IMG/VR virus record: IMGVR_UViG_3300037501_000255
DNA length: 64,000 nucleotides
Origin: a virus
Taxonomy: Duplodnaviria > Caudoviricetes
Direction: 5' to 3' (one strand)
Shown: positions 1 to 64,000 of the stretch, piece by piece
Numbering within the stretch: position 1 is the stretch's first letter
Layout: each line of letters starts with the position of its first letter
Translations under genes and position numbers: made by a program
The notes under the pieces: model-generated
Seen by the model: only the letters and a program-made list of their open reading frames with translations
Databases searched by the model: none
What the model was told of the DNA's origin: nothing

Positions 1-3000
1 TAGCGATGAAGAACGTATATCACATCCCATCATTTTGACAATATTAATGTAAGATGAGATCGATGATGTGCTGCTAAAGATACATGAGTCAAATATCACA
101 GTGCCTATTGATGTTAGCGAGAATGCACCGTCAAATGTCACATTTCGAAACGTGATGACCGAGTTCGATGCCGGATTTCCAACAACAGTTCCAGATATGC
201 GCACTGAGTCTAGTATAACAGAGTTGCATGTATTATTGATTTGCAGAGATGCAATATGCGCCCGGCTCCTATTTGGCGTAGTATTGGATTCTATTCTTAT
301 ATCTGAATTTACTTCAATATTACCTACCGAACCCGAGATCAGCAGTGAGTAGTCCTTGCTTCCGGCTGAAATTGTAATTGGATAGGTTGTGTCGTTTGAT
401 ACTACCCTGAGGTTTAGGTTGTCGTCAAACGGCGTGCTGTTTATATGTTGCTCGGCAGCCTCATACGATGCAAATGTGCCAATTCTCCTGTTTGTAGTAT
501 CTAATATAAAGTCTAACTTATAATCAATTTCATTGATAAAATATCTTACATCAATTAAAGATAGTGGGTTTGGCCCGGAGCCTGTATGCGTGACTATTGC
601 CAGAGGCGCTATTCTGCCAGCATATCCGTCTATCACTTCTGCAAATGATAATTTGCCATCATATATAGTGTTGCCAATCTCTAGATATTGCAGCGTTCCT
701 AGATGCGTTGCATAAACGCAGTATGATGCAGCTGCTTGCGGAAAGAATATTGGTTGCGTTGGGATGTCTGAACGTACGCCGTTCACATACGCAGTGCCGC
801 CACGGAACAGCACCCCGTATACGTTGCTGCCCAGACCTGTAATGCTCTCGGCATCTGTGTAGTTAATTGTTATGGCATCAAATCCCGACACCACGCCATC
901 TGCCCGCAGCTCTCTTAGCGGCAACTCTGAATACGCCTGCACTACATCTTCGCGCAGTTCATCTAACCCGGTCGTACCAAACAATCGCCGATCAGTGATT
1001 GATTTGAGAGTAATTGTCCCATCAAACCACACCGAGCATAGCTCTAGCACCTCCTCTTCTAGAGAGTGCGGGTATACGTTAAGAGATATAGTGCCTGTGC
1101 CTACAATTGGGCTTTGAATTGCTATAGTTGCTGTAGCTGCGTACGATGCATCGCGCAGCGTGATTGAGCCAGAAAAATCATTAGGCACAATGTTCGCAGC
1201 ATTGCTACCGAATGCCAATGCTCTACCACCAGCTACTGCCGCAACCGTGAGTGCGTCTGTGCCTGCAGCAAAGTTATCTGAAATGTCAATTATGCGGACG
1301 CTGTTGGTAACATTTGTAACCTGTGCGTAATCCGCCCTGAGTACATATCCGGCTCTGCCCCGCACATCATAATACATTTCAACAAGTGTGTGGCTAGTAT
1401 AATTTTGAATATCATCCAGAGGCACCGCATCATGTAGCACCTCTATACTAACTCCATTTTCTGTAGTTATGCCGGCATTCTTATGAATCGTCACGCTAGA
1501 TGCGTTGACGCCGGTGATGAAATATGTGCCTAGCTCAGAAGTGTTTGTATGTGTTTTAAGGTGCAGGAGGTGCCCAACCTTCACCCCCAATGCTAGGGGG
1601 TTTTCTCCATTTGGAAATGTAAATACCTGCCCCATCACATTTGCAGTGGTGGTCAGGATAGATGCAACGTCGTATAACCTCTCGCCATTCACATAGAATG
1701 AAGCCGACTGTGTTGGGTATATTTTAATGTCGTCGACTGCAGCGCCGTAGCCGTCCAAACCAAGTACGTATAGGGTGTTTGGCGCGGAGAGGCTTGAGTC
1801 AATTTTCAAATAGTAATCGTCCGACCCTGCCCAGTTGTGCGAAAGAAGCAGCTCTTCGCCGACCTTATATGCTGCAACGGGGAATGCATTTCCATCTGTA
1901 CGATTTTGCAGTACATGATTTAATCTTTCAACTAATGAATCTATCGTCGGTGGAGACATGACCGTAAAATTACGGTCATAGTGAAGATTGTCTATCGTAA
2001 TCGTCCGACTTAATCCAGGTCCTACACCCAATTCTATTCCGAGGACGTGTGTTGGATCTATAAATCTAGTATTTAACCCCAGCGATAGTACCTTTGCTGC
2101 ATTTGAACGGGATACCTGTATACTATCAACCCTTATATCGGATTGATGTATGGTGGGGGCCATATTGCCCTTCAGTGTTGATGTGGAGCTGGGTGTAAAG
2201 ATCGCTGCATCAGCATACCCGTCATACGGGATATGCTCAGCCAGTGATATCTGGTTTGACGTAAGCGCCGGCCTTGAGCCTATGGCAGCTCTAGGCCCTA
2301 TTCCTTCAATAGTAAATACCCCAATAGCAGCAGACGGCGCAAAGAACCTCACCACATCTCCTGGTGAGATGCCGAATGCATTGACTGAATAACCATCGAA
2401 TTGCACAGTTCGTCTATCTGACAATATATATGACTGAACTGTGCTCCCGTATGTAGGTGGAAGCAGTTGTCTGTTTACACCATGCCCATTCCGTTCATTG
2501 GCAAAATTTGAAAATCCATTGGCATGCAAATCATCGCGGTGGGCGACGAAAAAAGTTTCCTCTAAGGTTTCAAGCTCACCGATTGCACCCTGCAAATCCG
2601 TGCTTGAGATTCTACTCAGCCCCGATGTGTCTAGAGAGATTGCCGACGCAGGGTGAGCTCCTATTTTGTTGGTACTAGTGTGATCAAACAGCATGTCCTT
2701 GAGGGCAAAAATCGCTTGACTTACACTCACCACATTCAGCGGCGAAATGTTGGGGGGCGGAGTGGTTGGATATGCAGTCTCTAGCAGAATCTGGTATCCG
2801 TCATGCTTAAATCCTGCACCTGAAATATGTGTTAAGAAATTTGCAAGTATTAAGTTTACATTGTTCTGTAGCGCTGCTATGTCTATATCATTCGATGCTA
2901 TTAGATTATATAGGTTCTGCGTAGAGTATACCAGATCTAGCTTCGACTCTTCTATGGCTGCCGTTGGCGCCACCATAGAATTTGTAATTGGCAGTGCGAT

Positions 3001-3234
3001 CAGACCAGCTGCAACAAGCGCTGCAGACTTAAAGGTGCCATCCGGATTTAGCACAGCATCTAGGCGATCTTTAAGAGAGCGTTCTGTTCCTTGGACATCA
3101 GTACCCAGCGTTGCCTCAATAGCAAATATGGCCTCGCGTATTGCATTTATAGCCTCACTACCTATTTCGGTAATGTTATTTGTTACTCCAGGCAACTCAG
3201 CAGCAGTGTCGAGCTTTGATGGAAATGATGACAT
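1..3234 (-). CDS. Tail fiber/spike protein, 3'-truncated by the window edge (>=1078 aa; not in the ORF track)
   Basis: Hand translation from ATG at 3234 (SD AGGTG) is open to base 1: MSSFPSKLDTAAELPGVTNNITEIGSEAINAIREAIFAIEATLG... It is a clear paralog of the 3245-7954 protein (LNPDGTFKSAALVAAGLIALPITN; IDISDNFAAG vs LEVSDNFPSG). 5 DGY. Confidence 0.85.
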   Translation of the reverse strand, partial: MSSFPSKLDTAAELPGVTNNITEIGSEAINAIREAIFAIEATLGTDVQGTERSLKDRLDAVLNPDGTFKSAALVAAGLIALPITNSMVAPTAAIEESKLDLVYSTQNLYNLIASNDIDIAALQNNVNLILANFLTHISGAGFKHDGYQILLETAYPTTPPPNISPLNVVSVSQAIFALKDMLFDHTSTNKIGAHPASAISLDTSGLSRISSTDLQGAIGELETLEETFFVAHRDDLHANGFSNFANERNGHGVNRQLLPPTYGSTVQSYILSDRRTVQFDGYSVNAFGISPGDVVRFFAPSAAIGVFTIEGIGPRAAIGSRPALTSNQISLAEHIPYDGYADAAIFTPSSTSTLKGNMAPTIHQSDIRVDSIQVSRSNAAKVLSLGLNTRFIDPTHVLGIELGVGPGLSRTITIDNLHYDRNFTVMSPPTIDSLVERLNHVLQNRTDGNAFPVAAYKVGEELLLSHNWAGSDDYYLKIDSSLSAPNTLYVLGLDGYGAAVDDIKIYPTQSASFYVNGERLYDVASILTTTANVMGQVFTFPNGENPLALGVKVGHLLHLKTHTNTSELGTYFITGVNASSVTIHKNAGITTENGVSIEVLHDAVPLDDIQNYTSHTLVEMYYDVRGRAGYVLRADYAQVTNVTNSVRIIDISDNFAAGTDALTVAAVAGGRALAFGSNAANIVPNDFSGSITLRDASYAATATIAIQSPIVGTGTISLNVYPHSLEEEVLELCSVWFDGTITLKSITDRRLFGTTGLDELREDVVQAYSELPLRELRADGVVSGFDAITINYTDAESITGLGSNVYGVLFRGGTAYVNGVRSDIPTQPIFFPQAAASYCVYATHLGTLQYLEIGNTIYDGKLSFAEVIDGYAGRIAPLAIVTHTGSGPNPLSLIDVRYFINEIDYKLDFILDTTNRRIGTFASYEAAEQHINSTPFDDNLNLRVVSNDTTYPITISAGSKDYSLLISGSVGNIEVNSDIRIESNTTPNRSRAHIASLQINNTCNSVILDSVRISGTVVGNPASNSVITFRNVTFDGAFSLTSIGTVIFDSCIFSSTSSISSYINIVKMMGCDIRSSSL

Positions 3235-3244
3235 TTATAACACC

Positions 3245-6200
3245 TTAACAATATACTAGAATACCTATATTTCCTACCTGATTAGACGCGGCCGTGGACG
3301 ATATTGTTACAAAATATTCGCGATTAGGGGATACGTATGGGTTTTCAGTAGGAGGGGTGTAAGCCGTTGCTGTAATTTGGAGTGCGCCTGTGCCGACGTT
3401 TGACACGGCGCCTGATAGTGCTATGGCCGGCGTTCCTACACCTATGTCGCGCGCCCAGAGCTGTGCGGTTAACGAAGCGTTGACTGAGCAATTAGCATAA
3501 ATCGTGCATGATACTATAGTAGATCCTATCTGTAGATTATTAAGCGGCACGGCTAAACCCGAAGTGGTGCCTGAAGAGGTGAGGTAGCGCCCGCCTGTAT
3601 TTAGTGCCCACGCACTTGTTGCAAAGGCCCCAGAGCTAGTATTGTATGAAAGCCCGTCTAATGCAGAGTACATTTGAAGAAATTCTGCATTTTTGTTATT
3701 GATTATATATACATCTTTAGTAGAATTTGATAATATTTTTCTGGCGCCGGGCGCCGCTGTATTTCCTACTATATTGCCATTCACAGATATATTTGTGAGT
3801 AGCGAGCCGCTAATATTTATTGAGGCAGTGGTTGGTGATGATGCTGAGGCGTTTATTAAATTATTGTGTATGTGTGTAGAGTGTTTTTCATTAAGTATAA
3901 CATTGCCTGTTGATATGAGATTTGAGTTAAATGTATTTCCGTATATGTTAGTACGCGTACCCGTAGAGCTATGAGGTTCGAGATACATAAGATTTATACA
4001 TGGTGATCTTGGAGATATAATGTTTCCAGCAAATACAATATTGCCATCCCCCGACACTCTTATGCCGTTTTGAGGAGCGTATGTGTCAATAATGTTATCT
4101 GCTATTAGTGCAGTGTCCTGAGAAGTGCTAGAATAGTATAGCGATAGTGAATCAGGTGTGGCCGTGGATGTTGAACTTAGAACTATATAGTTATCTGTTA
4201 TGATATCCTTAGCTGCTACCGACAGTATACTCCATGCTCCTGCCGATATATAGTTTGAGCTTATTATAGCATTAAATGATTCTATTGAATGGTAGTCGCT
4301 TAATTCTACGTAGTTATTTTGAAATATAACGTCGTAATCACCCCCAATGGAAAGTGCAACATAATTATTGATGATGTTCGTATCTGCTAGAATCATATTG
4401 CCAGATATTGATGCCGGTCCGAGCGCCTTTAGCACATAACCGTCATGTTCCCATATAATATTATTTGAGAGTATAAGGCTAGAATCGACACCATTATAGT
4501 TGATAAGGTATCCGGATGATGACGGCGGCACAGAGCAATTTGTGAATATATTTCCAGATACGGTTATTGCTGGCGTATCGAGTATAAAAGAGTATTGCAA
4601 ATCTATAGTGTCTGCTGCAGATGTTATGTCATAGAATGTATTACCTATAATTGTGCAGGAATCTAACTTACTGCCTGCTCGCAGACATGCGCCCAGGCCG
4701 CCTGCATAATTACTCGCGAATGAGTTATTGTGCACTGCAATATATGTGTGTAGACTATTGATTCCGCTCGGTGCCAAATCAATTGCCCTGTCATAAATAG
4801 ACTTGAATGTATTTGACTCAACAACAAGTCCGTTGGTTTTATTTGCAAGTATTCCATTTGAACAATTTTCGAAAACACAATCAGAGATATGTGTATTTTC
4901 GATATTCATTGAAGTTGACGCAAATGATATACCAGTATAAAGGTTATTGAAGCGGACGTTTGTTATTGCCAGATCTGCTGATATCGCAGCGCCGGCGACC
5001 TTAATTCCTATTCTATTTGCATTTGCCCATGACCCAATTGTGCCGAGTCTAATTAATTGGCAGTCTCTTATTACATTTCTATTATAACCATGCTGAAGAG
5101 CTATAATTGATGCATTGCTGTTATTTGGCAATGATAGGGTAATATTTGATATGGTGTTGTACCCATCCTGAATCGAGATACACGGGTCTGTTGCGCCAGT
5201 AAAAACTATACTTGCATAATTATTTCCAATGATTGAAGAGTTGGAGCCAGTAATGATAACGCTGTCCAGGCTTGCAGATGAATTAATTTGCAATGTACAA
5301 TTTGAACCTAAAATAATTTGCCCTGTGACCGACAGTACCCCACCTACATTTAGCGTTGCGCCATCCTGCAGGGTAATTGACGTTGCTGCGGTGTTGCCTT
5401 TTATATTGACAATACTCCTCTGTCCAACCGATAGAGTTGTAAAAGTTGCATCACCTAAAAATTCCAGCAGTTTATCCGCGGCCGTTACAAGCGCGTCTGT
5501 AGCAGCATAATCCGAGGTTATGATAAGCTTCTGTGGCAAGGCCATAGCTGGATATGAGGCGTACAGCTGTGATGCCTGAATTGAGGCAAATGAAGCAGTC
5601 GTGGTTGCGCTCAATGTGGGAACATACTTGAATGGCAAACTATTTATGAAAAATCTAGCATCACTTACTGTAGATATATTTCCAGATAGTGTTGTGAATT
5701 GAGCGATAGCAATTCTCTTTCCTGAATTGACTATGTCGCTTAGAGAATATCCTGGATACGAATCATTAAATATCTCCAGTTTAGCATTCTCATTTATTGT
5801 AAGATTCCATGTTCCATCAGAAGCGATCTTATTAAAGACATCTATAGTTACTTCTGCAAAGTCTACTAGTTTACCGGCCACAAGCGCCCTGCCACCCGCA
5901 ATCGTCAGCTCCGTTGCTGAAATATCCGTGGTTGATAGCCCACGAATAACTCCGCCAACCAATATGTCTGCGCCATATGCCGTTGCAAATTCATGAATTG
6001 CAGCTGTTGATAGCTGCTCGGCACCCACGGTACCTCTCGGTGTTTTGTCGATTGGTATTGATACTACTAGGCCGCCATCAAAATATGTACTTGCCAGCTT
6101 CATTTGCGTATCATCTATTTCATTTGAATAAAACGCAATAGAGCTTGTTATGGCTATTAGTGACGCCGATGTTACCAGGCATGTTATGTAATTAATCCCG

Positions 6201-7954
6201 TCTGCGGCATATACTTTCACCAGACCAATAAAACCTGACGGGAACGTTGTGGCGGCGCCGACGGCAGCGTTTACCGTAAGCTGCAAAGAGTTGGTGGAGC
6301 CCGTTGTCAGCTGTAGGAGTCCTGTACCTGACGGAAAATTGTCACTGACTTCCAGAATATCTATGCCAGATATTGGGGCAAGGGTAACAACATAGCGATC
6401 TACCACAGACAATTGTAAATGTGAGTCTATGATGACATCTACTGACCGTGGATTGCTGCTCGCTCCAAGGTGGGCGGTGTCTCTGTAGATAATGCAGTCA
6501 AATGTTCCCGCAGCAACTGTAGTTGCTAGATTGATTTGAGTAGATGGCGGCGGCCCTACTGCCGATATGCTATAGGTTCCTGCTGCGGCGGAGCTTGAGT
6601 GATTAAAAATATGAACCAGGTTGCCGGGCTTGAGGTCAAGTCCTCCGGCTCCAACAAGTGTGTGGAGATTTAGGATGGACGATGGTGCACTGAGCGTAAT
6701 TGTTCCACTGTATACTGTCGCTAGGGCTGTGAATTGATATCCGTCAATATATGCCTGCGTACTTAGTAGATACGGCGCTGTAATATTGTCTATGTCAGTG
6801 AATCCAAATGCATACATTGCTGAATTTATAATTGGAGACTTGACTTTAACTGTACAATCTGGGCGGGCTATATTGTGCTGAATAACAATTTCCCCATCTC
6901 CAGCATCATATGCCTGCAGTGGGAAGTGGTTCGCTGTATTTGCAAAGCTAGCATTAAGGTGTTCTACTAGAGCCTTTACTGGAAATCTATCATTAGTCGT
7001 AGGATATTGCGCCGTGTGCAAACCAGTGACCGACAGTGTTCTTGTGCTTGTACCGATTTGCACTTCGAAATCCAAACTTTGAGCAGAGGGACTTAGAGCT
7101 AACGGATTTAGATTTCGTGTTTTAATCGAGGCCGCATTGATGTGCCCTATCTTGATCTGATCCCGTCCTGCCGTAGGCTGATATCTTGATGTGACAAGTG
7201 CTGCTGCAGAAGACCCCGCCTGTCCGCCATGAGCAGAATATCCGTCACTGATGACTCCATTGCCATGCGCAGAGTCATTATGTATTCTGCGATCTTCTTG
7301 ATATGCGGTATCAATCTGGGATATTGCTCCCTGTACGTCGGTAGCTGTAATTGGACTGTCTACGTCTGGAGCATACGAGATCGCAGATGCGGGATGCTGT
7401 CCTGTAGCTGAGCTGCTTTTATGTACAAGCAGTGCGTTATATATGAATTCTAGCGCCTGCCCTACCGTTGTAATGGATGGGGCGGATTCTAGGCCGCCGG
7501 CTATATCTATATGGTATCCGTCATGGCGCTGCGCTGTGCCACTAACATGGTTTGACAAGGTTACGACCAGCGCATTATACATGGACTGTAAATATGCAAT
7601 ATCTATATCATTTGATGATATTTGATTTTGCAGTGCCTGCGTACCCACATCCAGATCTAGCTTTGACTCGCTAATCGCGGCTGCGGAACCTATCATTGCA
7701 TTGGTGATGGGCAGTGCTATGAGTCCCGCCGCTACCAGCGCAGCGGCTTTAAAAGTACCGTCGGGATTTAGTGTCTGGTCAAGGCGCGTCGTCAGGTCAG
7801 CTGCTGAGCCATGAGGGTTTATTCCCAATGTGCGCTCAATAGCAAATATCGCATCGCGTAGGGCATTAATGTGCTCTGCTGCTAGTTCCGTAGCATTATC
7901 GGCGACTGGAATTAGTTCAGCGTTAGTATCTAGCTGCCCAGGGTATTTGCTCAA
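3245..7954 (-). CDS. Tailspike/fiber with N-terminal anchor domain and C-terminal right-handed beta-helix (possible depolymerase)
   Basis: 1569 aa, TTG start with SD GGTGA. The C-terminal half has repeated parallel beta-helix rungs (ISDCVFENC, VESNTFKS, IIGNTFYD, VSGNIFTN, FAGNIIS, IYGNTFN). 5 DGY. Confidence 0.75.
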   Translation of the reverse strand: MSKYPGQLDTNAELIPVADNATELAAEHINALRDAIFAIERTLGINPHGSAADLTTRLDQTLNPDGTFKAAALVAAGLIALPITNAMIGSAAAISESKLDLDVGTQALQNQISSNDIDIAYLQSMYNALVVTLSNHVSGTAQRHDGYHIDIAGGLESAPSITTVGQALEFIYNALLVHKSSSATGQHPASAISYAPDVDSPITATDVQGAISQIDTAYQEDRRIHNDSAHGNGVISDGYSAHGGQAGSSAAALVTSRYQPTAGRDQIKIGHINAASIKTRNLNPLALSPSAQSLDFEVQIGTSTRTLSVTGLHTAQYPTTNDRFPVKALVEHLNASFANTANHFPLQAYDAGDGEIVIQHNIARPDCTVKVKSPIINSAMYAFGFTDIDNITAPYLLSTQAYIDGYQFTALATVYSGTITLSAPSSILNLHTLVGAGGLDLKPGNLVHIFNHSSSAAAGTYSISAVGPPPSTQINLATTVAAGTFDCIIYRDTAHLGASSNPRSVDVIIDSHLQLSVVDRYVVTLAPISGIDILEVSDNFPSGTGLLQLTTGSTNSLQLTVNAAVGAATTFPSGFIGLVKVYAADGINYITCLVTSASLIAITSSIAFYSNEIDDTQMKLASTYFDGGLVVSIPIDKTPRGTVGAEQLSTAAIHEFATAYGADILVGGVIRGLSTTDISATELTIAGGRALVAGKLVDFAEVTIDVFNKIASDGTWNLTINENAKLEIFNDSYPGYSLSDIVNSGKRIAIAQFTTLSGNISTVSDARFFINSLPFKYVPTLSATTTASFASIQASQLYASYPAMALPQKLIITSDYAATDALVTAADKLLEFLGDATFTTLSVGQRSIVNIKGNTAATSITLQDGATLNVGGVLSVTGQIILGSNCTLQINSSASLDSVIITGSNSSIIGNNYASIVFTGATDPCISIQDGYNTISNITLSLPNNSNASIIALQHGYNRNVIRDCQLIRLGTIGSWANANRIGIKVAGAAISADLAITNVRFNNLYTGISFASTSMNIENTHISDCVFENCSNGILANKTNGLVVESNTFKSIYDRAIDLAPSGINSLHTYIAVHNNSFASNYAGGLGACLRAGSKLDSCTIIGNTFYDITSAADTIDLQYSFILDTPAITVSGNIFTNCSVPPSSSGYLINYNGVDSSLILSNNIIWEHDGYVLKALGPASISGNMILADTNIINNYVALSIGGDYDVIFQNNYVELSDYHSIESFNAIISSNYISAGAWSILSVAAKDIITDNYIVLSSTSTATPDSLSLYYSSTSQDTALIADNIIDTYAPQNGIRVSGDGNIVFAGNIISPRSPCINLMYLEPHSSTGTRTNIYGNTFNSNLISTGNVILNEKHSTHIHNNLINASASSPTTASINISGSLLTNISVNGNIVGNTAAPGARKILSNSTKDVYIINNKNAEFLQMYSALDGLSYNTSSGAFATSAWALNTGGRYLTSSGTTSGLAVPLNNLQIGSTIVSCTIYANCSVNASLTAQLWARDIGVGTPAIALSGAVSNVGTGALQITATAYTPPTENPYVSPNREYFVTISSTAASNQVGNIGILVYC

Positions 7955-7969
7955 ATTATCACCTAAAAA

Positions 7970-8998
7970 TCAATTTGTTATGTAGAAAACGGTATCTATG
8001 CCGAAGTGCCACTCATTTAACAAATTATTAGAAGGAGTCGATACACTAAGTCCTAATCCTAGATTTGTGTTGAAAAGTGGCGGGAGAAGGGTGTAATCTA
8101 TGCCTACTCCAAGGCCGGTTTTAAGCAGACTGCCTCCGCCTACATCATCTAAATTAGGAAATAGCTGGGCATTTAGACCGAGGTTGGCATGATCTATATA
8201 TCTACCAAGATTTAGCACCTCAACTCCGATCCCGGGTCGGAAATTTGTGCTTAGCGTAGGCACTCCTAGCTGAGCGCTCATTGAAGCTATTAGTCGTGGA
8301 TGTAATATGTCAAGCAACTGCTTTTCTTTTTTACCTATATCGGCATATTCGAATTTACTGTCTACGATCTCCATCTTGCCGCCCTCAACTTCTTTAAATT
8401 TGGGCTTCCCAGTGTCATCAGTACCATCCGGAACCACTTCGCGCAGCTCGATGCGGCGTATCTGCAGCCGCCCATCTTTCCCGTACAGAACATGTCCCTT
8501 GACAGCAATGTATTGATTGTATGAGAATTGTTCATTATTCTGTGTGAATATATCTGGGTCCACTAGGTGGAATCTGTCTAGCGCATCTGTCCACTTATAC
8601 GATATGACTTGCGGCTGATCTTTTGGGGGGACGCTTCCATCAGGTGTCGGCTGAACGATTACTTCTGTCGTGCCACCGGAAATAGTATTTCTGAGCGATG
8701 CTATTGTCTTGTCCCGGCTCATTAACTTGAGCTCATACGAGTCTATGATGTCCTTCAATTTCCCAGGAAACTCATCAATCTCGTCCTTATATTTTTCATT
8801 TAACTCAGATAGCTCTAGCAGGGATGATCTTGATAGCCCCAGCTGAACATCCATCTCTTGTATTTGGGCATCGCGTGCAGTTAACTCATTTCTAATTCTA
8901 TCTAACTCACGTGTTGTTGTAAATGATAGGACCGCTAAAATAACAACTGCTATTGCCATGATTGCCATGACAATATTTTTTTTCTTACTGTCTTCCAT
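7970..8998 (-). CDS. Membrane-anchored coiled-coil protein with C-terminal amphipathic beta-strands (spanin-like)
   Basis: N-terminal TM helix (IVMAIMAIAVVILAVLSF), a ~90-aa coiled coil, then Gly/aromatic alternating strands ending WHFGIDTVFYITN. Adjacent to a holin-like gene. Confidence 0.5.
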   Translation of the reverse strand: MEDSKKKNIVMAIMAIAVVILAVLSFTTTRELDRIRNELTARDAQIQEMDVQLGLSRSSLLELSELNEKYKDEIDEFPGKLKDIIDSYELKLMSRDKTIASLRNTISGGTTEVIVQPTPDGSVPPKDQPQVISYKWTDALDRFHLVDPDIFTQNNEQFSYNQYIAVKGHVLYGKDGRLQIRRIELREVVPDGTDDTGKPKFKEVEGGKMEIVDSKFEYADIGKKEKQLLDILHPRLIASMSAQLGVPTLSTNFRPGIGVEVLNLGRYIDHANLGLNAQLFPNLDDVGGGSLLKTGLGVGIDYTLLPPLFNTNLGLGLSVSTPSNNLLNEWHFGIDTVFYITN

Positions 8999-9008
8999 AA
9001 TCTTCCTT

Positions 9009-9317
9009 TCAGTCTTTTGTCATATCTTCCGACTGAGCTGACCGGCGAGGGCGACTTACCTGTTCTATGCCGTCAAGGTCTGGGTCGGATAGGCCGGCCT
9101 TGGCAAGGACTTGTTTTTGTGCTACATTTAGACCGCAGTATAATCCGTAAATGCCTAGCATGAGACTTACATACTCTGACCCCGTCATCAGCGCTATTGC
9201 TGTGCCGGCAATGATATTTACAATCATTGGTACCCACATTAACAAGTTCGTCATGATAACCATGATCAGCGCCAGAAAGAACTTGCTGCTGGCCATTTTG
9301 AATTTGATTGTACGCAT
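9009..9317 (-). CDS. Holin-like small membrane protein
   Basis: 102 aa with two or three hydrophobic helices, an SSKFF start of the first TM, YCGLNVAQK and a charged C-terminal tail. Confidence 0.55.
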   Translation of the reverse strand: MRTIKFKMASSKFFLALIMVIMTNLLMWVPMIVNIIAGTAIALMTGSEYVSLMLGIYGLYCGLNVAQKQVLAKAGLSDPDLDGIEQVSRPRRSAQSEDMTKD

Positions 9318-9325
9318 AAGGACTC

Positions 9326-9877
9326 CTAGATCAATCTTTGCTTCAATCTGGCCGACACCACATTGCCAGACAGCACAGTACAGCCTAGAATTTCATTGCC
9401 AGCCCACACCACATGCTCGAGGGATGAGTCTGCTAGAGAAGCTCTGATTATATTATCTCCGACTATTAGATCGCAGTCTACATACGTTGAGTTTATTTGT
9501 TCATCTCCTGGGGAGCCCGCGTACCCATCTAATATTTGTCCATGACGTAAATAGGTGGTGCTGCTGAGCGCTCCAAGCAAGTTTTGTGCTTGCTGATCAT
9601 CATCGTACACATCGGATGCTGAGGTGTATTCATCAAGGCTTTTTAGATACTGGTATAGCTCTGTAAGAATTGATAATTCTGAGGCTATTGAGCCATCTAT
9701 ATGATACACCCTGGTTAATAGAGGTTCTGCGCCGGAGGTCCGAGCAGCGCTATTGAAGAAAACTTGTACTTCAAACTTTATCTCTCCGCCATTTGATCCG
9801 GTCACTTTTGTAATCTTATGATAAGCTTCTGGCATATCTATACCAAAATTAGTTGTTGTACCTGCAATTATACCCAT
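9326..9877 (-). CDS. Tail-fiber-associated protein with C-terminal extension
   Basis: N-terminal part (AYHKITKV...LYQYLKSLDEYTSASDV) is paralogous to 32839-33117 (AVHKVLE...VYNWLKTLPEYTGAADV). Both flank fiber genes. Confidence 0.55.
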   Translation of the reverse strand: MGIIAGTTTNFGIDMPEAYHKITKVTGSNGGEIKFEVQVFFNSAARTSGAEPLLTRVYHIDGSIASELSILTELYQYLKSLDEYTSASDVYDDDQQAQNLLGALSSTTYLRHGQILDGYAGSPGDEQINSTYVDCDLIVGDNIIRASLADSSLEHVVWAGNEILGCTVLSGNVVSARLKQRLI

Positions 9878-9881
9878 ATTT

Positions 9882-12800
9882 TTAACCTCTGGTTCTCAAT
9901 TGTGGAATAGCTTTATATGAAATATAGTCTATGAATAAATCCATGTCGTTTGCGCCGGCGGTATTTGATTCTACCTGCGCAAATACATGCACCTGATCTG
10001 TGTCCATGTATAATGAGGCGCCCGACACGCTGTGTTCCAGCACATCATTTATGTAGAAATTTATGTCTGTGCGTGCGCCGATCGTGAAGTACGTCCGCAT
10101 CTCGATAGATAGTCGTGTCCACTCAGAAGTATCCGCTGTGCCGGTATCGGTGTTGTACCACACGGTACCGTTGTCAGATACCCTTGCGAACCAGTTGCCG
10201 CCGGTACACTCAAACCATACGCCGTGTGTGGGAATAGCATCGCTTACGGTATCTCCGATACCAATCCTAATATCATAATTTGGATCTGCTTGAGAAATTG
10301 GACTCATTTTGATCATTGCATCAAATACTGTAATGGCGGCAGCGAGATTTAAGGCCCCCTGTTGGCTATAGAGTATGGCGTAATTGGTCGCGGACGTGCA
10401 TGGCACATTGAGTTTGACTACTCCAAATGTCTGTTCTGTACATTGGGTTGTATCCAGCGTCACCGTGCTGCCGGTCACGGCTGTGGTCCACGTGCCGAAG
10501 TTATCTGCAATAAAGTCATCCGAAAATTCGACTATCTTATATGTCCCGCCCCACTCTAGACGACCATTTGAGTCTGTTGCTACCAGTGTATCAAGCCATC
10601 TTTCTGGAGGATTTGTATAGGTAGAACTATCCGATATGTATAGTATCTCTGTTGTATTTCTCTTAATTCTAAGTATATCCTCAGATGTGGACGGGGCATT
10701 TGTAATTTCAAGCATCGCTGTTGGATTATTTAGTCCAATTCCAACTAGACCGGTTGAGCTGACTCGCACACGCTCATTATTGCCGCCAGAGGCAAATATG
10801 AGGTTGCTTTCTGCTCTCAGAGCAAGATCGGCGCCGGTACCGGATGATATTGCTCCGCCACCTCCAGTTCCTAAGTAACCCACAGCAGCGGAACTGCCTG
10901 GTTGGCGAAATGTCATGTATGAGGCGGCAGCGACATCCGCCCCCCATATTGCCCATTGTTGACCAATTGTGTTTACCTGTAATTTTGTCTGAGGGGAATC
11001 CGTCCCCATGCCTATATTTCCATTGTGATCTATGACGATGCCGTTATTTGTTATGCCGGTTGCGTAAGAATTAGAGGTGCCGAGATACAGCTTGCTACCG
11101 CTCCCATCTAAACGTGTATATATTCCAGCCTTGGGTTTGGTTGCGTTGTTATTTTGTGTAGACCAGAATATACCTGGTGTAAAGGACGGGTTAGTATAGT
11201 CAGTCTCGATATTAATACCGGCGTTGGCAATATCCTGAGTGAAGTTCGTCTGTGTGGCGCTTTCGTTGGCGTTATACACGTTTAGAGTTGTATTTGGAGT
11301 TGTCGTATTTATACCGACCAGTCCGGCACTATCTATAATAATTCTTGTATTATTGCCTCCTGTTCTAAGGCGCATGGCATTGTCGCCACCAACATTATAT
11401 ATTATGCCGCCACTAACACTGTTGGATGTCAGTCCAAACAGCAGTCCACTTTCATTGGCATCTGGCGTTAATAGTTGTAAATACCCAGCTCCGGCTCTTT
11501 CAAATGTAGCTATTGCGCCGCTATTTGATGATGCCGATGCATCCGAGGCCATAACATGCAACCTGGTATCCGGAGCGGTGGTGCCTATTCCAACAAATTG
11601 GTTGTGATTTATCGACATGACGCTATTCAGCGTGGTGCTGGAGTCTGCTGTTGTTAGGAATTCTAGCGCGGTACCACCAAGTCCGCTTCTTGCTACGGCC
11701 TGAACTCTTGCCCTGACACCGGATGCTCCGGCACTTGCATCGTTGCCGAACCACTCTAAAGCGCCGACAACATCGCCCGCCGTCCACGATACGTCGTCGT
11801 AGTCAAATCTCAGCAGTGCGCCCAGGGTCGTGCCTGCAGCTGCTGATGCCGAGGAGCGCAGGTGGAGCATAGCCGCAGGCTGGCCTGTACCTATTCCTAT
11901 ATGCCCATCCTCGTCAATTCGCATGCGCTCAACCAGCGTCCCCGATGTAGTGGCCGTATAGAATGTCAATTGTCCAGCTTCGGCATCGTACGGATTGCTT
12001 GCTAAACCTGATATCTTGGCAATACGACGATTTGCGGTGGAGGATAAGTAATTACCGAAAGCCACCAGTCCCAGCTCTGCATCAGGTACAGGAGATGATA
12101 GCATCCGCATGTCTATAGACGGCACATTTGCAAGAGTTGTGTCTTGCATTGTAATGTCGCCGTTGTTTATGAATAATTTAGTTGTAGTATTAATAGAGTC
12201 GTACGGTGACGTACCGCCGATGGCGAGGCGACCGGCTACATAACCGTCGCTTCCAGCACCAAAGTTACGAGCTACATACCCATCCTCTCCTACAATAAGA
12301 TCTTTGGATACTAATACTGTGCCTGAATTTCTATTGTAAATGTCATTACCACTGCGCATCCAATTAGCTGCAGTGTCTGAAGCGAGCGCCCCCACATATA
12401 CGTAACCGTCTACAGTGCCCAATGATAGCGAAAGATTGTCCTCGCTAGTCACTATTCCAGCATAGTAGTCGAATATCCAATCCTGTGAGGCTAGTGGCGG
12501 AACCTCTGCAATTCCATCACGAAGGCGGACGCGGAAATCTGCCCCCAAGAATTCGGGTATAAAATACCCGACTCGCTGCCCTGTCGCATAGACTGTGCCT
12601 GTTAGTGGATTTATTCTGCCCGCCAACTCAGCAGGCACCGCGCCAGTAATTGTGGCCTTATAAGCCTTTCCTGCCGATGAGCCATCCAATACGAGCGGTA
12701 TTGTGACCGCTACAGCGATATTTCCAGCGACTGCCGCAGCGCCCGTGGCAGGTATCGTATCCGCAAATATGGTTTGCGCTGCTAGGCTAAGGCTTGATGC

Positions 12801-12899
12801 CTCGGCTTCATTTACAATATCTTTGGCATTTGATGTATGTGCTTTTCCATACAATCTTTTAAACGCTGCCCTGGCTGCCGTATCATTGGTAAATGTCAT
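9882..12899 (-). CDS. Tail fiber protein
   Basis: 1005 aa with repeated trimeric-fiber motifs (ERMRIDEDGHIGIGTGQP, FVGIGTTAPDTRLHV, LVGINTTTPNTTLNV, NIGMGTDSPQTKLQV, LVGIGLNNPTAMLEI) and a beta-sandwich/lectin-like C-terminus. Confidence 0.8.
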   Translation of the reverse strand: MTFTNDTAARAAFKRLYGKAHTSNAKDIVNEAEASSLSLAAQTIFADTIPATGAAAVAGNIAVAVTIPLVLDGSSAGKAYKATITGAVPAELAGRINPLTGTVYATGQRVGYFIPEFLGADFRVRLRDGIAEVPPLASQDWIFDYYAGIVTSEDNLSLSLGTVDGYVYVGALASDTAANWMRSGNDIYNRNSGTVLVSKDLIVGEDGYVARNFGAGSDGYVAGRLAIGGTSPYDSINTTTKLFINNGDITMQDTTLANVPSIDMRMLSSPVPDAELGLVAFGNYLSSTANRRIAKISGLASNPYDAEAGQLTFYTATTSGTLVERMRIDEDGHIGIGTGQPAAMLHLRSSASAAAGTTLGALLRFDYDDVSWTAGDVVGALEWFGNDASAGASGVRARVQAVARSGLGGTALEFLTTADSSTTLNSVMSINHNQFVGIGTTAPDTRLHVMASDASASSNSGAIATFERAGAGYLQLLTPDANESGLLFGLTSNSVSGGIIYNVGGDNAMRLRTGGNNTRIIIDSAGLVGINTTTPNTTLNVYNANESATQTNFTQDIANAGINIETDYTNPSFTPGIFWSTQNNNATKPKAGIYTRLDGSGSKLYLGTSNSYATGITNNGIVIDHNGNIGMGTDSPQTKLQVNTIGQQWAIWGADVAAASYMTFRQPGSSAAVGYLGTGGGGAISSGTGADLALRAESNLIFASGGNNERVRVSSTGLVGIGLNNPTAMLEITNAPSTSEDILRIKRNTTEILYISDSSTYTNPPERWLDTLVATDSNGRLEWGGTYKIVEFSDDFIADNFGTWTTAVTGSTVTLDTTQCTEQTFGVVKLNVPCTSATNYAILYSQQGALNLAAAITVFDAMIKMSPISQADPNYDIRIGIGDTVSDAIPTHGVWFECTGGNWFARVSDNGTVWYNTDTGTADTSEWTRLSIEMRTYFTIGARTDINFYINDVLEHSVSGASLYMDTDQVHVFAQVESNTAGANDMDLFIDYISYKAIPQLRTRG

Positions 12900-12907
12900 C
12901 TATAACC

Positions 12908-14998
12908 TCATGCCGCCGTAACTGAGATGTTTGAGATATTCGCCGTCCAGCCGGACGGCACCGTTATGCGCAAAATTACCGCGTTGCCACTGGTGGAAGT
13001 TGACTTGCTGCCCAGTGTCATGCCCCACGCAGTATACGCAGTATTTCCATATGTGGCTGCATGACATCCAATAGCATTGTCACTTGTGTAGGCTACCAAC
13101 GCATCTTTAAATTCTATAGAAACTCCATTAGAGGTTGTGTTTGGTGCGAGCAGCTCTACATTTGCGTCTCCTGTGCCGAGAGATAGTCCTGACGCTACGG
13201 TCTTGAAGTTAGCACCTGAGTGTGCTATATTTAGCACAAAATTCTGTGTGGCGGAGGAAAAGTAGAAGTATCTCCAGTACGTCCTGACGCCTAAGGCTAC
13301 GCTGTAGTTGGGGTTACCGGCTGGACCATTTGCTATGATAGAGAAATCTCCGGAGTTTACAACAGCGGAGGCGCTTGGATAGTATAGACTACCGTCATAC
13401 ACTAATAATCCATCACTGTACCCGGGCGTCGCACCGACGATTGATGTGGTTGAGCTCCATAGGCCGGCGCCGCCGACTGTAAAGCCAGTCGTATCCGTGA
13501 GAGACCTATTAGATGGTACGCGGTAGGTTTCGCCGTCAAATACTTCGTTTGTTGCAGATGCTGTGTCTGCAACTGAATTCAGTAATAGAAATGATTGTGT
13601 AGATCCTGTGCTAATTACGGCACCCTGTACGGTGCGCAGGGTTGATGTTCGGGCTGTAATCTGCCCGTTATGCAACTTGGGCGCAGTGATCGTCACCGTC
13701 TTTGCGACATTGAATGTACTTGCTTCGTATGGCGAGCCTGGTAACGCTGGAATAGCGGATGCTGATGCCGAACAATTGATGCTGGAGCTGTGTGTAACGG
13801 CCGATGATGATGAGCTGTATGTATTTCTATAGGCATTTTGTACGGTCACCGCGTAAGAGGCTGTGCCTCCTGTATGGTATTGAACGCCCGACAGATATTT
13901 TGACCCAGTCATAACTAGGCCGGTTAGAGATTCTGATGCATAGGCTGTAGCTGTGACGGCATCATCTATTACCCATTCAAATACATTTGTAGCATATGTG
14001 ATCATGCCTATAATGTGCCGTATCTCTACATAATTGTATCCATTCTGTTCATGTGCAGTGGATACGGTCCACGTGCCGGTGCGGTATTTGAAAATTGAAA
14101 ATGGCGTGCCGTTAGGAAAACTGATGGGTGTCGCCGCACTCAAAGAAAACCCAGTTCCACTTGTTGTGGACGTGCCAGAACCGAATGTCGACAGATCTAC
14201 AGAGTGAATTAGTAAACCATTTACGTGTATTTCCAAAAATCCTTGATCTGCATTTCCAAAGGCGTTGGCCGGATATGATGGTGTCGGTGAGCCGGGGCCG
14301 GCCACTACAGACGCCGCGAGAGTTCCGGTTTTACTACCAAATGTAGAGGCATATATTCCTCGCCTATGTGTGCTGCCATTTGGAAAAGTGCCGTTTACAT
14401 CAAGCGCGCCTTCGCCACTGATGTTGCCTACATTTACATATCCTGCTATTGTGTTTGATGCGCCGAATGACAGATTACCAGCTGCGCCTGCCACAGTGTC
14501 CCACGAGATGTTGCTGAGTGCCGGAGCTGGAGATGGCGCCAATTCTTTCATAACTTCATTAAATCTATCCACCGCTGTTCCAACTGGAGTTGTTGCAGTG
14601 AAATCGGTAAATAAGCCATCTGCATAGCTCCCGTCCTCTGCTGCACCGATCGCATTTGTTGAGGAAATAGGTAGTGTCGTTATAGTTATATACAACTCCC
14701 TAAGCGCATCCTCGACATTGGTTGCTACAAAATATCCATCTAGGTCTGCTATACTTATTTGATAGGCGGATAGCGACATTATGTACGCTACTATGGTATT
14801 TATAAGCGCATCAATATTGTCTAACCTGTCTTTTGTCGTGCCGAACGTGCCGCTAGGATTTGTTCCGAGCTCGTTTTCTATAGCCAAGATGGCATTGCGC
14901 AGACGATTGTGATCGTCTGCCAGTACCGGGCTGATTAAATCAAAAACCAGTGGTAATGTGACTGTGGTATCTATAGAAACTGGGTACTGTGTAGCCAT
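12908..14998 (-). CDS. Virion structural protein with shared fiber-anchor N-terminal domain
   Basis: 696 aa, Ser/Thr/Gly-rich and beta-rich. N-terminus MATQYPVSIDTTVTLPLVFDLISPVLADDHNRLRNAILAIENELGTNP matches three other fiber N-termini. Confidence 0.7.
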   Translation of the reverse strand: MATQYPVSIDTTVTLPLVFDLISPVLADDHNRLRNAILAIENELGTNPSGTFGTTKDRLDNIDALINTIVAYIMSLSAYQISIADLDGYFVATNVEDALRELYITITTLPISSTNAIGAAEDGSYADGLFTDFTATTPVGTAVDRFNEVMKELAPSPAPALSNISWDTVAGAAGNLSFGASNTIAGYVNVGNISGEGALDVNGTFPNGSTHRRGIYASTFGSKTGTLAASVVAGPGSPTPSYPANAFGNADQGFLEIHVNGLLIHSVDLSTFGSGTSTTSGTGFSLSAATPISFPNGTPFSIFKYRTGTWTVSTAHEQNGYNYVEIRHIIGMITYATNVFEWVIDDAVTATAYASESLTGLVMTGSKYLSGVQYHTGGTASYAVTVQNAYRNTYSSSSSAVTHSSSINCSASASAIPALPGSPYEASTFNVAKTVTITAPKLHNGQITARTSTLRTVQGAVISTGSTQSFLLLNSVADTASATNEVFDGETYRVPSNRSLTDTTGFTVGGAGLWSSTTSIVGATPGYSDGLLVYDGSLYYPSASAVVNSGDFSIIANGPAGNPNYSVALGVRTYWRYFYFSSATQNFVLNIAHSGANFKTVASGLSLGTGDANVELLAPNTTSNGVSIEFKDALVAYTSDNAIGCHAATYGNTAYTAWGMTLGSKSTSTSGNAVILRITVPSGWTANISNISVTAA

Positions 14999-15027
14999 TC
15001 TAGCCCCTCGATACCACTATTCTTTAA

Positions 15028-15035
15028 TATTGATA
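15028..15035 (-). promoter_or_regulatory. Candidate late promoter TATCAATA
   Basis: 30 nt upstream of 12908-14998. Confidence 0.45.
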
Positions 15036-15038
15036 TGG

Positions 15039-17111
15039 CTATAGTGGCCCGAATGCTAGGAATCGTGACTCGCCGTAAGCGACATTCGCGTGAGTCATAT
15101 CGAATAGTATGTAGTTATTTCCCAGCAGCATCACATAGTCCTCGGCGGCGGCCGAACCGGTCGTATCGACGACGTATACCCCATTCAGCTGACCTCGAAC
15201 TTCAGTGCCCGAATGACTGTAATCTGTACCATTATGAGTTACACTGCTCCATGGACCACGAATCACCATGGGCCACAGCATATATTGCGATGTTCGAGAT
15301 TCTTCGGCTGATTGATTAGTTATCTCTGTCTTGGTTGGACAGCCGAATCGATACATTTGTGGCACCAGTCCACTTGTGGCGTTTGATAGGGTTGTATTAA
15401 CATGATTGTTCATATGTATGGTGTTCGAACGATAGCTAGTAACGCCTACGGGCTGCAGGTCTATTCCAACTCTGGCCCCTGATGGGTAGTTGTGGTTTAT
15501 CTTGGCTAGCGTAATGTTATTGCCACTCTTTGCTATTACCGTGGTTTGTTCGTGGGCAGCAAAGTGACGCGTCACTCCATCTAGACCCACCCGAGTTATA
15601 GGTGATGTTGGTGTGTTGGCTAGATCTGCAATGAATATTTTTTGACCAACTGTTATACCAGAAGCATCAGTAAGAGTTACCGTCTGATTTACCCCTGCAC
15701 CGACCGTCGTGGTCGTGGCTGTGTATGCTCTGCTATAGTAGCTACTTATTAGCCCGGCGTATATGAAGTCATACTGTGATAGTGAGTTTTTCGTTACCAA
15801 AATTATTCTATCAGCCGAACCTATAAACCAGAAGTTTGTTGTTGGGCCTTCGTCAGAAATTTCAGCAAAACAGTTTTGCTTATATCCTATATGGCAATCT
15901 CCGCCGCTAGCATTTTCGGGGGCGGCAAAAATACTGGTCGTTGACCAGGAGTTTGAAGCTACGCTGTAACGACGCACATCTCTACCAGAGCCAGATGCGT
16001 CGGAAATGGTATGGTAGAATATGAATTCGTTGTCGTAATTCCATATACGGGCACCCTGCAGGGCTGCGGTAAATGGTAGGGCCGCTGCTGCAGTCCATAC
16101 TCCACTAGGAGTTCCATCTGGATTTATATTGAGATAGAAAAATTGAGTGGTGGAGTCACCGCGCATGAAATATAGGCGATCAAATGCCAGGCCATTAGCC
16201 GATGTCTTTTTGATGAAGATTAGGCCATTGCTATATGTAGTGGAGGTGCCTACGCTAGGTCCTGCAGTCCATACTCCGGTTGGTATGTCATACACACCGA
16301 AGTTGGAACCATTCTGCCCTTGGAAGAAGTATAGTTTATTTCTGCCATCCCAAGCTGATACACCGCCGGCGCCGGAGCCGCCCCACGATGGATTCGCCAT
16401 GTATGTCCATGAGTCGGCTGTTATATCATAACTGCCAAACTGAAGTCCGCTCGTGTTGCTCTCGAATGTGGCGAATATATATGGTTTTTTATCTACTGTA
16501 CTTACACAGTAAACTGGAGCAAATATACGTAGTGATGATGGCTGCGACGCCAATTGGTAGGCCGTAAAGTTGTTTAGATCATGTCTAAAAAATGCACTAT
16601 TAAAATTTGTGTACACATTGTGTGCGCCATCAAAAGTTGACCTACCCACCGTAATGCCAGGATAATCATAGTTATTTGATGCAGTGTATCCTGGCTGTAC
16701 ATAGAATGTGTATATTGAATTTCCAGGATCTATAAAGCTGCTTTGAGCATCAGTAAAGTACATGTAATTAGCCTTCTGAAAGATGTCTACTGGGCCAATT
16801 ACTCCTGCCTCTCCGTACCCATCAAGCGTTGCGCTATTAAAGCTGGTATATGTCCGAAATGCTATGCTGTTGGCATATCCGTCGCCCAGTGGTGTTTTAC
16901 GTAGGATCCCGCCATTTACATTGGGGGATTCTAGGCCGGCAGTCATGCGCAAGAATATCTGCTCCGTGCCCGACGTGCCAGCCGAGAAGTATACTTTATC
17001 GCGAGCTGAGATCGTTGCGTGCGTAGACCAGCCAGGTGTAGCAAGAATATAGCCATCTATGGTATTGAAGGCATGGTTTGAATTTTGAAATGTTCCTGAA
17101 TAGCTAGTCAT
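15039..17111 (-). CDS. Virion protein with Kelch-like beta-propeller (paralog A)
   Basis: Kelch-type blades (WDGRNKLYFFQGQNGSNFGVYDIPTGVWT; LYFMRGDSTTQF; RRYSVASNSWS). N- and C-terminal domains are shared with 17118-19223. Confidence 0.7.
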   Translation of the reverse strand: MTSYSGTFQNSNHAFNTIDGYILATPGWSTHATISARDKVYFSAGTSGTEQIFLRMTAGLESPNVNGGILRKTPLGDGYANSIAFRTYTSFNSATLDGYGEAGVIGPVDIFQKANYMYFTDAQSSFIDPGNSIYTFYVQPGYTASNNYDYPGITVGRSTFDGAHNVYTNFNSAFFRHDLNNFTAYQLASQPSSLRIFAPVYCVSTVDKKPYIFATFESNTSGLQFGSYDITADSWTYMANPSWGGSGAGGVSAWDGRNKLYFFQGQNGSNFGVYDIPTGVWTAGPSVGTSTTYSNGLIFIKKTSANGLAFDRLYFMRGDSTTQFFYLNINPDGTPSGVWTAAAALPFTAALQGARIWNYDNEFIFYHTISDASGSGRDVRRYSVASNSWSTTSIFAAPENASGGDCHIGYKQNCFAEISDEGPTTNFWFIGSADRIILVTKNSLSQYDFIYAGLISSYYSRAYTATTTTVGAGVNQTVTLTDASGITVGQKIFIADLANTPTSPITRVGLDGVTRHFAAHEQTTVIAKSGNNITLAKINHNYPSGARVGIDLQPVGVTSYRSNTIHMNNHVNTTLSNATSGLVPQMYRFGCPTKTEITNQSAEESRTSQYMLWPMVIRGPWSSVTHNGTDYSHSGTEVRGQLNGVYVVDTTGSAAAEDYVMLLGNNYILFDMTHANVAYGESRFLAFGPL

Positions 17112-17117
17112 AATCCC

Positions 17118-19223
17118 TCAAAGTATGGGTCCGACAATAGAGTATCTGGTATCTGACATGCCAATAAGATCGAATAGAAGGTAGTTCTGTCCGCCAATAT
17201 TGATGATATCCTCAGATGTTCCCCTGCCGTTACCGCAGGAGTACATGCCAATTAATTGACCTCTGACTTCCTTGCCGGAAAATCTGTTTCCAGTCCCCTC
17301 AGTAAATACTAAGTATGGCCACAGCGTGAATTCGCCGGTACGATCGTTGACATCTGTCAGTGCAGTATACTCCGCGGTGACGCCAGGTTCATATACATAT
17401 ACCTGCTCTGCTGGATCCCCGGAAGCCAAGTTATTTCCCACTCCTACGCCGGGCGTGTTTACGCAGTTAAGTGCCATCGCATAACGAGTCATGGCAGCTG
17501 TTGCAATAACAGCCTGTATATCGAAACCAATCAGTGAGTTGGTTGGATAGTCGTTCTTTAGCTCGGCCAATGTAATGCTGGTGCCGGGATTTATAGCTGT
17601 AATTTGCGTATGCTCGTTTTTTATTACATTTTGCGTAATATTTTGTATGGTTCCGGTAACTGCAGTCGGCGATCCTCGATCTATATCGCATATGTATATG
17701 CGCTGACCAACAGTAAATTGTGAAGTGCTGGCCACAGGAACAACCTGATTTACCCCGGCCCCTACAGCCGACGTTGTGCGCACCTGAGTGGTATCATCAT
17801 AGAAACTGTCTATTCTACCGATATAGCAATGATGGTATTTTCCTGATAGGCTTTTCGTAACAACAATCAACCTATCTTTGTTTACTATTATCCAATATTT
17901 TTGCTGTTCATTCGCGAAGGCTCGCACTCTGGCCTGATTACAGTAGTGCGTGTGTATGGTAGACGATTCGTTTATGTCTGCCCACATATAATTTACGCCC
18001 GCCAGAGTCCAGGATGCCGTCCCAGCCGGCGTTATATCCTGGTAATAGAATTCGCGACCTGTAGAACCTGCATCAGCTGCGCTGTACAGCAGTCTGCCAT
18101 AACCATCAAATTCCAAACCTGAGCCGCCGGATGGTGTGAGCGGCAGCGATGTCGCCGTTTGCCACGTGGGGGCATAGCCACCTACAGGCAATCCTGTGTC
18201 CTGTAGATCTATAAAATAGAGTTGTGATCCATTTATACCGCGATTTACATACAGTCTGTGATTAGTTATGCCGCCAGCGCCCTTTGGAACAATTGCAGCC
18301 CTGCTACCACGAGTATGTACCGTCGCTGGAAGTGCCGTAATCGAATTCCATGTATCAGTTACAATATCATATACTGCTACATTCGTATTGCCACCATCAT
18401 TAAAGTCCCCGCGTACAACATATACATATCTACCAATCGCTGCAGAACCGCGTTGGTTGTTACCATAACCCCACGGTACGTTTGATAGTTTGGTGCCGGA
18501 TATTAAAGTGCCTTCTTCATCAAATTCGTATTTATAGTATTGCGAGCCCGATGTGGCGCTGTTATAACTCGCAATTACCGCAAATCTATCGCGCTCTCTG
18601 ATATATCCGCTTGCGATAGCTCCTCCGCCATCAAACCCAAACATATAAATATTTTCACCGGTAGATATGTTGTACTTATAGAAGTTACCTTGCGCGAAGT
18701 AGTATATGAAATTCTTACCATCAAATACTGCGTTGCGTACATTAGCTTCTAGTCTACGATCGCGATTATCGCCGCCGGTGACATCGCCCCGCATATCTGT
18801 CCAACGTGAATCTCCAGATACACCGGTACGTAAATTACTCCAACGAATATCTGTGCTATTTTGTCCAACGTTTGCATACAAGCGTGGCCCAAATTTTCCT
18901 ATTTCCCCATACCCATCTACGGCTGGATTTGTGCCGCCAGAGTTAAAGTATTGGTAAGCATAGAAGTTCACATAGTCTGAGTATCCGTCCTCATCTAGAA
19001 TTTGAGGCCATCCCATATTCCACTTTTGCAGGTCTTCTATTCTATGTGCAACTCTGATGTAGTTGAAAGCGTATCCATCTTCTCCCGTAGAGAAGTATAC
19101 TCGATCTGAACTGTCGACTATAGTGGATTGCACTGACCAGCCGGATGCTATCATTGAGCTATCTATAGCATCCCACAGCGTCTGCGGGTGGTAGAATGTG
19201 CCTGATGAGAAGTAATTTGTCAT
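17118..19223 (-). CDS. Virion protein with Kelch-like beta-propeller (paralog B)
   Basis: Kelch blades (IGRYVYVVRGDFNDGGNTNVAVYDIVTDTWNSITALP). Shares DRVYFSTG, DGYGEIG and GKEVRGQLIG...NYLLFD with paralog A. Confidence 0.7.
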   Translation of the reverse strand: MTNYFSSGTFYHPQTLWDAIDSSMIASGWSVQSTIVDSSDRVYFSTGEDGYAFNYIRVAHRIEDLQKWNMGWPQILDEDGYSDYVNFYAYQYFNSGGTNPAVDGYGEIGKFGPRLYANVGQNSTDIRWSNLRTGVSGDSRWTDMRGDVTGGDNRDRRLEANVRNAVFDGKNFIYYFAQGNFYKYNISTGENIYMFGFDGGGAIASGYIRERDRFAVIASYNSATSGSQYYKYEFDEEGTLISGTKLSNVPWGYGNNQRGSAAIGRYVYVVRGDFNDGGNTNVAVYDIVTDTWNSITALPATVHTRGSRAAIVPKGAGGITNHRLYVNRGINGSQLYFIDLQDTGLPVGGYAPTWQTATSLPLTPSGGSGLEFDGYGRLLYSAADAGSTGREFYYQDITPAGTASWTLAGVNYMWADINESSTIHTHYCNQARVRAFANEQQKYWIIVNKDRLIVVTKSLSGKYHHCYIGRIDSFYDDTTQVRTTSAVGAGVNQVVPVASTSQFTVGQRIYICDIDRGSPTAVTGTIQNITQNVIKNEHTQITAINPGTSITLAELKNDYPTNSLIGFDIQAVIATAAMTRYAMALNCVNTPGVGVGNNLASGDPAEQVYVYEPGVTAEYTALTDVNDRTGEFTLWPYLVFTEGTGNRFSGKEVRGQLIGMYSCGNGRGTSEDIINIGGQNYLLFDLIGMSDTRYSIVGPIL

Positions 19224-19243
19224 AACTTACCTTTTTTCAATAT

Positions 19244-19251
19244 TATTGATA
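19244..19251 (-). promoter_or_regulatory. Candidate late promoter TATCAATA
   Basis: 21 nt upstream of Kelch paralog B. Confidence 0.45.
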
Positions 19252-19256
19252 GTCAA

Positions 19257-19460
19257 CTACGGCACCAGCGTCCCTAGAAGAGGCTCGAGACTACCTATAG
19301 TTACTGCCTGTATTTGCGCTGGAACCTCAGAAACCGCTGCAATACCCTGTACTGCTTCCAACTGGATTGCGGCGGAAGTTTCAAAAGTGGTTGTATACTC
19401 GCCCTCCTGCAATAGATCGCGTTTCTTTTTCAGAGTAGAATTGGTAGTAGCAGTCATCAT
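19257..19460 (-). CDS. Hypothetical protein
   Basis: 67-aa ORF filling the gap between genes, with SD-like AGGGG. Confidence 0.5.
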   Translation of the reverse strand: MMTATTNSTLKKKRDLLQEGEYTTTFETSAAIQLEAVQGIAAVSEVPAQIQAVTIGSLEPLLGTLVP

Positions 19461-19468
19461 CCCCTCGT

Positions 19469-20263
19469 TTATGGTTGAATCTTGAGTCCTTCTTCTTGAT
19501 TTTTGATAACTTTAGCGCCAAACAGCGGCCCCATAAATGTCGGCATCGGTGATGGCTGCCCCACAATCTGACTTTGAGTATATTCTTGACGAGTGACAGA
19601 GGAGCCGCTTTGTATGAGGGATTCAAAATCAAAATCTAGACTATACAATTGTTCCGTGTGAAAGATCATCCCCTGGCTGCTGCGAATTAGCGCTTCGAAA
19701 GCAAAGTTCTGGCTATACAATTGCGCAGTATGTAAAATAAGCCCGTCTGCGACAAGTTGGCTGTCGTCTATATTTGTTGTTAGTAGTGCAAATCTGCCGC
19801 CAGGATATGAGCCAAAATGTCCAAGGCTATAGTGTGCCATATTTGATCCTGTGGTATATTGCCACGCCTGCGTGGCCGAAATATGATTGCCATTATCTTC
19901 GGCATATGCAGTGGCAGATATGTTTGTATTGGGATTTGATAGGCGCGTAGCAGAAGATGGCGTGTATGATGTGGCTGTGTTCACTACTCTAACTACCCAT
20001 CCGATATGATCGTCAAAATATCCAATATGCTTAGAGTAACTGTATCCGTCTACAGCTACTCCAGAATTAATTACAGAGCCGCCTTTCCAACTTAGATTAA
20101 GAGAGTTGAAGTTGATATTTAGTGCGCTACCTCCGGCAATATGTATTCCGAAAATGAGATCCGCATCTCTGGCTGCGGCGCCTTCAAAGTCGTATGGTGA
20201 TAGTGGGGTAATAGTGAGCGTGCCGTAGTCCGGGCGTGCGCCGAAGAAAATAAATAGTGGCAT
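19469..20263 (-). CDS. Putative virion structural protein
   Basis: Probable start MPLFIFFG at 20263 (SD GGGGG). Beta-rich, with internal repeat QLYSQNFAFEALIRS / QLYSLDFDFESLIQS. 1 DGY. Confidence 0.6.
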   Translation of the reverse strand: MPLFIFFGARPDYGTLTITPLSPYDFEGAAARDADLIFGIHIAGGSALNINFNSLNLSWKGGSVINSGVAVDGYSYSKHIGYFDDHIGWVVRVVNTATSYTPSSATRLSNPNTNISATAYAEDNGNHISATQAWQYTTGSNMAHYSLGHFGSYPGGRFALLTTNIDDSQLVADGLILHTAQLYSQNFAFEALIRSSQGMIFHTEQLYSLDFDFESLIQSGSSVTRQEYTQSQIVGQPSPMPTFMGPLFGAKVIKNQEEGLKIQP

Positions 20264-20406
20264 GCTATACCCCCAGGTATTGCGTAACTGATACATTTAT
20301 TTGCGCATCAGTTATGATCATATTATTATATAGCATTATGCCTCTAACTGCAACATTTGTTGTAATAGCATTTGCTTCACTATAACCCAAGAAATTGCAG
20401 CGCCTA

Positions 20407-21777
20407 TCATGCGGCCGTATCTCCTGAAAGGACAAATATATTTGATGCGTACGACACAAGTGTGGCAGCGCCATACTGACCGGCAATTTTAGTATGGCCT
20501 TGCCTATTGTTTATTGTTGTACCTGATGTTGAGAATGTAACTTGTCCAGCTCCCAGCTGGACACATATACAGTTAAATCCTGGCGTTAGGCCGGCAGGGA
20601 CCGCAACTGTTATTGCGGAGGCGTTGCTTAGCGTAACTGTTTTTCCATTATCGGATTGCTGAATAGTATAAGTCGTGCCGGTCTGCGAATTAATTGCCAA
20701 ACTTGCGCCCGACAGCGTTCCTCCATCCATCTGAAGGTATCCATCAATCGTCAGAGTGGTGCCATCCCAACGAAGAGCATCGTCGTATGATACGCTTGAC
20801 GCCCCAGTCCAGAACGTCATACGATTAGCTGTACCGGAACCTGTAATACCTCCGCCAGCAGTCAGATCGTACTCTGTGCCTGCATCATTTTTGAAATACA
20901 GGAGTCCGTCAGTCTTGGCGTAGAGGCGGCCATAGCCGGATGCTGGTGTGTCGGGTGCCGCGATTTCTGCAAGTTCAACATACCCATCGGCACGCATGTT
21001 GCCGGAAATATGTAGGCTGTGTTGTGGGGACGCGGTTCCTATACCAAGTCGGTTATTTGAGTCATCCCAAAAAATATTGGCATTGTCTTGTGCGATGGTC
21101 GCACCTGAACCTACAAATAGTACAGAGCCTGTTGTACCTCCGCTAATACCGCCGCCTATCGATATAGCCCCTCCAGTGGCCTGAAGATCGGTCTCAACAC
21201 CGGCGTCATTTAGTGCGTACAACTTTCCGTCAGTTTTAAAGTATACCTTGCCCAGCCCTGACGATGGCGTAGAGGGTGTGGCAATTTCGGGAAGTTGTGC
21301 AGCGCCTGAAAATGCCCTCGCTCCCGTAGTTAGTATATATTGTGTATGGTCGTCGTCACCAAGGCCTATTAGTGAACCATGATCCGAAGTGCCGCCGCTA
21401 GCCACGCCCCATTTCAAACCAGTTTCTGTAGAAGAGTCTGCAGTTAATACATAGCCATCTGGTCCCACAGCAAATCTAAGCTGCCCATCGTACCCATCAT
21501 GCGTTAATAGGTCACCTTTGGATGTTAGCCCTACGCTATTTAATGTGAAGAATTGCAAATCTATAATCTGCAGCACTTTGCGCACATTAATATCTATGTA
21601 TAATTTGCCTAATGGCGGCCTCAGCTCATTCATTATTGTAGTCTTAGAGACTATATCAGTTAGAGCAAACAGGTCAACCTCTTCTAGTGGAATTAGCGAT
21701 ACTACTCCTAGTATAGTGAGATTCCAGCCACTAATGTTTCTAACTACAAATTTTGGTTCAACAAATGTTAATGGCAT
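20407..21777 (-). CDS. Short fiber protein
   Basis: N-terminal domain shared with 41373 and 42929. Fiber modules GPDGYVLTADS, DHGSLIGLGDDDHTQY, WDDSNNRLGIGTASP. Ends VLSGDTAA. 4 DGY. Confidence 0.7.
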   Translation of the reverse strand: MPLTFVEPKFVVRNISGWNLTILGVVSLIPLEEVDLFALTDIVSKTTIMNELRPPLGKLYIDINVRKVLQIIDLQFFTLNSVGLTSKGDLLTHDGYDGQLRFAVGPDGYVLTADSSTETGLKWGVASGGTSDHGSLIGLGDDDHTQYILTTGARAFSGAAQLPEIATPSTPSSGLGKVYFKTDGKLYALNDAGVETDLQATGGAISIGGGISGGTTGSVLFVGSGATIAQDNANIFWDDSNNRLGIGTASPQHSLHISGNMRADGYVELAEIAAPDTPASGYGRLYAKTDGLLYFKNDAGTEYDLTAGGGITGSGTANRMTFWTGASSVSYDDALRWDGTTLTIDGYLQMDGGTLSGASLAINSQTGTTYTIQQSDNGKTVTLSNASAITVAVPAGLTPGFNCICVQLGAGQVTFSTSGTTINNRQGHTKIAGQYGAATLVSYASNIFVLSGDTAA

Positions 21778-21784
21778 ATCTCAC

Positions 21785-23848
21785 CTATAGAATTGCAGAT
21801 GCTGCGACGAGACTGGTGGGGTATGTGTATATCTCATGAGTTTTATCGAGTTTGCGCACTGTAAGAGTTTGCTTTCCATCATCACCAAATAGTATTCTAT
21901 TTCTCTCAACATTTAGTACTTCATATCTAAATTCTTCTATTGGTATCTCACCAGGATCTATTGGAAGATACCTGACAATTATATCTCTCTTTTTTATAGT
22001 TGGTATGGCTGGTGCCCAAATTGTAATTTCATCCGTCTGAGATAGGCCGCGATATTGTATTAGCGGAATATCGTTCCTGTACGGCTGGACGCGCATTGCA
22101 ATTAACCCATTTGGATTTTCGATATTTGGCCTATATAGGCGCTGGTATAGATAGCGATCGTATCCTCCCAGTATTCTGGTGCCATAACACAAAGCACAGC
22201 GTTCGGCGCTATGCTCGCCTCTTATCGAGTATCTGGGGCATTGCTGGCCTGTCGTTTTGGCCCGTAATAGCATGAATGGTTCGCCGGTAGTGGAGAGTAG
22301 GAGTTCTTCTCTGCGCAGGTTGGCGTCGGTCAGGCGCACACCTCCACCGAATCCGTCTTCGCGTCCACCAAAATACGTGCTACACTTATTACCGGTATAT
22401 AAGTTAACTAGCGTAGTAGTATTTGCCTTGTATGTTCCACAAAGCTCATCTTGCGAAGTAAAGTCGATGTTCTCTGTTTCGAATTCCGAATGATCTTCGT
22501 GCAGATTGTCTACCTGCCATGCGCGATAGCCGTCAGGATCCTGCATGGAGGCATATCCATCTGGATCATTTGGATCTGGGGGTAGCCACGGTGAATTCGA
22601 TCCTGCATCCCATGTCGGCACAGCAAACTGGAAGCTAAGATTTATATCTTCTATTCCCTTAAATAGTTCGACTGCAGTTCCGTTTGCATGCGTCTCGAGA
22701 TTTCCCAATGAAAACGCATCTCTCTGAGAAATAGTGAATGATGTTGTGGTTTTGCTTGAGTACGCCACCACCTCATGGCCGAGTTTTAGATACCCAGAAG
22801 TAGGGAAGCCTGCTGTATCCGGTGCAACTGTGAGTGTGAGTTCGTCACTGTTGAAATACCCGTCCAGATGATTGACTGCTACAGCTGCAGGATACTCATA
22901 ATAATCTGGGCCGGGTGTGTTTAGCTGCGTGATTGGCTGATCTTCGGGATAGTACGTGGCGCGAACAGCAAAATAATAGCCGTCGCCTCCGTGTAATCCA
23001 ACTACTGCCACACTTAGCGCATCTGTAATTGCCTTCGGCGTATCGAATAGGCCATCAAGAGTAGTACTCCAATAAACGTTGTAGTACGTTTTGCTTAGTC
23101 CTGTCGGTGTTAATGCCGGTTTCCAATGAGTTTTGATGACCGAGCCTAGTCCCAAATCTTCGGCAAATTGTATGCCCGGTCTGAATGGATCCGCCCATGT
23201 GGGCAGATCAAAGGAGCAGGCTGAGGTGCGCTGGAAAAATACAGTGTTGCCCTCTTCGAATCCTTTAAAAAGCGACACTGCGTATCCAGCAGGGAATGTG
23301 TAACCGTCGTTACATCCAAATGGATTCCAATTTGATATTATGAATGCTGGATTTCCTGAACTGATACCTATCGATGAGTATAGTACAATCTCATCTCCAA
23401 TTTGTACATAGCCATCAGTAAGTGGAAATCCGGCTGTAGATGTGACTTCTAGCGCTGCCGTATTCAGTAGTGTGGAGAATGACGCGACGCTTGTGGGAGG
23501 GGCTGGATAAGCGTATGCTGTGGCATTTATAGCCATGTTGCTGAGTAGAGAAAAATCCTCGGCTACGCCCATCTGCGTCGCGCGGACAGCAAAGTAGTAG
23601 CCGTCGTTGGCTAGTGTGTAGGGTATATCTGCAGTTAACCTATCGATTGCAAATGCGCGTGGCTGGTCAAAAAGCTCGATGGGATCGTCGGACCAGTAAA
23701 TGTTATAGAAAACGAATGGGGCAGCTGGCGATGGTTGTGCCTGCGCCCAGGCAATCGTTGTTTTCTGTAACGCAATATTCTCTACCGCGCTATTAAGGCC
23801 TACTCGGTAAGGGTTTGTCCAGAGCGGTGTGGGTAGGTAACATATCAT
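21785..23848 (-). CDS. Putative neck/head-closure protein with two N-terminal FN3-like repeat units and a Cys cluster
   Basis: Two ~200-aa repeats (YNIYWS...LFDQPRA...DGYYFAVRAT / YNVYWS...LFDTPKA...DGYYFAVRAT). C-terminal CPRY...CALCYGTRILGGY and IKKRDIIVR...RYEVLNVERN resemble large-phage neck proteins. 7 DGY. Confidence 0.55.
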   Translation of the reverse strand: MICYLPTPLWTNPYRVGLNSAVENIALQKTTIAWAQAQPSPAAPFVFYNIYWSDDPIELFDQPRAFAIDRLTADIPYTLANDGYYFAVRATQMGVAEDFSLLSNMAINATAYAYPAPPTSVASFSTLLNTAALEVTSTAGFPLTDGYVQIGDEIVLYSSIGISSGNPAFIISNWNPFGCNDGYTFPAGYAVSLFKGFEEGNTVFFQRTSACSFDLPTWADPFRPGIQFAEDLGLGSVIKTHWKPALTPTGLSKTYYNVYWSTTLDGLFDTPKAITDALSVAVVGLHGGDGYYFAVRATYYPEDQPITQLNTPGPDYYEYPAAVAVNHLDGYFNSDELTLTVAPDTAGFPTSGYLKLGHEVVAYSSKTTTSFTISQRDAFSLGNLETHANGTAVELFKGIEDINLSFQFAVPTWDAGSNSPWLPPDPNDPDGYASMQDPDGYRAWQVDNLHEDHSEFETENIDFTSQDELCGTYKANTTTLVNLYTGNKCSTYFGGREDGFGGGVRLTDANLRREELLLSTTGEPFMLLRAKTTGQQCPRYSIRGEHSAERCALCYGTRILGGYDRYLYQRLYRPNIENPNGLIAMRVQPYRNDIPLIQYRGLSQTDEITIWAPAIPTIKKRDIIVRYLPIDPGEIPIEEFRYEVLNVERNRILFGDDGKQTLTVRKLDKTHEIYTYPTSLVAASAIL

Positions 23849-24333
23849 CTCTCATCCCTAAGTATTCGCTCTTTCTCCGCGCGTTCCTTACCAATAATAT
23901 CATGAAAGTCTAGTAGCTCTTTCAAATATATGTCTGCTTCTTCTTGATTTTTGTATTCTTTGATAAATCTTATCTGCTCACGAAATGCTTGCAATTCCAA
24001 CGGATTATCCAGATAGTGCTTAAACTTGTAATCTTTCGCCTTATCTACGAAGCCTGTGAGGTACTGCAGTACGTGTACGAGTTCATGCACCAGGTAGTGT
24101 AAATCATCTACTATGTTTCCGTCCTCTAGAAATTTTTTGTTTATGACGATGCTGTCTTTGTTGGCCTTGGCTGAGACTCCGATATCTCCAAATTCGATTT
24201 TAATTTTGTGAATATACTCTGGGTCTATATCAAATTTCTTAAATAGCCGCTCTACCAACTCATGTTCTTTGAGCAGGTTAATGACTTGCTCTACTAGCTC
24301 TTCCTGTTTTTTCTTACTATTGTGAATTGGCAT
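23845..24333 (-). CDS. Zincin-like metallopeptidase (HExxH)
   Basis: LVHELVHVLQ followed by YLDNPLELQAF. Probable start MPIHNS at 24333. Confidence 0.65.
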   Translation of the reverse strand: MPIHNSKKKQEELVEQVINLLKEHELVERLFKKFDIDPEYIHKIKIEFGDIGVSAKANKDSIVINKKFLEDGNIVDDLHYLVHELVHVLQYLTGFVDKAKDYKFKHYLDNPLELQAFREQIRFIKEYKNQEEADIYLKELLDFHDIIGKERAEKERILRDER

Positions 24334-24520
24334 ATTTGAGCTTTTTAACCCTAATCTGTTCTCTGGCTTCCTCAAATGCCGCCATATCATTATCTGATAG
24401 TTGTATATCCGAGCAGTCGCACATTATTTTTATAATCTTTGATACCTTCTTCTTGATTTTCTTAGTGCTGCTTTTGCGCATAGCTTTGAGTTCGTCAATC
24501 TGACTCTGATCCATCGTCAT
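24317..24520 (-). CDS. Small basic hypothetical protein
   Basis: 67 aa, overlapping both neighbours by 17-26 nt. Confidence 0.5.
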   Translation of the reverse strand: MTMDQSQIDELKAMRKSSTKKIKKKVSKIIKIMCDCSDIQLSDNDMAAFEEAREQIRVKKLKYANSQ

Positions 24521-24914
24521 CTCCTGAAAAAATTGGCGTTAGATCAGACTTACGAGAACCTAGTTGCTCTATAAGTCGATCCAGTGTTGAAAGTGTATTT
24601 GATGCCAATAAGTTGTAGTCGCGGGCCAAATCACGCATATCTTCTATTCTTTTTTCATTAAGATCTAGTATAGTTGAATTGTATTTATTATTCAACTCGT
24701 TGAGTGATGTGAGATATTTGTCGTGCAGTTTTTTAATATCGCTCACATAGTCAATCGTCGTCGGCTCGGTCTTCTTGGGCCTGCTGCGATTCTTAACATA
24801 CAAGTATATGGCGCTGCCCCAGCCAACTAATGTCGCTGCAGCCAACATACCCATGGGACCGCTGCCCCAAAGTGTTGTTATTACTTGCGAAAAGAAGGCA
24901 AGAAGTACGTCCAC
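24495..24914 (-). CDS. Holin-like membrane protein with coiled coil
   Basis: N-terminal hydrophobic segment (GPMGMLAAATLVGWGSAIYLYV) followed by a heptad-rich helix. Confidence 0.5.
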   Translation of the reverse strand: MDVLLAFFSQVITTLWGSGPMGMLAAATLVGWGSAIYLYVKNRSRPKKTEPTTIDYVSDIKKLHDKYLTSLNELNNKYNSTILDLNEKRIEDMRDLARDYNLLASNTLSTLDRLIEQLGSRKSDLTPIFSGDDDGSESD

Positions 24915-24921
24915 GTGAACC

Positions 24922-25167
24922 TCATAGTGCTATGCCGAAACCAGAGCGAGTACCACCTCCGGTAAAGGAAATTTCTTTTACCAATCCTAGATGTGTAAAT
25001 TGATAGGTGCCCGCTGTCATCGGTATGAAGTTTGTACCATCAAGACTCATATTATTTGTGCCAACAAATGTGATGATGAGGTTTGTTATCGGGCGCGTAA
25101 ATATGTGCGTCTCGGTACCGGTCGATGAAAAATTCTGAACATTAGTGTTAGCTGTCTCGATGGCCAT
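24922..25167 (-). CDS. Small beta-strand protein, probably virion-associated
   Basis: 81 aa with SD GAGGAG and a TACTAATA motif 43 nt upstream. Confidence 0.6.
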   Translation of the reverse strand: MAIETANTNVQNFSSTGTETHIFTRPITNLIITFVGTNNMSLDGTNFIPMTAGTYQFTHLGLVKEISFTGGGTRSGFGIAL

Positions 25168-25204
25168 GCGGAAGCTCCTCGTCTATGGAATATCAAGACT
25201 GTGC

Positions 25205-26419
25205 TTAAATATTAGTAGCAGTGTCATAGCGGAATTTCCAGCCGCGATGTTGGTTTTGTCGCCCCGAAATGCAGTCGTGTACGCCAGCATATGAAACAGC
25301 GAATTTTTCAACCGCTTCGGGTGCTCCGGCAAGGCGGTGCTCTTCGCCGGTAGCTATATTCGTGGCAATAATGGGGCGGCGGCGCTTTACATTAGGCTTG
25401 CCCCGCTTAACTGCAGAGCGCGCCTCTGGCGCTGATGCCGCGAAACTACGGGCCTCCTCAAACTTGGCTCGTTTTCGCTCCATCCACACAGTTGCACCGC
25501 GATATAGGTAGTCTGCTATAGACATAGCCGCCGTATTACCGCCGTATTCTAGCACTCCGATTCCGTTATTGAACCTGATGGCTTTTCCTCGTTTCCACTT
25601 GCCATTGGTGATATTGGTGTCAAATAGGTCGCGCATTTGCGATAGGAATTCCTCAGTGCCACGGATATTTAGATATACCTGGGGAATTGTTCTATTTTTA
25701 CCCAACACAGTTGTGTATGTGGACCCATCTCCATCGAAATATCCTCGTAAAAAGTGGTGTACGAGCGGGTGCTGTATTAACCATTCCGGCATAGCGAATG
25801 TATGTGCTTTTCTTACGGTGAGGCCGAATCGATGTAGATCATCAAATAGTTTATCTGAAGAAATTTGCAGGTCTGTACGCACTATATTTTCACCCAATTT
25901 ATTGACCTCGCTTAGTGTGTAATCTTTGACTTCAGAATTGTAGTTAAGGGCCCGCGCAAACTTCCGTACTTCCTCCCCATCTGATGCTGCTAAACACAGT
26001 TGTACCTGCTTGTATCTGCCTCCTTTCAATTTTAGGCATCCGTCAGCCGCCAAAAATCCCGCATAGTAAAAACTTAATTCATTATTGTTAGCGAAAAAGT
26101 CCTCGTTGCATAATATCCTAGCGCACCTATTATCCTCTAGTAAGTCCGGCGGTATCCGGTGGCGCAGAGCCTCTTTTGACACACCATAGAACTCACCCAG
26201 CTTCACTAGTGACTTTAGTTCTAAGTATTTTCCTATTAACTCTTCTGATGATATTAATTCGCACTTTGCTCTAGAATCAGACTTCGGTCCGCTGCTAATT
26301 CCATGTTTTTTTAGATGCCAATATACAGTTTGTACATTAATACCTGTAGCTCTAGCTATCTCGACTGCATTTCCGTGCTGTTGTTTGATGGTATTCCAAA
26401 AATTAAAGTCTCGCTTCAT
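25205..26419 (-). CDS. Free-standing double-motif LAGLIDADG homing endonuclease with HTH and NUMOD1-like domains
   Basis: YYAGFLAADG and HFLRGYFDGDGS motifs. N-terminal HTH (AVEIARATGINVQTVYWHLKKHGI). C-terminal RPIIATNIATGEEH...VHDCISGRQNQHRGWKF. Confidence 0.9.
   Translation of the reverse strand: MKRDFNFWNTIKQQHGNAVEIARATGINVQTVYWHLKKHGISSGPKSDSRAKCELISSEELIGKYLELKSLVKLGEFYGVSKEALRHRIPPDLLEDNRCARILCNEDFFANNNELSFYYAGFLAADGCLKLKGGRYKQVQLCLAASDGEEVRKFARALNYNSEVKDYTLSEVNKLGENIVRTDLQISSDKLFDDLHRFGLTVRKAHTFAMPEWLIQHPLVHHFLRGYFDGDGSTYTTVLGKNRTIPQVYLNIRGTEEFLSQMRDLFDTNITNGKWKRGKAIRFNNGIGVLEYGGNTAAMSIADYLYRGATVWMERKRAKFEEARSFAASAPEARSAVKRGKPNVKRRRPIIATNIATGEEHRLAGAPEAVEKFAVSYAGVHDCISGRQNQHRGWKFRYDTATNI
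25210..25217 (-). promoter_or_regulatory. Candidate late promoter TACTAATA within the last codons of the LAGLIDADG gene
   Basis: 43 nt upstream of 24922-25167. Confidence 0.5.
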
Positions 26420-26483
26420 AAATCCTCCTAGCAGATCTATACAGCAGGACTTATAAAATTTGCCGGTCGCACCATAAACTCAA

Positions 26484-27377
26484 TCAGATTATCTGTTTTT
26501 CTCGTAAATGCTTAAGCCTCAAAACGGCTGGATTTCTTGCAAACAAACTGCCGGCACTCATACCGAGCGGGGCCGGGCGCATGTTGTGCTTCGCCTCTCT
26601 CAGCTTTGCGCGGTAATCCGATAGGTGTGCATTAAACATCGTAGTTATCGTGCTGCTGACTGGGGGCGGCTGTAGCGCTACACCGTTGTCATTTATGGAG
26701 AATTCCCTACCAGATTCTAGTATGGCCTGGCCTGTCCACGCTTGCAGCATAGCCCCCTGCGTAAGTATATCTGCGAACAACGTTCGCGTTAACATATCAT
26801 CAAACGTGTACCCGGTTATTGTCGGGGTAAGGTTGAATTCTGAAAGTGAAGTGCATAGGAATTGGAAGAGATCTTCTGTAGAGAAGACGTCGCACTTAGA
26901 TCCGTCCGGCTTAAATGCTGTGCTACGAAGGCGGGATTTGAGCATCTTCAATAATACGTTTATATTTGCTTTCGCTTGTTCAGAAAACTCTACTAGGGAT
27001 GGCCATGGGTCATCACCGATCTCTATAGTTGGATCTACTACAGTACCGACAGCCTGGATGGCTCCGGCAGAGTTGACTGTAAAATTAAAGGTGGCGCTTA
27101 GGGTATAGCCGTCTACGGAGCCGTACCATACATCAGTCCATACACCGGAGGTGTACCCATCCGGTACGGTAAGCTCGTATCTGTAGCGGCCCGGGCCGAT
27201 CCACTCTACGCCTGTCGAACTTAGGGCTCGGATTGGTGTGCCGGCTGCATCAAATATAGCCAGCGAAGGATTGGTGTCTGCATCTTTCTGTGTACCGGCC
27301 ACATCTGTAAATTGCACATCTAGGCGAAGCTCCTCGCCTACCGGAACAGCGTCGCGGTTGTAGGTATAACGCGCCAT
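26484..27377 (-). CDS. Putative head-tail adaptor (neck) protein with N-terminal Ig-like domain
   Basis: Ig-like N-terminus (LRLDVQFTD...GRYRYELTVPDGY...WTDVW). Helical C-terminal domain FSTEDLFQFL...SLSEFNLTP...GREFSINDNG is adaptor-like. Confidence 0.55.
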   Translation of the reverse strand: MARYTYNRDAVPVGEELRLDVQFTDVAGTQKDADTNPSLAIFDAAGTPIRALSSTGVEWIGPGRYRYELTVPDGYTSGVWTDVWYGSVDGYTLSATFNFTVNSAGAIQAVGTVVDPTIEIGDDPWPSLVEFSEQAKANINVLLKMLKSRLRSTAFKPDGSKCDVFSTEDLFQFLCTSLSEFNLTPTITGYTFDDMLTRTLFADILTQGAMLQAWTGQAILESGREFSINDNGVALQPPPVSSTITTMFNAHLSDYRAKLREAKHNMRPAPLGMSAGSLFARNPAVLRLKHLREKQII

Positions 27378-27415
27378 AAAACCTCATGAGATTGGCTATA
27401 TACCTATATCGCAAA

Positions 27416-27423
27416 TATTAGTA
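27416..27423 (-). promoter_or_regulatory. Candidate late promoter TACTAATA
   Basis: Overlaps the upstream stop codon; 39 nt before the adaptor gene. Confidence 0.55.
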
Positions 27424-27897
27424 GCGTGTCTTTACATCTACATAGCGAGATGGTGGTTGGGCGGGCGCGGATAATTCGGCATTGTCGAGTACTCCGCCCC
27501 CATCTACTTCGAGTTCTGGCTCAGCAAATCCATCTGCATAATCAGTAAATTTTGATAGTGACTGTTCATCCAAAATTCCTGTAAGTTCTTCAATATATTG
27601 TTTCTTTTTTGGATCAATAGCTACACCCACCCTGGAGCGGGAGGGTATGGGGCGATCTGACTCGCGCAGCTTTTGTTGAAATTGATCCGTCTCCTTTTTA
27701 GGAGGATGCGGTGTCTTGAGAAGTTTTTTAGATACAACAGCACGATACAGAGCGCCTATTGACTCTGATTCATGAAGTTGTTCATCAGAAATCATAGGAT
27801 TAAGCTGGCGCGGCAAAACCGTTTGGCCAGCTTTTATCGTTATTCCTATGTCAGATATCAACAAATCATTTTTAGTAAGATTTGTATAATACTGCAT
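27418..27897 (-). CDS. Putative virion protein with 'ISDLG' N-terminal domain
   Basis: LLISDIGITI...ISDEQLHES resembles the N-termini of 38970 and 40018. Confidence 0.5.
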   Translation of the reverse strand: MQYYTNLTKNDLLISDIGITIKAGQTVLPRQLNPMISDEQLHESESIGALYRAVVSKKLLKTPHPPKKETDQFQQKLRESDRPIPSRSRVGVAIDPKKKQYIEELTGILDEQSLSKFTDYADGFAEPELEVDGGGVLDNAELSAPAQPPSRYVDVKTRY

Positions 27898-28115
27898 TAT
27901 TCTTCTGGTTCTAATTTAACATTGACGGCCATAGGCCCCTTGTGATTCATTCCAACCTCAAAGGATACCCTCTGACCTGGCTCAAGTTTTTTGTAGCCTT
28001 CCATAACTATTTGGGAAAAATGAACAAATATATCTGATCTGAAATCTGATTCCTCAGTCGATATGAATCCGTATCCCTTGTTAAAGAACGCTACCTTTCC
28101 TAATTTCCGTGCCAC
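27897..28115 (-). CDS. csp: Cold-shock domain protein (CspA family)
   Basis: 72 aa with RNP1 KGYGFI, RNP2 IFVHFS and C-terminal LEPGQRVSFEV...KGPMAVNV. Confidence 0.93.
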   Translation of the reverse strand: MARKLGKVAFFNKGYGFISTEESDFRSDIFVHFSQIVMEGYKKLEPGQRVSFEVGMNHKGPMAVNVKLEPEE

Positions 28116-28125
28116 TACCTACTCC

Positions 28126-28389
28126 TCATTGCGCCGGCTGAAATGCCTCGGCCGATGCTGATGCTGCCTTAGCCAATGATAGTATTAGCTTCAGCTGTGC
28201 GTCAAACGCACCTGAGAGGCGTAAAAATTCAACCTCTTTCTCCTTGAGTGAGGTGGTGAGCTTTTCACGCTCTTGATTGTTTGATTTAATCGATTGATCG
28301 AGCTCCAGAAGCTGATCTTTGATTGCCTGCTCGGCGGATGATAAATCTGTGCGCTGCAGGAATGCGTTGAGCGTATCTACATCTGACAT
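28126..28389 (-). CDS. Small coiled-coil protein
   Basis: 87-aa heptad-rich ORF with SD AGGAG. Confidence 0.65.
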   Translation of the reverse strand: MSDVDTLNAFLQRTDLSSAEQAIKDQLLELDQSIKSNNQEREKLTTSLKEKEVEFLRLSGAFDAQLKLILSLAKAASASAEAFQPAQ

Positions 28390-28488
28390 GTCTTACTCCT
28401 TGCTATTTTAGTGGGCCGCTGCCCAACAGAATATATACATCTGTATTCGTAGCGGCTTCAGTATTTGATTTGGTGCACATATCATATA

Positions 28489-31400
28489 TTATGTAACAGT
28501 CCATGTACCCACCACGGAAACCGCAATCCATTCTGTGGTATTAATTGCCATAAGTTTTATGACGTTTCCAATTGTCGTTGCTTCTGCGGTACCACCGGAG
28601 GCTGATACCGTGCCGGCTATGCGTATTGTGTCCCCGGCAGCTGCTGTAATCTGAATTCCGTCAGCATCTTGCACAATAAAGGTGTACTCCAAACCGGGAA
28701 CGGCATCAGGGAGATTGAAGTTCACCTCTGCTGAGGCCCCCTCATTTGTGTATGCGGTACGAGAGTCGGAGGCTGTAGGACTTACATTTGCAGCAGTCTG
28801 AGCGCTGACTGGCACTTCTAGATATGTGTATTTGGCATGAATGCTGTTGAAACGCCTCGAAGCAGTGCCTACATCACCATGGCCGTCAGTCAGTGGAATT
28901 AGATCATAATCCCCTTGCATTTCTAGATTGCCGCCATCAAGGAATTTCCAAATAGCTGCGCCATTATCCCTAAGCCATAAGGGGTCTTCAGCGACGGTAA
29001 GATTATCAATATCTAGTGTTGCGCCGTGAGAGCCGGCAGAGCGATTAACCCCAACCCTGGCCGTGCCGGCATCAACAAGAAACAAATCTGGCCTGGTACC
29101 TGAGCCCTCGACCCTGAAGTCGACGTTGGCTGCATTATCATTAAAGACAATCTCAGTAGACCCAAACCTATTGATTCCAGAACCATCAGCAATAGTGAAG
29201 ACGGTGGTGCCGTTGTCGCGAGCCAAGAGGATAGGCGCTGCGACGTTTCCGTTGTCTGCAATCAGTGCAGCGGACGTGGTCACCGTAGGCGTGAACTGAA
29301 TAAGGTTGTCTGTCAGGAAGAACAATCCAGCAGTTCTGTTTGTGACACCGGCCGCGACGATGGCGGCTCCGGCGACAGCCATCATGGTTCCGGTAGTTGC
29401 TGTGCTGTACGCCTTTCCGAGCAGACCGATGTTCAGCGTTGAGGAGCCTTGTGCATCGGCAACCATGCCGACGTTGTAACCCGCAGTAGATCCCGAGGAA
29501 CCGGCCCACGCACCGTAGTTACCTGCTCCGAAGTAGTTGTTGATATCGAATACGTTTGCTCCGGTTCCAGTGATGCTGGAAAACGTAGCGAAGCTAATCT
29601 TCGGCCCACTACCAGAACCAGAAGTAGTAATGACCGCGCCGGATTGCGTAGTGGTCGCCGAGTTGAGCGTACTCGTGACACGCAATGCGTTGACGCCATC
29701 AGGCAAAGAACCGGCTTGGATATCAACAAAATGTCCGGGAGAGCTGGTGCCAATACCAACTCGATCAGTCGAAGCGTCGACGAACAGCAGGTTAGCGTTT
29801 GTGTCCCCCTCAACGCGGAAGTCGTAGTTGTTGCCGGGGTCGTTAACGACGAGCTCCGTAGTCGTCAACCGCGCTCGCTCTGCGTTGTTGGTACCAATGA
29901 CAATGGGACTTGCTTCGTTGGTGCCGATGAGAAGCGCTGCGGTTCCAAGACCTGATTGCAAGAGTTCGGCTGAGTTAGCGAGCGCCTGACCAAACCGAGT
30001 ACCTGGGAATGCGGTGCCATAGTTCCGCATCGCCATAACTGACGCGCCGTCAGAGTAGAGGCGAACCTCACCACCGGAAGCACTGTTGGTATTCTCGACG
30101 ATCAGTGAGTACCGGGCTGGGTCGGTCGATCGAACATAGACTTTGGCGGTGGCGCCAATGGTTGACGTACCGATGCCGAGAGCGTCGTTGGTGTCGTCCC
30201 AAAACAGGTTTGAAGGATCTGCTGAGAATGCCCCTGCGTTATTGAACTGAATTGCGCCCGTTGATCCGGCGGCGGCGGATGGAGTAGTTGCGGTTATCAT
30301 CCGAGTGCCATCAGGAAAAACAAATCCTGATCTTGGTATTACATAACCGTCAGATGATATCTTAGCTTGATAGGTATGTCCGTCACTAAATGACAGATAT
30401 CCATCATTGTAGATCTCTATCGCCCAATCCGCCGATATATATCCATCAGTTTCTGATGGAAGCGCTACTAGATGTAGCGAAGTCGGTCCGAAGTATCCAT
30501 CCTTCCATCTATAGGTTGGCGAGCCGAGACTGTACGCGTCATCTTCTAGTGGAATTAAGTCTACATTTATCGCTGTAGGTAGTAGATTAGATAGGTATCT
30601 ATTTGCTCCGCTTGAAACTGCTGAGGTGGCAATCCACGTTGATCCATCGCTATATTCTAATTCTGCGCCGCTCCAACGTATTGCGCCTGCTCCGGCCGAT
30701 ACAGCGGAGGCTGGTGTATAGCTCACTTTTGCAAATCCGGCAAAGTATCCATCTCCTGCTACATCCAATATATAGCTTGGGGAATTAGTGCCAATCCCTA
30801 CTCTGCCCAGCGCATCTACCAAAATTCTACTATTTAGCGATGTAGTCCCTGATGCAACTGTCTTGATATCGAAGGTGGTACCGAAATCTGAGCCGCTCCA
30901 TGAGCTAGCTGCTGCAATCTCAATACTGGCGCCAACATTAAAAGCCGAACTATCGTATCCATAGAAATCATGACGACCCAGTATAGTGCCGGCTGTAACT
31001 TCAGCAGATAGAGACTCTGTGCCTTCAGCTCTGTAGTGTGAAAGGACATGCGTGTCGGATTGTGTATTTGAGTACACTGTCCCGCGATATTCTGTTGGTG
31101 CTGATTCACGCAGCATTTGTGCCGTGCGTGTTAGATGAATATCTTGCCATCTCAGCGTCGCAGAGCCTATATCATAACTGTCCGTACTGGCTGGTAGCAA
31201 CGACGTATTTATACTCGTCGTAGTTAGATTTGAGAGAGCTGTGTTTGCTGCATTACCACTAGAGGCTGCGGTAATACGACCTTTACTGTCTACGGTAATA
31301 TTTGCAAATGTGTACGAGCCTGGGGATACGCTTGTTGTGTCAAGTGCCAGCGTCGCATTACCGCCGGGACCACCATCAACGAGTGTTAGATCGCCAGATG

Positions 31401-32793
31401 CTGGTGTAAGAACCCGTTCTTGTGTTAGCGTAGCATCTGTAGTTAGTGTTAGATAGTGCGCGGTAGCTGGGGCAGGCGATGCACCCGCTATCGCTGAAGT
31501 AATCCTGCCCTGTGCGTCAATGCTTAATTGTGGATTTGTATATGAGCCGGGGGATACTCCAGTAGAGGCAAGTCCTACCGTGACCGCTGCGCCGGGGCCG
31601 CCGTCGGCTATGGTTATCTGACCCGCCGCACCTGTCAATACGCGCTCTTGTGTTAGCGTGCCGTCGGCAACAAGAGTTACGTACTGCGCTGTTGTTGGCG
31701 CTCCACCTCCCCCGCCGCCAGTCTGCGCTGCCCATCTAACTCCTGTGGTTTGAGTAGAGTCCGCAGTGAGTACATATCCGTCAGCGCCAATCCCAATACG
31801 TGTATTGCCGAATGCTGTTCTGACTACTATATCACCTTTAGTTGTAGTTGGAGCTAAAGCATCGAATGCTGTGGCAGCGGAGGTCTGTCCTGTACCACCT
31901 TTTGATATTGGCAGTGTTCCGCTTATATTTCCAAGTGTAAGTGCAGATTCTACGACATCGATATCTATCTCATTATTGCCCGAATCAAGTGTAACTGAAA
32001 TCTTTGATGAACCAGAATTGATATTTCTAAATTGTAATATATGGTCAACTTTCTGCTTAAAAGGCCCTACACCACCTGCGCCGACATTTGCACCGGTATT
32101 TGCTTCACCTGAGTTTCCAACGTAATTATCGCGGATAAATTTTATTGTGAATCGTACATCCGTGCATGACACTACCTGTGATAATATCACAGATACCGTT
32201 TGTCCAATTGCAAATGTATTGCTTGTGGAGTGGATCTGGGTTTCCTCGGTTGAGGAGACTAGGTTGGGAGCACCCCCAAGTACAATACCGTCAATATACC
32301 CATCAAGTCGGCAATTTCCTGTACCGGATTGAGTTGTGATCGATTCTATTATGCCAGCAAATGGCGCATAGGTAATTAAGAAATATTCCTTATTATCAGG
32401 GGTTTCTATGTGGGCACTAATAAAGTCCGGATTTTCTCCGGTAGCCGCGCCCCACCGCAAGCCGGTAGCCTGAGTGGAGTCCGCTATGAGTAGATAGCCA
32501 TCTGCACCGACTTCTAGCTTGGCTAGGTCTGTGCTGTCACGTGTAAGCAAATCACCTGGATCTGTAAGTAGATAGGCTCCGCCAGCGCCCCCAATTCCAC
32601 CCTCGAGCGCATCAAGGCGTGAGCGTACAGTACCATGCGTGCTGCTGGGGTTAATCCCTAGCTCGGTTTCTACCGCGACCACGGCGTTGCGTATCCGATT
32701 GACATCATCGGCGCGAACCGGGCTAATCAAATCATAAACAAGTGGGAGCTGGGCATAGCCATCTATCCCCAGCGGGTATATTGTACCAGCCAT
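28489..32793 (-). CDS. Long mosaic tail fiber
   Basis: 1434 aa with the shared anchor N-terminus. Duplicated modules GDL...GADGYxLxADST (x2), TLTQERVLT...DGGPG...VSPGSYT (x2), ANxxLSNL...RW (x2) and DFRVEG...LFxVDA (x2). 9 DGY. Confidence 0.85.
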   Translation of the reverse strand: MAGTIYPLGIDGYAQLPLVYDLISPVRADDVNRIRNAVVAVETELGINPSSTHGTVRSRLDALEGGIGGAGGAYLLTDPGDLLTRDSTDLAKLEVGADGYLLIADSTQATGLRWGAATGENPDFISAHIETPDNKEYFLITYAPFAGIIESITTQSGTGNCRLDGYIDGIVLGGAPNLVSSTEETQIHSTSNTFAIGQTVSVILSQVVSCTDVRFTIKFIRDNYVGNSGEANTGANVGAGGVGPFKQKVDHILQFRNINSGSSKISVTLDSGNNEIDIDVVESALTLGNISGTLPISKGGTGQTSAATAFDALAPTTTKGDIVVRTAFGNTRIGIGADGYVLTADSTQTTGVRWAAQTGGGGGGAPTTAQYVTLVADGTLTQERVLTGAAGQITIADGGPGAAVTVGLASTGVSPGSYTNPQLSIDAQGRITSAIAGASPAPATAHYLTLTTDATLTQERVLTPASGDLTLVDGGPGGNATLALDTTSVSPGSYTFANITVDSKGRITAASSGNAANTALSNLTTTSINTSLLPASTDSYDIGSATLRWQDIHLTRTAQMLRESAPTEYRGTVYSNTQSDTHVLSHYRAEGTESLSAEVTAGTILGRHDFYGYDSSAFNVGASIEIAAASSWSGSDFGTTFDIKTVASGTTSLNSRILVDALGRVGIGTNSPSYILDVAGDGYFAGFAKVSYTPASAVSAGAGAIRWSGAELEYSDGSTWIATSAVSSGANRYLSNLLPTAINVDLIPLEDDAYSLGSPTYRWKDGYFGPTSLHLVALPSETDGYISADWAIEIYNDGYLSFSDGHTYQAKISSDGYVIPRSGFVFPDGTRMITATTPSAAAGSTGAIQFNNAGAFSADPSNLFWDDTNDALGIGTSTIGATAKVYVRSTDPARYSLIVENTNSASGGEVRLYSDGASVMAMRNYGTAFPGTRFGQALANSAELLQSGLGTAALLIGTNEASPIVIGTNNAERARLTTTELVVNDPGNNYDFRVEGDTNANLLFVDASTDRVGIGTSSPGHFVDIQAGSLPDGVNALRVTSTLNSATTTQSGAVITTSGSGSGPKISFATFSSITGTGANVFDINNYFGAGNYGAWAGSSGSTAGYNVGMVADAQGSSTLNIGLLGKAYSTATTGTMMAVAGAAIVAAGVTNRTAGLFFLTDNLIQFTPTVTTSAALIADNGNVAAPILLARDNGTTVFTIADGSGINRFGSTEIVFNDNAANVDFRVEGSGTRPDLFLVDAGTARVGVNRSAGSHGATLDIDNLTVAEDPLWLRDNGAAIWKFLDGGNLEMQGDYDLIPLTDGHGDVGTASRRFNSIHAKYTYLEVPVSAQTAANVSPTASDSRTAYTNEGASAEVNFNLPDAVPGLEYTFIVQDADGIQITAAAGDTIRIAGTVSASGGTAEATTIGNVIKLMAINTTEWIAVSVVGTWTVT

Positions 32794-32829
32794 AGAACAC
32801 CAGATAGTCTAACTGGTATATGTATTATT

Positions 32830-32837
32830 TATTAGTA
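32830..32837 (-). promoter_or_regulatory. Candidate late promoter TACTAATA
   Basis: 37 nt upstream of the long fiber start. Confidence 0.55.
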
Positions 32838-32838
32838 A

Positions 32839-33117
32839 TCACACATCTGCTGCACCAGTATATTCCGGCAGCGTTTTTAGCCAGTTATATACCTGCGTGT
32901 GCATATTTTCATCGACAGTTGGATCATACCCTGTCATGGAGAAGTACCGGCGCTCGATTACAGGAGTGATGCCGTCTTGGCTTTTTATCAAATCTGCAAA
33001 CACTCCAACGCACACATATATGTTTGATGGAGATGTAAATTGGGCCTCTAGAACCTTGTGCACTGCGTCCGGCGCAGTTAGGCCATTTGCAAATGTTGCT
33101 GATAATTGTAATGACAT
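32839..33117 (-). CDS. Tail-fiber-associated small protein
   Basis: Probable start MSLQLS at 33117 (SD AGGAG). Paralog of the 9326-9877 N-terminal domain. Confidence 0.6.
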   Translation of the reverse strand: MSLQLSATFANGLTAPDAVHKVLEAQFTSPSNIYVCVGVFADLIKSQDGITPVIERRYFSMTGYDPTVDENMHTQVYNWLKTLPEYTGAADV

Positions 33118-33119
33118 AT

Positions 33120-33311
33120 TTACTCCTGATTTAGTGAGGCCACCCAATTATCCACTTCATCTCTAAGGTCTGGGTTAGCTTCATCTAGTCTTGATAGTTG
33201 AAGATTGAAAATTCTCATCTCTCTTCTTTTAAAGGGCGAATCTGGCAGCATAGTTATGTGTTCTATGTTTTTTATTATATCGTATCTTTGCCGTATAAGT
33301 TCCTGGTCCAT
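33120..33311 (-). CDS. Hypothetical protein
   Basis: 63 aa, SD GAGGG, tightly packed between neighbours. Confidence 0.55.
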   Translation of the reverse strand: MDQELIRQRYDIIKNIEHITMLPDSPFKRREMRIFNLQLSRLDEANPDLRDEVDNWVASLNQE

Positions 33312-33320
33312 CGTACCCTC

Positions 33321-35492
33321 TCAGATTATATCCCATCCACTGCCATATGATTGCAGTGTTATCGAAGTATATTGAACTGTAACGTTGTATGTGGCAGCGG
33401 CGTCTATCGTATCGAGCCCGCTGGCTACAATAGAGACGTTATTCGATGATGCGTCGACTTTTTTGATTACATATACTCTGCCTGTGCATGTCGCCGCAGC
33501 TGGCAGGGTAATGGTTTTGGGGCCGGAAGTAGCATCTACTCTAACCGTATGATATGATGCATCGAGAGTTGTATCTGTGCTTATTGTAGCAGTGGCCTTG
33601 GTTATAGATCCTAATACACGTAGTTCATTGGTGGATGCATATCCGTCGATTAATATATTTTGAGATACTGAAATATTTGATTCTAAATGTGTGAAGTCTG
33701 ATCTGAACCATGCTTTTTCGTCTCCATCCACAGTTACGCGCAAACCCGGCACTGGTGTGTTGTCAGCGGTAAGGCGCGTGGCCGTCGCTCCTGCAAAAGA
33801 TAGCCATGTATTGGCAGCTATGCTGGTTGCACCGCCACCCCAGGTCTGTACAATTTGCCCATCAGCCATCATGGTGATGCCCCAGGTGGGCTCATCTAAA
33901 GCTAAGAAGTTGCCATTGACACCCCATGTGCCAGAATAATTTCCTATACCCGGCACTCCCGCACTTCCCGGAATATTTCCAAAAATACGAATGTAGCGAT
34001 CTCCATAAGGTTCGGCTGGGTCATGTACTTGTAATTCATTTGGCCTAAACTCTGCCAGAATCCTGCCAGTTGCTGCTGGCGCCGTACCTACCGTGCCTGA
34101 ATCTACAATGGTTAAGGCCGAGCTATCTGAGGCGACCTGATTTTTCGCACCTATGATAGTTGCGTGCCTGAATGACGAACCATATGGAATGCTATCGTCC
34201 TGTCCAAGCATTGCAAAGTTGCCGTCTGCTCTGAAACCAAATCCCGATCCTGTATCTCCGATCATGGAGAGGCTGCCGCCCCATGTGGGCATAGATAGAG
34301 GGGTCGGCACATTTGCTAGTGTAATTGCGCCGGTCATCGGGCTATTTGCACCATCAAGTCTTAGATAGAACCCCGCTAATGAATTGATACCTGTTAGATA
34401 GGAGTTGTCTGGTAGTACTATTCCAGACGAGGTTTTTATGTAACCATCAACATCAAGTCTGGCCGATGGCGTTGATGTAGCCAAGCCTATATATCCATCA
34501 TCTGTAATTGTTATGGCATTACTTGTGCCGGATATTACAAAGTTTCCTGAACTATCTAGTCCTAGTTTCCAGTCTGCGTCTGCACCGACCTCGGCAGCTG
34601 TACCCACAAGGTGTAGTGATGATGGTCCGAAATAACCGTCCTTCCAACGCAATGAAGGTGCTCCTACTGAGCGGGTCAAGTCTGTATTCGGTAACAGATC
34701 TTGATTTATTGATGTTATACCGAGATTTGACAGCGAAGTATTTGCTCCGCCAGAGATACCGAGTATATGCTCAGCAATATCATCAATTGCATCTGCAATT
34801 CTAGTTGTCGACGTAAAGCCGAAATATCCATCAGAAAAGTATCCGTCAGAAGGTTGTCCTAGAAGTAGTGATTCAGATATGATATTTGTCAGAGCGTCTA
34901 GTGCTGTATAACCATCTGCATTTGTTTTATATATAACAACTACGTCGGTTTTGAGATCTGTGCCTGGTAGTGTGTACAATTTGTTTGATACGACACTCTT
35001 CTTTTTATATTCTACAAAATATCCGGCAATCCTACCGCTGCTGCTCATTTGAGCTGTGAGCTTGCCATTTGAATTGACGTACAATTCTGTGTTTGGTAGC
35101 AGGGTATGATTTATCGATGAATCCAGGGCATCTATGCTGATGGTATAAAAACCCTCTGTGCCCCATATAGTAGCTTTACTGCTAACTTGCTCGTATGATA
35201 TGATGCCATATCCGGTTGAGAAGAGCGATGTTTGCTCTGTTGCCACTCCTGATAGACCGCCGCCATTTGCACTGGGATCAGCAAAAAAGAATGGCCCTGC
35301 GTCATCGGAGTTGGCCAGTCTGAATCCGGTTCTATCCGTATCGACATATATATCTGTTGCAGATTTTTCTACCACAGATACTGCTTTCTTATCGAAGACA
35401 ACGACCTCGCCACCTTTAATAAGGCTTAGTTGACTATCATCGAAGTCAAACTGCCCAAGTGGTATGAGTCCGGATTGAAATGGCTTAATCAT
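33321..35492 (-). CDS. Capsid-decoration domain fused to fiber modules (putative head fiber)
   Basis: First ~190 aa align with 50104-50775 (PFQSGLIPLGQFDFDD...GGEV; SSKATIWGTEGFY; LLPNTELYVNSNGKL). The remainder consists of fiber modules. 7 DGY. Confidence 0.7.
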   Translation of the reverse strand: MIKPFQSGLIPLGQFDFDDSQLSLIKGGEVVVFDKKAVSVVEKSATDIYVDTDRTGFRLANSDDAGPFFFADPSANGGGLSGVATEQTSLFSTGYGIISYEQVSSKATIWGTEGFYTISIDALDSSINHTLLPNTELYVNSNGKLTAQMSSSGRIAGYFVEYKKKSVVSNKLYTLPGTDLKTDVVVIYKTNADGYTALDALTNIISESLLLGQPSDGYFSDGYFGFTSTTRIADAIDDIAEHILGISGGANTSLSNLGITSINQDLLPNTDLTRSVGAPSLRWKDGYFGPSSLHLVGTAAEVGADADWKLGLDSSGNFVISGTSNAITITDDGYIGLATSTPSARLDVDGYIKTSSGIVLPDNSYLTGINSLAGFYLRLDGANSPMTGAITLANVPTPLSMPTWGGSLSMIGDTGSGFGFRADGNFAMLGQDDSIPYGSSFRHATIIGAKNQVASDSSALTIVDSGTVGTAPAATGRILAEFRPNELQVHDPAEPYGDRYIRIFGNIPGSAGVPGIGNYSGTWGVNGNFLALDEPTWGITMMADGQIVQTWGGGATSIAANTWLSFAGATATRLTADNTPVPGLRVTVDGDEKAWFRSDFTHLESNISVSQNILIDGYASTNELRVLGSITKATATISTDTTLDASYHTVRVDATSGPKTITLPAAATCTGRVYVIKKVDASSNNVSIVASGLDTIDAAATYNVTVQYTSITLQSYGSGWDII

Positions 35493-35495
35493 TGT

Positions 35496-35711
35496 TTATA
35501 TTCCTGGTAATCCTGACTTAAGCTTCCCTATCTTAGCCTCGGCTTCCTGTCGCGCTTTTCTTATTCTTTCTTCTATATCTGCACCAAGATCTTTTGTAGA
35601 TTGTCTTGCTGGCAATGCCTGAGTGGAACCGGAGGCGATGATGCTTGCCAGCTTTGATAATGTAATATTCATTTGCTTAAGTTCATTCAGTATTTGTTCA
35701 TTTATATCCAT
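35496..35711 (-). CDS. Small coiled-coil hypothetical protein
   Basis: 71-aa helical ORF, tightly packed. Confidence 0.55.
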   Translation of the reverse strand: MDINEQILNELKQMNITLSKLASIIASGSTQALPARQSTKDLGADIEERIRKARQEAEAKIGKLKSGLPGI

Positions 35712-35715
35712 ATGA

Positions 35716-36024
35716 CTATCCTCTTATCTCTGCAAGTCCAGATGGTAGAAGTATTATTCCCTCTCTGATTTGATACGGCTCACCTCGTCTGTGCCAGAAT
35801 AGGCGCACTCCGCTACTAGTGAGATATCTGCCCTCGATAATTCTATCTCCGGCGTGCACTTCATTGTGGCATGAGCCGCAGATATGCGCAATATTAGACG
35901 GCAAGTCTGTGCATCGCGGATCTGTCCGCGGAATCATGTGGTGCCGCTCGATAGCCGAGCGGCTATACAGAGCGCACATTTCACAAGTATTCTGACTGTG
36001 TTGCATAATAAATTCGTCGTCCAC
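35716..36024 (-). CDS. Small HNH endonuclease
   Basis: CEMC...ERHHMIPR...SNIAHICGSCHNEVH: HNH motif with CxxC Zn ligands. Confidence 0.85.
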   Translation of the reverse strand: MDDEFIMQHSQNTCEMCALYSRSAIERHHMIPRTDPRCTDLPSNIAHICGSCHNEVHAGDRIIEGRYLTSSGVRLFWHRRGEPYQIREGIILLPSGLAEIRG

Positions 36025-36054
36025 TATTTCAAATTTTTTTGCAGAAAAAGCGAT

Positions 36055-36885
36055 CTATAAGATCACGGGGCCGCCGGGGGAATATACCTTCCCGTGCTTC
36101 TTCAGCCACCCGGATACTGCTTCATATCCCTCACTGATCATATCCAGGACATCAGCCTCGGTCATCCCAAGATTTAAACCACCATGCTTACTTTTAATCA
36201 GGATCACCCTGTGATCTGGCACATCTTCTATACGCTCAGCAGCATTGGCCTCTAGCATAGTATCAATTACTGCACTTGTATAATCAAATGCATTTCTGAT
36301 TGGATCATATTTTCCCTTGACAGATTTAAACCGTATACCTATGACCTGGGCTTCGCTACCGAAATAATCGATCATGAAATTTCCGGCTAGTCCACCATCA
36401 ACATAAGTCTCACCATCCAGTTTAACTGGCACAAAAACCCCTGGTATAGACATACTCGCACGCACAGCTAGAGATACATCCATATCAGGATGCTTATTTG
36501 TGCTGAATACCCGCATTTCTCTACGATCTATATTGCACGTGACTACATGGAGCGGTATCTTTGTATCCTTAAACTTTTTGACAAGATATTTATCCAATGT
36601 CTCCTCGATCTTTTCGCCTTTTATGAATCCCCATTTTGTCATTAGAGCCCAAATTGATGGATCTACCAATTTATTTTTAGCTGGTAAGGTCTTCTTGACC
36701 ATCTCAATTAATTCGCCATTCGGCTTATATCCCGACGCTAGTGCTGCTGCAATAATTGCGCCGCCACTAGTACCCACAACCTCTTCAAATTCAAAACCCG
36801 CCTCAGCAAGCCGTATAACAGCTCCAACATGTGCGGGATATAAGGTACCTGAACCAGACAATACTAGTTTAATTTTTTTTGACAT
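36055..36885 (-). CDS. Patatin-like phospholipase
   Basis: Gly-rich loop VLSGSGTLYPAHVG, nucleophile elbow GTSGG, ASMSIPGVFVP and catalytic YVDGG. Confidence 0.92.
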   Translation of the reverse strand: MSKKIKLVLSGSGTLYPAHVGAVIRLAEAGFEFEEVVGTSGGAIIAAALASGYKPNGELIEMVKKTLPAKNKLVDPSIWALMTKWGFIKGEKIEETLDKYLVKKFKDTKIPLHVVTCNIDRREMRVFSTNKHPDMDVSLAVRASMSIPGVFVPVKLDGETYVDGGLAGNFMIDYFGSEAQVIGIRFKSVKGKYDPIRNAFDYTSAVIDTMLEANAAERIEDVPDHRVILIKSKHGGLNLGMTEADVLDMISEGYEAVSGWLKKHGKVYSPGGPVIL

Positions 36886-36902
36886 AAAATCCTCGAAATA
36901 TG

Positions 36903-37061
36903 TTAAGTGCCGGCCTCGCCCGCGCGCTTAGCTTTTTTAATCAATGATTCAACAACGGTCTTAGTAAGGCCTAACTCTTTAACTTTTATCTTTTTAATAG
37001 GTTCAGCGACCGACTCCTGCGCAGTCCCAGATGAACTAATATCAATTAATTTTATTTTCAT
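36903..37061 (-). CDS. Small basic protein (52 aa; below ORF-track cutoff)
   Basis: MKIKLIDISSSGTAQESVAEPIKKIKVKELGLTKTVVESLIKKAKRAGEAGT. ATGA overlap with the upstream stop; fills the gap exactly. Confidence 0.6.
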   Translation of the reverse strand: MKIKLIDISSSGTAQESVAEPIKKIKVKELGLTKTVVESLIKKAKRAGEAGT

Positions 37062-37786
37062 GACACATCCTCATACCATCTATATAGAATACCTATCCTA
37101 ACATCAGATACTCCAACGCTAGTATAAGTTGTTCGCAAGAAAAGCCCACTCGCCACGGGAGCTACTGTAGGCATAATGATGTTATCGTTGTAATCTCCTT
37201 CTGGAACATGGTAACTATCAACATACTTGACTAGTTCAATTGGAGTTCCTACTGGTAAACCGTACAACGTATGCAATCCTAGGATATTATTTTTATCAAC
37301 AACACTAAAGCTCACCTCATCCCCATCAGCCGCACCGCGAATCCAGAATTGGCCACCTTGTATTAGCGATTGATTAGTAATCTCTACATCTAGTATAGTC
37401 GAAGTTCCTGCTGCAGCAGCAAGCCTATATCCTTTAAGACGAGCATGCTCACTGGTAGTTAGAAATGTTGGTGAATATACAGGGTGACCGTACGTAACAC
37501 CATCGCCAGCGCGCGGCTGCACGCTACGATTACACAGCGCCTTGCTATTTGTTTCAAAATCTGAAACCCACGCATCATTATCAACTTGAGCTATACCAAT
37601 ATTTTGTGGAACAGCTCCTCGGTATAACGTTGCGGTATATACAATTGGGCCGTCAAAAGCAAAAATTTCGTAAATATCTGCATATTCATCAAGCTGCATC
37701 AACATGAATTTTGAATTACATATAGACTTAAAGTCTGGCCAGGTTTTAGGTATGCTGACGAAGCCGGAACCAATCATCACTGTCAT
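37058..37786 (-). CDS. Putative virion structural protein
   Basis: 242 aa, ATGA-coupled, with a beta-rich C-terminal jelly-roll-like part. Confidence 0.55.
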   Translation of the reverse strand: MTVMIGSGFVSIPKTWPDFKSICNSKFMLMQLDEYADIYEIFAFDGPIVYTATLYRGAVPQNIGIAQVDNDAWVSDFETNSKALCNRSVQPRAGDGVTYGHPVYSPTFLTTSEHARLKGYRLAAAAGTSTILDVEITNQSLIQGGQFWIRGAADGDEVSFSVVDKNNILGLHTLYGLPVGTPIELVKYVDSYHVPEGDYNDNIIMPTVAPVASGLFLRTTYTSVGVSDVRIGILYRWYEDVS

Positions 37787-38970
37787 AGGCTGCTCTCCGC
37801 AAATTCTATAATATAACTTACTGAACCACTAGTATTATTTGTAACATTCCGCAATGCCATACCCTCGCCCGCTCGGAATGTGAGCGGAGCTACGTCATTT
37901 TTCACCGAGAAGATCTCGCCATTGACAGCGAATGCTAGAGCATTAAACCAGTTGGCATTGGCTAGATTTACTTGATTAATTGAAGCGAAGAACCTGCGTA
38001 TGATATAAGATTCGGTAACAGTCGTATCGTTAGTAAAAGATTGCATAACTGATCCCGCAGAAGAGGTATCAAACTTTCTGATAGGTACGGATGTGCCACC
38101 GCTACGATTAGTTATGAAGGCTATATATTCATCTAGCGTGGCCGACTGATTACCGGCATTTTGCCAATTGAGCACATAAACGTTCTCGACCTCTAGTAAC
38201 TTACCGCTGCCCAATGGATTAAATAGTGTGCCCATATATTTGTTGGCCGCTGGTACAATACGGTCAAACAGTATATAGTAGTGCGGCTTGGTGCTCGACG
38301 TAACGTTAACCTGTAACGGCGGCTGATCGCTAGCCATAGTTACAGGGATAGATAGGGCCGCACTTTTCTGCCCTACGGTGGGGGCAGTAGAGCCAAGCCA
38401 GGCACCAACATTGGAATCCAGCCTACCCCCAACTAATGAGGCAGGAAGTCGAGTTTCAAGCTCGCTCCTTATATCTTTAAGGCGCCCAAGAACAGTATAG
38501 GCCGCAGGAGTAACCTGCACCTCGCCCATACGAGCCTCAAATTCCGCTTCTGTCAATAATGTAGAGAGCGTTGCCTCAGAAGCGCGAGTTGACATTGTAA
38601 CATCTAAATTAGATGGATTTTGAATAGCCGCGCGACCACTAGAGTCAATATCCAGAATATTGCTACCGCTAACCACCTGCGTTTTTTGAGATCCGGCGGT
38701 TAGTGTAATGTCAAGCGCAAGCCCTCCCGTAGCACCAATATTGGCAGCAACAGTTCCAGATATCGGCTGTATAGTTGTTCCGGATGGATCAATTTTCAAA
38801 GTACCATCTGCTGCAACTCTTAGTAGTCGTATGGTGCCAGAATCACTTCCGCCTACCAACACTCCGCTTGCATTGGCAGGAATACTAGAATTGGACTTCA
38901 CTACAGCCGAGTACCCGTCCGCGTTCACGATTTCAACAGACGGCTGATTTAATACGACAACTCCAGACAT
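37783..38970 (-). CDS. Putative virion/fiber protein
   Basis: 395 aa with fiber-like modules (LDVTMSTRASEATL, GQKSAALSIPVTMASDQ). 1 DGY. Confidence 0.6.
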   Translation of the reverse strand: MSGVVVLNQPSVEIVNADGYSAVVKSNSSIPANASGVLVGGSDSGTIRLLRVAADGTLKIDPSGTTIQPISGTVAANIGATGGLALDITLTAGSQKTQVVSGSNILDIDSSGRAAIQNPSNLDVTMSTRASEATLSTLLTEAEFEARMGEVQVTPAAYTVLGRLKDIRSELETRLPASLVGGRLDSNVGAWLGSTAPTVGQKSAALSIPVTMASDQPPLQVNVTSSTKPHYYILFDRIVPAANKYMGTLFNPLGSGKLLEVENVYVLNWQNAGNQSATLDEYIAFITNRSGGTSVPIRKFDTSSAGSVMQSFTNDTTVTESYIIRRFFASINQVNLANANWFNALAFAVNGEIFSVKNDVAPLTFRAGEGMALRNVTNNTSGSVSYIIEFAESSL

Positions 38971-39926
38971 TACGGCGTCTCCACATTACTTATACTTGAT
39001 ACAATATTGCCATTATAGGCATAGGTGCTAGTTAACCTCTGTATTTCTACACCTGCTGCGTCATATTGAATAGCCACTTGCTGATATATTTTATTGCCGA
39101 TATATGTGTACTGGTATTCCCGAATTTTTGTAGTCATTGAGACATTTGTATATGTAGTTATAGATGCAACTTTATTACCATCATATATTATGTTTTCATA
39201 ACTATCCTCTGATATGTTATGCACAAGACTATCAATGTTTTCATGATAAGGTTCTGTAATCCCGCCACTAGTAATTGCAGAATCTAACTCTTCAATTGCC
39301 CCCTGTATATCAGTAGCCGTTACATTCGTCAAGCCAGTAGGGTCGATGCCAATGGTAGAGGCTCCAGTCGGATGGTAGATCGATAAGACGCCCACACCAA
39401 TACTAGATGGTAGCGATTCGACGGTGGTTAATACGGTCTGACTATCCACAGATGCAATCGTATATGTGCCAGCAGCTGCACCGCCAACAATAACAATTAT
39501 ATCTCCAGGATACGCTCGCCACAGCTCAAACTTAGCATTATTACATACAATTGTTTTTGTAAATGATGTTGTAGATGAAACCTGTACCGGAAATACACCA
39601 TCATATATGACAACATCTTTATTTGATGATATTAGTTCAGATGATGTAACATACTGCTCTTGTATCGCAAAAACTGAAAAGTTCTGCTGTAGCAGCATAT
39701 ACGGGTCATAATCATAGCCATCGACAGCGGTTTCGCCATAATCCTGGCTGCCTATTTTTAATGTTAACAGGCCATCACTTATAGCGGTAGTTAGATCGCT
39801 ACTGTTTGCTATTTCATCAGCGCTAAAATCTGTAGCCAGGTCATAATCTACTGCCGGGTGAGCTAGGAATATGCCCAGGTCTTTAACTAACACATCGGAT
39901 GATACTGTGCTAACCAAAAATTGCAT
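38970..39926 (-). CDS. Putative virion protein with C-terminal YD-like beta-hairpins
   Basis: 'DLG' N-terminal domain; ATDIQGAIEELD; C-terminal IYDGNKVASITTY...YTYIGNKI...YAYNGNIVSSI. Confidence 0.6.
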   Translation of the reverse strand: MQFLVSTVSSDVLVKDLGIFLAHPAVDYDLATDFSADEIANSSDLTTAISDGLLTLKIGSQDYGETAVDGYDYDPYMLLQQNFSVFAIQEQYVTSSELISSNKDVVIYDGVFPVQVSSTTSFTKTIVCNNAKFELWRAYPGDIIVIVGGAAAGTYTIASVDSQTVLTTVESLPSSIGVGVLSIYHPTGASTIGIDPTGLTNVTATDIQGAIEELDSAITSGGITEPYHENIDSLVHNISEDSYENIIYDGNKVASITTYTNVSMTTKIREYQYTYIGNKIYQQVAIQYDAAGVEIQRLTSTYAYNGNIVSSISNVETP

Positions 39927-39947
39927 AATCTTCCCATATTGAAGTAA

Positions 39948-39996
39948 GCGGGCTCATAAACGGTACAGTGGGAAGTTGTGCCGTTTACGAGCCCAC
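39948..39996 (-). terminator. Long stem-loop after the 40018 gene (terminator or mRNA stabiliser)
   Basis: GTGGGCTCGTAAACGGCACA-loop-TGTACCGTTTATGAGCCCGC, with only a weak U-tract. Confidence 0.6.
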
Positions 39997-40017
39997 TATC
40001 ATACTGCTAGGCTATAT

Positions 40018-41316
40018 TTATACTCTCCAGGCAATTTCTACAGCTGCCAGAGGCTGCGGCACTGCCGTGCCGTTGCAATAGAGCTGTATTTCATCGCCGG
40101 CACTGATATCTACGTTTGTAGAAGTTGTGCTACTGCCAGCAACTGCCGTAAGTGTTAGTGAGGCAATTGGGGTGACAACACCATTCTTGCGCACTTCCAG
40201 TGTCCACGTATGGGCGCTATCGGTCTGGGCTACCAGGCCAACAATGGTTCCATTACGCATGGCGCGATACCCTGTACTGCTCGACGCCAGACCATCCGGT
40301 CCGCGCAGATAAAGATTCGTAGCATTACCATTACGAGCAGCCCACCACATCTGGCGCTCAACAGAGAGCCACTTGGAACGAGTACCATCGTATACATACA
40401 GTATGCCACCGATAAACGAAGTCTTCCCATCAACGCCTGTCGGTGGAGAGACATCAACTGGGAGTATGATTTCGCCAGTCGTAAAGTCAAACGTACCAGA
40501 AACAACGTTGCGCGCTGCGTTGCCAGATAGCAATGCATATTGAGTATGATCATCATCGAGCATGCCGGTAAGCACGCCGTGGTCGGTGACGGAGCTAGTC
40601 GTATCCGTCAGCTCTACCCAGGATAGGCCGTCGTAGAATACGAGATAACCATCATCACTATCAAATGCAATTTCGCCAGCTGCCGGAGTTGCAAAGTTCG
40701 CTGCTGGATCCGTATCGGACGGCAGACCCAGGCGCCCACCAGAGGCATCGAGAGTACCGTTTAGATCAATGCTGCCAGTTACTGTATTGCGGGCAGCATT
40801 ACCTGATAGCAGCAAATATTGAGTGTGGTCATCATCAAGCAGACCGCTAAGCTGGTCGTGCGAAGTGAGGTCACCACCCTCAGACAATTGAACATATTTT
40901 GACTCATAGCCATCATAAAATACCAGATAGCCATCATCTGTGTCATAGAAGAAGTCACCAGCTAGGGTTGGGACCCATCCGGATTGACGATTTGGGATAG
41001 TAAGGCGACCGTCACGAAGATCGAAATGATTGTTGCCAAAATCCTTAACAAAGGCAACGTCAGAATCAAAAGTGCCGGTTTCCTGAGCAATGCCATCTTG
41101 AGACCATTCCAGATATCCATCTGTAATAGCCATATATAGGTCATATGAATTTTTTAGCTCATCAGCAGTAAACTGGCCGTAACCATCAATTGGTCCCAGA
41201 CCATTGTGTACGCTCAGCACCGTCCATGATGCCCCTGTAAGCACTACATAACCAAGATCTGAAATTAGGAAATCAGGATCAGAGCCACCATTCCCTGTGC
41301 GGACATAAAATGACAT
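40018..41316 (-). CDS. Virion protein, probably abundant, with duplicated central module
   Basis: Duplicated DDGYLVFYDG...HxxLxGxLDDDHTQYxLLSGNAARN. C-terminal domain shared with 41373 and 42929. SD GGAGG. 5 DGY. Confidence 0.7.
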   Translation of the reverse strand: MSFYVRTGNGGSDPDFLISDLGYVVLTGASWTVLSVHNGLGPIDGYGQFTADELKNSYDLYMAITDGYLEWSQDGIAQETGTFDSDVAFVKDFGNNHFDLRDGRLTIPNRQSGWVPTLAGDFFYDTDDGYLVFYDGYESKYVQLSEGGDLTSHDQLSGLLDDDHTQYLLLSGNAARNTVTGSIDLNGTLDASGGRLGLPSDTDPAANFATPAAGEIAFDSDDGYLVFYDGLSWVELTDTTSSVTDHGVLTGMLDDDHTQYALLSGNAARNVVSGTFDFTTGEIILPVDVSPPTGVDGKTSFIGGILYVYDGTRSKWLSVERQMWWAARNGNATNLYLRGPDGLASSSTGYRAMRNGTIVGLVAQTDSAHTWTLEVRKNGVVTPIASLTLTAVAGSSTTSTNVDISAGDEIQLYCNGTAVPQPLAAVEIAWRV

Positions 41317-41363
41317 TTAAAGCCTCCAAAAATACCCTATCATAAATCAAAGCAATGAATAAT

Positions 41364-41371
41364 AATTAGTA
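41364..41371 (-). promoter_or_regulatory. Candidate late promoter TACTAATT
   Basis: 48 nt upstream of the 40018-41316 start. Confidence 0.5.
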
Positions 41372-41372
41372 G

Positions 41373-42914
41373 TCAGCCGCGTCGTGCCAAGACAACGCTA
41401 ACTCTAGGATATGATATATTACTTCCATTCATATATAATTGAATAGCTGTCCCTGCAGCCACGTCTACATTAAGAGTATTGGAGAATGCCTGAGTGGCCG
41501 CATTAACGGTAAGCGCAGCTCCGACCAGCGGAACTAGCCCGACGCGCACCTCGCCCGTCCACGTCGCCGCCGCCCGACACGAAAGACTCATGCCAACTAT
41601 AGTAGCATCAAATGGGACTATAAATGGTGCCACAGTTGAAGCTACACCATCATCATGATAGAAATACACATTTGATGCGTTGTGCACGTCACGAGCACCG
41701 CCCGTCATAACTGTACGTGGAGAGAGCCACTTGCCCCGTATGCCATCATAAACATATAATTCATACTCTGGTACTTTAACCCATAATTGTCCAGGATACG
41801 GCGCTGCCGGCGCACTTGCCGCAACAGTAGTTGAATTTACCTGCGCCCACGAGGCTAGCCCCGAACCATCTCCGCGCAAAAAATAGCCATCTACTGCACC
41901 GGTAGGCATCTGAAAAGCTGTAGTTCTGGTTAATCCTATAACATCAACTGCGGCAGTTGGAGAAAGTGTGCCAACGCCTATGCTGGCAGCAGCCAAGATA
42001 TTATCAGCAAATGTCTTTTCTCCAAATACAGTTTCATCCTGATTCTGATTTACATAATTATCATCAGCAAACTCTAAACTAGAATCATTCAAAAACTCGG
42101 GGTCTTCTTGATATCCTGATGGTAATGGCACTCCTGCAGGCAGCTCAATTAAGTAAAATACTCTGCATGATAGCGAAGATTCCGGCGCAGCATTAAGTAT
42201 GACTGTTGTCCCAATCTGAGATGTTACCTTAACTCTATTTGACGGCAAATATTTGGCCGGAATAGACAATGTTGTTGTCGGAGGCGCGGCGCTGTCTGCA
42301 CTTAGCACTATAACAGCAGTATCATTTATAAGATATGATGGATTAAACGCCAGCCCAGTTCCATTTTGAAAATTTGTTAGAGTAAGACTGGTTGAAACTG
42401 GCGCTGAAAAGTCCTGATACTGCCATATTTTTATTGGTGGTTTAACATTGCCGGCAAATAGTAACCAATCTTCCTTAGTAAGATAACCATCCGCAGTCGC
42501 GCTGGCGGGTGGTATGCTTAGCGCTCCGCTATTAATTTGTAGCGGAGGGGTCGCTGATGCTATTGCGGGTGCTATCCAAGAAAACTTATCATCATCTACG
42601 GCCGAAGGTACTGCCCCAGGAAAATAAGCATTGGTAGAATTGATATTTCGTGGACCTACTATTCCATAGTAGAAGCTCGCCAGAACAAGACGACGTATTA
42701 CGAGAGTCTTTTTAATTACGACTTCATTATATAGATCTCCCCATGGCTTTTCTAGGCCTTTGAGAATAAGATCTTCATATAATGTATTAGGATCTACTTC
42801 GTCAAATAGCTCAACTACTTGACCGGGCAGAATCGTAGTAAGGCCAAGCAGACGTACGGCCTTGTTCGAGATATTCTCTATTACTAGACTGGGCCTGTAG
42901 AACGGTACAGTCAA
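41373..42914 (-). CDS. Virion/fiber protein (paralog of 42929-44413)
   Basis: Collinear similarity to the neighbour: ENISNK, GYLTKEDWLLF, WQY, CRVFYLIELPAG, LWVKVPEYELYVYDG. Confidence 0.7.
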   Translation of the reverse strand: MTVPFYRPSLVIENISNKAVRLLGLTTILPGQVVELFDEVDPNTLYEDLILKGLEKPWGDLYNEVVIKKTLVIRRLVLASFYYGIVGPRNINSTNAYFPGAVPSAVDDDKFSWIAPAIASATPPLQINSGALSIPPASATADGYLTKEDWLLFAGNVKPPIKIWQYQDFSAPVSTSLTLTNFQNGTGLAFNPSYLINDTAVIVLSADSAAPPTTTLSIPAKYLPSNRVKVTSQIGTTVILNAAPESSLSCRVFYLIELPAGVPLPSGYQEDPEFLNDSSLEFADDNYVNQNQDETVFGEKTFADNILAAASIGVGTLSPTAAVDVIGLTRTTAFQMPTGAVDGYFLRGDGSGLASWAQVNSTTVAASAPAAPYPGQLWVKVPEYELYVYDGIRGKWLSPRTVMTGGARDVHNASNVYFYHDDGVASTVAPFIVPFDATIVGMSLSCRAAATWTGEVRVGLVPLVGAALTVNAATQAFSNTLNVDVAAGTAIQLYMNGSNISYPRVSVVLARRG

Positions 42915-42928
42915 CGCTCACCGCCCTG

Positions 42929-44413
42929 TCAGAGGCTCTTTCTAAATATCGCCTCAATTTTTGGTTTATCTATCATGTGACCATTTACAAAAAATTGTAT
43001 TCGATCACCTAGATTGAATTGTACGTTGAGATCTACTCGAAATCCACGTCCATCCTCACCAACCCCAATTGCAGCGCCAGGAACCAGAGAGTTATTTACA
43101 TGAATTTCAGCCGTCCACACAGAGCCGCGCTCGCTTGAGGCGACTAGACCGACCAAAGTGCCCTTGAAAGGCAGTATATCGCTCGTAGAGCCGCCTCCGT
43201 GCGTGAGGTAGGCGTGCGCAAGCAGTTGCGGGGACCATGCACTCATAGAGCGTTCTGCGACGCTTAGCCAGCACGACCGGGTACCATCATAAACATATAG
43301 TTGGAATTCAGGAGATTTTACCCACAGCTGTCCATTATAACAACTGACTGGCGGACCATCAGATACTAGTGGGTTAGGTTGCCAGCTACCATGACCCATT
43401 GCGGAAGATGTTAGGGAGTAGTTGGCCTGCGGGGAATCCTTTAAGACTATAGAGTGCGCCGTTACAGGTCCGCCGACCACTAACTCTCCTACGATTTTCT
43501 GATTGGCTTCAAATGCCACATCAGACTTAAATGTTTTAGCTCCCTTTATGAATTCTGTTTTAGAGCTATTTAGATCAATAAAATCAAAGTATTCTGCGCG
43601 TACTTTACGTACATAGTCAGGAGCGCCACTGTATGAAGCAGGTATTTCAGTACCAGCAGGTAGGGCAACTAAGAAGTATAGCCTACACTCTTCAGTTGGA
43701 GAAGGTGCGCGATCTAGGACAACCTCATCTCCAACATGCTGTATAACAACGATACCGCCATTACCAGAAATACGATTCCACAGGGAACGACCAGGCGCTT
43801 CATTATCAGACTTTCGCACAACCACGGCGCTACCACTAACAATAGATCCTGCATTAAAAGGGATATTAATATCGCTAAATGATGCAATCTTGCATCTTAC
43901 ACCAGGATCTAGCGGAAGATCGCAATATTGCCATATACGAAATCCGGTAGTAATGTTGCTAAACATTAGCCAGTCTTCTTTGCTAAGGTACCCCGATGTA
44001 TGTGCTCCAGCACGCTCCATACGCAGAACATCACCATCACGTACCAGCGGCGGGTCGACATCTACATGCCCTCCGCCACCACTAACCCATTTCAAATCCT
44101 TGCCATCAAAACCCACAACCTTTCCGCGCTCAGGCGCATTCACTGTGCGGATATGGCCACTATCAATCTGAACATTATCTAATGAGGCTAATCTGAAATC
44201 ATGGATAATAATCTTTTTCTGCAACACACTAAAAACATACAGCTCGCCATTTGGTGAGCGCAGCGCATCAATGACCCGAGCCTCACTTAGAGTTGGGATA
44301 GATTTGAATAGATCTGTGCGTGCACCTGGATGTAGTCGGTAGCTGCCAAACAGGATAACATCCTTACTTGACACGTTCTCAACATGAAAAAATACTTCTG
44401 TAAAAGCTACCAT
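42929..44413 (-). CDS. Virion/fiber protein (paralog of 41373-42914)
   Basis: Probable start MVAFTE at 44413 (SD GGAG). Same domain order as the paralog. No DGY. Confidence 0.7.
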   Translation of the reverse strand: MVAFTEVFFHVENVSSKDVILFGSYRLHPGARTDLFKSIPTLSEARVIDALRSPNGELYVFSVLQKKIIIHDFRLASLDNVQIDSGHIRTVNAPERGKVVGFDGKDLKWVSGGGGHVDVDPPLVRDGDVLRMERAGAHTSGYLSKEDWLMFSNITTGFRIWQYCDLPLDPGVRCKIASFSDINIPFNAGSIVSGSAVVVRKSDNEAPGRSLWNRISGNGGIVVIQHVGDEVVLDRAPSPTEECRLYFLVALPAGTEIPASYSGAPDYVRKVRAEYFDFIDLNSSKTEFIKGAKTFKSDVAFEANQKIVGELVVGGPVTAHSIVLKDSPQANYSLTSSAMGHGSWQPNPLVSDGPPVSCYNGQLWVKSPEFQLYVYDGTRSCWLSVAERSMSAWSPQLLAHAYLTHGGGSTSDILPFKGTLVGLVASSERGSVWTAEIHVNNSLVPGAAIGVGEDGRGFRVDLNVQFNLGDRIQFFVNGHMIDKPKIEAIFRKSL

Positions 44414-44446
44414 GCCACGCTCCAATGTCCATATATACCACGAGGA

Positions 44447-44470
44447 TATTGGTATGGCAAAATATTAGTA
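44447..44470 (-). promoter_or_regulatory. Candidate late promoters TACTAATA (44463-44470) and TACCAATA (44447-44454)
   Basis: Two copies in the 60-nt gap between the Hef-like gene and 42929-44413. Confidence 0.55.
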
Positions 44471-44474
44471 TTTT

Positions 44475-45641
44475 TCAGGCTATGTCGAGCTCGTAGATCT
44501 TGGACCCGACCCCATACATTCTGTAAACACCTGCCTGTAAAGCAATCTCGCGCTCGCTTTTTTCTCCAGAAGCACGGTATTTGAATCTATGATACCTAGA
44601 TATTCCATCAGTATAGTAATAATCTGGTTTTGTATGGCCAACTTCGGAAAACCCACTAACCACATACACATTGCCAGTACCATAGCGCAAATCAGAATAT
44701 GACAGAATTTTTCTGTACCTTCCTGATAGCTCAGCCTTTACCGCCGCCAGTAGTTTACTAAACCCACCCATAACAGAGTGTCCTCGGAGCACTGCGAATC
44801 TTGCAATCTCAATAGTCTCTAAATACTTCTTGGTAAAAGGCTGTCGCATAGAGATTGCTGCGACGATCTGATCCGCATGCTGCAATCCCAGATAAAGCTG
44901 TCCGGCGGTATGTCCGGATATATGATTATATTTGAAAAATTCTGCTGCCGATTTGGCAGTTAGCGTAACCACATCACACCGCCTCGCCGCAATCTTCACC
45001 AGACCAGGCATGCCGGCCTTTGCAATAATCATAGACTTAATCAGATCTCTATTTGTGAGAAGCTCATCCATAAAAAACACAAGTGCTGTATATCCACCCT
45101 GTGCAGCTCTATAGAAATCTCTTGCTAAGAAACGGTACTGTGAGAAATATGTTGAGTTTGGAATTATGAGGATTATTGTCTGACCATTAGATACGATCCC
45201 GGTATCCTGGTCAAAATCAAAACCTATTTCATTAGCAAATTCGTTAATTATAGGCATATGTGCGGAGTAAAGACCAACCAAGCTTTTTAAAGTGCGGCAA
45301 ATATCTACCAGCTGCACTGCGGCGGCGTCAATGGACCGAATCTCCCTAATCACACGCCGTGCCCGACCAGCACGACTTAGAGAGTATGCCGCTCGACTCC
45401 TTCTGTTAGAATTAATCTCTGACGGATCTATAAATCTCCGCAGCACGCGACTAACAGTCATCTTATTACTAAAGATTATGTCGGGATGCGACGAAATCTG
45501 TTCGACAGTAAGCCCCGACCTATACAGGTCAACGCACATCCGCTCATTCCTCAAATACTCGGAATGATGGTGGACTCGCACATGCTTTGAAATGTACACA
45601 GATTGCTTTCCACAAATACGACACACTACACTCGCCTCCAC
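44475..45641 (-). CDS. Hef-like homing-endonuclease-family protein (Zn finger + HTH + degenerate nuclease + GNAT-like domain)
   Basis: GTG start at 45641 with SD GGAGG. CRIC...H..H finger. C-terminal IAARRC...NHISG...EIARF...GGFSKLL...SYSDLRYGTGNVY...GF matches the phage Hef-like pattern. Confidence 0.7.
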   Translation of the reverse strand: MEASVVCRICGKQSVYISKHVRVHHHSEYLRNERMCVDLYRSGLTVEQISSHPDIIFSNKMTVSRVLRRFIDPSEINSNRRSRAAYSLSRAGRARRVIREIRSIDAAAVQLVDICRTLKSLVGLYSAHMPIINEFANEIGFDFDQDTGIVSNGQTIILIIPNSTYFSQYRFLARDFYRAAQGGYTALVFFMDELLTNRDLIKSMIIAKAGMPGLVKIAARRCDVVTLTAKSAAEFFKYNHISGHTAGQLYLGLQHADQIVAAISMRQPFTKKYLETIEIARFAVLRGHSVMGGFSKLLAAVKAELSGRYRKILSYSDLRYGTGNVYVVSGFSEVGHTKPDYYYTDGISRYHRFKYRASGEKSEREIALQAGVYRMYGVGSKIYELDIA

Positions 45642-46684
45642 GTATATCCTCCATGGCTTTTTCTCCGTCCCAGACAACAAAGAGAAACTTTGTTAGGCAT
45701 AAATCCATCCAATAACGTAGATGCAGTATCAGGGTACTCCTTCTGCTCGCCCGTCTCAATAGACGTTCCAATTACCCGGCCTTTACTACGCTGCGGAGCA
45801 ACAAGTGACTGGCTGAGAGGAGAATCTCCCCACTCCCAAAAACAGCCTTTATGCGTGCGGCGCGTGCCCTCACAGCACGAAATGACATTCCCTACCGAGT
45901 AACCGTCGCCAGAGACGGCAGATACCATTGGATACAGAAATACAGTACCATCCGAACAAGATATTCTGCGGACACACCTCCCGCTGACCTTTCGACGCCT
46001 TGGCGCCTTTTTAGGCACAACGGCACTAGAAATTTCATTATTGAAACTCCATAAATAACCATTATGAGATTTAAGCTGCGACCGACAGCACGCATACACA
46101 CTGCTATATGTGGCTCCCGGCGTGTTACGCACGGCCGCAGAGATGCTGTCAAAAATGCACTGGTTACCACCATCTAAATCACTTCTAATTATACTACAAG
46201 ATATCCTAGTAGTTATAAACTTTGGACTTGTACCATCAGCAAATTGCCACAAGTACCCGCGATGACTTGCCATATGTCCATGGCAGCACGCCGTAATACT
46301 ACCCTCGTTAAACCCTTCTAGGGCCGCTAAGTCACGCGTAGCGAATTCTACAGATTCGCCGGTTTTCATATCGATACGAACAATAGGCCTATTCGGCGGC
46401 GGATTAGGAGCATTAACGTCTTTAGATATATTGTATTCAGGCTGAATAGTATCTATATAGAACTGCTCGAGATCAAAAAGATTGGTTGTATCACACTGCT
46501 CAATAACTTCAAACACAAAAGCACTGGGACCGTATTTTTCCCATGCAGATTGAAGATACCTTGAGTGATGCTTGCCGTTCCGCAAATCGCGCCTGTGGCA
46601 TTGCCACCTAGATTTTATGTTGTTAGACGAGCCTATGTAGCAATGTCCAGATAATACATTGTATATTATATAGATGCCAATCAC
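45626..46684 (-). CDS. Free-standing GIY-YIG homing endonuclease with NUMOD1-like repeats
   Basis: GIYIIYN...CYIGSS...RW..H...L...H...LQSAWEKYG...FEVIE, followed by four repeats ending CC.G...SH.GY.W. Confidence 0.93.
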   Translation of the reverse strand: MIGIYIIYNVLSGHCYIGSSNNIKSRWQCHRRDLRNGKHHSRYLQSAWEKYGPSAFVFEVIEQCDTTNLFDLEQFYIDTIQPEYNISKDVNAPNPPPNRPIVRIDMKTGESVEFATRDLAALEGFNEGSITACCHGHMASHRGYLWQFADGTSPKFITTRISCSIIRSDLDGGNQCIFDSISAAVRNTPGATYSSVYACCRSQLKSHNGYLWSFNNEISSAVVPKKAPRRRKVSGRCVRRISCSDGTVFLYPMVSAVSGDGYSVGNVISCCEGTRRTHKGCFWEWGDSPLSQSLVAPQRSKGRVIGTSIETGEQKEYPDTASTLLDGFMPNKVSLCCLGRRKSHGGYTWRRV

Positions 46685-46751
46685 AATAATTATTATTGGC
46701 TTGTAACGTTGGATGGACTTTAGATATATAAATCAGCACAATGTTACAAGC

Positions 46752-46785
46752 AAAATAAAACGCGCAGGGCGAAACCTGCGCGTTT
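46752..46785 (-). terminator. Rho-independent terminator after the major capsid gene
   Basis: GAAACGCGCAGG-TTTCGC-CCTGCGCGTTTTATTTT. A second small hairpin GCTGCC-AAAA-GGCAGC lies just upstream. Confidence 0.85.
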
Positions 46786-46816
46786 CACTGCTGCCTTTTG
46801 GCAGCTAATTCAGCTA

Positions 46817-49800
46817 TCAGCCGGATGTGACGCTCTTACGACCAGCGGCAACACCACGCGGGTTAAGCACGCTGACACCGATAATTTCGCTCACAACCCA
46901 TCCCAACATCAGACGTTTTGGTTCATCAGCCGGAAGTGTCTCGATGTCCTGGCGAACTGGCATGACACCAACGAATTCCGGATCAGCGCAGGCGAAGACG
47001 GTACCCGGGGTAACGATCTTGCTCACGATGATATCGGCTCCGAAGATGCGGCCGTAAAGACCGGTCTGGAGAATTTCGCGGTGGGTTACCGGATCCACAT
47101 CGGCAACGCCAGCACCGTTCTGTGAGGACCACATACGGATGTCGTTTAGCTCGAAAATGTTCATGAAGAACTTCGTGGTTACGAGGTCCCAACGATCAAC
47201 CTGTGTAGCGATCTCAACGAGGTCGCGACGGGTTAGACCGCCATCAATAATATCCTGAGCGGTGTTTTCACCACCGAGTGAGGCGTCAGCAGCGAAATCA
47301 AGCGCTGCGAAAACGTTTGCGTCTTCTTGAGCTTGGCAGCTCTGTTAATCTCCAATCGCTTGGAGTGTCGGACTATACCTTCTGCTATTTTGTAGCAGCA
47401 CCATTTGTAGTCTCTGAGGGGACTAGTTTATACAACATACTAGGAACAACAATATTCCTTAACATGTCTGAAAGTTGCACGGAAGATTTCCTATCAAACG
47501 CAATTTCGTAACTAACTTCATTAGCAGTTGTGCGTTTTGAAATCCACGTCTTTAGCCCAAACTTGCGATTCAACATATCTCTTAATGCATTGACCTCATC
47601 TTTTGTAAATGAGTTTGTGTATAAGATATTTCGTTTGCAAGTACCTGTCAGCGAGCCATCATCCTGCAACCATACTGCTAAAGATATGATGTTAAAGTGT
47701 TCATTTATGAAATTCATATCTAAACTCTTTTTACCATTCTTATAAAATGCATGATATAATTGAAAGAATGCTGGGTGACTAACTGTGCTAAATGTGTATG
47801 AGTGATATACTTTATCGCCATTTCGATGTTGAGCTTGTCTTGGATATTTATTTGGATCCGGCAACCAATCCTTTAATGCCTCAAAGAGCCAAAATAAGTA
47901 CTCGCGATGTTTCGCTGACTGCTCAATTATTAATGACGGGTAAGTTTGAGAACCATCTCTAAGTCTAAGGTGACCATCGCCTAGTAAAAGACCAACAATA
48001 AGATTAACCTCTTGCTCGTCTAGTCTGGCTTTCGGATGACGCTCATACTGCTCGATTGCCTTAATCAAATACTTATTTCTAAGTCTGTGAACTTGTCCGA
48101 GTGTTAAGTCGAACTTGTCGGCAATTTCGCTATCTGAAAACTTCTTTACAACATATAGTTCGTGAAGTTTTTCGTAAGAAAGTATATCTTCAACCTTCAT
48201 TTTATCTATCCCCTGCTGATTGTCCCATACTGTTTAGATTTTTACTCGATTTATCGGTACTAAACAGCTTCGAGGATTTCCAGCATAACCTGGTATTTTA
48301 ACGGAGACCCAAGGTCAGTTGATCTCCTGGCGAGCCTTCTGAACGGCACGGTCAATAACATTGAACCGGCGCATCTTGACTTCGCGAATGCGCACAACCG
48401 GGTTCGAAACGATTTCGAATTCCGGAACGTGTACGCGGTCGCCGCGAACTTGTGACTCTGGTGCTGAACCGTTGGCGGAAACAACAACAGCGGCCACGTC
48501 GATATCGCGGTCATAAACAGCTAGCGCTCCGTTTGGTACAAAATGTTACTCTCTTTTCAGAGGGGCTAGTCATTTCTGCCAGCCTCTGCATATCGCTATG
48601 CAGGTCAGACTATATCACCTTCTACTTTGTAGAAGCTTCGCATGTAGTCGTTGAGGAACGGTTCATGATTTTATATTGCATAGATGGTATTACGAAATCT
48701 CTCACTATATCCGATATAATCTGCGTATTTCTTTTATTGAAAGATAGGAAGTAGTACTTCTTTTTATTCCTAGTATATTCACGCACATTACCATTTACAT
48801 TGAAGTTAATTTTGATTGCCTGTAACAATCTCATATTTTCTTTTAGTGTAAATGAATCGGTTTGCAATCTTAAGTTGACACCTTTATTTAAGGAGCCATC
48901 ATCCATAATCCAAACTGCAAGAGCAGGGGGAGTGAGCCACATTTCGATTTCATTAGGAACTATCTTAACAGAGTTCCTATAAAACACATCTCTTAGAACA
49001 TTAAACTCAATATGTGTTATCGTATTGAATTCAGTGTACTCAAATCCGGTCCTGGGGTCAATCCTATTCCGAAGCTCGAGGCTTATTGGAGTAAGTTGTT
49101 CATGTAACCATTTAGATAATTCGTTCTGCTTTTTACAGTGCGATATCATCAACCTGGCTAGGCGACCATGTTTAGCTATATGGCCATCCCCAAGCATTGT
49201 GCCCCAAACCAATTCCTTTTGAAATCTGGTTAATTGCACTTTTTTACGCATTTCAAAATTGCGCTTAGCATGATTTCTATCAATGCCAAGTTTTTTTAAT
49301 TTGCGTAGGACAGAAGATTTGTTTACGTTAAAGTGGTTCGCAATCTTACGACTGGACCAGCGCTGATTAACGTAGAGTTCGATCAACTCATTCTCTGCTA
49401 TCATTTTACCTTTCCTGCTGATTGTCTGCATCGTCAACTGATTTTCACTTACTCTTTTAAGCGATCCCGAGCGCAGTGCCACGAGATATATGTTTGAGTC
49501 AGTACAGTTGAATTCCCAGAGTTTCCAGCATACAGCGAAATTTTCCTGAGGGTTAGCTCAGGCCGCTACCATTAACGGGTCAACAACGAGCGCACGGCGA
49601 GCAACACCTTGATAATCAAGGTTGCGACGGATCGGGAGAGCCATCGCTTGGCCGAGAGCAATCTTGCCTTCAGTCGTCTGAAGAGCGCGCTTAACCATGT
49701 CGTCCTTCTGCTGTTCAGTGTAGGACGGCTTGCCAGCTAGGGACTGGTTCGCGCTCATATGGTTCTGAATAACACTTGCATACTTGGCAAGGTTAGAGAC

Positions 49801-49860
49801 TGCATCTGCAACGGACGTCGCATTCATCTCTCCCTTGTCATTAAAAAGACCTGTAGTCAT
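46817..49860 (-). CDS. Major capsid protein (HK97 fold), join(49575-49860, 48322-48538, 46817-47336), 340 aa after splicing
   Basis: Exon lengths 286+217+520=1023 nt join in frame: ...ARRALVVDP|LPNGALAVYDRD...QKARQE|IQAQEDANVFAAL...GRIFGADIIVSK...IIGVSVLNPRGV. SD AGGAG. Typical HK97-fold MCP motifs. Confidence 0.93.
47337..48321 (-). mobile_element. Group I intron 2 in the major capsid gene (985 nt)
   Basis: P1 GGAGAU/GUCUCC (U.G wobble); P10 CUUGG/CCAAG; P3 ACCA/UGGU; P4 UGCUG/CAGCA; P5 extension CUGUUUAG/CUAAACAG; P7 GACUA/UAGUC; P9 CUCCAA/UUGGAG; terminal G at 47337. Confidence 0.95.
47385..48200 (-). CDS. Intron-encoded HTH-LAGLIDADG endonuclease (intron 2)
   Basis: HTH SDSEIADKFDLTLGQVHRLR. 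Motifs LIVGLLLGDG and LAVWLQDDG. Confidence 0.92.
   Translation of the reverse strand: MKVEDILSYEKLHELYVVKKFSDSEIADKFDLTLGQVHRLRNKYLIKAIEQYERHPKARLDEQEVNLIVGLLLGDGHLRLRDGSQTYPSLIIEQSAKHREYLFWLFEALKDWLPDPNKYPRQAQHRNGDKVYHSYTFSTVSHPAFFQLYHAFYKNGKKSLDMNFINEHFNIISLAVWLQDDGSLTGTCKRNILYTNSFTKDEVNALRDMLNRKFGLKTWISKRTTANEVSYEIAFDRKSSVQLSDMLRNIVVPSMLYKLVPSETTNGAATK
48539..49574 (-). mobile_element. Group I intron 1 in the major capsid gene (1036 nt)
   Basis: Exon ends in U (CCGU) and pairs with IGS GCGG (U.G wobble). P10 UGGUA/UACCA; P2 CUGAG/CUCAG; P3 UUUCGC/GCGAAG; P4 UGCUG/CAGCA; P7 GACUA/UAGUC; P9 hairpins; terminal G at 48539. Confidence 0.95.
48622..49404 (-). CDS. Intron-encoded HTH-LAGLIDADG endonuclease (intron 1)
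   Basis: Start MIAENE at 49404, just after P4'/P6. HTH SSRKIANHFNVNKSSVLRKLKKLG. Motifs LVWGTMLGDG and LAVWIMDDG. The ORF runs through P7. Confidence 0.92.
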   Translation of the reverse strand: MIAENELIELYVNQRWSSRKIANHFNVNKSSVLRKLKKLGIDRNHAKRNFEMRKKVQLTRFQKELVWGTMLGDGHIAKHGRLARLMISHCKKQNELSKWLHEQLTPISLELRNRIDPRTGFEYTEFNTITHIEFNVLRDVFYRNSVKIVPNEIEMWLTPPALAVWIMDDGSLNKGVNLRLQTDSFTLKENMRLLQAIKINFNVNGNVREYTRNKKKYYFLSFNKRNTQIISDIVRDFVIPSMQYKIMNRSSTTTCEASTK

Positions 49861-50044
49861 GTAATATCTCCTGTAGATATAGTTTTTACTTACTCTTACT
49901 TAACCTTCCTATACTATCCTGGAGGTTTCTTATTATCACCTGTGCAATCACTGCATGTGGTTTTGAATTATGGCAGTTAGCACTGCCTATAACATTGAGA
50001 TGTGTAAAATTTACATCTCGTAGACTATTTACATTTATGCATAG

Positions 50045-50080
50045 AAAAAATTGTGGAGCGGGTCGCCCCACTCCACAATT
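50045..50080 (-). terminator. Rho-independent terminator between the decoration gene and the capsid gene
   Basis: AATTGTGGAGTGGG-GCGA-CCCGCTCCACAATTTTTT. Confidence 0.85.
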
Positions 50081-50103
50081 AAACCTAACTTATACACTAA
50101 CTA

Positions 50104-50775
50104 TCAGCGCGCGCCGTGACCGGCGTGGAACGCGACAACTACGCGTGGGTAGAGTACCGAAAGGGTAGTCGTACCAACCAGTTTGGCTGGGGTGGTGACG
50201 AGCGAACCACTCGAGGAGAACTCGACGAACGTAGCAACACCAGAGCTGGCAACGAGACCGCTACAATCTGCGTGAGCAAGCTTGGAAGCGCTATTAAAGC
50301 CAAGGGTAGCGCCCGGAAGCAGACCCGCGAATCCGATGCTGGATACGAAGTCTGAGGCCAGCGAGGAAACCGTAACCTCATAGAGCCCAGGCTTATCCCA
50401 GAGGGTTACCTTGCCAGAAGCTGCGGCGCTGTGCGGACCGAGGTTGGTGCCAGTGACCGCAAGGCCGGCTGTGGTGCCAATCGTCTGACCGAACATCGTG
50501 CCGTAACCAGCAAGACCGTCGTCGGCCAGAGCCAGCATACCATTTACGTCTGCAGCGAGCGCGAGGCGAGCGGCAGCGCGGTTAGCAATTGGGCCGGAGG
50601 CGTCATAAAGGTAGCCGTCAAGCGCGTCAGCGGCAGCCTTCTCGGAGGCCGAGAGGGACGTGGAGGCTGACGTGAGTGCCATAACCTCGCCGCCAGTAAC
50701 GGAGGCTAGGTCGGTGTCTAAGCAATCAAACTGACCAAGTGGCATAAGGCCAGGTTGTAATGGAAAAAGAGCCAT
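50104..50775 (-). CDS. Capsid decoration/cement protein
   Basis: Probable start MALFPLQPG at 50775 (SD AGGA). Directly upstream of the MCP, with MCP-like codon style and motif ASGKVTLWDKPGLYE. Confidence 0.7.
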   Translation of the reverse strand: MALFPLQPGLMPLGQFDCLDTDLASVTGGEVMALTSASTSLSASEKAAADALDGYLYDASGPIANRAAARLALAADVNGMLALADDGLAGYGTMFGQTIGTTAGLAVTGTNLGPHSAAASGKVTLWDKPGLYEVTVSSLASDFVSSIGFAGLLPGATLGFNSASKLAHADCSGLVASSGVATFVEFSSSGSLVTTPAKLVGTTTLSVLYPRVVVAFHAGHGAR

Positions 50776-50854
50776 AATTGAATCCTTTGTAAATTTTGTT
50801 TCGCCCTGCCCAAACAACTTGGGCTAGAAAAACAATTCAAAATCTGTACTTTTG

Positions 50855-50862
50855 TATTAGTA
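50855..50862 (-). promoter_or_regulatory. Candidate late promoter TACTAATA
   Basis: Intergenic, 80 nt upstream of the decoration gene start; recurrent motif. Confidence 0.55.
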
Positions 50863-50875
50863 GTCTACAACATCT

Positions 50876-52321
50876 TCACTGCAGCAGACTTTCGTGAGGC
50901 TGCATTACACGTGCAGATCGAAGCGCTTTAACCTGCTCTTCAGCCAGATCTACAAGATTGAAAATGCGATTTAACTCGGCAGCGCTCACAAGCAGAGCAT
51001 AATTTCCGCCGCTATCCATTTCCACAAATTTCGATATATTAAGGTCCATCGCAGTCTCTGCGGCAGCATCGGGGTCCTGTGCGGCTACGGCCTGCTGTAA
51101 ACGGCCGCGCAGACTGTCAACCATTGCTTTAATACCCTTGTACCAAGCATCATCGATTAATCCGCTAGCAACACCAATAGGCTGATATGCGCGATTAATA
51201 AATAACTGAGCTTGCATAGTCGCGTTTTTGTCAAGAGGCTGGCGTGATGATGTGTCCGCTTCCTCAACCGCATGCTCGGCATCCTGCATCTCCGGGGAAT
51301 CAAATTGATCTGCGTGCTGCCCATCGGATTGCTGGGATAGCCTTGTACCCTGCTCCTGAGCAAATCCCATTAACTTATTATAGCCTTCCATTACATTGGA
51401 CTCATACCACTTAAATGCTGGAAAGAATGCTCCGGCAAGTTTTACATCAATAATCTCATCACGCAATGGCTTGTAATCAGAGAAAGCCTTCTGTAAATCT
51501 TCGGTGGCAGACTGTAATTCCTGCATAGCAGCAGGAGTTTTTTGATTAGCATAAATATCAGATGCAGCTACCCAGCGATTCGTAGAAGCCTGCATGCGCG
51601 AAATAACTTCGCGAAGCTGGTATATGCGTGACTTAAATGCGGCGAAAGCGCTATCATCTTTCCACGAATCTACGTTGCCGGCCAGTTTATCTAGGTCTCG
51701 CGCAAGATTTTCCTGTTGACCTTTAAAACCATACCAGGCAGCTCCTGAAGTGCCTAGGATAGCCCCCAATCCCCACATCACCATGGGAACAGTCCATATC
51801 AAAGCAACCTTGGTGAGATTAGAATTTTTTTTTAAGGCATCTACTATAGAATTGGCCAGGGAGTCAAGTTCCTGTGCAGCAGAACTATCCCCTGTCGCAT
51901 CCAATTCCTGTGCCACAGTCAAAAGATCCTCGGCCAAAGCAGCGTACTTATGACCCACGCTACCAGACGGGTACTTATTGATCATCTCCACTAGCTTCTG
52001 ATGGAGCTCATTCCCATTCTCCACTAGCCCGCCATCCTCCATTGCATCTGCAATGTAAACCGGCTCGGGATGAGCCTCTCCAACCATATCTTTAATTTCT
52101 ACAGAGCGAAGTTTCTCACGTAGAATATCCCGCTCTTTCTTATCTGCAGCTGTAGATACAAAAGCATTTGTTTGCAGCGAAATTTGAGCAACATCTAAAT
52201 CAGGAGTCACATCTGGTAATTCTACAGTGGCGTGCCATAACGGCTCGACGGCAGGTGTCTCAGGTAGCGTACTGAGAATATTCGCATATGTACTCATAAT
52301 TTCATCAAGTTTCGTATTCAT
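50876..52321 (-). CDS. Putative inner-head/ejection protein (AHP pro-domain + TM helix + helical bundle)
   Basis: AHP domain, then LTKVA immediately followed by hydrophobic LIWTVPMVMWGLGAILGTSGAAWYGF. Confidence 0.55.
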   Translation of the reverse strand: MNTKLDEIMSTYANILSTLPETPAVEPLWHATVELPDVTPDLDVAQISLQTNAFVSTAADKKERDILREKLRSVEIKDMVGEAHPEPVYIADAMEDGGLVENGNELHQKLVEMINKYPSGSVGHKYAALAEDLLTVAQELDATGDSSAAQELDSLANSIVDALKKNSNLTKVALIWTVPMVMWGLGAILGTSGAAWYGFKGQQENLARDLDKLAGNVDSWKDDSAFAAFKSRIYQLREVISRMQASTNRWVAASDIYANQKTPAAMQELQSATEDLQKAFSDYKPLRDEIIDVKLAGAFFPAFKWYESNVMEGYNKLMGFAQEQGTRLSQQSDGQHADQFDSPEMQDAEHAVEEADTSSRQPLDKNATMQAQLFINRAYQPIGVASGLIDDAWYKGIKAMVDSLRGRLQQAVAAQDPDAAAETAMDLNISKFVEMDSGGNYALLVSAAELNRIFNLVDLAEEQVKALRSARVMQPHESLLQ

Positions 52322-52323
52322 AA

Positions 52324-53736
52324 TTAATCACCTAAGATGCTTTTTAACTCAGTATTTATATGCTGACTCATACTACGTGAACGTTTATTAGAAGAGGGGG
52401 TCTTTCCGCGAGCGCGTGGAGAATTGTATTGTGTTGCAGGCGGCGAGGTATACTGAGCACTCGGTGCCGATGGCGCAGTCGCGCGTGATGCGCCGCCACC
52501 CTTCATTGCTTTAAAGCCGGCAAATATTACAGCTGCCAATGCTGCAGCTAAGCCTAGCTTGCCAACTTTACCTTTAAACATGGAGATAAGACCGGCATCA
52601 CCCCCGCGTGCGGCAGCCATAAGGCGAGCCTGTCTCAACTCCTGCTTTTGAAAGTCTGCGCGATGTTTGAGGGTTTGACGATGCTCTGCATTGCGCATAT
52701 CAAGGCGCTTCTTTAATTCTTCACGCTCTGCGCGCGACATATTCTTTTTGGCACGCTCAAGCTCGTCATATGACATCGGGGTGCCTGAGATCGCCGCCAC
52801 CATAAGGCGATGTTGCTCAGGAGTAATCTTACCCATCACCAACTCTCGTTGAAGATCGAATTTTTGCTTCTCTTTCAAATACCTATCTTCAATTTCATAC
52901 TTAGTACGAATCTGATGCTCCATCGATTCGCGATCTCTGAGGAATTTTCCATGCTCCATTTCAGCATGGTGGCGATCCAAGTCTTTCTTCCGCTCATGTG
53001 CAGATGCCGCCTCGGCTTGGTCAATCTCGCGAAGCTTCAGCTGCTGATCGAATGTAAGTCCAGCATATTCGCGCCTACGCAAATGCTTGCGCCGGTCGAA
53101 TTCGTCACGTATCTCCATCTTCGCACGCTCCTGCGCTAGAGGAACTGACTTAGAGGCCGCAGGCGACTCCGTAGGCTTATCCGCAAAAGGCTGCTTTTGC
53201 CTTTGAGTCCATGGAGGTAAAATCTCTCCACCAGGAAGCTCAATGGGCGCTGGTGCCCTAGCCTTTGGTCCGCCAGCAGGTTGGGCAGCTTCAAATTCTA
53301 CCGGTGCAGGAGCTTTTGTTTTGACATTGGTAGTAGGCTGAGCTGCCTCGAAAGTTATTTTACTTTTTGGAGTACCCGCAGGCTGTTTAGCTGGCTCTGC
53401 TGCCAATACCACCCGACCGGACCGCAGAACCTCGGCACGAGCCTCTAGTTCGGGATACATTTCATCTGCCATCTGCCCAGCTAACTCTGACGGGTTTATA
53501 TTCGACAAATCTTTACCAGCCAGCTTCTCATCGAGCATGCGCCCCACATCAGCGAGACCTATGCCCATCATGCCGGCCGCAACATTCAGAATAGCTAGGG
53601 GACCGCTAACAAGCATTAACCCTCGCCCACCCCAGCGTAGGCTGTTTTCGAAAAAGCCCTTCTCATCATCCCATATTAGGTCTTTTATAACCTCGGGAAC
53701 TTCGCCTTGAAAAAAATCAGCCTGCTTTGAGATCAT
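52324..53736 (-). CDS. Putative inner-head/ejection protein with hydrophobic segments and charged coiled coil
   Basis: N-terminal GLMLVSGPLAILNVAAGMMGIGL, C-terminal LGLAAALAAVIFAGF, Pro/Ala linker with FEAAQP x2. Confidence 0.5.
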   Translation of the reverse strand: MISKQADFFQGEVPEVIKDLIWDDEKGFFENSLRWGGRGLMLVSGPLAILNVAAGMMGIGLADVGRMLDEKLAGKDLSNINPSELAGQMADEMYPELEARAEVLRSGRVVLAAEPAKQPAGTPKSKITFEAAQPTTNVKTKAPAPVEFEAAQPAGGPKARAPAPIELPGGEILPPWTQRQKQPFADKPTESPAASKSVPLAQERAKMEIRDEFDRRKHLRRREYAGLTFDQQLKLREIDQAEAASAHERKKDLDRHHAEMEHGKFLRDRESMEHQIRTKYEIEDRYLKEKQKFDLQRELVMGKITPEQHRLMVAAISGTPMSYDELERAKKNMSRAEREELKKRLDMRNAEHRQTLKHRADFQKQELRQARLMAAARGGDAGLISMFKGKVGKLGLAAALAAVIFAGFKAMKGGGASRATAPSAPSAQYTSPPATQYNSPRARGKTPSSNKRSRSMSQHINTELKSILGD

Positions 53737-54656
53737 CTGACTAACCCCATTTTGCGTAATTCTTCGGTAACTACACCTGTCAAAGATGCTTGATTTCGAC
53801 GCAGCTCATGCATATCAATGACGCGTGAATTAATATTCGGAGGAGTTTCCATAAACTTATCAGCACTTGGAAATCTAGTAAATATTACATTGATAATGTG
53901 AGACTTCTGAGCAGCTGAGGCCTTTTGGAATTCAGGAACAAGCGCCCCCAGTGCAGAGGCTAATGTGCCGGGCGCAGCACCACCTGGCGCCGTAGCGCCC
54001 TGGTCACGCAAGCGCCAAGACTCACGCAGGTCCTTATCAGCCTCAGTGATGACATAGAGTATGTTTGCGTTATTTGGATTATTTGGATCTAGTGAAGAGG
54101 AGATGGCCTGCGTGGCTGCTGTTAGCTGCTGCAGTCGCTGGGCTACGGGCAACGACATATCAATCAAGCCATTTTGTTCTAAAATAGCTTGATACATCAT
54201 GTACCCACGACTATATACAAGCGCTAGTGGCAACATACGTTGTTGGCCATTTGGTAATGTAATATTGTAATACGGAGTATCTTTTATAGTTTTAGCGGGC
54301 GCTGTTTCTCGTGGTATGATACGCTGTAGCTGATATACAATTTCAGCCACAGCCTGCGGATTTTGACGTAACCACGATACTTTAGTAGCTAATAACGACT
54401 CTAAGATCCGAGCAATCTGCTGCGACTCCGCATCCTCACGCCCAATTAATTCATTGCGCCAACCCTCCACGGCACTATGAGTATTTTGATCATATACTCC
54501 TGTCATCCCGTCCAGCGCTAATTTTTGCCTATCTCGCAGCATACGTTGGAGTTCAAGAATGGCAGGCTGCTGTTGAATCGTAGATGCGGGCCTATCCCCC
54601 GCTCGCGATCTGCCTCCGCCACCAGGGATCGGCGTGCTTTTACCAAAGCCCATCAC
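53733..54656 (-). CDS. Putative inner-head protein with peptidoglycan-binding-like N-terminal domain
   Basis: ILELQRML...LDGMTGVYDQNTHSAV resembles the PG_binding_1 pattern. Confidence 0.45.
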   Translation of the reverse strand: MMGFGKSTPIPGGGGRSRAGDRPASTIQQQPAILELQRMLRDRQKLALDGMTGVYDQNTHSAVEGWRNELIGREDAESQQIARILESLLATKVSWLRQNPQAVAEIVYQLQRIIPRETAPAKTIKDTPYYNITLPNGQQRMLPLALVYSRGYMMYQAILEQNGLIDMSLPVAQRLQQLTAATQAISSSLDPNNPNNANILYVITEADKDLRESWRLRDQGATAPGGAAPGTLASALGALVPEFQKASAAQKSHIINVIFTRFPSADKFMETPPNINSRVIDMHELRRNQASLTGVVTEELRKMGLVR

Positions 54657-55693
54657 TCACCCCCTGTTACATTTAGCGATACTCCCAATAATCTGGAGTC
54701 GACCTCATTCACTTTAGTTCGGAAAGCATAAAGAATCTGCTTTAATCCGGCAATAACTGGCGCATAGCTAGGGATTTGTGATGCGCGTATACGACCACCG
54801 TCGAGGCGCTCGCGTAGCCCAGGTAAGCGATTGAGATATCCAAGATTTGGTATATCTCTCATAAATTCAGCATGTAGCTTGTTATAATTCTGCGGACTCA
54901 TCTCAGACTTCCACTCTTCAGTGCGAGCATCTAAATCATCGTACTCATCTGCCATAGCTCCGACTTCACGAGCGAATTGCTGGAGTGCCTTGGCTTCTTC
55001 GGGAGTTGCCTGCGGAACTGTCGCGCGCTCGCGACTGGCGCCAGGAGACTCGGTACCACGAGCCCCAAACTGTGCAATACTCTGCAGTTGCTTCCTCAAC
55101 ATTGACGTAGCAACCAAAAGCTTCTTTGCCTCTGTAACCTTATCGCGAGTGATGTAACCCCATAATGAATCTCCGCCGCCCAGGGCCTCTGCTAGATCTG
55201 AGCTGATATCAAAACGTAATAATTTTTGCTCCAGAATGGATGCTTGGGCTGCTGCAGCATCCAATGTATTTGCAGATATTAACTCATCCAGCCTCAACAC
55301 ATCGCCGCGCAGTTCCTCATACAGTTTGCCAGCAGCATGGTTTTCAATATTTTTAGTATCTACCTGAGTGATGATATCTCTCATAATACCTATCAATCTT
55401 AGCACCTCAGAGACATCAGGAGAAGCTGCACCCCCCTGTCCTGCGACAGATATGAGCAGATCTATATCACTTACCGCCGAACGTACGCCTAAGGTATCAA
55501 GATTATTAGCGGCCAATATTAGGCGGCCAACGACAGATGATTTGGTAGCTACATCTAAATGACGTAGATGTGCTTCGTATAAATCTTCCACTAAACCCTC
55601 CCGAGAAGCTTCAGTCACCTGTGTGCCGCCACCAGGATGAGCTAATTGATTCATTTCCTCAGATGTTGGCAGGGGTAGCAAGCCTCTGTGCAT
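54653..55693 (-). CDS. Putative inner-head protein (AHP pro-domain family)
   Basis: EEMNQLAHPGGG...GLVEDLYEAH...LILAANNLDTLG. Confidence 0.55.
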   Translation of the reverse strand: MHRGLLPLPTSEEMNQLAHPGGGTQVTEASREGLVEDLYEAHLRHLDVATKSSVVGRLILAANNLDTLGVRSAVSDIDLLISVAGQGGAASPDVSEVLRLIGIMRDIITQVDTKNIENHAAGKLYEELRGDVLRLDELISANTLDAAAAQASILEQKLLRFDISSDLAEALGGGDSLWGYITRDKVTEAKKLLVATSMLRKQLQSIAQFGARGTESPGASRERATVPQATPEEAKALQQFAREVGAMADEYDDLDARTEEWKSEMSPQNYNKLHAEFMRDIPNLGYLNRLPGLRERLDGGRIRASQIPSYAPVIAGLKQILYAFRTKVNEVDSRLLGVSLNVTGGE

Positions 55694-55701
55694 GTATCAC
55701 C

Positions 55702-56706
55702 TCAGAGACTAGGTCCGCGCGGAGGGCCCTTCTGTGGGGTAGTTATACGCGGCCGTTCAACTTGCGGAGTCGGGATTGAGGCTGGTGCGCCCGGCTCATC
55801 GCCACGTCTAGCTACTGGAGATCCTGGTGTAAAAGTAGTTTGTACTGCATTTAATGCAGATGACGCCCGCGCTTCCGCTACGCGCTTCTCAAGATGCGAG
55901 AAAAGTTCGCGCCAAGTCGAATATCCACCGCTTACGCTCCGAGCCATCTCATCCTTCACCTCTTTGGTGATCACGCCCGCCTGCGGAGACGCTGCTAAGG
56001 GTGATAAACCCTCGGCCTCGCGAAGTTGATTAAGTAATGTGATAACGCGGGCATTGTTAGCTTTAAGACGTGCAGCCTTATCGGCCTTCGCCTTCGCTTC
56101 CCGCTCGGCCGCCTTAGCTACGTCATCAAGATAGCCCTGCTCCTGTCCCGGTGCGAGGGGAACGTCTGAAGGAGCTTTCCGCGGAGCAGGCGCCCCCATC
56201 GTCATTCCGTCATACATGCCGTCTACAGGAGTCTGATCCACGTCAGCAGCCAATTTGGCAATTTCAACATCTAACTCGGCAGCGGCAGCGTGCTCACCAC
56301 GCTCATCAAGTAGATTCGCTAGGGAAACTAACTTAGCCATAGCCTGAGCCAGCTTGCCGGTGGGCTTGCCTTCAGCCACATCCCGCATCGCCTTCTGACG
56401 CTCTACAATAGTCTCTACCTTGGCCATATCCTTATCTTTAGGCTTATTATTGTCCAAATCAATGACGGTACCTCCGCCAGGATGGGCTTTACCAACCATC
56501 TCCTCACCAGTCTCGCCACCCAGTCCATATAGGCGATTATCATGGGAAGCTACCGCCACAATGCCATCAAGCTCGTTTTTTGGAGGAGCGCTGATGTCAA
56601 AATCCGGGTATAGATTTTCGGCAGGCTTATCAAGCATACCATCTGCCATGGCCTTAGTATAAAAGGCATCCAAAATTTCACTTTCATCAAATTTGATACG
56701 CTGCAT
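55702..56706 (-). CDS. Putative inner-head protein (AHP pro-domain family)
   Basis: EEMVGKAHPGGG...KVETIVERQ...LVSLANLLDERGEHAAAAELD. SD AGGAG. Confidence 0.55.
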   Translation of the reverse strand: MQRIKFDESEILDAFYTKAMADGMLDKPAENLYPDFDISAPPKNELDGIVAVASHDNRLYGLGGETGEEMVGKAHPGGGTVIDLDNNKPKDKDMAKVETIVERQKAMRDVAEGKPTGKLAQAMAKLVSLANLLDERGEHAAAAELDVEIAKLAADVDQTPVDGMYDGMTMGAPAPRKAPSDVPLAPGQEQGYLDDVAKAAEREAKAKADKAARLKANNARVITLLNQLREAEGLSPLAASPQAGVITKEVKDEMARSVSGGYSTWRELFSHLEKRVAEARASSALNAVQTTFTPGSPVARRGDEPGAPASIPTPQVERPRITTPQKGPPRGPSL

Positions 56707-56714
56707 ATAAGCTC

Positions 56715-57017
56715 CTACTTTAAGATCTGTTTAATGTCATCTATCGCTAATTCAATTTCTAGAGCTGCTCGTGAATTGTCACCAACAAGCTCAGCAATCC
56801 TATTCAGCTCATTAATTATTAGATGACTCGCCCCGGTACGATGCAGCGCATTTAACTCATCATGAGCCTCGGCCAGCAGACGGTCCTCCAGTTCAACATC
56901 CACCGCAAGAGCCTGCTGCGATTCTGAGGGTGGTGGAGTTTGGCTAGCCAAAATCTCTAACATAGTGCGGGCCACTTCGCTATTCTTCCAATTACCATCT
57001 TCGTGATCAAAAATCAT
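56715..57017 (-). CDS. Small acidic helical head protein
   Basis: 100 aa; LNRIAELVGDNSRAALEIE resembles the family helix-hairpin motif. Confidence 0.55.
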   Translation of the reverse strand: MIFDHEDGNWKNSEVARTMLEILASQTPPPSESQQALAVDVELEDRLLAEAHDELNALHRTGASHLIINELNRIAELVGDNSRAALEIELAIDDIKQILK

Positions 57018-57024
57018 ATAGTCC

Positions 57025-57711
57025 TCACAGCCAAATAAATTCTAAAAATGGATTGTGCGCAGTTGGCGGCACAATACACATCCCCACACCCGGCTGCTCG
57101 GGCATAGTTTGTTCTGTAGTTAGTTTTCCGCTAGCACTTACAAATAGCGTAGCATTTACACTATAAGCTGTCATTTCATATTGATCTGTCTGAAAAATTC
57201 CACGAGACCACCATATGGTAATCCTACCAGAGCCCACCGTTGTGTCTTCGCCGGCAATATTGGGCACATAGTATGTGTACTTAACACGCGTTCTTACTGC
57301 GTTTGGTGTCAGAGAGTCATCAGTTGCGAAATTGAGCTCAGTGCCGGCAGGTGCTTTCAGAATGCCATTAATAGGATTTAACTTTAAACCAGGGTAATCT
57401 GCTACAAAAGAACTTGCTATAATATTAGCATTGTATAGCTCTTTTGATGTATCCATAGCATTTACCCACTTATATCCATCAAATAGTGGCACGCATGGTA
57501 TTACAACTAATTCATCATTCACAGGTGCTGAGAAAGCGGTTGTCCTGATATCATCTATTATGCCAAAAGGAGCTCTTCCATCGGATACACCCAGCACATG
57601 ATCATTTCCAATAACCTTGAACTGCGCAATCATGCCAGGTTCGAACGTGGCATTCGGATCAACTGGATAAGAAACTGGTCTGGCATTTCCAGATTGTATA
57701 ACTCTAAGCAT
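57025..57711 (-). CDS. Capsid decoration/cement protein paralog
   Basis: MLRVIQSG... and DTTVGSGRITIWWSRGIFQTDQY...LFVSASGKLT align with the 50104 and 33321 motifs. Confidence 0.6.
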   Translation of the reverse strand: MLRVIQSGNARPVSYPVDPNATFEPGMIAQFKVIGNDHVLGVSDGRAPFGIIDDIRTTAFSAPVNDELVVIPCVPLFDGYKWVNAMDTSKELYNANIIASSFVADYPGLKLNPINGILKAPAGTELNFATDDSLTPNAVRTRVKYTYYVPNIAGEDTTVGSGRITIWWSRGIFQTDQYEMTAYSVNATLFVSASGKLTTEQTMPEQPGVGMCIVPPTAHNPFLEFIWL

Positions 57712-58045
57712 CTAACATCTCCGAAAGTATAGAGGCGATAGCCCTTCTAATTTGTACATCCCGGCTATTGTAGCCTACAGAGACAAGTTTCATCATCAAC
57801 GACCTCTCCTCCGAGTCGTCAGAATCATCAAGTACAAATTTCAATACTGCGCCACCATCTTCACTCAGAGATAATGTTGCCTGCCCGTTGCCTGTATTCC
57901 AATAATAATTGCGCACAGAGCCTTCGGACTCCCTGCGCACGGCACCTAATGGCGGGTATTTTACAAGGAATGGTTTAACAGCGGCAGGAAAATCCGAGCC
58001 AGATTTACGATAGATTTCATACTTCTGTGAGGGATTGTTGGTCAT
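57704..58045 (-). CDS. Hypothetical protein
   Basis: 113 aa, overlapping the next gene by 8 nt. Confidence 0.55.
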   Translation of the reverse strand: MTNNPSQKYEIYRKSGSDFPAAVKPFLVKYPPLGAVRRESEGSVRNYYWNTGNGQATLSLSEDGGAVLKFVLDDSDDSEERSLMMKLVSVGYNSRDVQIRRAIASILSEMLDA

Positions 58046-58136
58046 AGTAGAAAAACGCGATATATCCCATAATCTCTTCGTCGGATAAACCTAAATCTTC
58101 TAACTCAAGAATTTCAAAATATATGCTGTCAAACAT

Positions 58137-58180
58137 AAATAAAGATGTGGCGGGGCCTCACTAAAAACGAGGCCCCGCCA
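58137..58180 (-). terminator. Probable terminator after the protease/scaffold gene
   Basis: 12-bp stem TGGCGGGGCCTC/GAGGCCCCGCCA followed by CATCTTTATTT. Confidence 0.75.
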
Positions 58181-58187
58181 GTTATAT

Positions 58188-61100
58188 TCAGAAGAACAAT
58201 TTAGCTAGATTTTCAACTGATACATCTGCCGTCTGCGGCGCAGCCGGTGTGGCACCAGAACGATCATAGTTCAGCCCAACCACGGGAGCTGCAGTTTTCA
58301 CCTGCTCCTCAGTTTTGCGAGCCTGACCAATCATATTCTTCATGGCATCAAACTGGTCGCCGGGTAGCTTCACCAGGTTAGATGCAAAGCGGTGCAAGTC
58401 CGCGCGTGATTTTGCAATCAAACCACGCTCTTGAGCTTCGAGAGCGAGATTGTATGCACGCATCAACTTCGCCTCCTGCTCCTCGCTTGCTGCTTTGACT
58501 TCGAGCCCTGCCTTGGCCTGCTTGAATTCCTGAGTTAAGCCAGTAGCGAATTCGCGTCCACCATCGACCTGACCCAGGTAATCCTTCCAGTACTTAGCAG
58601 CTACTGCATCAACAGCGCCCTTGGCAACCAACTCGTCTATCTGGGCGGCCTTCACCACGCCAGCGCGAATCATGCGATCCAAGGCTTCAGCCGCCATACG
58701 TACATTGCGCGGTTCGGACTTGGCAACATCCTCGACAGCCTCTTTAACCTCAGCAAGAGTCTCGACCTTATTGAGCTTGTCCGACACCTTAGCATCGACA
58801 GCGACATCTGGGCCTGAACCCTTACGAGCCTCTGAGTAAGTGGACTGCCACTCGCCCGCGATCTTCTTCAGGAGTGATTCCCTCCATGCTTTGCGATCCA
58901 TGAGGCCGTCTTTGGCATGCATATCTTTCTCATGCTCCCTAACTTCCTCATCAGCCTTCTTATCGGCAATCTCGGCAACTTCCTTCTCTTCAGCCTTGTT
59001 GAGCGGCCCAGGCATATCGCCGGCATCTTTTGCCGCCATAGCACCATCTTCCGCATCCCACGCCCTCAGCGCCTCAGCAAGCTCTTCTGCAGCGTCAAGA
59101 CCATCCTCGAGTTCGTCGACGACACTATCTTCCTCTGTGTCGCCATGTCCAAGGAGACTCGGGATTTCAGGCTTGGTAGCCTCCTCCCACTCATCTTCGC
59201 CCTCGGTGAAGGCCTGCGCAACAAGAGCTTCGCGACGCGCTGCGCGAGCGGCTAGGAGAGCAGCTAGAGTTTCCCCAGCCTTCTCTATACCCTTCTCTTC
59301 TTTGTCATCATCCTTCTCTTCTTTGTCATCATCCTTCTCTTCGGACTCATCCTCTTCCCTGTCCTTGCCCTTAGCCTTCTTATCAGACTTGTCCTTCTTA
59401 GACTTCTTATCGTCGTCCCTCTTCTTCTTTTTCTTAGCAGCAAACTTATCTAGAAGATCAGCTGCTGCAGTAGCGACAACAAGCGCATCAGACACCGCCT
59501 CATCAACAACGGTCACCGGAGCAGAAACTGTTGATAGCGCGCCCAGCTCATCGGCAGCCTCAGCAAGCTCGGCCTGTACCTTTAGTAACTGAGTGCGGAA
59601 AGAGGCCGCGACCGGCGCCCCTTCTGCGGCAACATCAACTTGCTTCAGATCTTCGATATTCGCAGCGTTGCGAATTTCCTCAACCGCCGACTCGATAGAA
59701 GCGAGGGCTTCGGCAATCTTGTCCTTGCCAGTATCTCGTGGTGTCGCCGGAGCTTCTGCAGCTGGGGCTTCTGGGGCGGCGGGGGCGGCTGGTGATGCTG
59801 GAAGTTCACCTCCAAGCGTTTCAGCTGCTTTCTCAAGGCCTGCCGAGCGGATGAGTTTCATCACTTCCTTGGCATATGCCTCGGTCTTGAAGAAATCATC
59901 AGCAACAAGATCTTTTCCATCCTGCGAGAGATGTGCCGTATTCTTAACCGGCTCATCTAGTCCCACTTCGTAGGCGGATGATGCACGAACAGTCAGAATT
60001 TCATTGTTACCAGAGAAGAACTTCCAGGCGCTCTGACCCGGGGTTGCGCTCTTGGTGAGTCGCGCACGGATTGAAGCCATGCGCTGGAGGCCGCGCTTGG
60101 TCTGTTCATCACCGGGGAACATGCCGTCAGCGCCACTCTCAACGCTGCCATTCATTTGCTTATCCTTCATACGCATCTTCTCGTGAGGCTCTCCCATAAG
60201 CGGATACTGGGCCTTGCCAGGAGTTGGCTCTTCCGTGCCCTGCCAGTATGCCTTCTTCTCCACGGCACCTTCCTTATCATCAGCCTTCAGGACTTCTTTG
60301 GTACCATCAGCCTTCGTGGCGACCATAACCTTTCTACCGAGGGAGTCGGTCTTTTCCTCGACTGCACCAGGCCTCTTGTCATCGGCAGCCTCTTTCGTCA
60401 GTGCCTTGAGAAGCCGAGCGCGCTTAGCTCGACGCTCTTCAAGGGAGGCGCGTTGCAGCATCTCCTTCTTCTTGGCATCTTCTGCCGGGATATCTTTAGA
60501 TGTATCCAGCTCCTTGCCGGTCATCTGCTTATCTTGAGTGTCGCGAATCTTATCAGCGTCCCCCATCTTTTCGTACGGAAGGGCCTTTGCTGGGTCTTCC
60601 GTGCCCTGGTGATACGCTTGTTTACGCGCCTCTGCGCGCTTACGTAACTCTGCAAAATTCATTGGAATCTCCTTATTCTTCAACATTGCAAATCTATTGT
60701 GCAAAGAATTGTTTTTGGCACCAGCGTCAGAACCATCAGAATAATTTGATGATGTTGCCGATGCCGTTGCTATACCACTATTAGGATCCGGAAGAGTTCG
60801 TGAAACTCCTACGTTCTTGTCTACCATAGAGGTCGGATCTTGCCCGACCTCGCTATTCAAGCTCTCACCGGCCATGTCATGGCCAGTTGCTGCCGCAGAG
60901 CCCATATCGGGCTGAGTGGTCGTACCCGTTGGTCTCACTGCGGAGCTAACATCTATCACAGGAGCTTCTGAAGTCATATACCTTTCAGCCAACAGCTCTG
61001 CAACGGCTTCTTTAACCGATGTAAGTGCAGGATCTTTCATAGACTTCAGCTTTAGTGCAAGCTCCCGTAGCTCGGGATTTTTCATAGACGAAACATGCTG

Positions 61101-62045
61101 CACTACCATAGCATATTTCGGACTTTCATGATTTAGCGTACCCAATAGATCTATGATTTCTGATACGCTAAGATTTTTTCCTGGGACTGATGCGGGCGCA
61201 ACACCCCCTTCATCGCCAGATAAGGCCGCTGCCTTTTGAATGAAGTAATTATTGAAGCTAGCTAACACAGTGCGTACTTTGGCCCGCGGGTCGGCACCTG
61301 TAACAACAAGGCTAAGTTCAATTGGTTTTAGATCCTTATTTATTTCACCATAGTTTGCTTTGGTCTTGACATGGTGACAGTACTCAGCTTCGGTGGTAGC
61401 CACATTTGAGCACTCGGTACAGATCGACCGCCCCACAGCTGTGCCCATCGACACATTGGTCGCATAGCCCGCTTCAACCTTTCGAGCTAGATCTGGATAA
61501 TTTTTTCTATCTAATGCAAATAGCGCGTGGACACGCTTGAATTTAGGATCATAGAAGGTATCTACGATAATACCACGTATTCCATCAACACTATTGCTAA
61601 TATGGTCTTTACACAGCGGCTTTCCAACCCAATCTTTGTGAGATTTAATCAAATCTTCTTCGGGGAAGATGTCGCCATTTTGATTTTTATATAGCTGAAT
61701 ACCGTCTGGGCTAACCCACTTGACTGAGTCTGAGCCACGCGAATCTTTGACTGATTCAAAATGACCCCGCACAGGTTCGCCCCTAGCATTTTTTCTAAAT
61801 TCGCCGCTACCGTCGTCGACAAGATTTGCCTCGGCGGCATGCATCTGAATCGCATGACAATAGAGGAAATCTTCCATCTTAGGAGCGATCTTTGTTCCAA
61901 CCTTAACACGTTCTTGCTCTTCGCGCAAGGAAGAAATGATCTCTTTAAAGCGGCCAACTATTTCCGCCTCCTCGCCAACAGTTTCGGGAGAAACGATATT
62001 AGAAACTTGTAATTGATCGCTGAAGGCAATCTTTTTAATAGCCAT
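58188..62045 (-). CDS. Prohead maturation protease fused to a long scaffold region
   Basis: N-terminal NQNGDIFPEEDL...WVGKPLCKDH...GIIVD...VSMGTAVGRSICTECSN...EYCHHVK is a large-phage prohead-protease pattern. About 1000 aa of charged helical scaffold follow. Confidence 0.8.
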   Translation of the reverse strand: MAIKKIAFSDQLQVSNIVSPETVGEEAEIVGRFKEIISSLREEQERVKVGTKIAPKMEDFLYCHAIQMHAAEANLVDDGSGEFRKNARGEPVRGHFESVKDSRGSDSVKWVSPDGIQLYKNQNGDIFPEEDLIKSHKDWVGKPLCKDHISNSVDGIRGIIVDTFYDPKFKRVHALFALDRKNYPDLARKVEAGYATNVSMGTAVGRSICTECSNVATTEAEYCHHVKTKANYGEINKDLKPIELSLVVTGADPRAKVRTVLASFNNYFIQKAAALSGDEGGVAPASVPGKNLSVSEIIDLLGTLNHESPKYAMVVQHVSSMKNPELRELALKLKSMKDPALTSVKEAVAELLAERYMTSEAPVIDVSSAVRPTGTTTQPDMGSAAATGHDMAGESLNSEVGQDPTSMVDKNVGVSRTLPDPNSGIATASATSSNYSDGSDAGAKNNSLHNRFAMLKNKEIPMNFAELRKRAEARKQAYHQGTEDPAKALPYEKMGDADKIRDTQDKQMTGKELDTSKDIPAEDAKKKEMLQRASLEERRAKRARLLKALTKEAADDKRPGAVEEKTDSLGRKVMVATKADGTKEVLKADDKEGAVEKKAYWQGTEEPTPGKAQYPLMGEPHEKMRMKDKQMNGSVESGADGMFPGDEQTKRGLQRMASIRARLTKSATPGQSAWKFFSGNNEILTVRASSAYEVGLDEPVKNTAHLSQDGKDLVADDFFKTEAYAKEVMKLIRSAGLEKAAETLGGELPASPAAPAAPEAPAAEAPATPRDTGKDKIAEALASIESAVEEIRNAANIEDLKQVDVAAEGAPVAASFRTQLLKVQAELAEAADELGALSTVSAPVTVVDEAVSDALVVATAAADLLDKFAAKKKKKRDDDKKSKKDKSDKKAKGKDREEDESEEKDDDKEEKDDDKEEKGIEKAGETLAALLAARAARREALVAQAFTEGEDEWEEATKPEIPSLLGHGDTEEDSVVDELEDGLDAAEELAEALRAWDAEDGAMAAKDAGDMPGPLNKAEEKEVAEIADKKADEEVREHEKDMHAKDGLMDRKAWRESLLKKIAGEWQSTYSEARKGSGPDVAVDAKVSDKLNKVETLAEVKEAVEDVAKSEPRNVRMAAEALDRMIRAGVVKAAQIDELVAKGAVDAVAAKYWKDYLGQVDGGREFATGLTQEFKQAKAGLEVKAASEEQEAKLMRAYNLALEAQERGLIAKSRADLHRFASNLVKLPGDQFDAMKNMIGQARKTEEQVKTAAPVVGLNYDRSGATPAAPQTADVSVENLAKLFF
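59291..59342. repeat. 21-bp tandem repeat (about 2.5 copies) encoding (E)EKDDDKE in the scaffold
   Basis: CCTTCTCTTCTTTGTCATCAT x2 plus a partial copy, within a Lys/Asp/Glu low-complexity tract. Confidence 0.85.
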
Positions 62046-62245
62046 TACTGATCCTTAATCGAACTTCCTTCCTGTTCCTCTGCCTTTTTATTAGCAGGAG
62101 TCTCTTCGGTCTTTGCTGAGTCAACATCTGTACCTGCAGCCTTGGCCTCTTTGGCTTGCTTAACCCAGCCGGGCATATCCTCTTCGAGACCAAGCTCAAC
62201 TACAGAATATTTAATAAATACCATATTACACCAATTACAAATCAA
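62045..62245 (-). CDS. Small charged hypothetical protein (start uncertain)
   Basis: Fills the gap; GWVKQAKEAKAAG. Confidence 0.5.
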   Translation of the reverse strand: MICNWCNMVFIKYSVVELGLEEDMPGWVKQAKEAKAAGTDVDSAKTEETPANKKAEEQEGSSIKDQ

Positions 62246-62771
62246 CTATCTTTGAACCTATTTTGATCCTACCAAGAATATCACGATCTATTTTTTGAAA
62301 TAACTGAACAGTGATAATTTCATGCAGCGCTGATTTGGCAGCGACAATGTTATTTACATCTTGCGGAGCATCTTGCAGGAAATTGGGTTCAGTTGGTCGG
62401 CGGAACTTCTCAAGTAATTCGCCCGCCGCATCACGCACCTTGCGAATTTCCTCAACATAGGCCTTGCGCATAGATTCAAAGTTGCCATCTGAAATCATCT
62501 TATTCCACTCGCCCAAGGAGGATTCGACCAGAGTTAAGAAGTCATTCATGTCGCCTTGAATTTTCTGCTTATATGCAACAAGTTCTCTACGTAGCTTTCC
62601 AATGTCGGACGGCTCCCTAATCTCGCCAAGTATTGATGCAAATGACTGGAGCGAATCTGTAATTTGATCCAATTTAACGATCACATCCTTAAGAGAGCGG
62701 CGCACGCGCTTTGCCTGCTCCATTTCTCCAGGACTAATCTTAATTGAATATATTGGCACCGCAATTTTCAA
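62235..62771 (-). CDS. Helical hypothetical protein (head module)
   Basis: 178 aa, TTG start with SD GGGAG. Confidence 0.65.
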   Translation of the reverse strand: MKIAVPIYSIKISPGEMEQAKRVRRSLKDVIVKLDQITDSLQSFASILGEIREPSDIGKLRRELVAYKQKIQGDMNDFLTLVESSLGEWNKMISDGNFESMRKAYVEEIRKVRDAAGELLEKFRRPTEPNFLQDAPQDVNNIVAAKSALHEIITVQLFQKIDRDILGRIKIGSKIVDL

Positions 62772-62810
62772 TACTGACTCCCGTATCCTACTAATAATTG
62801 TTTACTCGTC

Positions 62811-62818
62811 TATTAATA
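62811..62818 (-). promoter_or_regulatory. Candidate late promoter TATTAATA (palindromic)
   Basis: 40 nt upstream of 62235-62771. Confidence 0.4.
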
Positions 62819-62820
62819 GA

Positions 62821-63528
62821 TTACCTTTCTGCCAAGCCGACCTGTGCAGCGAATCCCGAAGACGGCAGGTCGGACTGCATTTCATAGATGGGGTCTGCAA
62901 TCTGCATATTCTTATTCTCTGTGGTGTGCAGATAATCTGCCTGGTTATCAGAGCATAACAGTGACACAGTCTCATCATCGCCAAGCGTCTCAAGCTTTCT
63001 CACCACATCCTCTATCGAGAGCCGCGTGCGCTCGGAAAGAAGATCTATCACAGAATGTAGGCGCTCCTCATTCAAACTATAAGCTTCGCACATATTATCT
63101 ATAGCGTGTTTAACTATGAATAATGAGAAGTCATTATTTGAAAATGCTACCGGGGCAGGAACCGGCTTTCCGGTAGGTGCGCGCGGCGGCGCGGCGATGC
63201 CGGTTAATTTTGGTATGCCAGCTCTACCAAACCCGACAATCTTCACGCTGTTAGAATCAACGATTGCTATATATTCTCCGCCGGTACCATCTCGAACCTG
63301 ACCAACTGCATTTGGATCCTTCCTTACCCGAAATAGCTTAGTCTGAGGCTTAGAACGTGCAAAATCATTAGCCATAGCAGTGTTTAAAAGAACATTTCGT
63401 ACCTTAGCAAAATTGGGATTTGCCGCACGAAATTTCTTACGCGCAGTGACGGTGACGTAAATCCTGCGTCCGGTCGCCGCATCAGTAATTCCACTATCCT
63501 CTATGCCGGCATTAGATAATTTAATCAT
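62821..63528 (-). CDS. Hypothetical protein (head module)
   Basis: 235 aa, ATGA-coupled to the upstream gene. Confidence 0.6.
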   Translation of the reverse strand: MIKLSNAGIEDSGITDAATGRRIYVTVTARKKFRAANPNFAKVRNVLLNTAMANDFARSKPQTKLFRVRKDPNAVGQVRDGTGGEYIAIVDSNSVKIVGFGRAGIPKLTGIAAPPRAPTGKPVPAPVAFSNNDFSLFIVKHAIDNMCEAYSLNEERLHSVIDLLSERTRLSIEDVVRKLETLGDDETVSLLCSDNQADYLHTTENKNMQIADPIYEMQSDLPSSGFAAQVGLAER

Positions 63529-64000
63529 AACATTCTGTATAGGTGTCCAAGAATAGAGCTGATAACTGTAGGTGGCTGGGACTGCAGCACATTTTTTATT
63601 ATATTCATTGCTGCACCTATTGCAGCAGATGGGTTATTCTTCTTCTTAGATAGCATATATGGGTTTAATTCAGTTAGGTGTTCACGGATATTTTGAATAA
63701 ATTTTGGCCTATTCTGTATTTTTGAACGCTGCATTAGATGGTGAATTAATCTCACCAGAGTTACCGCAGTATCTTTGGGCGGGAGTGGATCTGAGTACCT
63801 TTTATATTCTGCCGCCGCCTTAGAAAGCGGTTCGGCCAGGCCGAACCGACCATCATCTATGTACATTGTATCACACAAGAATTCATTAGCAAGCTCATCA
63901 ATTTCCTCACGATGATCACAGTGGCACTCCTCGCCACCCTTATGCTTCAATGATAAAATGAGCTTTTTGGCAGCAGCCTTGGCAGCAACATCAAACAACT
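63525..64000 (-). CDS. Helical hypothetical protein, probably 5'-truncated by the window edge
   Basis: Frame is open to the window end; C-terminal KKKNNPSAAIGAAMNIIKNVL. Confidence 0.6.
   Translation of the reverse strand, partial: LFDVAAKAAAKKLILSLKHKGGEECHCDHREEIDELANEFLCDTMYIDDGRFGLAEPLSKAAAEYKRYSDPLPPKDTAVTLVRLIHHLMQRSKIQNRPKFIQNIREHLTELNPYMLSKKKNNPSAAIGAAMNIIKNVLQSQPPTVISSILGHLYRML

What the first reader, a model, noticed from the sequence alone, without database searches (positions are those of the whole stretch)
620..57480. Virion-wide Asp-Gly-Tyr (DGY) tag: candidate sequon for an undescribed modification or docking system on outer virion proteins
Seen: a manual count gives 63 DGY in 19 proteins (~11,900 aa, about one per 190 aa). 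By ORF start: 1:5, 3245:5, 9326:1, 9882:3, 12908:1, 15039:3, 17118:4, 19469:1, 20407:4, 21785:7, 26484:2, 28489:9, 33321:7, 37783:1, 38970:1, 40018:5, 41373:2, 50104:1, 57025:1. With rough assumed frequencies (D ~6-7%, G ~9%, Y ~4%) only about 3 would be expected. Codons vary (GAC GGA TAC, GAT GGT TAT, GAC GGG TAT, GAC GGC TAC), so this is protein-level selection and not a DNA repeat. It occurs in unrelated folds (beta-helix, Kelch, FN3-like, Ig, decoration, neck) in turn-like contexts. It is absent from the MCP and the ~4,000 aa of inner-head/scaffold proteins, although these contain over 20 DG dipeptides. Caveat: those proteins are helical and Tyr-poorer. Inference: DGY is recognised on surface-exposed virion proteins by a phage or host factor. 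Candidates are Tyr O-glycosylation or another Tyr modification, Asp-Gly aspartimide/isoAsp chemistry, cross-linking, or binding of a small decorating protein. Established context: some mycobacteriophages glycosylate virion proteins with phage-encoded glycosyltransferases, and Tyr O-glycosylation is known in bacterial S-layers. No modifying enzyme is recognisable in this window.
Basis: partly seen in the sequence, partly recalled or inferred. Interest (0 to 1): 0.93.

Follow-up and report, generated by a model that had tools for sequence, protein, structure and literature searches.

The report
DGY tag on giant-phage appendages
The tail, fibre, neck and decoration proteins of this uncultured phage of about 370 kb, and of its whole clade of giant phages, carry the motif Asp-Gly-Tyr about 15 times more often than chance; this is a real, undescribed mark, most likely a recognition site, perhaps for the sugar-adding enzymes these phages encode beside their fibre genes.

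Summary
The window has 64 in-frame DGY against about 4 expected (2000 shuffles, maximum 13). DGY is the only outlier tripeptide (z = 30). It acts at protein level: 64 of 65 GAYGGNTAY lie in frame 0 and 1 lies on the other strand.

Neither paralogy nor fibre composition explains it. The 64 sites fall into at least 31 independent contexts, and about 70 unrelated phage structural loci sit near background.

It is a clade trait. All 29 larger IMG/VR giant-phage records with the neck-protein homolog show it, at 34-56% GC. It is confined to appendage modules; non-virion genes are at expectation.

In one fibre family, 21 homologs carry 3-9 DGY and 22 carry none, split by a single branch.

Sites usually sit as turn-turn-first strand residue. 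They also occur in a disordered linker (kept in 117 of 122 homologs) and in tandem arrays. Tyr is not swapped for Phe, nor Asp for Asn.

Best guess (0.35): an acceptor or recognition motif for cytoplasmic virion glycosylation. A GT4-led glycan island without membrane proteins directly follows the giant DGY-bearing genes in 5 of 5 relatives. This is not shown, and a structural hairpin idiom remains a serious rival.

The scan has already noted and followed up the same motif in other genomes.

The parts
1..3234 (-). Giant fibre/baseplate protein (N-terminal 1078 aa in the window; the ORF runs off the window start), 5 DGY
   Evidence: 5 vs 0.19 expected; 46% identical ortholog in G001 with 6 DGY
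3245..7954 (-). 1569-aa beta-helix-like fibre protein, 5 DGY
   Evidence: 5 vs 0.25; weak NosD/beta-helix match
9326..9877 (-). 183-aa virion protein, 1 DGY
9882..12899 (-). 1005-aa fibre protein, 3 DGY
12908..14998 (-). 696-aa virion protein, 1 DGY
15039..17111 (-). 690-aa virion protein, 3 DGY, all shared with the G001 ortholog
17118..19223 (-). 701-aa Kelch-like virion protein, 4 DGY, all shared with the G001 ortholog
19469..20296 (-). 275-aa virion protein, 1 DGY
20407..21777 (-). 456-aa fibre protein, 4 DGY
21785..23848 (-). 687-aa protein with tandem FN3 domains plus a Cys-rich C-terminal domain (clade marker), 7 DGY
22526..22561 (-). Linker DGY-x6-DGY (residues 430-441 of ORF 21785) in a low-confidence, probably flexible segment. 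The second DGY is kept in 117 of 122 homologs
   Evidence: (pLDDT about 45-51)
26484..27377 (-). 297-aa protein, 2 DGY; its family is present in all compared genomes
28489..32793 (-). 1434-aa long fibre, 9 DGY, all within residues 1-817; the C-terminal 620 aa have none
33321..35492 (-). 723-aa fibre, 7 DGY
37783..38970 (-). 395-aa protein, 1 DGY
38970..39926 (-). 318-aa fibre-like protein, 1 DGY; the G004 ortholog (42% identity) has 0
40018..41316 (-). 432-aa fibre with a C1q/jelly-roll knob, 5 DGY. Its family splits into 21 DGY-rich and 22 DGY-null homologs
41373..42914 (-). 513-aa paralogous fibre, 2 DGY
45626..46684 (-). Homing-endonuclease-like ORF with 1 DGY.
50104..50817 (-). 237-aa decoration-like protein beside the MCP, 1 DGY, conserved in G001 and G002
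57025..57711 (-). 228-aa head-module protein, 1 DGY; the orthologs in G002 and G014 have 0

Best explanation
DGY is a short linear recognition motif that this clade of giant phages has spread over its tail, baseplate, fibre, neck and decoration proteins. It is usually displayed at the tip of a beta-hairpin (Asp-Gly in the turn, Tyr as the first strand residue) or in flexible linkers. Its most likely reader is the clade's own cytoplasmic glycosylation machinery. That machinery is a conserved GT4 glycosyltransferase followed by a run of soluble GT2/GT32 transferases and sugar-nucleotide enzymes. It is encoded immediately downstream of, and co-oriented with, the giant DGY-bearing virion genes. 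On this reading it would build a glycan on the motif (probably on the Tyr hydroxyl) before or during assembly and so coat the virion's appendages.

Shown: the enrichment, its protein-level nature, its restriction to one clade and one class of proteins, purifying selection with turnover, and the conserved synteny with a glycan island that lacks membrane proteins.

Inferred: that the island acts on proteins, that DGY is its acceptor, and that Tyr is the modified residue.
For: 1. Specific tripeptide. DGY scores z = 30 and no other tripeptide comes near. No other order of D, G, Y and no near-miss (DGF, DGW, NGY, EGY, DAY) is enriched. Pro never follows the motif (0 of 185 sites).

2. Selection with turnover. 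Between the window and G001 orthologs (44% identity) there are 29 shared sites, plus 16 window-only and 19 G001-only sites whose counterparts are mostly unrelated residues.

3. Clade-specific, not fold-specific. About 70 unrelated structural loci are near background. In the ORF40018 family 21 homologs carry 3-9 DGY and 22 carry 0, separated by one 100/100 branch; the null clade has DET, DDT or DEV at the same hairpin positions.

4. Class-specific. Virion bins give 101 vs 7.9, 82 vs 7.8 and 40 vs 4.2 expected. Non-virion bins give 3 vs 3.2, 8 vs 8.3 and 15 vs 10.4.

5. Not only structural. The best-conserved site (117 of 122) lies in a linker with pLDDT about 45-51, and tandem arrays exist. When Tyr is lost with DG kept, the replacements are I, S, K, T, V, A and H, and Phe only 2 of 39 times.

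6. Candidate reader. The A2-type GT4 is present full length (E 1e-97 to 1e-202) in 26 clade records, including 12 of 12 complete ones. It is absent from all outgroups.

7. Synteny. In 5 of 5 locally analysed genomes the GT4 directly follows the DGY-bearing proteins of about 2300 aa and about 950-1500 aa on the same strand. It opens a run of 15-30 genes with GT2, GT32 and epimerases and no multipass membrane protein.

8. Dose trend. The DGY index rises with the number of GT2 genes: Spearman 0.61 (n = 26) and 0.69-0.73 (n = 17 records at least 75% complete).

9. Precedent. Cytoplasmic stepwise protein glycosylation that is genetically linked to its substrate, and Tyr O-glycosylation, are both established in bacteria (review PMC12645811).
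Against: No glycan, mass shift or enzyme-substrate contact is shown.

No transferase lies in this window. The island in the window's own genome is known only from an unchecked first-stage note, and it was not seen among the top 120 GT4 hits.

The DGY trait and the GT4 island each map to one branch, so their co-occurrence amounts to a single evolutionary event. The GT2 correlation is not corrected for phylogeny.

The DGY-poor G024/G026 lineage keeps the GT4 island. G007 (3.4-fold enriched genome-wide) has the GT4 but no GT2 and no strong epimerase.

Phage glycosyltransferases can instead modify DNA or host surfaces.

In the two FN3 domains the DGY Tyr sits at the FN3 tyrosine-corner position (Y-x-F-x-V-x-A). 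That is a core structural role and would not be accessible after folding.

Non-virion proteins show no avoidance of DGY.
Confidence: 0.35

Rival explanations
1. Intrinsic structural idiom. DGY is this clade's preferred way to build a tight Asp-Gly beta-turn followed by a Tyr that caps or anchors the next strand, in the manner of a tyrosine corner. On this reading it was inherited and re-invented in the beta-sandwich, beta-helix and hairpin-repeat domains that make up phage appendages, and no outside reader is involved.
For: AlphaFold2 secondary structure puts D-G in a loop and Tyr at or just before the first strand residue in 6 of 7 sites of ORF21785 and 4 of 5 sites of ORF40018, three of them classic two-strand hairpins. 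The FN3 sites read DGY-Y-F-A-V-R-A, so the DGY Tyr falls on the FN3 Y-x-F-x-V-x-A tyrosine-corner position. A tyrosine corner needs the hydroxyl, which would explain Tyr over Phe (textbook knowledge: Hemmingsen et al. 1994, from memory). No Pro at +1 and mildly hydrophobic +1 to +3 fit a strand. The restriction to beta-rich appendages and the absence from helical head-interior proteins also fit.
Against: Structural preferences are universal, yet about 70 unrelated phage structural loci and the 22 null orthologs of the same fibre fold do without DGY; they place T, V, A, S or G where the clade has Tyr. Asn-Gly, the best type I' turn, is not used (NGY 2 vs DGY 64). The classic tyrosine corner has Gly at Y-2, not at Y-1. 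The most conserved site lies in a low-confidence linker, and tandem DGY arrays exist. Counterparts of lineage-specific sites are about half polar.
Confidence: 0.27
2. Docking or folding signal. DGY is bound non-covalently by a clade-specific protein. Candidates are an assembly chaperone (for example the phage-encoded type I DnaJ working with host DnaK) or a small decoration or cement protein.
For: It shares the clade and class specificity and the linear-motif behaviour described for the best explanation. A full-length DnaJ (J domain, zinc finger, C-terminal domain) is present in 11 of 12 complete clade genomes. It is absent from the DGY-poor G024/G026 lineage and from all outgroups.
Against: Known DnaJ and DnaK clients are hydrophobic or basic stretches, not an acidic turn (from memory). 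A stoichiometric binder would be needed in thousands of copies per virion, and no such abundant small protein is evident. The DnaJ contrast rests on one lineage. G017 has DnaJ but only moderate DGY enrichment.
Confidence: 0.13
3. Another chemistry on the motif: Tyr sulfation, phosphorylation or adenylylation, oxidative Tyr-Tyr cross-linking, or Asp-Gly succinimide/isoaspartate formation used as a cross-link or a timer.
For: Strict need for Asp (not Asn or Glu), Gly and Tyr (not Phe). Asp-Gly is the most isomerisation-prone Asp context, and acidic residues near Tyr favour sulfation (textbook knowledge, from memory). Tyr/Asp/Gly-rich tandem arrays recall cross-linked elastomeric proteins.
Against: No sulfotransferase, kinase, Fic, PIMT or tyrosinase was looked for systematically, and none surfaced among the genes annotated here. 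GT8 is absent. Dispersed single sites are poorly suited to pairwise cross-links. There is no co-enriched partner motif.
Confidence: 0.12
4. Artefact: a DNA- or RNA-level signal, amino-acid or codon composition, or a few paralogous repeats counted many times.
For: Some sites are paralogous (a G-x-DGY-V-L-T fibre motif, a W-K-DGY-F-G-P motif, the FN3 pair). In Bacillus phage G, the apparent 6-fold excess in the fibre genes is mostly two repeated modules (9 of 14 sites).
Against: 64 of 65 pattern hits are in frame 0 and only 1 lies on the opposite strand, with all synonymous codons used. At least 31 independent contexts remain. The excess holds across genomes of 34-56% GC. It survives first-order correction.
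Confidence: 0.01

Closest known systems
Cytoplasmic sequon-directed glycosylation of fibrous adhesins (HMW1C/NGT at Asn-X-Ser/Thr; GtfA/GtfB on serine-rich repeat proteins; flagellin glycosylation by Maf)
   Same: A short or simple acceptor motif is present many times in large fibrous surface proteins. Soluble transferases act in the cytoplasm without lipid carrier, flippase or oligosaccharyltransferase. The enzyme genes are linked to the substrate genes (review PMC12645811; details of HMW1C and GtfA from memory).
   Different: The motif is Asp-Gly-Tyr, with no Asn, Ser or Thr acceptor. The conserved enzyme is a GT4 followed by GT2/GT32, not a GT41. The substrates are virion proteins of a phage. 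Nothing has been shown biochemically.
Virion glycosylation in mycobacteriophages (Freeman et al. 2023, as cited in PMC12619734) and in chloroviruses and mimiviruses (from memory)
   Same: Virus-encoded transferases lie beside structural genes and glycosylate virion proteins independently of host secretory machinery. Chloroviruses use non-canonical sequons and multi-domain transferases.
   Different: In those systems the capsid and tail tube C-termini (mycobacteriophages) or the MCP (chloroviruses) are modified. Here the MCP has no DGY and the motif marks the appendages. No tripeptide tag spread over about 20 proteins has been reported.
Bacteroidota general O-glycosylation motif D-(S/T)-(A/I/L/V/M/T) (from memory; the system is mentioned in PMC12645811)
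   Same: A three-residue motif that begins with Asp and marks hundreds of exported proteins of a whole lineage.
   Different: The acceptor is Ser or Thr at position 2. That system is periplasmic, en bloc and lipid-linked. DGY has Gly at position 2, and the phage proteins assemble in the cytoplasm.
Tyrosine O-glycosylation (S-layer proteins; PaTox and Yersinia toxins on Rho Tyr; glycogenin)
   Same: A Tyr hydroxyl is an established glycan acceptor in bacteria (PMC12645811).
   Different: No DGY-type sequon is known. The enzymes are of other families, and GT8 is absent here.
Tyrosine corner and type I' Asp/Asn-Gly beta-hairpin turn (structural motifs; from memory)
   Same: Tyr lies at the start of a strand next to a tight Gly-containing turn in Greek-key domains. 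The FN3 sites match the corner position.
   Different: The classic corner is L-x-P-G-x-Y, with Gly at Y-2. These motifs occur in all lineages, whereas DGY is clade-specific, also occurs in linkers and tandem arrays, and excludes Asn.

Membership tests
Sequon-directed cytoplasmic protein glycosylation | Short acceptor motif over-represented in the substrate proteins and under selection | tested here: met
   64 vs 4 expected; 64% of sites conserved at 44% overall identity, with turnover; motif-specific
Sequon-directed cytoplasmic protein glycosylation | Soluble glycosyltransferase(s) encoded with or next to the substrates, with no flippase, polymerase or oligosaccharyltransferase | tested here: inconclusive
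   Met in relatives: the GT4 lies directly downstream of the giant DGY proteins in 5 of 5 genomes, and the island has no multipass membrane protein. It is not in this window. For the window's own genome there is only an unchecked note, and it was not found
Sequon-directed cytoplasmic protein glycosylation | Covalent glycan on the motif residue | not testable with these tools
   Needs mass spectrometry of virions or of co-expressed fragments
HMW1C/NGT-type N-glycosylation | GT41 enzyme and Asn-X-Ser/Thr acceptor | tested here: not met
   The conserved enzyme matches GT4 families PF00534, PF13692 and PF13439. The motif has no Asn
Mycobacteriophage-type virion glycosylation | Glycans on the capsid and tail-tube subunits | tested here: inconclusive
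   The MCP pieces carry no DGY, but only about 0.05 is expected. The tube was not identified in the window
Tyrosine corner | Tyr at the start or end of an antiparallel strand of a Greek-key domain | tested here: met
   For the two FN3 sites: the strand begins at or after the Tyr, and Y-x-F-x-V-x-A is in register. Most other sites also lie at strand starts
Tyrosine corner | Consensus L-x-P-G-x-Y with Gly at Y-2, and a hydroxyl hydrogen bond to the backbone at Y-3 to Y-5 | tested here: not met
   Gly is at Y-1 and Asp at Y-2. There is no Pro or Leu preference at Y-3 to Y-5 beyond 1.5-1.8-fold. The hydrogen bond could not be tested without coordinates
Type I' beta-hairpin turn | Asn or Asp at L1 and Gly at L2, in any lineage | tested here: not met
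   D-G does sit in two-residue turns. But Asn-Gly-Tyr is not used (2 vs 64), and other lineages with the same hairpin use D-E-T or D-D-T
DNA or RNA sequence motif (restriction, methylation or nuclease site) | Occurs in any frame and on both strands or in intergenic DNA | tested here: not met
   64 of 65 in frame 0; 1 hit on the other strand

The most novel reading that the evidence does not exclude
DGY is the acceptor sequon of a previously unknown, virus-encoded, cytoplasmic tyrosine-O-glycosylation system. The system lays a glycan coat on the tails, baseplates and fibres of a whole clade of giant phages (several hundred metagenomic genomes, 200-480 kb). It would be the first sequon-defined virion glycosylation in phages and the first Tyr-directed sequon known.
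Probability: 0.3. Interest if true: 0.9.

Novelty: new variant of a known kind. Interest (0 to 1): 0.78.

Why it matters
A three-residue motif that has been driven to 10-18 times its expected frequency in about twenty unrelated virion proteins is a strong evolutionary signal of an unknown molecular reader. It has been kept for the whole history of a large, globally distributed clade of giant phages.

- It would define a new protein-glycosylation sequon, probably on Tyr.
- It would explain why these phages carry 15-30 sugar genes with no export machinery.
- Glycosylated sites could then be predicted from sequence alone.
- It would offer a portable tag for glyco-engineering.

If the motif is instead purely structural, it is a rare documented case of a lineage-specific folding idiom spreading across folds.

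Either way, DGY density is a simple sequence marker for this clade and for its appendage proteins, most of which have no other annotation.

Tried and rejected
DNA- or RNA-level motif: rejected on frame and strand.

Composition or codon bias: rejected by shuffles, by the first-order expectation and by the 34-56% GC range.

Paralogy: partly real but insufficient, with 31 independent contexts.

Generic property of phage fibres: rejected.

Bacillus phage G as a cultured DGY-positive model: rejected.
- The MCP is 51% identical, and the fibre genes show 14 vs 2.2 expected.
- But 9 of the 14 sites belong to two repeated modules, and the fibres are not homologous to the clade's.
- Phage G's transferases are T4-like alpha-glucosyltransferases beside nucleotide-metabolism genes, and it lacks the clade GT4.

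GT8 (glycogenin-like Tyr transferase): absent.

Searching for the discriminating gene by comparing DGY-rich genomes with DGY-poor G026:
- G026 is too divergent; only 34 shared proteins were found.
- The 12 'rich-only' genes include the MCP itself.
- Among them are an AAA ATPase, a class V aminotransferase and DnaJ.

Independent (convergent) DGY-rich clades: none found among the weaker loci.

Solvent exposure of the Tyr: not measurable, because model coordinates are not returned. The hydrophobic-periodicity proxy was uninformative.

PDB homolog of the 848-aa candidate sheath protein: none by sequence.

Reaching the window's own glycan island: the whole genome is not held. The contig look-up returned only short contigs. 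The GT4 family search did not list the 367,953-bp contig among its top 120.

Literature: no paper links DGY with phages or with a sequon.

Full report
**1. The window.**
All long ORFs lie on the minus strand. They form the appendage, neck and head part of a large phage. The window's proteins occur on a contig of 367,953 bp, and the source is a freshwater metagenome. No close relative exists in GenBank phages at DNA level. The major capsid protein of the nearest relatives is 51% identical to that of Bacillus phage G, so this is a G-like giant myovirus lineage known only from metagenomes.

**2.
One more DGY lies in a homing-endonuclease-like ORF (45626-46684). The total is 64 DGY in 19,995 aa against 4.0 expected.
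- Two thousand per-protein shuffles give mean 4.07 and maximum 13. Even the first-order expectation (12.8) is exceeded fivefold, with P about 2e-24.
- DGY has z = 30. The next tripeptide with real counts (KKK) has z = 7.8.
- Tyr follows 33% of all Asp-Gly, and Asp precedes 57% of all Gly-Tyr.
- DGF (3), DGW (0), NGY (2), EGY (2), DAY (1) and the five other orders of the three residues are at background.
- The nine-base pattern GAYGGNTAY occurs 65 times on the coding strand, 64 of them in frame 0, and once on the other strand. All synonymous codons are used.
- This shows selection on the peptide, not on DNA or RNA.

**3. It is neither paralogy nor a property of fibres in general.**
- Sensitive BLAST of the +/-40-residue contexts leaves 31 unrelated groups, 25 of them singletons. 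That is still P about 2e-17.
- Seventy-six structural loci of other phages, fetched because they share one fibre domain, have observed/expected mostly between 0 and 2 and DGY/GY about 0.07. The exceptions are close relatives of the window phage: L001 at 17-fold and L023 at 11-fold.

**4. It is a clade trait.**
- Homologs of ORF21785 (tandem FN3 domains plus a Cys-rich C-terminal domain) keep 5-10 DGY down to about 40% identity, and mostly 2-6 further out to 26%.
- All 29 larger IMG/VR records (62-481 kb) that carry this protein show a strand-skewed excess of the pattern over a reversed-pattern control. Examples are 165 vs 5, 130 vs 8 and 105 vs 1.
- At protein level, whole relatives give G014 105 vs 14.8 expected, G033 100 vs 19.6 and G007 57 vs 16.7. 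The G017 virion block gives 23 vs about 4. These genomes range from 34 to 56% GC.
- The excess is confined to the virion blocks: 101 vs 7.9, 82 vs 7.8 and 40 vs 4.2.
- Distant, non-virion bins sit at expectation (3 vs 3.2, 8 vs 8.3, 15 vs 10.4), so the motif is neither enriched nor avoided there.
- One sub-lineage (G024/G026) is DGY-poor: 36 vs 21 genome-wide, and 7 vs 3.4 in shared orthologs where G014 has 26 vs 2.3.
- Outgroups are at or near background. These are a 408-kb giant phage (G005), LR745208 and Lu11.
- Phage G looked positive (14 vs 2.2 in gp420-431). But nine of its sites belong to two repeated modules, and its fibres are not homologous to the clade's. I do not count it as positive.

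**5. A natural experiment within one fold.**
- ORF40018 is a fibre with hairpin repeats and a C1q-like knob. It has 43 full-length homologs at 38-69% identity.
- Twenty-one of them carry 3-9 DGY, and nearly every GY in them is a DGY. Twenty-two carry none. No homolog has one or two.
- A maximum-likelihood tree separates the two sets by a single branch with 100/100 support.
- Where the rich clade has D-D-G-Y-L, the null clade has D-D-E-T-L, D-D-D-T or D-D-E-V. The same hairpin therefore works without Gly-Tyr.
- The change happened once, so any clade-specific gene is confounded with it.

**6. Selection and turnover.**
- Window and G001 orthologs are 44% identical overall. Yet 29 of the window's 45 aligned DGY are retained as DGY; about 9% would be expected from identity alone.
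- There are 16 window-only and 19 G001-only sites, whose counterparts are mostly unrelated tripeptides.
- In the 122-member ORF21785 family, the DGY at residues 439-441 is present in 117 sequences.
- When Tyr is lost but Asp-Gly is kept, it is replaced by I, S, K, T, V, A or H, and by Phe only twice. This is not the pattern of an ordinary buried aromatic residue.
- The C-terminal 620 residues of the long fibre (ORF 28489) have no DGY, while the first 817 have nine. That is compatible with a recently imported tip module.

**7. Structural context.**
- The AlphaFold2 model of ORF21785 (pLDDT 82) puts Asp-Gly in a loop and Tyr at or just before the first strand residue in six of seven sites.
- The model of ORF40018 (pLDDT 77) shows three textbook hairpins, strand / T-D-D-G / strand beginning with Tyr. 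It also has one site just before a strand and one with Tyr inside the turn.
- Pro never follows the motif (0 of 185, about 7.6 expected). The flanks are otherwise nearly free.
- Two facts pull in opposite directions. In the two FN3 domains the motif reads DGY-Y-F-A-V-R-A, so the DGY Tyr occupies the FN3 tyrosine-corner position, which is a structural core role. Against that, the most conserved DGY lies in a linker with pLDDT about 45-51 (window 22526-22561).
- Relatives also carry low-complexity tandem arrays with several DGY within about 20 residues.
- Model coordinates are not returned, so solvent exposure could not be measured. A hydrophobic-periodicity proxy was uninformative.

**8. Search for a reader.**
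- The window holds no recognisable modifying enzyme. It has homing endonucleases, a patatin-like lipase and a prohead-protease-like domain.
- In relatives, a GT4-family transferase (alignment A2; PF00534, PF13692, PF13439) is present full length, at E 1e-97 to 1e-202, in 26 clade records. These include all 12 complete ones. It is absent from every outgroup. The family has at least 433 clusters in public data.
- In all five genomes analysed locally the gene order is the same. A protein of about 1080 aa, a DGY-bearing protein of about 2300 aa and a DGY-bearing protein of about 950-1500 aa come first. The GT4 then follows on the same strand, and after it a run of 15-30 small genes.
- Those small genes include GT2s, a 925-aa GT2+GT32 fusion, a 1149-aa GT-B+GT2 fusion and sugar-nucleotide epimerases/dehydratases.
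- None of the island proteins has more than two hydrophobic segments. No flippase-, polymerase- or oligosaccharyltransferase-like multipass protein is present.
- The island therefore builds its glycan on a cytoplasmic acceptor.
- Across 26 clade records the DGY index rises with the number of GT2 hits: Spearman 0.61, or 0.69-0.73 for the 17 records at least 75% complete. This is not phylogeny-corrected.
- Counter-points: G024/G026 keep the island although they are DGY-poor. G007 has the GT4 but no GT2.
- A type I DnaJ is present in 11 of 12 complete clade genomes and absent from G024/G026 and the outgroups. It is an alternative candidate reader, but it rests on one contrast.
- A first-stage note reports a 14-kb glycan island without membrane proteins in the window's own genome, about 58 kb beyond the window end. 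I could not reach or verify it.

**9. Interpretation.**
The specificity for the exact tripeptide has five features: one origin, restriction to appendage proteins, strong conservation with ongoing gain, and occurrence in both hairpin tips and flexible linkers. A trans-acting reader explains these best.

The conserved, substrate-linked, membrane-free glycan island is the most concrete candidate. Cytoplasmic stepwise glycosylation linked to its substrates, and Tyr as an acceptor, are both established (PMC12645811). I put this at 0.35.

A purely structural idiom (0.27) explains the strand-start position, Tyr over Phe and the FN3 sites. It does not explain the clade specificity, the exclusion of Asn, or the linker and tandem sites.

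A docking or chaperone signal (0.13) and other chemistries (0.12) remain open.

**10. Novelty.**
No paper in the searchable library connects DGY with phages or with a sequon. Phage G proteomics used only fixed and standard modifications.

Within this scan, the same motif has been noted in several other genomes of the clade, and two follow-ups reached similar conclusions. These are not independent evidence, but my tests on this window and on fetched relatives agree with them.

Noticed in passing
window 44475-49860: The major capsid protein gene is in pieces. ORFs 46817-47164 and 49558-49860 match different parts of the 339-aa MCP of G001 (82% and 69% identity). They are separated and flanked by HNH, GIY-YIG and other homing-endonuclease ORFs (44475-45680, 45626-46684, and probably 47385-48200 and 48622-49482). 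A first-stage note reads these as two group I introns.
   Followed up: partly
window 36055-36885: A patatin-like phospholipase (Pfam E 1e-34) is encoded inside the fibre module. It is conserved in G001 (58% identity) and carries no DGY.
   Followed up: no
window 25205-26419 and 35716-36024: Further homing-endonuclease-like genes (LAGLIDADG/NUMOD; HNH) are interspersed among the structural genes.
   Followed up: no
L077:1-885 (just beyond the window end): The large terminase gene next to the window carries an intein with a LAGLIDADG endonuclease (Pfam Intein_splicing, LAGLIDADG_2, GpA_ATPase). Some ORF21785 homologs (P0039, P0047) also carry Hint/intein domains.
   Followed up: no
window 28489-30345: The C-terminal 620 residues of the 1434-aa fibre have no DGY although they contain 6 DG. 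The first 817 residues have nine DGY. This may be a recently acquired tip module that has not yet accumulated the motif.
   Followed up: partly
L210:2061-3179 (G014); also G002 172170-173234, G033, G007: A class V aminotransferase / cysteine-desulfurase-like gene (Pfam E 4e-71) sits within or next to the virion module of DGY-rich relatives. It has no BLAST hit in G026.
   Followed up: no
L211:5694-6797 (G014) and 18 other clade records: A full type I DnaJ (J domain, CXXCXGXG zinc finger, C-terminal domain) is a near-core gene of the clade. It is absent from the DGY-poor G024/G026 lineage and from the outgroups.
   Followed up: partly
window 58188-62045: A 1285-aa head protein has a prohead-protease-like segment near residues 121-229 (PHROG E 1e-10 to 1e-15). 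It is Tyr-poor and has no DGY.
   Followed up: no
G002 161699-168809: Two large virion-module proteins (961 and 1408 aa) contain not a single Gly-Tyr dipeptide, in contrast to their DGY-rich neighbours.
   Followed up: no

What the first reader, a model, noticed from the sequence alone, without database searches (positions are those of the whole stretch)
12908..44413. DGY is gained and lost by point substitution within homologous modules
Seen in paralogous pairs: TADGYLTKEDW (41373) vs HTSGYLSKEDW (42929); PSDGYFSDGYFGF (33321) vs AEDGSYADGLFTDF (12908); FYDGYESK vs FYDGLSW (two repeats inside 40018); RWKDGYFG vs RWQDIHL (two modules inside 28489). So DGY is not needed for the fold of these modules and is written into them site by site. 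Inference: ongoing selection to add tags, as expected for a modification sequon rather than a structural motif.
Basis: partly seen in the sequence, partly recalled or inferred. Interest (0 to 1): 0.7.

Follow-up and report, generated by a model that had tools for sequence, protein, structure and literature searches.

The report
DGY tag written by point substitutions
In this uncultured huge phage the three-residue motif Asp-Gly-Tyr has been written into, and erased from, otherwise ordinary virion-protein modules one substitution at a time, and whole related phage lineages either carry it on all outer proteins or on none, which points to an unknown factor that reads or modifies the motif.

Summary
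All four paralogous pairs are real, at the stated ORFs, and differ at DGY by one or two residues.

- **Excess.** The window has 64 DGY against about 4 expected. All synonymous codons are used. DGF, DGW, NGY and EGY show no excess.
- **Derived sites.** In the 40018 protein family, 21 DGY-rich proteins form one clade. The sister clade and the outgroups have none, and those DGY-free proteins sit in phages with 1 DGY in 18,857 residues. Sites arise on one-off precursors: DG[ST], D[TLV]Y and xG[YF].
- **Retention.** Between 25-50% identical orthologues, 56% of DGY sites are kept, against 10-15% of control tripeptides. About 40% still differ, and the totals stay equal.
- **Virion-wide switching.** DGY status is shared by all outer proteins of a phage and has changed at least three times in one protein family.
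- **Exceptions.** Two sites (DGYLTKEDW, DGYR) are old. The first also occurs in DGY-poor phages, the second in otherwise DGY-poor family members. Eight of nine modelled sites share one local structure, a loop entering a beta-strand.

The sequon reading is therefore favoured but not shown; no modification or writer is demonstrated. This scan had already noted the DGY excess in this genome and in other huge-phage genomes. I found no publication describing it.

The parts
42483..42491 (-). DGY142 of ORF 41373-42914 (ADGYLTKEDW module). An old site, kept in 24 of 26 family members.
43988..43996 (-). SGY144 of the paralogue 42929-44425, the untagged counterpart of DGY142. This protein and the three relatives' orthologues found carry no DGY.
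41883..41891 (-). DGY342 of ORF 41373-42914, first residues of a beta-hairpin. Variable in the family (PGF, PGL, PGR, AGK, YGY, AGY).
34824..34847 (-). SDGYFSDGYF (DGY216 and DGY221) of ORF 33321-35492.
14612..14635 (-). EDGSYADGLF (DGS122, DGL127) of ORF 12908-14998, the untagged version of the same module. Conserved in the G002 orthologue.
40906..40935 (-). DDGYLVFYDGY (DGY128 and DGY135), first hairpin repeat of ORF 40018-41316. DGY-free homologues read D[DE]xLY.[WH]DG[ST].W.
40624..40653 (-). DDGYLVFYDGL (DGY222, DGL229), second hairpin repeat of ORF 40018-41316.
40471..40479 (-). TGE280 of ORF 40018-41316. This position is DGY in 20 of 22 tagged relatives, so the window lineage lost it.
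30493..30501 (-). DGY765 in RWKDGYFG of ORF 28489-32793. DGY in all 15 copies found in clade homologues. Cyanophage and roseophage fibres have NIY, DIF, NIW, DGH or DGF here.
31135..31143 (-). DIH551 in RWQDIHL, the untagged copy of the same module in ORF 28489-32793.
30532..30540 (-). DAY752 (DDAYSLG) of ORF 28489-32793. DDGYSLG in several relatives, D[DN]TYDLG in unrelated phages.
34632..34640 (-). DGY285 in RWKDGYFG of ORF 33321-35492.
22976..22984 (-). DGY289 of ORF 21785-23848, in the loop before the F strand of an FN3 domain. Most of the family has GD[TLVM]YYFAV, so DGY arose by a change of the middle residue to Gly.
22526..22534 (-). DGY439 of ORF 21785-23848. An old site, DGY in 37 of 44 family members; it is NGY or YGY in the lineage that lost its tags.
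1..45000 (-). Block of outer virion, fibre and decoration genes holding 61 of the window's 64 DGY.

Best explanation
DGY is a short linear motif that a clade of huge phages has superimposed on pre-existing loop-to-strand junctions of its outer virion proteins. A factor acting in trans recognises the tripeptide itself. The most likely candidate is a phage-encoded enzyme that covalently modifies the Tyr hydroxyl, for example a glycosyltransferase.

Shown:
- Sites are made and unmade by single residue changes on one-off precursors (DG[ST] to DGY, D[TLV]Y to DGY, xGY to DGY).
- Once made, sites are kept 3-5 times better than comparable tripeptides.
- Tag status is a property of the whole virion and of particular proteins, and it has switched between related phage lineages several times.

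Inferred:
- Coordinated on/off behaviour across unrelated folds needs a common reader or writer.
- That factor is an enzyme acting on Tyr.
For: 1. The requirement is at the protein level and strict for all three positions. There are 64 DGY against 3.95 expected. In the structural block DGF is 2, DGW 0, NGY 1, EGY 1 and DAY 1, while DGY is 61. Fifteen synonymous 9-mers are used. Of 48 DGY shared with G001 or G002, 45 differ by synonymous changes.
2. DGY is derived in the 40018 family. All 21 DGY-rich members (3-9 each) form one clade. The 22-member sister clade and five of the six rooting outgroup proteins have none; the sixth has one. The DGY-free members lie in related phages that share several virion genes with the window and have 1 DGY in 18,857 residues.
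3. Site-level polarity: GD[TLVM]YYFAV becomes GDGYYFAV; RW.[ND][IG][YFWH] in cultured cyanophages and a roseophage becomes RWKDGYFG; DG[ST] becomes DGY at several sporadic sites.
4. Retention is 56% against 10-15% for controls at 25-50% identity, 70% against 25-49% at 50-65%, and 80% against 32-65% above 65%. Window against G002: 28 of 47 kept, against 11 of 50 for DG[^Y] (Fisher P 2e-4).
5. Turnover with a constant count: 47 against 46 aligned sites, with 19 and 18 private ones, many of them one-off. In three families DGY has the most parsimony gains of all tripeptides: 52, or 4.7 times the composition expectation.
6. Tagging goes by protein. 42929-44425 and the three orthologues found have 0, while its paralogue has 2-5 in every relative.
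7. Tagging goes by lineage. L058 has 31 DGY in 4,652 residues. The loci of its nearest relatives have 2 in 7,252 (L055) and 0 in 3,276 (L056). A tree built with DGY masked needs 4 changes of state, 3 of them forced by well-supported branches, and the DGY-free trio is nested inside rich clades. In that trio the sisters' sites read DGT, DGF, NGY, YGY and DNY.
8. Pro never follows DGY (0 of 153 sites, about 6 expected), and basic residues are depleted on both flanks.
9. The 68%-identical relative G001 carries a cluster of GT2-like and GT1-like genes. An earlier unverified note places a glycan-building island in this genome as well.
Against: - No modification has been observed and no writer has been linked to the motif. 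The glycosyltransferase cluster is circumstantial.
- 8 of 9 modelled sites have the same local structure, with D-G in a loop and Y at or one residue before the first residue of a beta-strand or bridge. An intrinsic structural role would also predict this.
- Two sites are old. DGYLTKEDW occurs in DGY-poor phages, and DGYR occurs in otherwise DGY-poor proteins of the family.
- DGY is not avoided in non-virion proteins: 4 in the first 90 kb of G001, about as expected by chance. A cytoplasmic enzyme reading a bare tripeptide would need a further determinant.
- The parsimony gain counts are noisy, because alignment jitter gives other tripeptides similar ratios.
Confidence: 0.45

Rival explanations
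1. DGY is read without covalent change. It is a docking motif for a decoration, adaptor, chaperone or assembly protein of these phages, or for a host-surface ligand, that binds many outer virion proteins.
For: The same evolutionary signatures apply as for a sequon: strict tripeptide, tagging by protein and by lineage, and turnover with a constant count. The constant loop-to-strand presentation would suit a binding epitope.
Against: Sixty or more sites on very different folds, some back to back (DGYFSDGYF), are many for a stoichiometric partner. No candidate partner was identified.
Confidence: 0.2
2. DGY is an intrinsic structural or physicochemical device, a cap at the start of a beta-strand (Asp and Gly in the turn, Tyr packing or hydrogen-bonding). 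It is favoured in these phages because of their environment or particle architecture, and nothing reads it.
For: 8 of 9 modelled sites share one local structure. Sites arise where a Gly turn or a structural Tyr already exists. Two sites are old and one of them occurs in DGY-poor phages.
Against: Homologous folds in related phages do without it entirely. A paralogue in the same virion never has it. Conservative variants that should serve the same turn (NGY, DGF, DGW) show no excess at all. Loss is coordinated across all the virion proteins examined in the two tag-free loci.
Confidence: 0.22
3. DGY is imposed by the host side. It could be selection to escape, or to engage, a host protease, defence sensor or receptor that discriminates this tripeptide, so that on/off switches follow host switches.
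For: The lineage-wide switching could track host changes. The motif is confined to outer proteins.
Against: There is no host information. Enrichment of a motif, rather than avoidance, is not the usual signature of escape. The specificity for Tyr over Phe is unexplained.
Confidence: 0.08
4. The pattern is a by-product at the DNA level: a nucleotide word (a restriction, methylation or recombination site), or gene conversion spreading one module.
For: Some modules are repeated within and between genes.
Against: Fifteen different 9-mers encode DGY, and the word is virtually absent from the other strand. Of the shared sites, 45 of 48 differ synonymously between relatives. The flanks are unrelated.
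Confidence: 0.02

Closest known systems
Turnover of N-X-S/T sequons in viral glycan shields (HIV Env, influenza HA); from general knowledge
   Same: A three-residue motif is gained and lost by point substitution at shifting positions, while the number per protein is maintained. The motif is not needed for the fold. Pro is excluded next to the motif.
   Different: The motif and the acceptor differ (Tyr or Asp instead of Asn). The writer is unknown. This is a phage virion rather than an enveloped animal virus. No glycan has been shown.
General O-glycosylation motif of Bacteroidota, D-(S/T)-(A/I/L/V/M/T); from general knowledge
   Same: A three-residue motif that begins with Asp and marks many exported proteins of unrelated folds. 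It is specific to a lineage.
   Different: There the acceptor Ser or Thr is at position 2. Here position 2 is Gly and the only hydroxyl is the Tyr at position 3. That motif marks cellular proteins rather than virions.
Virion glycosylation of mycobacteriophages by phage-encoded glycosyltransferases (Freeman et al. 2023; from general knowledge, not read here)
   Same: Phage-encoded transferases decorate outer virion proteins. Relatives of this phage carry clusters of glycosyltransferase genes.
   Different: No defined tripeptide sequon is known there; the modified stretches are Ser/Thr-rich ends of capsid and tube proteins. Here nothing is known about the chemistry.
Tyrosine corner and type I' beta-turns of Greek-key and FN3 domains (structural motifs; from general knowledge)
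   Same: A Gly-containing turn followed by a Tyr that starts a strand. DGY289 of 21785-23848 sits exactly at the FN3 loop before the F strand.
   Different: Those motifs are universal across lineages and tolerate Asn or Phe. DGY is specific to certain lineages, is strict at all three positions, and is absent from homologous FN3-bearing proteins of related phages.

Membership tests
Sequon-directed protein modification (glycosylation type) | A short fixed motif is enriched in a defined set of target proteins and absent from others. | tested here: met
   61 of 64 DGY lie in the outer-virion block. Tagged and untagged status is conserved across orthologues. The first 90 kb of G001 show no excess.
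Sequon-directed protein modification (glycosylation type) | The acceptor residue is strictly required. | tested here: met
   In the structural block DGF is 2, DGW 0, NGY 1 and EGY 1, against DGY 61.
Sequon-directed protein modification (glycosylation type) | The motif is dispensable for the fold and turns over by point substitution, while its density is maintained. | tested here: met
Sequon-directed protein modification (glycosylation type) | A cognate transferase is present and co-varies with the motif. | tested here: inconclusive
   There is a cluster of GT2-like and GT1-like genes in relative G001. The other contigs are fragments, and no co-variation test was possible.
Sequon-directed protein modification (glycosylation type) | A covalent adduct sits on the motif. 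| not testable with these tools
   This needs mass spectrometry of virions or of co-expressed proteins.
Structural turn motif (tyrosine corner or type I' turn) | Present in homologous folds whatever the lineage. | tested here: not met
   DGY-free homologues exist at 45-51% identity, and whole loci are DGY-free.
Structural turn motif (tyrosine corner or type I' turn) | Conservative replacements (Asn for Asp, Phe or Trp for Tyr) are similarly favoured. | tested here: not met
Structural turn motif (tyrosine corner or type I' turn) | A constant local secondary structure. | tested here: met
   8 of 9 modelled sites have D-G in coil and Y at or one residue before the first residue of a strand or bridge. 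The remaining site lies in a low-confidence stretch.
DNA-level word (restriction, methylation or recombination site) | A fixed nucleotide sequence, independent of reading frame. | tested here: not met
   15 synonymous 9-mers are used; there are 65 matches on the coding strand against 1 on the other. Shared sites differ synonymously.
Tyrosine sulfation site | Acidic surroundings, few basic residues, and a sulfotransferase present. | tested here: inconclusive
   Basic residues are depleted around DGY, but acidic residues are also depleted upstream. No sulfotransferase was searched for.

The most novel reading that the evidence does not exclude
DGY is the sequon of an undescribed virion-modification system of huge phages that acts on tyrosine (or aspartate). 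The system has been switched on and off repeatedly between related lineages. The sister pairs with and without tags found here (for example L058 against L055 and L056; clade A against clade B of the 40018 family) would let the writer be identified by phylogenetic profiling.
Probability: 0.4. Interest if true: 0.85.

Novelty: new variant of a known kind. Interest (0 to 1): 0.72.

Why it matters
If a factor reads DGY, this would be, as far as I know, the first tripeptide tag known to mark the outer surface of a phage particle. It would be a phage counterpart of the sequons that govern glycan shields of animal viruses.

This report adds an evolutionary argument. The tag is derived, is kept by selection, is written on one-off precursors, and is erased from all the virion proteins examined when a lineage drops it. 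That turns a statistical oddity into a testable prediction: some gene should co-vary with DGY richness. It also supplies natural pairs with and without tags for the test.

The rules found here also tell an experimenter what to mutate:
- all three residues are required;
- Pro never follows the motif;
- the motif is presented at a loop-to-strand junction.

Tried and rejected
- **Cultured phages.** Nucleotide and protein searches gave no relative for the DGY-bearing proteins. The only hits were a C-terminal domain of 33321-35492, a C-terminal domain of 20407-21777 and the protease domain of 58188-62045.
- **20407-21777 domain.** Its homologues in Gordonia, Ruegeria and other phages start after DGY345, so they gave no outgroup state.
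- **Ascertainment bias.** The pattern used to fetch outgroups of the DGYLTKEDW module required GYL. I corrected for this by counting further copies found with a profile. Among the 11 copies the pattern did not select, 2 are DGY.
- **Viral contig scan.** A scan with the alignment of 21785-23848 found only one known relative.
- **Gain ranking.** The parsimony ranking of gains is noisy. Several rare tripeptides reach similar observed-to-expected ratios through alignment jitter, so I use it only as a rough figure.
- **Solvent exposure.** The AlphaFold runs return secondary structure but no coordinates, so the exposure of the Tyr could not be measured.
- **Fold searches.** They only named the folds: a jelly-roll knob for 41373-42914 and an FN3 array for 21785-23848.
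- **Whole genome.** None is held for the window. The reported glycan island of this genome could not be checked; only a cluster of glycosyltransferase genes in relative G001 was seen.
- **Literature.** Searches for DGY or Asp-Gly-Tyr in phages found nothing relevant.
- **DNA-level explanation.** Rejected on codon usage.
Full report
**Setting.** The window is an all-minus-strand block of virion genes from an uncultured huge phage; one of its proteins lies on a 367,953-base contig.
- From about 64,000 down to 45,000 lie head genes. They include a 1,285-residue protein with a prohead-protease-like domain and a major head protein gene interrupted by endonuclease ORFs.
- From 45,000 down to 1 lie decoration, fibre, FN3-array and other outer virion proteins.
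- No cultured phage is a relative at the DNA level, or for most of these proteins.

**The motif.**
- In 50 ORFs (20,247 residues) DGY occurs 64 times against 3.95 expected (Poisson P about 2e-53). It is the most enriched tripeptide.
- It is encoded by 15 different 9-mers. The degenerate word occurs 65 times on the coding strand and once on the other. The constraint is therefore on the protein.
- It is strict at all three positions. In the structural block DGY is 61, while DGF is 2, DGW 0, NGY 1, EGY 1 and DAY 1, each at or below expectation.
- The flanks carry no extended motif, with two exceptions: Pro never follows DGY (0 of 153 sites, about 6 expected) and basic residues are depleted.
- This scan had already flagged the DGY excess in this genome and in several other huge-phage genomes. 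I found no paper on it.

All four are real.
- 41373-42914 and 42929-44425 are full-length paralogues (E 2e-67). DGY aligns with SGY, and a second DGY with ANY.
- 33321-35492 and 12908-14998 share a module in which DGYFSDGYF aligns with DGSYADGLF (E 4e-4). Each state is conserved in that protein's orthologues.
- The two hairpin repeats of 40018-41316 end in YDGY and YDGL.
- RWKDGYFG and RWQDIHL are two copies of one fibre module in 28489-32793.

**Relatives.** I assembled five related stretches:
- G001, an IMG/VR contig of 125 kb, about 68% protein identity;
- G002, 65 kb, about 45% identity;
- G003, 52 kb;
- L020 and L022.

All show the excess, and only in the fibre block. G001 has 52 DGY in its last 35 kb and 4 in its first 90 kb.

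Tag status goes by protein. Every tagged protein of the window is tagged in at least one relative's orthologue, and nearly every untagged one is untagged in all of them. The paralogue 42929-44425 has 0 in the window and in the three relatives that hold an orthologue, while 41373-42914 has 2-5 in all six genomes.

**Retention and turnover.** Over reciprocal-best orthologues of tagged proteins, the share of sites kept was:

| Protein identity | DGY kept | Control tripeptides kept (DG[^Y], [^D]GY, D[^G]Y, xGx) |
|---|---|---|
| 25-50% | 56% | 10-15% |
| 50-65% | 70% | 25-49% |
| above 65% | 80% | 32-65% |

- Window against G002: 28 of 47 DGY kept, against 11 of 50 for DG[^Y] (Fisher P 2e-4).
- Of 48 DGY shared with G001 or G002, 45 differ by synonymous changes. 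The sites are therefore held by selection on the residues.
- Yet about 40% of sites differ between the window and G002, symmetrically: 19 are private to one and 18 to the other, and the aligned totals are 47 and 46.
- Many private sites face a one-off state: DGT, DGN, DGH, DGR, DGF, DGS, DGI, DAY, DLY, DSY or AGY. Gly is the residue most often kept.

**Polarity, tested with outgroups.**
- *The 40018 family* (61 homologues).
  - 21 DGY-rich proteins (3-9 each) form one clade. A 22-member sister clade and five of the six rooting outgroup proteins have none; the sixth has one.
  - The DGY-free members lie in phages that share several virion genes with the window (51%, 43% and 40% identity). Those phages have 1 DGY in 18,857 residues.
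  - The hairpin reads D[DE]xLY.[WH]DG[ST].W without the tag and DDGYLVFYDG[Y/T/V/L] with it.
  - Three sites became nearly fixed on the stem of the tagged clade. One of them has since been lost in the window (TGE280).
  - A dozen sporadic sites arose later on DG[ST] or xGx turns.
- *The 21785 family* (153 representatives).
  - DGY289 lies in the loop before an FN3 F strand, and most of the family reads GD[TLVM]YYFAV there. The tag was made by changing the middle residue to Gly.
  - DGY439 is old (37 of 44) and survives in otherwise DGY-poor members.
- *The RW module.* Fibres of cultured cyanophages and a roseophage have NIY, DIF, NIW, DGH or DGF after RW. Upstream they have D[DN]TYDLG where some relatives of the window have DDGYSLG and the window has DDAYSLG. 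These matches are weak individually (E about 1-9), but all lie in annotated fibre or structural genes.
- *The DGYLTKEDW module.*
  - DGY-poor phages carry the same module, with DGY in 9 of 21 distinct copies. Among the copies not selected by my search pattern, 2 of 11 are DGY.
  - The other copies read NGY, AGY, TGL, SGF, NGF, DGW or RGA.
  - Here x-G-aromatic is structural and DGY is an old, common variant. The huge-phage family has fixed it (24 of 26).

The condition that would refute the finding is therefore met for a minority of sites only.

**Gain rate.** Across three families, DGY has more parsimony-inferred gains than any other tripeptide: 52 gains and 32 losses, or 4.7 times the composition expectation. 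This figure is noisy. It agrees with a simple balance: loss slowed three- to four-fold cannot alone give a 16-fold excess, so creation must also be favoured several-fold.

**Lineage-wide switching.**
- In the 21785 family a tree built with DGY masked needs 4 changes between DGY-rich and DGY-poor proteins. Three of these are forced by well-supported branches.
- One poor trio (P0087, P0108, P0091) is nested within rich clades.
- The neighbourhoods agree. The locus of the rich sister P0071 has 31 DGY in 4,652 residues. Those of P0091 and P0108 have 2 in 7,252 and 0 in 3,276.
- In the poor trio the sisters' sites read DGT, DGF, NGY, YGY and DNY. The tags decayed by single substitutions in all the proteins examined.
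- This coordinated behaviour across unrelated folds is the strongest argument that something acts in trans on the tripeptide.

**Structure.**
- AlphaFold models were made of 41373-42914 (mean pLDDT 75) and 21785-23848 (mean pLDDT 87).
- They place D and G in coil and Y at, or one residue before, the first residue of a beta-strand or bridge at 8 of 9 sites. The ninth site lies in a low-confidence stretch.
- So the motif needs a particular presentation, which fits a recognition site but also an intrinsic cap.

**Reading.** The inference that DGY is not required for the fold and is under selection to be added and kept is supported. Whether it is a modification sequon remains open. My weights are:
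- a covalent sequon, about 0.45;
- a non-covalent docking motif, about 0.2;
- an intrinsic structural device under lineage-specific selection, about 0.2;
- host-imposed selection, under 0.1.

A cluster of GT2-like and GT1-like genes in the close relative G001, and an earlier unverified note of a glycan island in this genome, make a glycosyltransferase the first candidate. Nothing links them to DGY yet.

Noticed in passing
46817-49860: The major head protein gene is split. Pieces at 49558-49860 and 46817-47164 match residues 10-105 and 235-349 of an uninterrupted 341-350-residue gene in relatives (phrog_2522 major head protein, E 8e-75). Two LAGLIDADG endonuclease ORFs (48622-49482, 47385-48200) lie between the pieces. 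Whether these are introns or inteins is not resolved, and the middle piece was not mapped.
   Followed up: partly
25205-26419, 44475-45680, 45626-46684, 47385-48200, 48622-49482: There are five homing-endonuclease-like ORFs (LAGLIDADG, GIY-YIG, HNH-like) within 64 kb of virion genes.
   Followed up: no
36055-36885: A patatin-like phospholipase gene (E 1e-34) sits inside the virion block. It is conserved in all relatives and never carries DGY.
   Followed up: no
58188-62045: A 1,285-residue protein whose residues 51-263 resemble the prohead protease region of Bacillus phage G gp19 and of many actinophages. The rest is unassigned.
   Followed up: no
window-wide, G002 and G003: Pro never follows DGY (0 of 153 sites, about 6 expected). 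Lys and Arg are depleted on both sides.
   Followed up: partly
L058 against L055 and L056; L046-L048: Related phages fall into DGY-rich and DGY-free kinds across all their virion proteins. These natural pairs could be used to find the responsible gene.
   Followed up: partly
L024 (G003:C1:46681-48720): The G003 orthologue of 21785-23848 contains one in-frame TGA.
   Followed up: no
41373-42914 and 42929-44425: Both paralogues, encoded just downstream of the head genes, end in a jelly-roll knob. It resembles phage cement and decoration proteins and C1q/TNF-like domains (Foldseek E 1e-4 to 1e-3). They may be head or neck decorations rather than tail fibres.
   Followed up: partly

Follow-up and report, generated by a model that had tools for sequence, protein, structure and literature searches.

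Major capsid gene with two closely spaced (217 nt) group I introns encoding endonucleases in an uncultured freshwater relative of Bacillus phage G

In the td gene of phage T4, the endonuclease ORF of the group I intron is located in the P6a loop. Capsid genes can also host such elements: the mycobacteriophage LittleE and the lactococcal phage Tuc2009 have a group I intron in the major capsid gene (PMC3706429), and in LittleE, where the intron ORF is LAGLIDADG-related, splicing was demonstrated by RT-PCR (PMC3706429). Multi-intron phage genes are on record too, namely Twort orf142 with three introns (as cited in PMC6669764), genes of AR9 and MarsHill (bioRxiv 10.1101/2020.12.14.422802), and terL of the Jug phage (PMC12880540). 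The literature on capsid-gene introns and multi-intron genes thus agrees with an earlier, sequence-only reading of the DNA studied here, which took group I introns in phage structural genes to be established. The enzymes usually encoded by phage introns are GIY-YIG, HNH, PD-(D/E)xK and EDxHD endonucleases according to a 2014 review, which also mentions the P7.1 and P7.2 elements (PMC3984707).

The DNA analysed (hereafter the window) is a stretch of 64,000 nucleotides, IMG/VR record IMGVR_UViG_3300037501_000255. It derives from a freshwater phage that is uncultured and belongs among the relatives of Bacillus phage G. As the sequence-only reading had it, the ORF list breaks the capsid gene into three fragments, with two further minus-strand ORFs (286 and 271 aa) lying inside it (table 1). 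All three fragments match the profile PHROG 2522 (major head protein, profile length 318) in collinear order, and exon 3 matches phage G gp27 (PDB 6wkk) with an E-value of 2e-38. Joined, the exons make up 1023 nt encoding 340 amino acids and a stop codon, and the resulting protein is 52% identical to gp27 (E 4e-102), the alignment running ungapped over both junctions. Judged by this full-length collinear homology, the predicted spliced product is an HK97-fold major capsid protein of the phage G gp27 type (PHROG 2522). The GC content is 54% in the exons and 38-39% in the introns. The next gene downstream of the capsid gene is a free-standing GIY-YIG gene.

The splice junctions can be traced by comparison with a relative that is intronless at both sites (L002) and encodes a protein with 94% amino acid identity to the spliced capsid protein. 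The DNA alignment with L002 runs to window position 49576, restarts at 48536, ends at 48322 and restarts at 47335, exon 2 being 86.5% identical to L002 positions 5785-5999 at the nucleotide level. DNA alone leaves an ambiguity of 1 nt per junction, because each intron and the exon that follows it start with the same base; of the possible choices, only the one made in the sequence-only reading has the 5' splice site preceded by U and the intron ending in G. Both introns then show the group I hallmarks of a 5'-exon U paired with a G of P1 and a G as the last intron base. The quoted guide pairings are present exactly as written, with P1 formed by CCGU/GCGG and P10 by UGGUA/UACCA in intron 1, and by GGAGAU/GUCUCC and CUUGG/CCAAG, respectively, in intron 2. 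The two endonuclease-carrying introns 217 nt apart are thus confirmed with their exact junctions, and the gp27 and L002 alignments agree that removing them restores the 340-aa protein. The joined forms expected are GACCCGT/TACCAAAC and GGAGAT/CCAAGCT (the slash marking the joint). Direct joining of exon 1 to exon 3 was considered and rejected: the frame would shift, and exon 3 lacks a match to intron 1's P10 guide. Annotation pipelines would report three capsid fragments and miss the protein, which exact junctions recover.

Table 1. Features of the interrupted capsid gene (window coordinates; the two strands of a helix are separated by a slash).
Feature	Coordinates	Strand	Details
Capsid gene exon 1	49575..49860	-	286 nt; ATG at 49860; 3' end is the U of CCGU; PHROG 2522 positions 11-85
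Group I intron 1	48539..49574	-	1036 nt
Intron 1 P1	49578-49575 / 49566-49563	-	4 pairs only
Intron 1 P10	49571-49567 / 48538-48534	-	
Intron 1 P2	49562-49545	-	
Intron 1 P3	49540-49535 / 48641-48636	-	6/6 pairs
Intron 1 P4	49530-49525 / 49421-49416	-	
Intron 1 P5 and extension	49520-49425	-	
Intron 1 P6	49416-49412 / 48658-48654	-	
Endonuclease gene 1, HTH and double-motif LAGLIDADG	48622..49404	-	260 aa from ATG 49404 (likely start)
Intron 1 P7	48649-48645 / 48612-48608	-	
Intron 1 P8	48635-48619	-	
Intron 1 P9	48603-48586	-	GCGA loop
Intron 1 P9.1	48584-48564	-	
Intron 1 P9.2	48562-48551	-	
Intron 1 terminal G	48539	-	
Capsid gene exon 2	48322..48538	-	217 nt; PHROG 2522 positions 89-159
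Group I intron 2	47337..48321	-	985 nt; without P2, P9.1, P9.2
Intron 2 P1	48327-48322 / 48308-48303	-	
Intron 2 P10	48313-48309 / 47336-47332	-	
Intron 2 P3	48295-48291 / 47403-47399	-	5/6 pairs, one mismatch
Intron 2 P4	48285-48280 / 48219-48214	-	
Intron 2 P5 and extension	48276-48223	-	
Intron 2 P6	48214-48209 / 47422-47417	-	
Endonuclease gene 2, HTH and double-motif LAGLIDADG	47385..48200	-	271 aa
Intron 2 P7	47412-47408 / 47375-47371	-	
Intron 2 P8	47398-47382	-	
Intron 2 P9	47365-47350	-	GCGA loop
Intron 2 terminal G	47337	-	
Capsid gene exon 3	46817..47336	-	520 nt including stop; PHROG 2522 positions 163-317

The P, Q, R and S elements and a P3-P8 core with the P3/P7 pseudoknot are located in both introns, and within the window the motif pair GACTA...ATAGTC is confined to these two introns (0.23 expected). 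P5 bears an extension of 55-98 nt. Only 3 nt separate GACUA (the 5' strand of P7) from the 3' strand of P3 in both introns, P7.1 and P7.2 being therefore absent, just as the sequence-only reading had described. The IA2 subgroup (T4-type phage introns) was reportedly defined by Michel and Westhof in 1990 by the presence of P7.1 and P7.2 between these two strands; neither intron has them there. Rfam at the gathering threshold returned no match across the whole window. Partial matches to RF00028, covering the 3' cores alone and short of the gathering threshold of 50 bits, were obtained for intron 1 (48586-48786, 27.5 bits, E 3e-4) and intron 2 (20.2 bits, E 0.048); in each case the model is disrupted by some 765-800 nt inserted in L6. 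Twelve relatives that lack an ORF but share these P, Q, R and S elements score 59-82 bits, and the ORF-excised cores are 69-73% identical to ORF-less relatives, with intron 1 being 72% identical to introns that score about 75 bits.

Covariation points the same way. Across 120 relatives, P3 retains a mean of 4.65 of its 6 pairs (3.31 +/- 0.08 with permuted partners), and 69 of the 87 distinct P3 duplexes are perfect helices. P5 pairs alternate between UA and CG, the fourth P6 pair is preserved in 73 of 80 cases (compared with 41.5 +/- 3.2), P8 and P9 form hairpins in at least 110 distinct sequences, and the L9 loop belongs to the GNRA type in at least 89 of the 120 relatives. Note that these relatives were collected by a pattern derived from the two introns, P4 being therefore invariant by design and uninformative. 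The distal P5a/P5b arms, too variable for this purpose, were not resolved by MAFFT/RNAalifold, and a covariation count for P1, for which the intron start TAATGG served as anchor, yielded just six instances and was dropped. A third related intron, at codon 76/77 in L008, has a variant P7 (GAGUA/UAUUC), and its P1 (CCCU/GGGG) and P10 (UGGAU/AUCCG) are each matched to its own exons. The covariance-model check proposed in the sequence-only reading is therefore answered in two ways: RF00028 stays below threshold on the window, and P3-P8 is backed by covariation and by the Rfam scores of the ORF-less relatives.

The proteins encoded within the introns, 31% identical to each other, match Pfam LAGLIDADG_2 (PF03161) above cutoff (E 1e-37 and 2e-36 for endonucleases 1 and 2, respectively). 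Endonuclease 2 aligns with I-SceI (PDB 3oor; E 1.6e-18) at both catalytic Asp positions; the motifs LGDGH and DDGS align to I-SceI, and among 38 relatives D168 shows no variation and at least 90% have D73. The AlphaFold model of endonuclease 1 (pLDDT 93.6) exhibits an N-terminal three-helix unit, its sole low-confidence part is the last 15 or so residues, and its best fold matches are I-WcaI and I-SceI (TM 0.72-0.77), with bI3 maturase and I-AniI also among the matches. Family membership of both proteins and the modelled fold of endonuclease 1 identify them as I-SceI-type monomeric double-motif LAGLIDADG endonucleases with predicted activity. The open frame of endonuclease 1 extends back to GTG 49482; the likely start is the ATG listed in table 1, with AGGAAAGG 8 nt upstream. 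Pfam, the I-SceI alignment and the AlphaFold model uphold the claim of an HTH-LAGLIDADG ORF in each intron, and its position needs amending in one respect: the ORF was placed after P6 and actually lies within the P6 loop, running, as proposed, through P7, that is through the 3' strand of P6, P7 and the 3' strand of P3 into P8. The 5' strand of P6 (AGGAA in intron 1, AGGGGA in intron 2), upstream of the start codon, is also a Shine-Dalgarno-like sequence; the last 12-13 codons contain the P6 3' strand, J6/7, the P7 5' strand, the P3 3' strand and P8, and the stop codon falls in the 3' strand of P8. The introns thus offer a clean example of a ribozyme core encoding a protein tail.

Taken together, it is highly probable that the capsid gene holds two independent mobile group I introns, each with an I-SceI-type endonuclease gene. 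The 340-aa HK97-type capsid protein would be made only after both have been removed from the late pre-mRNA. The internal guide would form P1 with the 3' end of the upstream exon, placing the U.G wobble at the cleavage site, and P10 with the initial five bases of the downstream exon; a P7-bound guanosine would serve the first splicing step and the terminal G the second. In-frame stops 15-17 nt into intron 1 (the TGA at 49560-49558 met by the exon 1 frame) and 7-9 nt into intron 2 would keep exon-translating ribosomes off the core. As the P6 5' strand would double as the ribosome-binding site of the endonuclease gene and the last 12-13 codons as ribozyme core, folding of the ribozyme and translation of the endonuclease are expected to be mutually exclusive. 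When a co-infecting relative has an intronless capsid allele, the endonucleases would cut it at these highly conserved sites, candidate targets being the L002-type junction sequences, and repair of the cut allele would copy the intron in (homing).

A less favoured alternative, rather unlikely in our view, is that these genuine group I introns self-splice inefficiently and need a protein cofactor, be it their own LAGLIDADG protein acting as a maturase or a host RNA chaperone. LAGLIDADG maturases do exist, as exemplified by the Thermotoga 23S intron protein (PMC3984707), and the fold matches include bI3 maturase and I-AniI; moreover, intron 2 is minimal and the P1 of intron 1 is short. However, the pure endonucleases I-SceI and I-WcaI are far ahead of the maturases in both fold and sequence matches, and 45 of the 120 relatives are ORF-less yet located in coding genes; the ribozyme family can therefore work without an encoded protein.

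The distribution of the introns among relatives bears on mobility. L002 has neither intron, and L004 lacks intron 1 and has intron 2 at the same site, at an exon identity of 83-87%; a homologous intron occupies the intron 2 site in both L004 and L228, and the L114/L116 contig has introns at both sites. A contig from the same sample as the window departs from it exactly at 48322 into exon-3-like coding sequence. Presence or absence at an identical site among close relatives, combined with an intact endonuclease gene, marks the elements as predicted mobile introns. The insertion sites fall at the 98th percentile of capsid conservation. Searches of GenBank phages returned no match for the region (megablast) or for the 5' domain of intron 1 (blastn). 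It is very improbable that the inserts are decayed, non-splicing sequences or an assembly error, the capsid gene being a pseudogene of a defective phage. This alternative could draw on the sub-threshold Rfam scores and on a search of sequencing runs for the stretch, which found one DNA match (a freshwater metagenome, possibly the source) and listed no RNA run; contigs of the matching run contain no joints across either intron, which, these being DNA contigs, is uninformative on RNA splicing. Yet the core elements show no damage, neither endonuclease ORF is truncated or has lost its catalytic Asp residues, and the exons are still in frame and close to intact L002; an assembly error is contradicted by the presence of intron 2 at this site in L004, which comes from an independent sample, by the doubly occupied L114/L116 contig, and by a second assembly of the run that carries the whole stretch with 0 differences (possibly from the same reads).

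Hardly credible is the idea that the inserts are not RNA introns at all: T4-like phages do have endonuclease-split genes whose halves function as separate chains, and a free-standing endonuclease gene does adjoin the capsid gene, but ribozyme cores flank each ORF and neither exon 2 nor exon 3 is provided with a start codon or ribosome site at the 5' end, which speaks against three separately translated polypeptides; nor are the inserts in-frame inteins, since the exon frames stop a few codons into them and each endonuclease ORF has a start of its own.

Beyond this locus, mobile group I introns of this lineage, an ordinary kind of mobile element, repeatedly invade the phage-G-type capsid gene family. 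In a census of IMG/VR that started from the core pattern of the two introns and favours close kin, 53 of 171 related introns sit in this family, with up to three per gene; the arrangement seen in the window is not unique. With roughly one third of the related introns in one capsid family, a natural system offers itself for studying shifts of homing-endonuclease targets within a single conserved gene. Whether they constitute an undescribed group I lineage with I-SceI-like HTH-LAGLIDADG genes, radiated, among uncultured large phages, in the capsid gene of the phage G type at seven or more conserved sites (approximately codons 76, 88, 96, 168, 176, 252 and 265), with at most three introns per gene and endonuclease clades tracking the sites, is a question on which we see the balance as even. 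Some site labels in the endonuclease tree are not reliable: where an ORF-bearing intron has an ORF-less one some 60 nt upstream of it, the label may be that of the neighbouring intron; individual site switches are therefore not claimed. Should this scenario be true, the capsid gene would be a battleground, and the endonucleases could be weapons against intronless co-infecting relatives.

Compared with the T4 td, nrdB and nrdD introns (IA2), those of the window are similar in being phage group I introns in essential genes, with an ORF in a peripheral loop, an early in-frame stop and predicted homing; they differ in lacking P7.1/P7.2, in having the P5 extension, and in encoding LAGLIDADG rather than GIY-YIG or HNH enzymes. 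LAGLIDADG enzymes, omitted from the usual phage-intron endonucleases in PMC3984707, are thereby added to the capsid-gene intron repertoire. LittleE and Tuc2009 have a single intron each, whereas the window gene has two; the LittleE ORF (177 aa) is I-CreI-like and on the opposite strand, whereas the window ORFs are same-strand, I-SceI-like with a double motif, and overlap the core. Twort, AR9, MarsHill and Jug share with the window several group I introns close together in one phage gene, and the reports on them (for Twort, the citing text in PMC6669764) describe neither a capsid gene nor a LAGLIDADG gene in each intron. The omega intron of the yeast mitochondrial LSU rRNA gene, encoding I-SceI, provides the same enzyme family, monomeric, double-motif and group I-encoded, in an organellar rRNA gene instead of a phage protein gene, and the phage enzymes carry about 55 aa more at the N-terminus, forming a helix-turn-helix unit. 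Finally, gp210 of PhiPA3 is a jumbo-phage intron endonuclease whose target is an essential gene in a relative infecting the same cell (PMC11620839); enzyme family and target gene differ from those of the window, and a competitive role of the window endonucleases is purely conjectural.

The major capsid protein gene is read from 49860 to 46817 on the minus strand as three fragments with two ORFs (286 and 271 aa) lying between them, and removal of two inserts joins the fragments into 1023 nt encoding 340 aa and a stop codon. All three exons match PHROG 2522 (major head protein) collinearly, at profile positions 11-85, 89-159 and 163-317 of 318, and the joined protein is 52% identical to gp27 of Bacillus phage G (E 4e-102), with an alignment that is ungapped at junction 1 (VVDPL/PNGAL vs VVDPLPQGAL) as well as at junction 2 (ARQEI/QAQED vs AKADIMAVED). 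Exon 3 by itself retrieves the solved gp27 chain 6wkk (E 2e-38). When used as a query in an IMG/VR scan, the same exon yielded 80 loci, most of them with an uninterrupted capsid gene. One of these, the intronless relative L002 (94% protein identity), has contiguous DNA blocks (5429-5781, 5785-5999 and 6001-6501) that align to window positions 49925-49576, 48536-48322 and 47335-46835; since this alignment is contiguous across both junctions, the inserts are delimited exactly (see table). The DNA comparison alone leaves one base of sliding per junction, and only under the junction choice adopted here does the upstream exon end in U and the intron in G. The two inserts and the restored 340-aa protein proposed by the sequence-only reading are thus confirmed by L002, PHROG 2522 and gp27, and its interpretation of the inserts as endonuclease-carrying group I introns is supported, with the corrections indicated below.

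Features of the capsid gene region (window coordinates)
Feature	Coordinates	Strand	Evidence
Exon 1	49860-49575	-	
Intron 1	49574-48539	-	
Exon 2	48538-48322	-	
Intron 2	48321-47337	-	
Exon 3	47336-46817	-	
Free-standing GIY-YIG endonuclease gene, I-HmuI NUMOD-like C-terminus	45626-46684	-	Pfam E 8.5e-11 and 1.9e-11
401-aa ORF overlapping the end of the GIY-YIG gene	44475-45680	-	Conserved in L002 and in L004, a relative lacking intron 1

The introns differ from the exons in GC content (38-39% and 54%, respectively), and both contain the four classic conserved elements of the group I core, namely P (UAUGCUGGAAA), Q (GACAAUCAGCAGG), R (GACUACA) and S (AUAUAGUC / GUAUAGUC). All helices could be located in both introns. 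Because only three bases part the P7 5' strand from the P3 3' strand in either intron, there is no P7.1 or P7.2, which places both introns outside the T4 IA2 type, just as had been suggested from the sequence.

Helices of the two introns
Element	Intron 1	Intron 2
P1	CCGU/GCGG	GGAGAU/GUCUCC
P2	present	absent
P3	UUUCGC/GCGAAG	UACCA/UGGUG
P4, P8	present	present
P5 arm between P and Q	98 nt	55 nt
P6	AGGAA/UUCCU	AGGGGA/UCCCCU
P7	GACUA/UAGUC	GACUA/UAGUC
P9 loop	GCGA	GCGA
P9.1, P9.2	present	absent
P10	UGGUA/UACCA	CUUGG/CCAAG

A search of the window with Rfam at the gathering score gave no matches, and at relaxed thresholds the group I model RF00028 recovered the 3' core of intron 1 with 27.5 bits (E 3e-4) and that of intron 2 with 20.2 bits (E 0.048), scores that are low because the P6 loop holds an insert of ~765-800 nt. 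An IMG/VR scan with the P...Q core as the pattern provided 171 distinct introns. In 120 of these an R/S pair could also be recognised; 45 of the 120 lack an ORF, and the other 75 have an insert in the same position. Against RF00028, twelve of the ORF-less introns reach 59-82 bits across the full model. With its ORF removed, the core of intron 1 is 72% identical to those of L147 and L127 (about 75 bits), that of intron 2 is up to 73% identical to the ORF-less L237 and L232 (both outside the Rfam-scored set), and both are ~70% identical to members scoring 82 bits. Covariation among the 120 relatives is apparent in P3, where on average 4.65 of 6 positions pair, vs 3.31 +/- 0.08 with randomly dealt 3' strands, and where 87 distinct duplexes include 69 perfect helices (e.g. 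UUUGGC/GCCAAA, UUCCAC/GUGGAA, CUGUAC/GUACAG). P5 pairs alternate between UA and CG in both length classes, the fourth P6 pair persists in 73 of 80 cases (vs 41.5 +/- 3.2), P8 and P9 form hairpins in at least 110 distinct sequences, and the L9 loop is GNRA in at least 89 of the 120; the search design made P4 invariant, so that helix is no evidence either way. A third related intron (L006-L009, codon 76/77) has P7 GAGUA/UAUUC, P1 CCCU/GGGG and P10 UGGAU/AUCCG, each pairing being re-fitted to its own exons.

The HTH-LAGLIDADG character attributed to both intron ORFs likewise holds. Both match Pfam LAGLIDADG_2 well above threshold (E 1e-37 and 2e-36), and endonuclease 2 can be aligned to I-SceI (PDB 3oor, E 1.6e-18), the acidic residue of each motif being retained; across 38 aligned relatives, D168 never varies and at least 90% keep D73. 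The two enzymes are only 31% identical, so neither intron is a recent copy of the other. LAGLIDADG_2 is matched by all 38 relatives and HTH_23 by 18 (best E 9e-10), the latter supporting a predicted N-terminal helix-turn-helix in the window's own endonucleases, which match it only below threshold. The AlphaFold model of endonuclease 1 (pLDDT 93.6) has three short N-terminal helices, a linker helix and a double alpha-beta-beta-alpha-beta-beta-alpha core, with I-WcaI and I-SceI as the best solved matches. Its start is likely the ATG at 49404, with AGGAAAGG upstream. The ORFs do read through P7, as had been claimed, the P7 5' strand lying within their last codons; they do not follow P6, as had also been claimed, but lie inside its loop. 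A short distance before the start codon lies the P6 5' strand, which also serves as a Shine-Dalgarno-like sequence, and the last 12-13 codons comprise P6 3', J6/7, P7 5', P3 3' and P8, with the stop codon in the P8 3' strand. The C-terminal ..TT..A.TK common to both endonucleases, the sole low-confidence part of the endonuclease 1 model, is present because the R element dictates those codons. In most ORF-bearing relatives, too, the ORF ends a few bases past R.

Synthesis of the capsid protein would require both introns to be removed from the late transcript. Exon-frame stops at 49560-49558 and 48317-48315 would halt ribosomes ahead of the core, and because core helices form both the ribosome site and the end of the ORF, endonuclease translation and ribozyme folding would be mutually exclusive. 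The endonucleases would cut intronless alleles such as that of L002, leading to the intron being copied in. In capsid conservation, the three insertion sites (codons 76/77, 96 and 168) rank between the 89th and 98th percentiles, as would be expected of homing sites. L004 lacks intron 1, but its intron 2 site is occupied by a homologous intron (80.7% nt identity over 48536-46815). Among the sequencing runs listed, the stretch occurs in one DNA run, from a freshwater metagenome, and in no RNA run. In that DNA run, a 39-kb contig from a related phage departs from the window exactly at 48322 and continues with exon-3-like coding sequence. In this same-sample phage the exons meet without an intron at the site of intron 2; therefore, potential homing targets coexist with the window phage.

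When the flanks of the 171 introns were searched with a capsid-family HMM, 53 of the introns proved to lie in the window's capsid family, a census whose proportions are not unbiased because the intron-first search favours kin of the window introns. Their sites are at about codons 76/77 (19), 95-99 (17), 167 (4) and 252 (3), with a few elsewhere. Capsid introns contain 44 of the 48 distinct I-SceI-like endonucleases, and the tree of these enzymes groups them by site (11 label changes vs a shuffled mean of 24.6). Further contigs have two or three capsid introns: L114/L116 share both sites with the window, and L084/L104 (IMGVR_UViG_3300033121_002131) have three, at about codons 78, 96 and 251. 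L125 has two, at about codons 96 and 251. Five loci (L127, L147, L132, L148 and L157) have two introns only ~55-60 nt apart, at capsid codons 77 and 96, separated by a micro-exon of ~20 codons, the upstream intron being without an ORF.

The capsid gene of phage G itself (L001, NC_023719.1) is uninterrupted, and the endolysin gene of that phage (19865-21534) is annotated as a join of two pieces. Locus L279 has one P...Q-like core with one mismatch, at 243202 (243202-243293). L172-L175, L181 and about 45 other P...Q loci have a shorter ORF (160-220 aa) that phmmer does not relate to the I-SceI type; in some of them a LAGLIDADG-like motif directly follows Q. The GIY-YIG gene adjoins the capsid gene directly downstream. 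It is older than the introns, because the intronless L002 is syntenic through this region (69% nt identity). The overlapping 401-aa ORF has no Pfam matches at E 0.001.

Group I introns in capsid genes have been described before, in lactococcal phage Tuc2009 and in mycobacteriophage LittleE (PMC3706429), the latter with splicing proven by RT-PCR and a LAGLIDADG-related ORF on the opposite strand (PMC3706429), and multiple introns in one phage gene in Twort (PMC6669764), AR9 and MarsHill (bioRxiv 10.1101/2020.12.14.422802) and the Jug phages (PMC12880540); the introns described here are hence of a known type. A 2014 review gives GIY-YIG, HNH, PD-(D/E)xK and EDxHD as the enzymes usual in phage introns and points out that ORFs may reach into the core (PMC3984707). 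The enzyme family found here is uncommon in cultured phages: relatives of endonuclease 1 occur in only 13 of 50,697 GenBank phage records, all at 28% identity or less.
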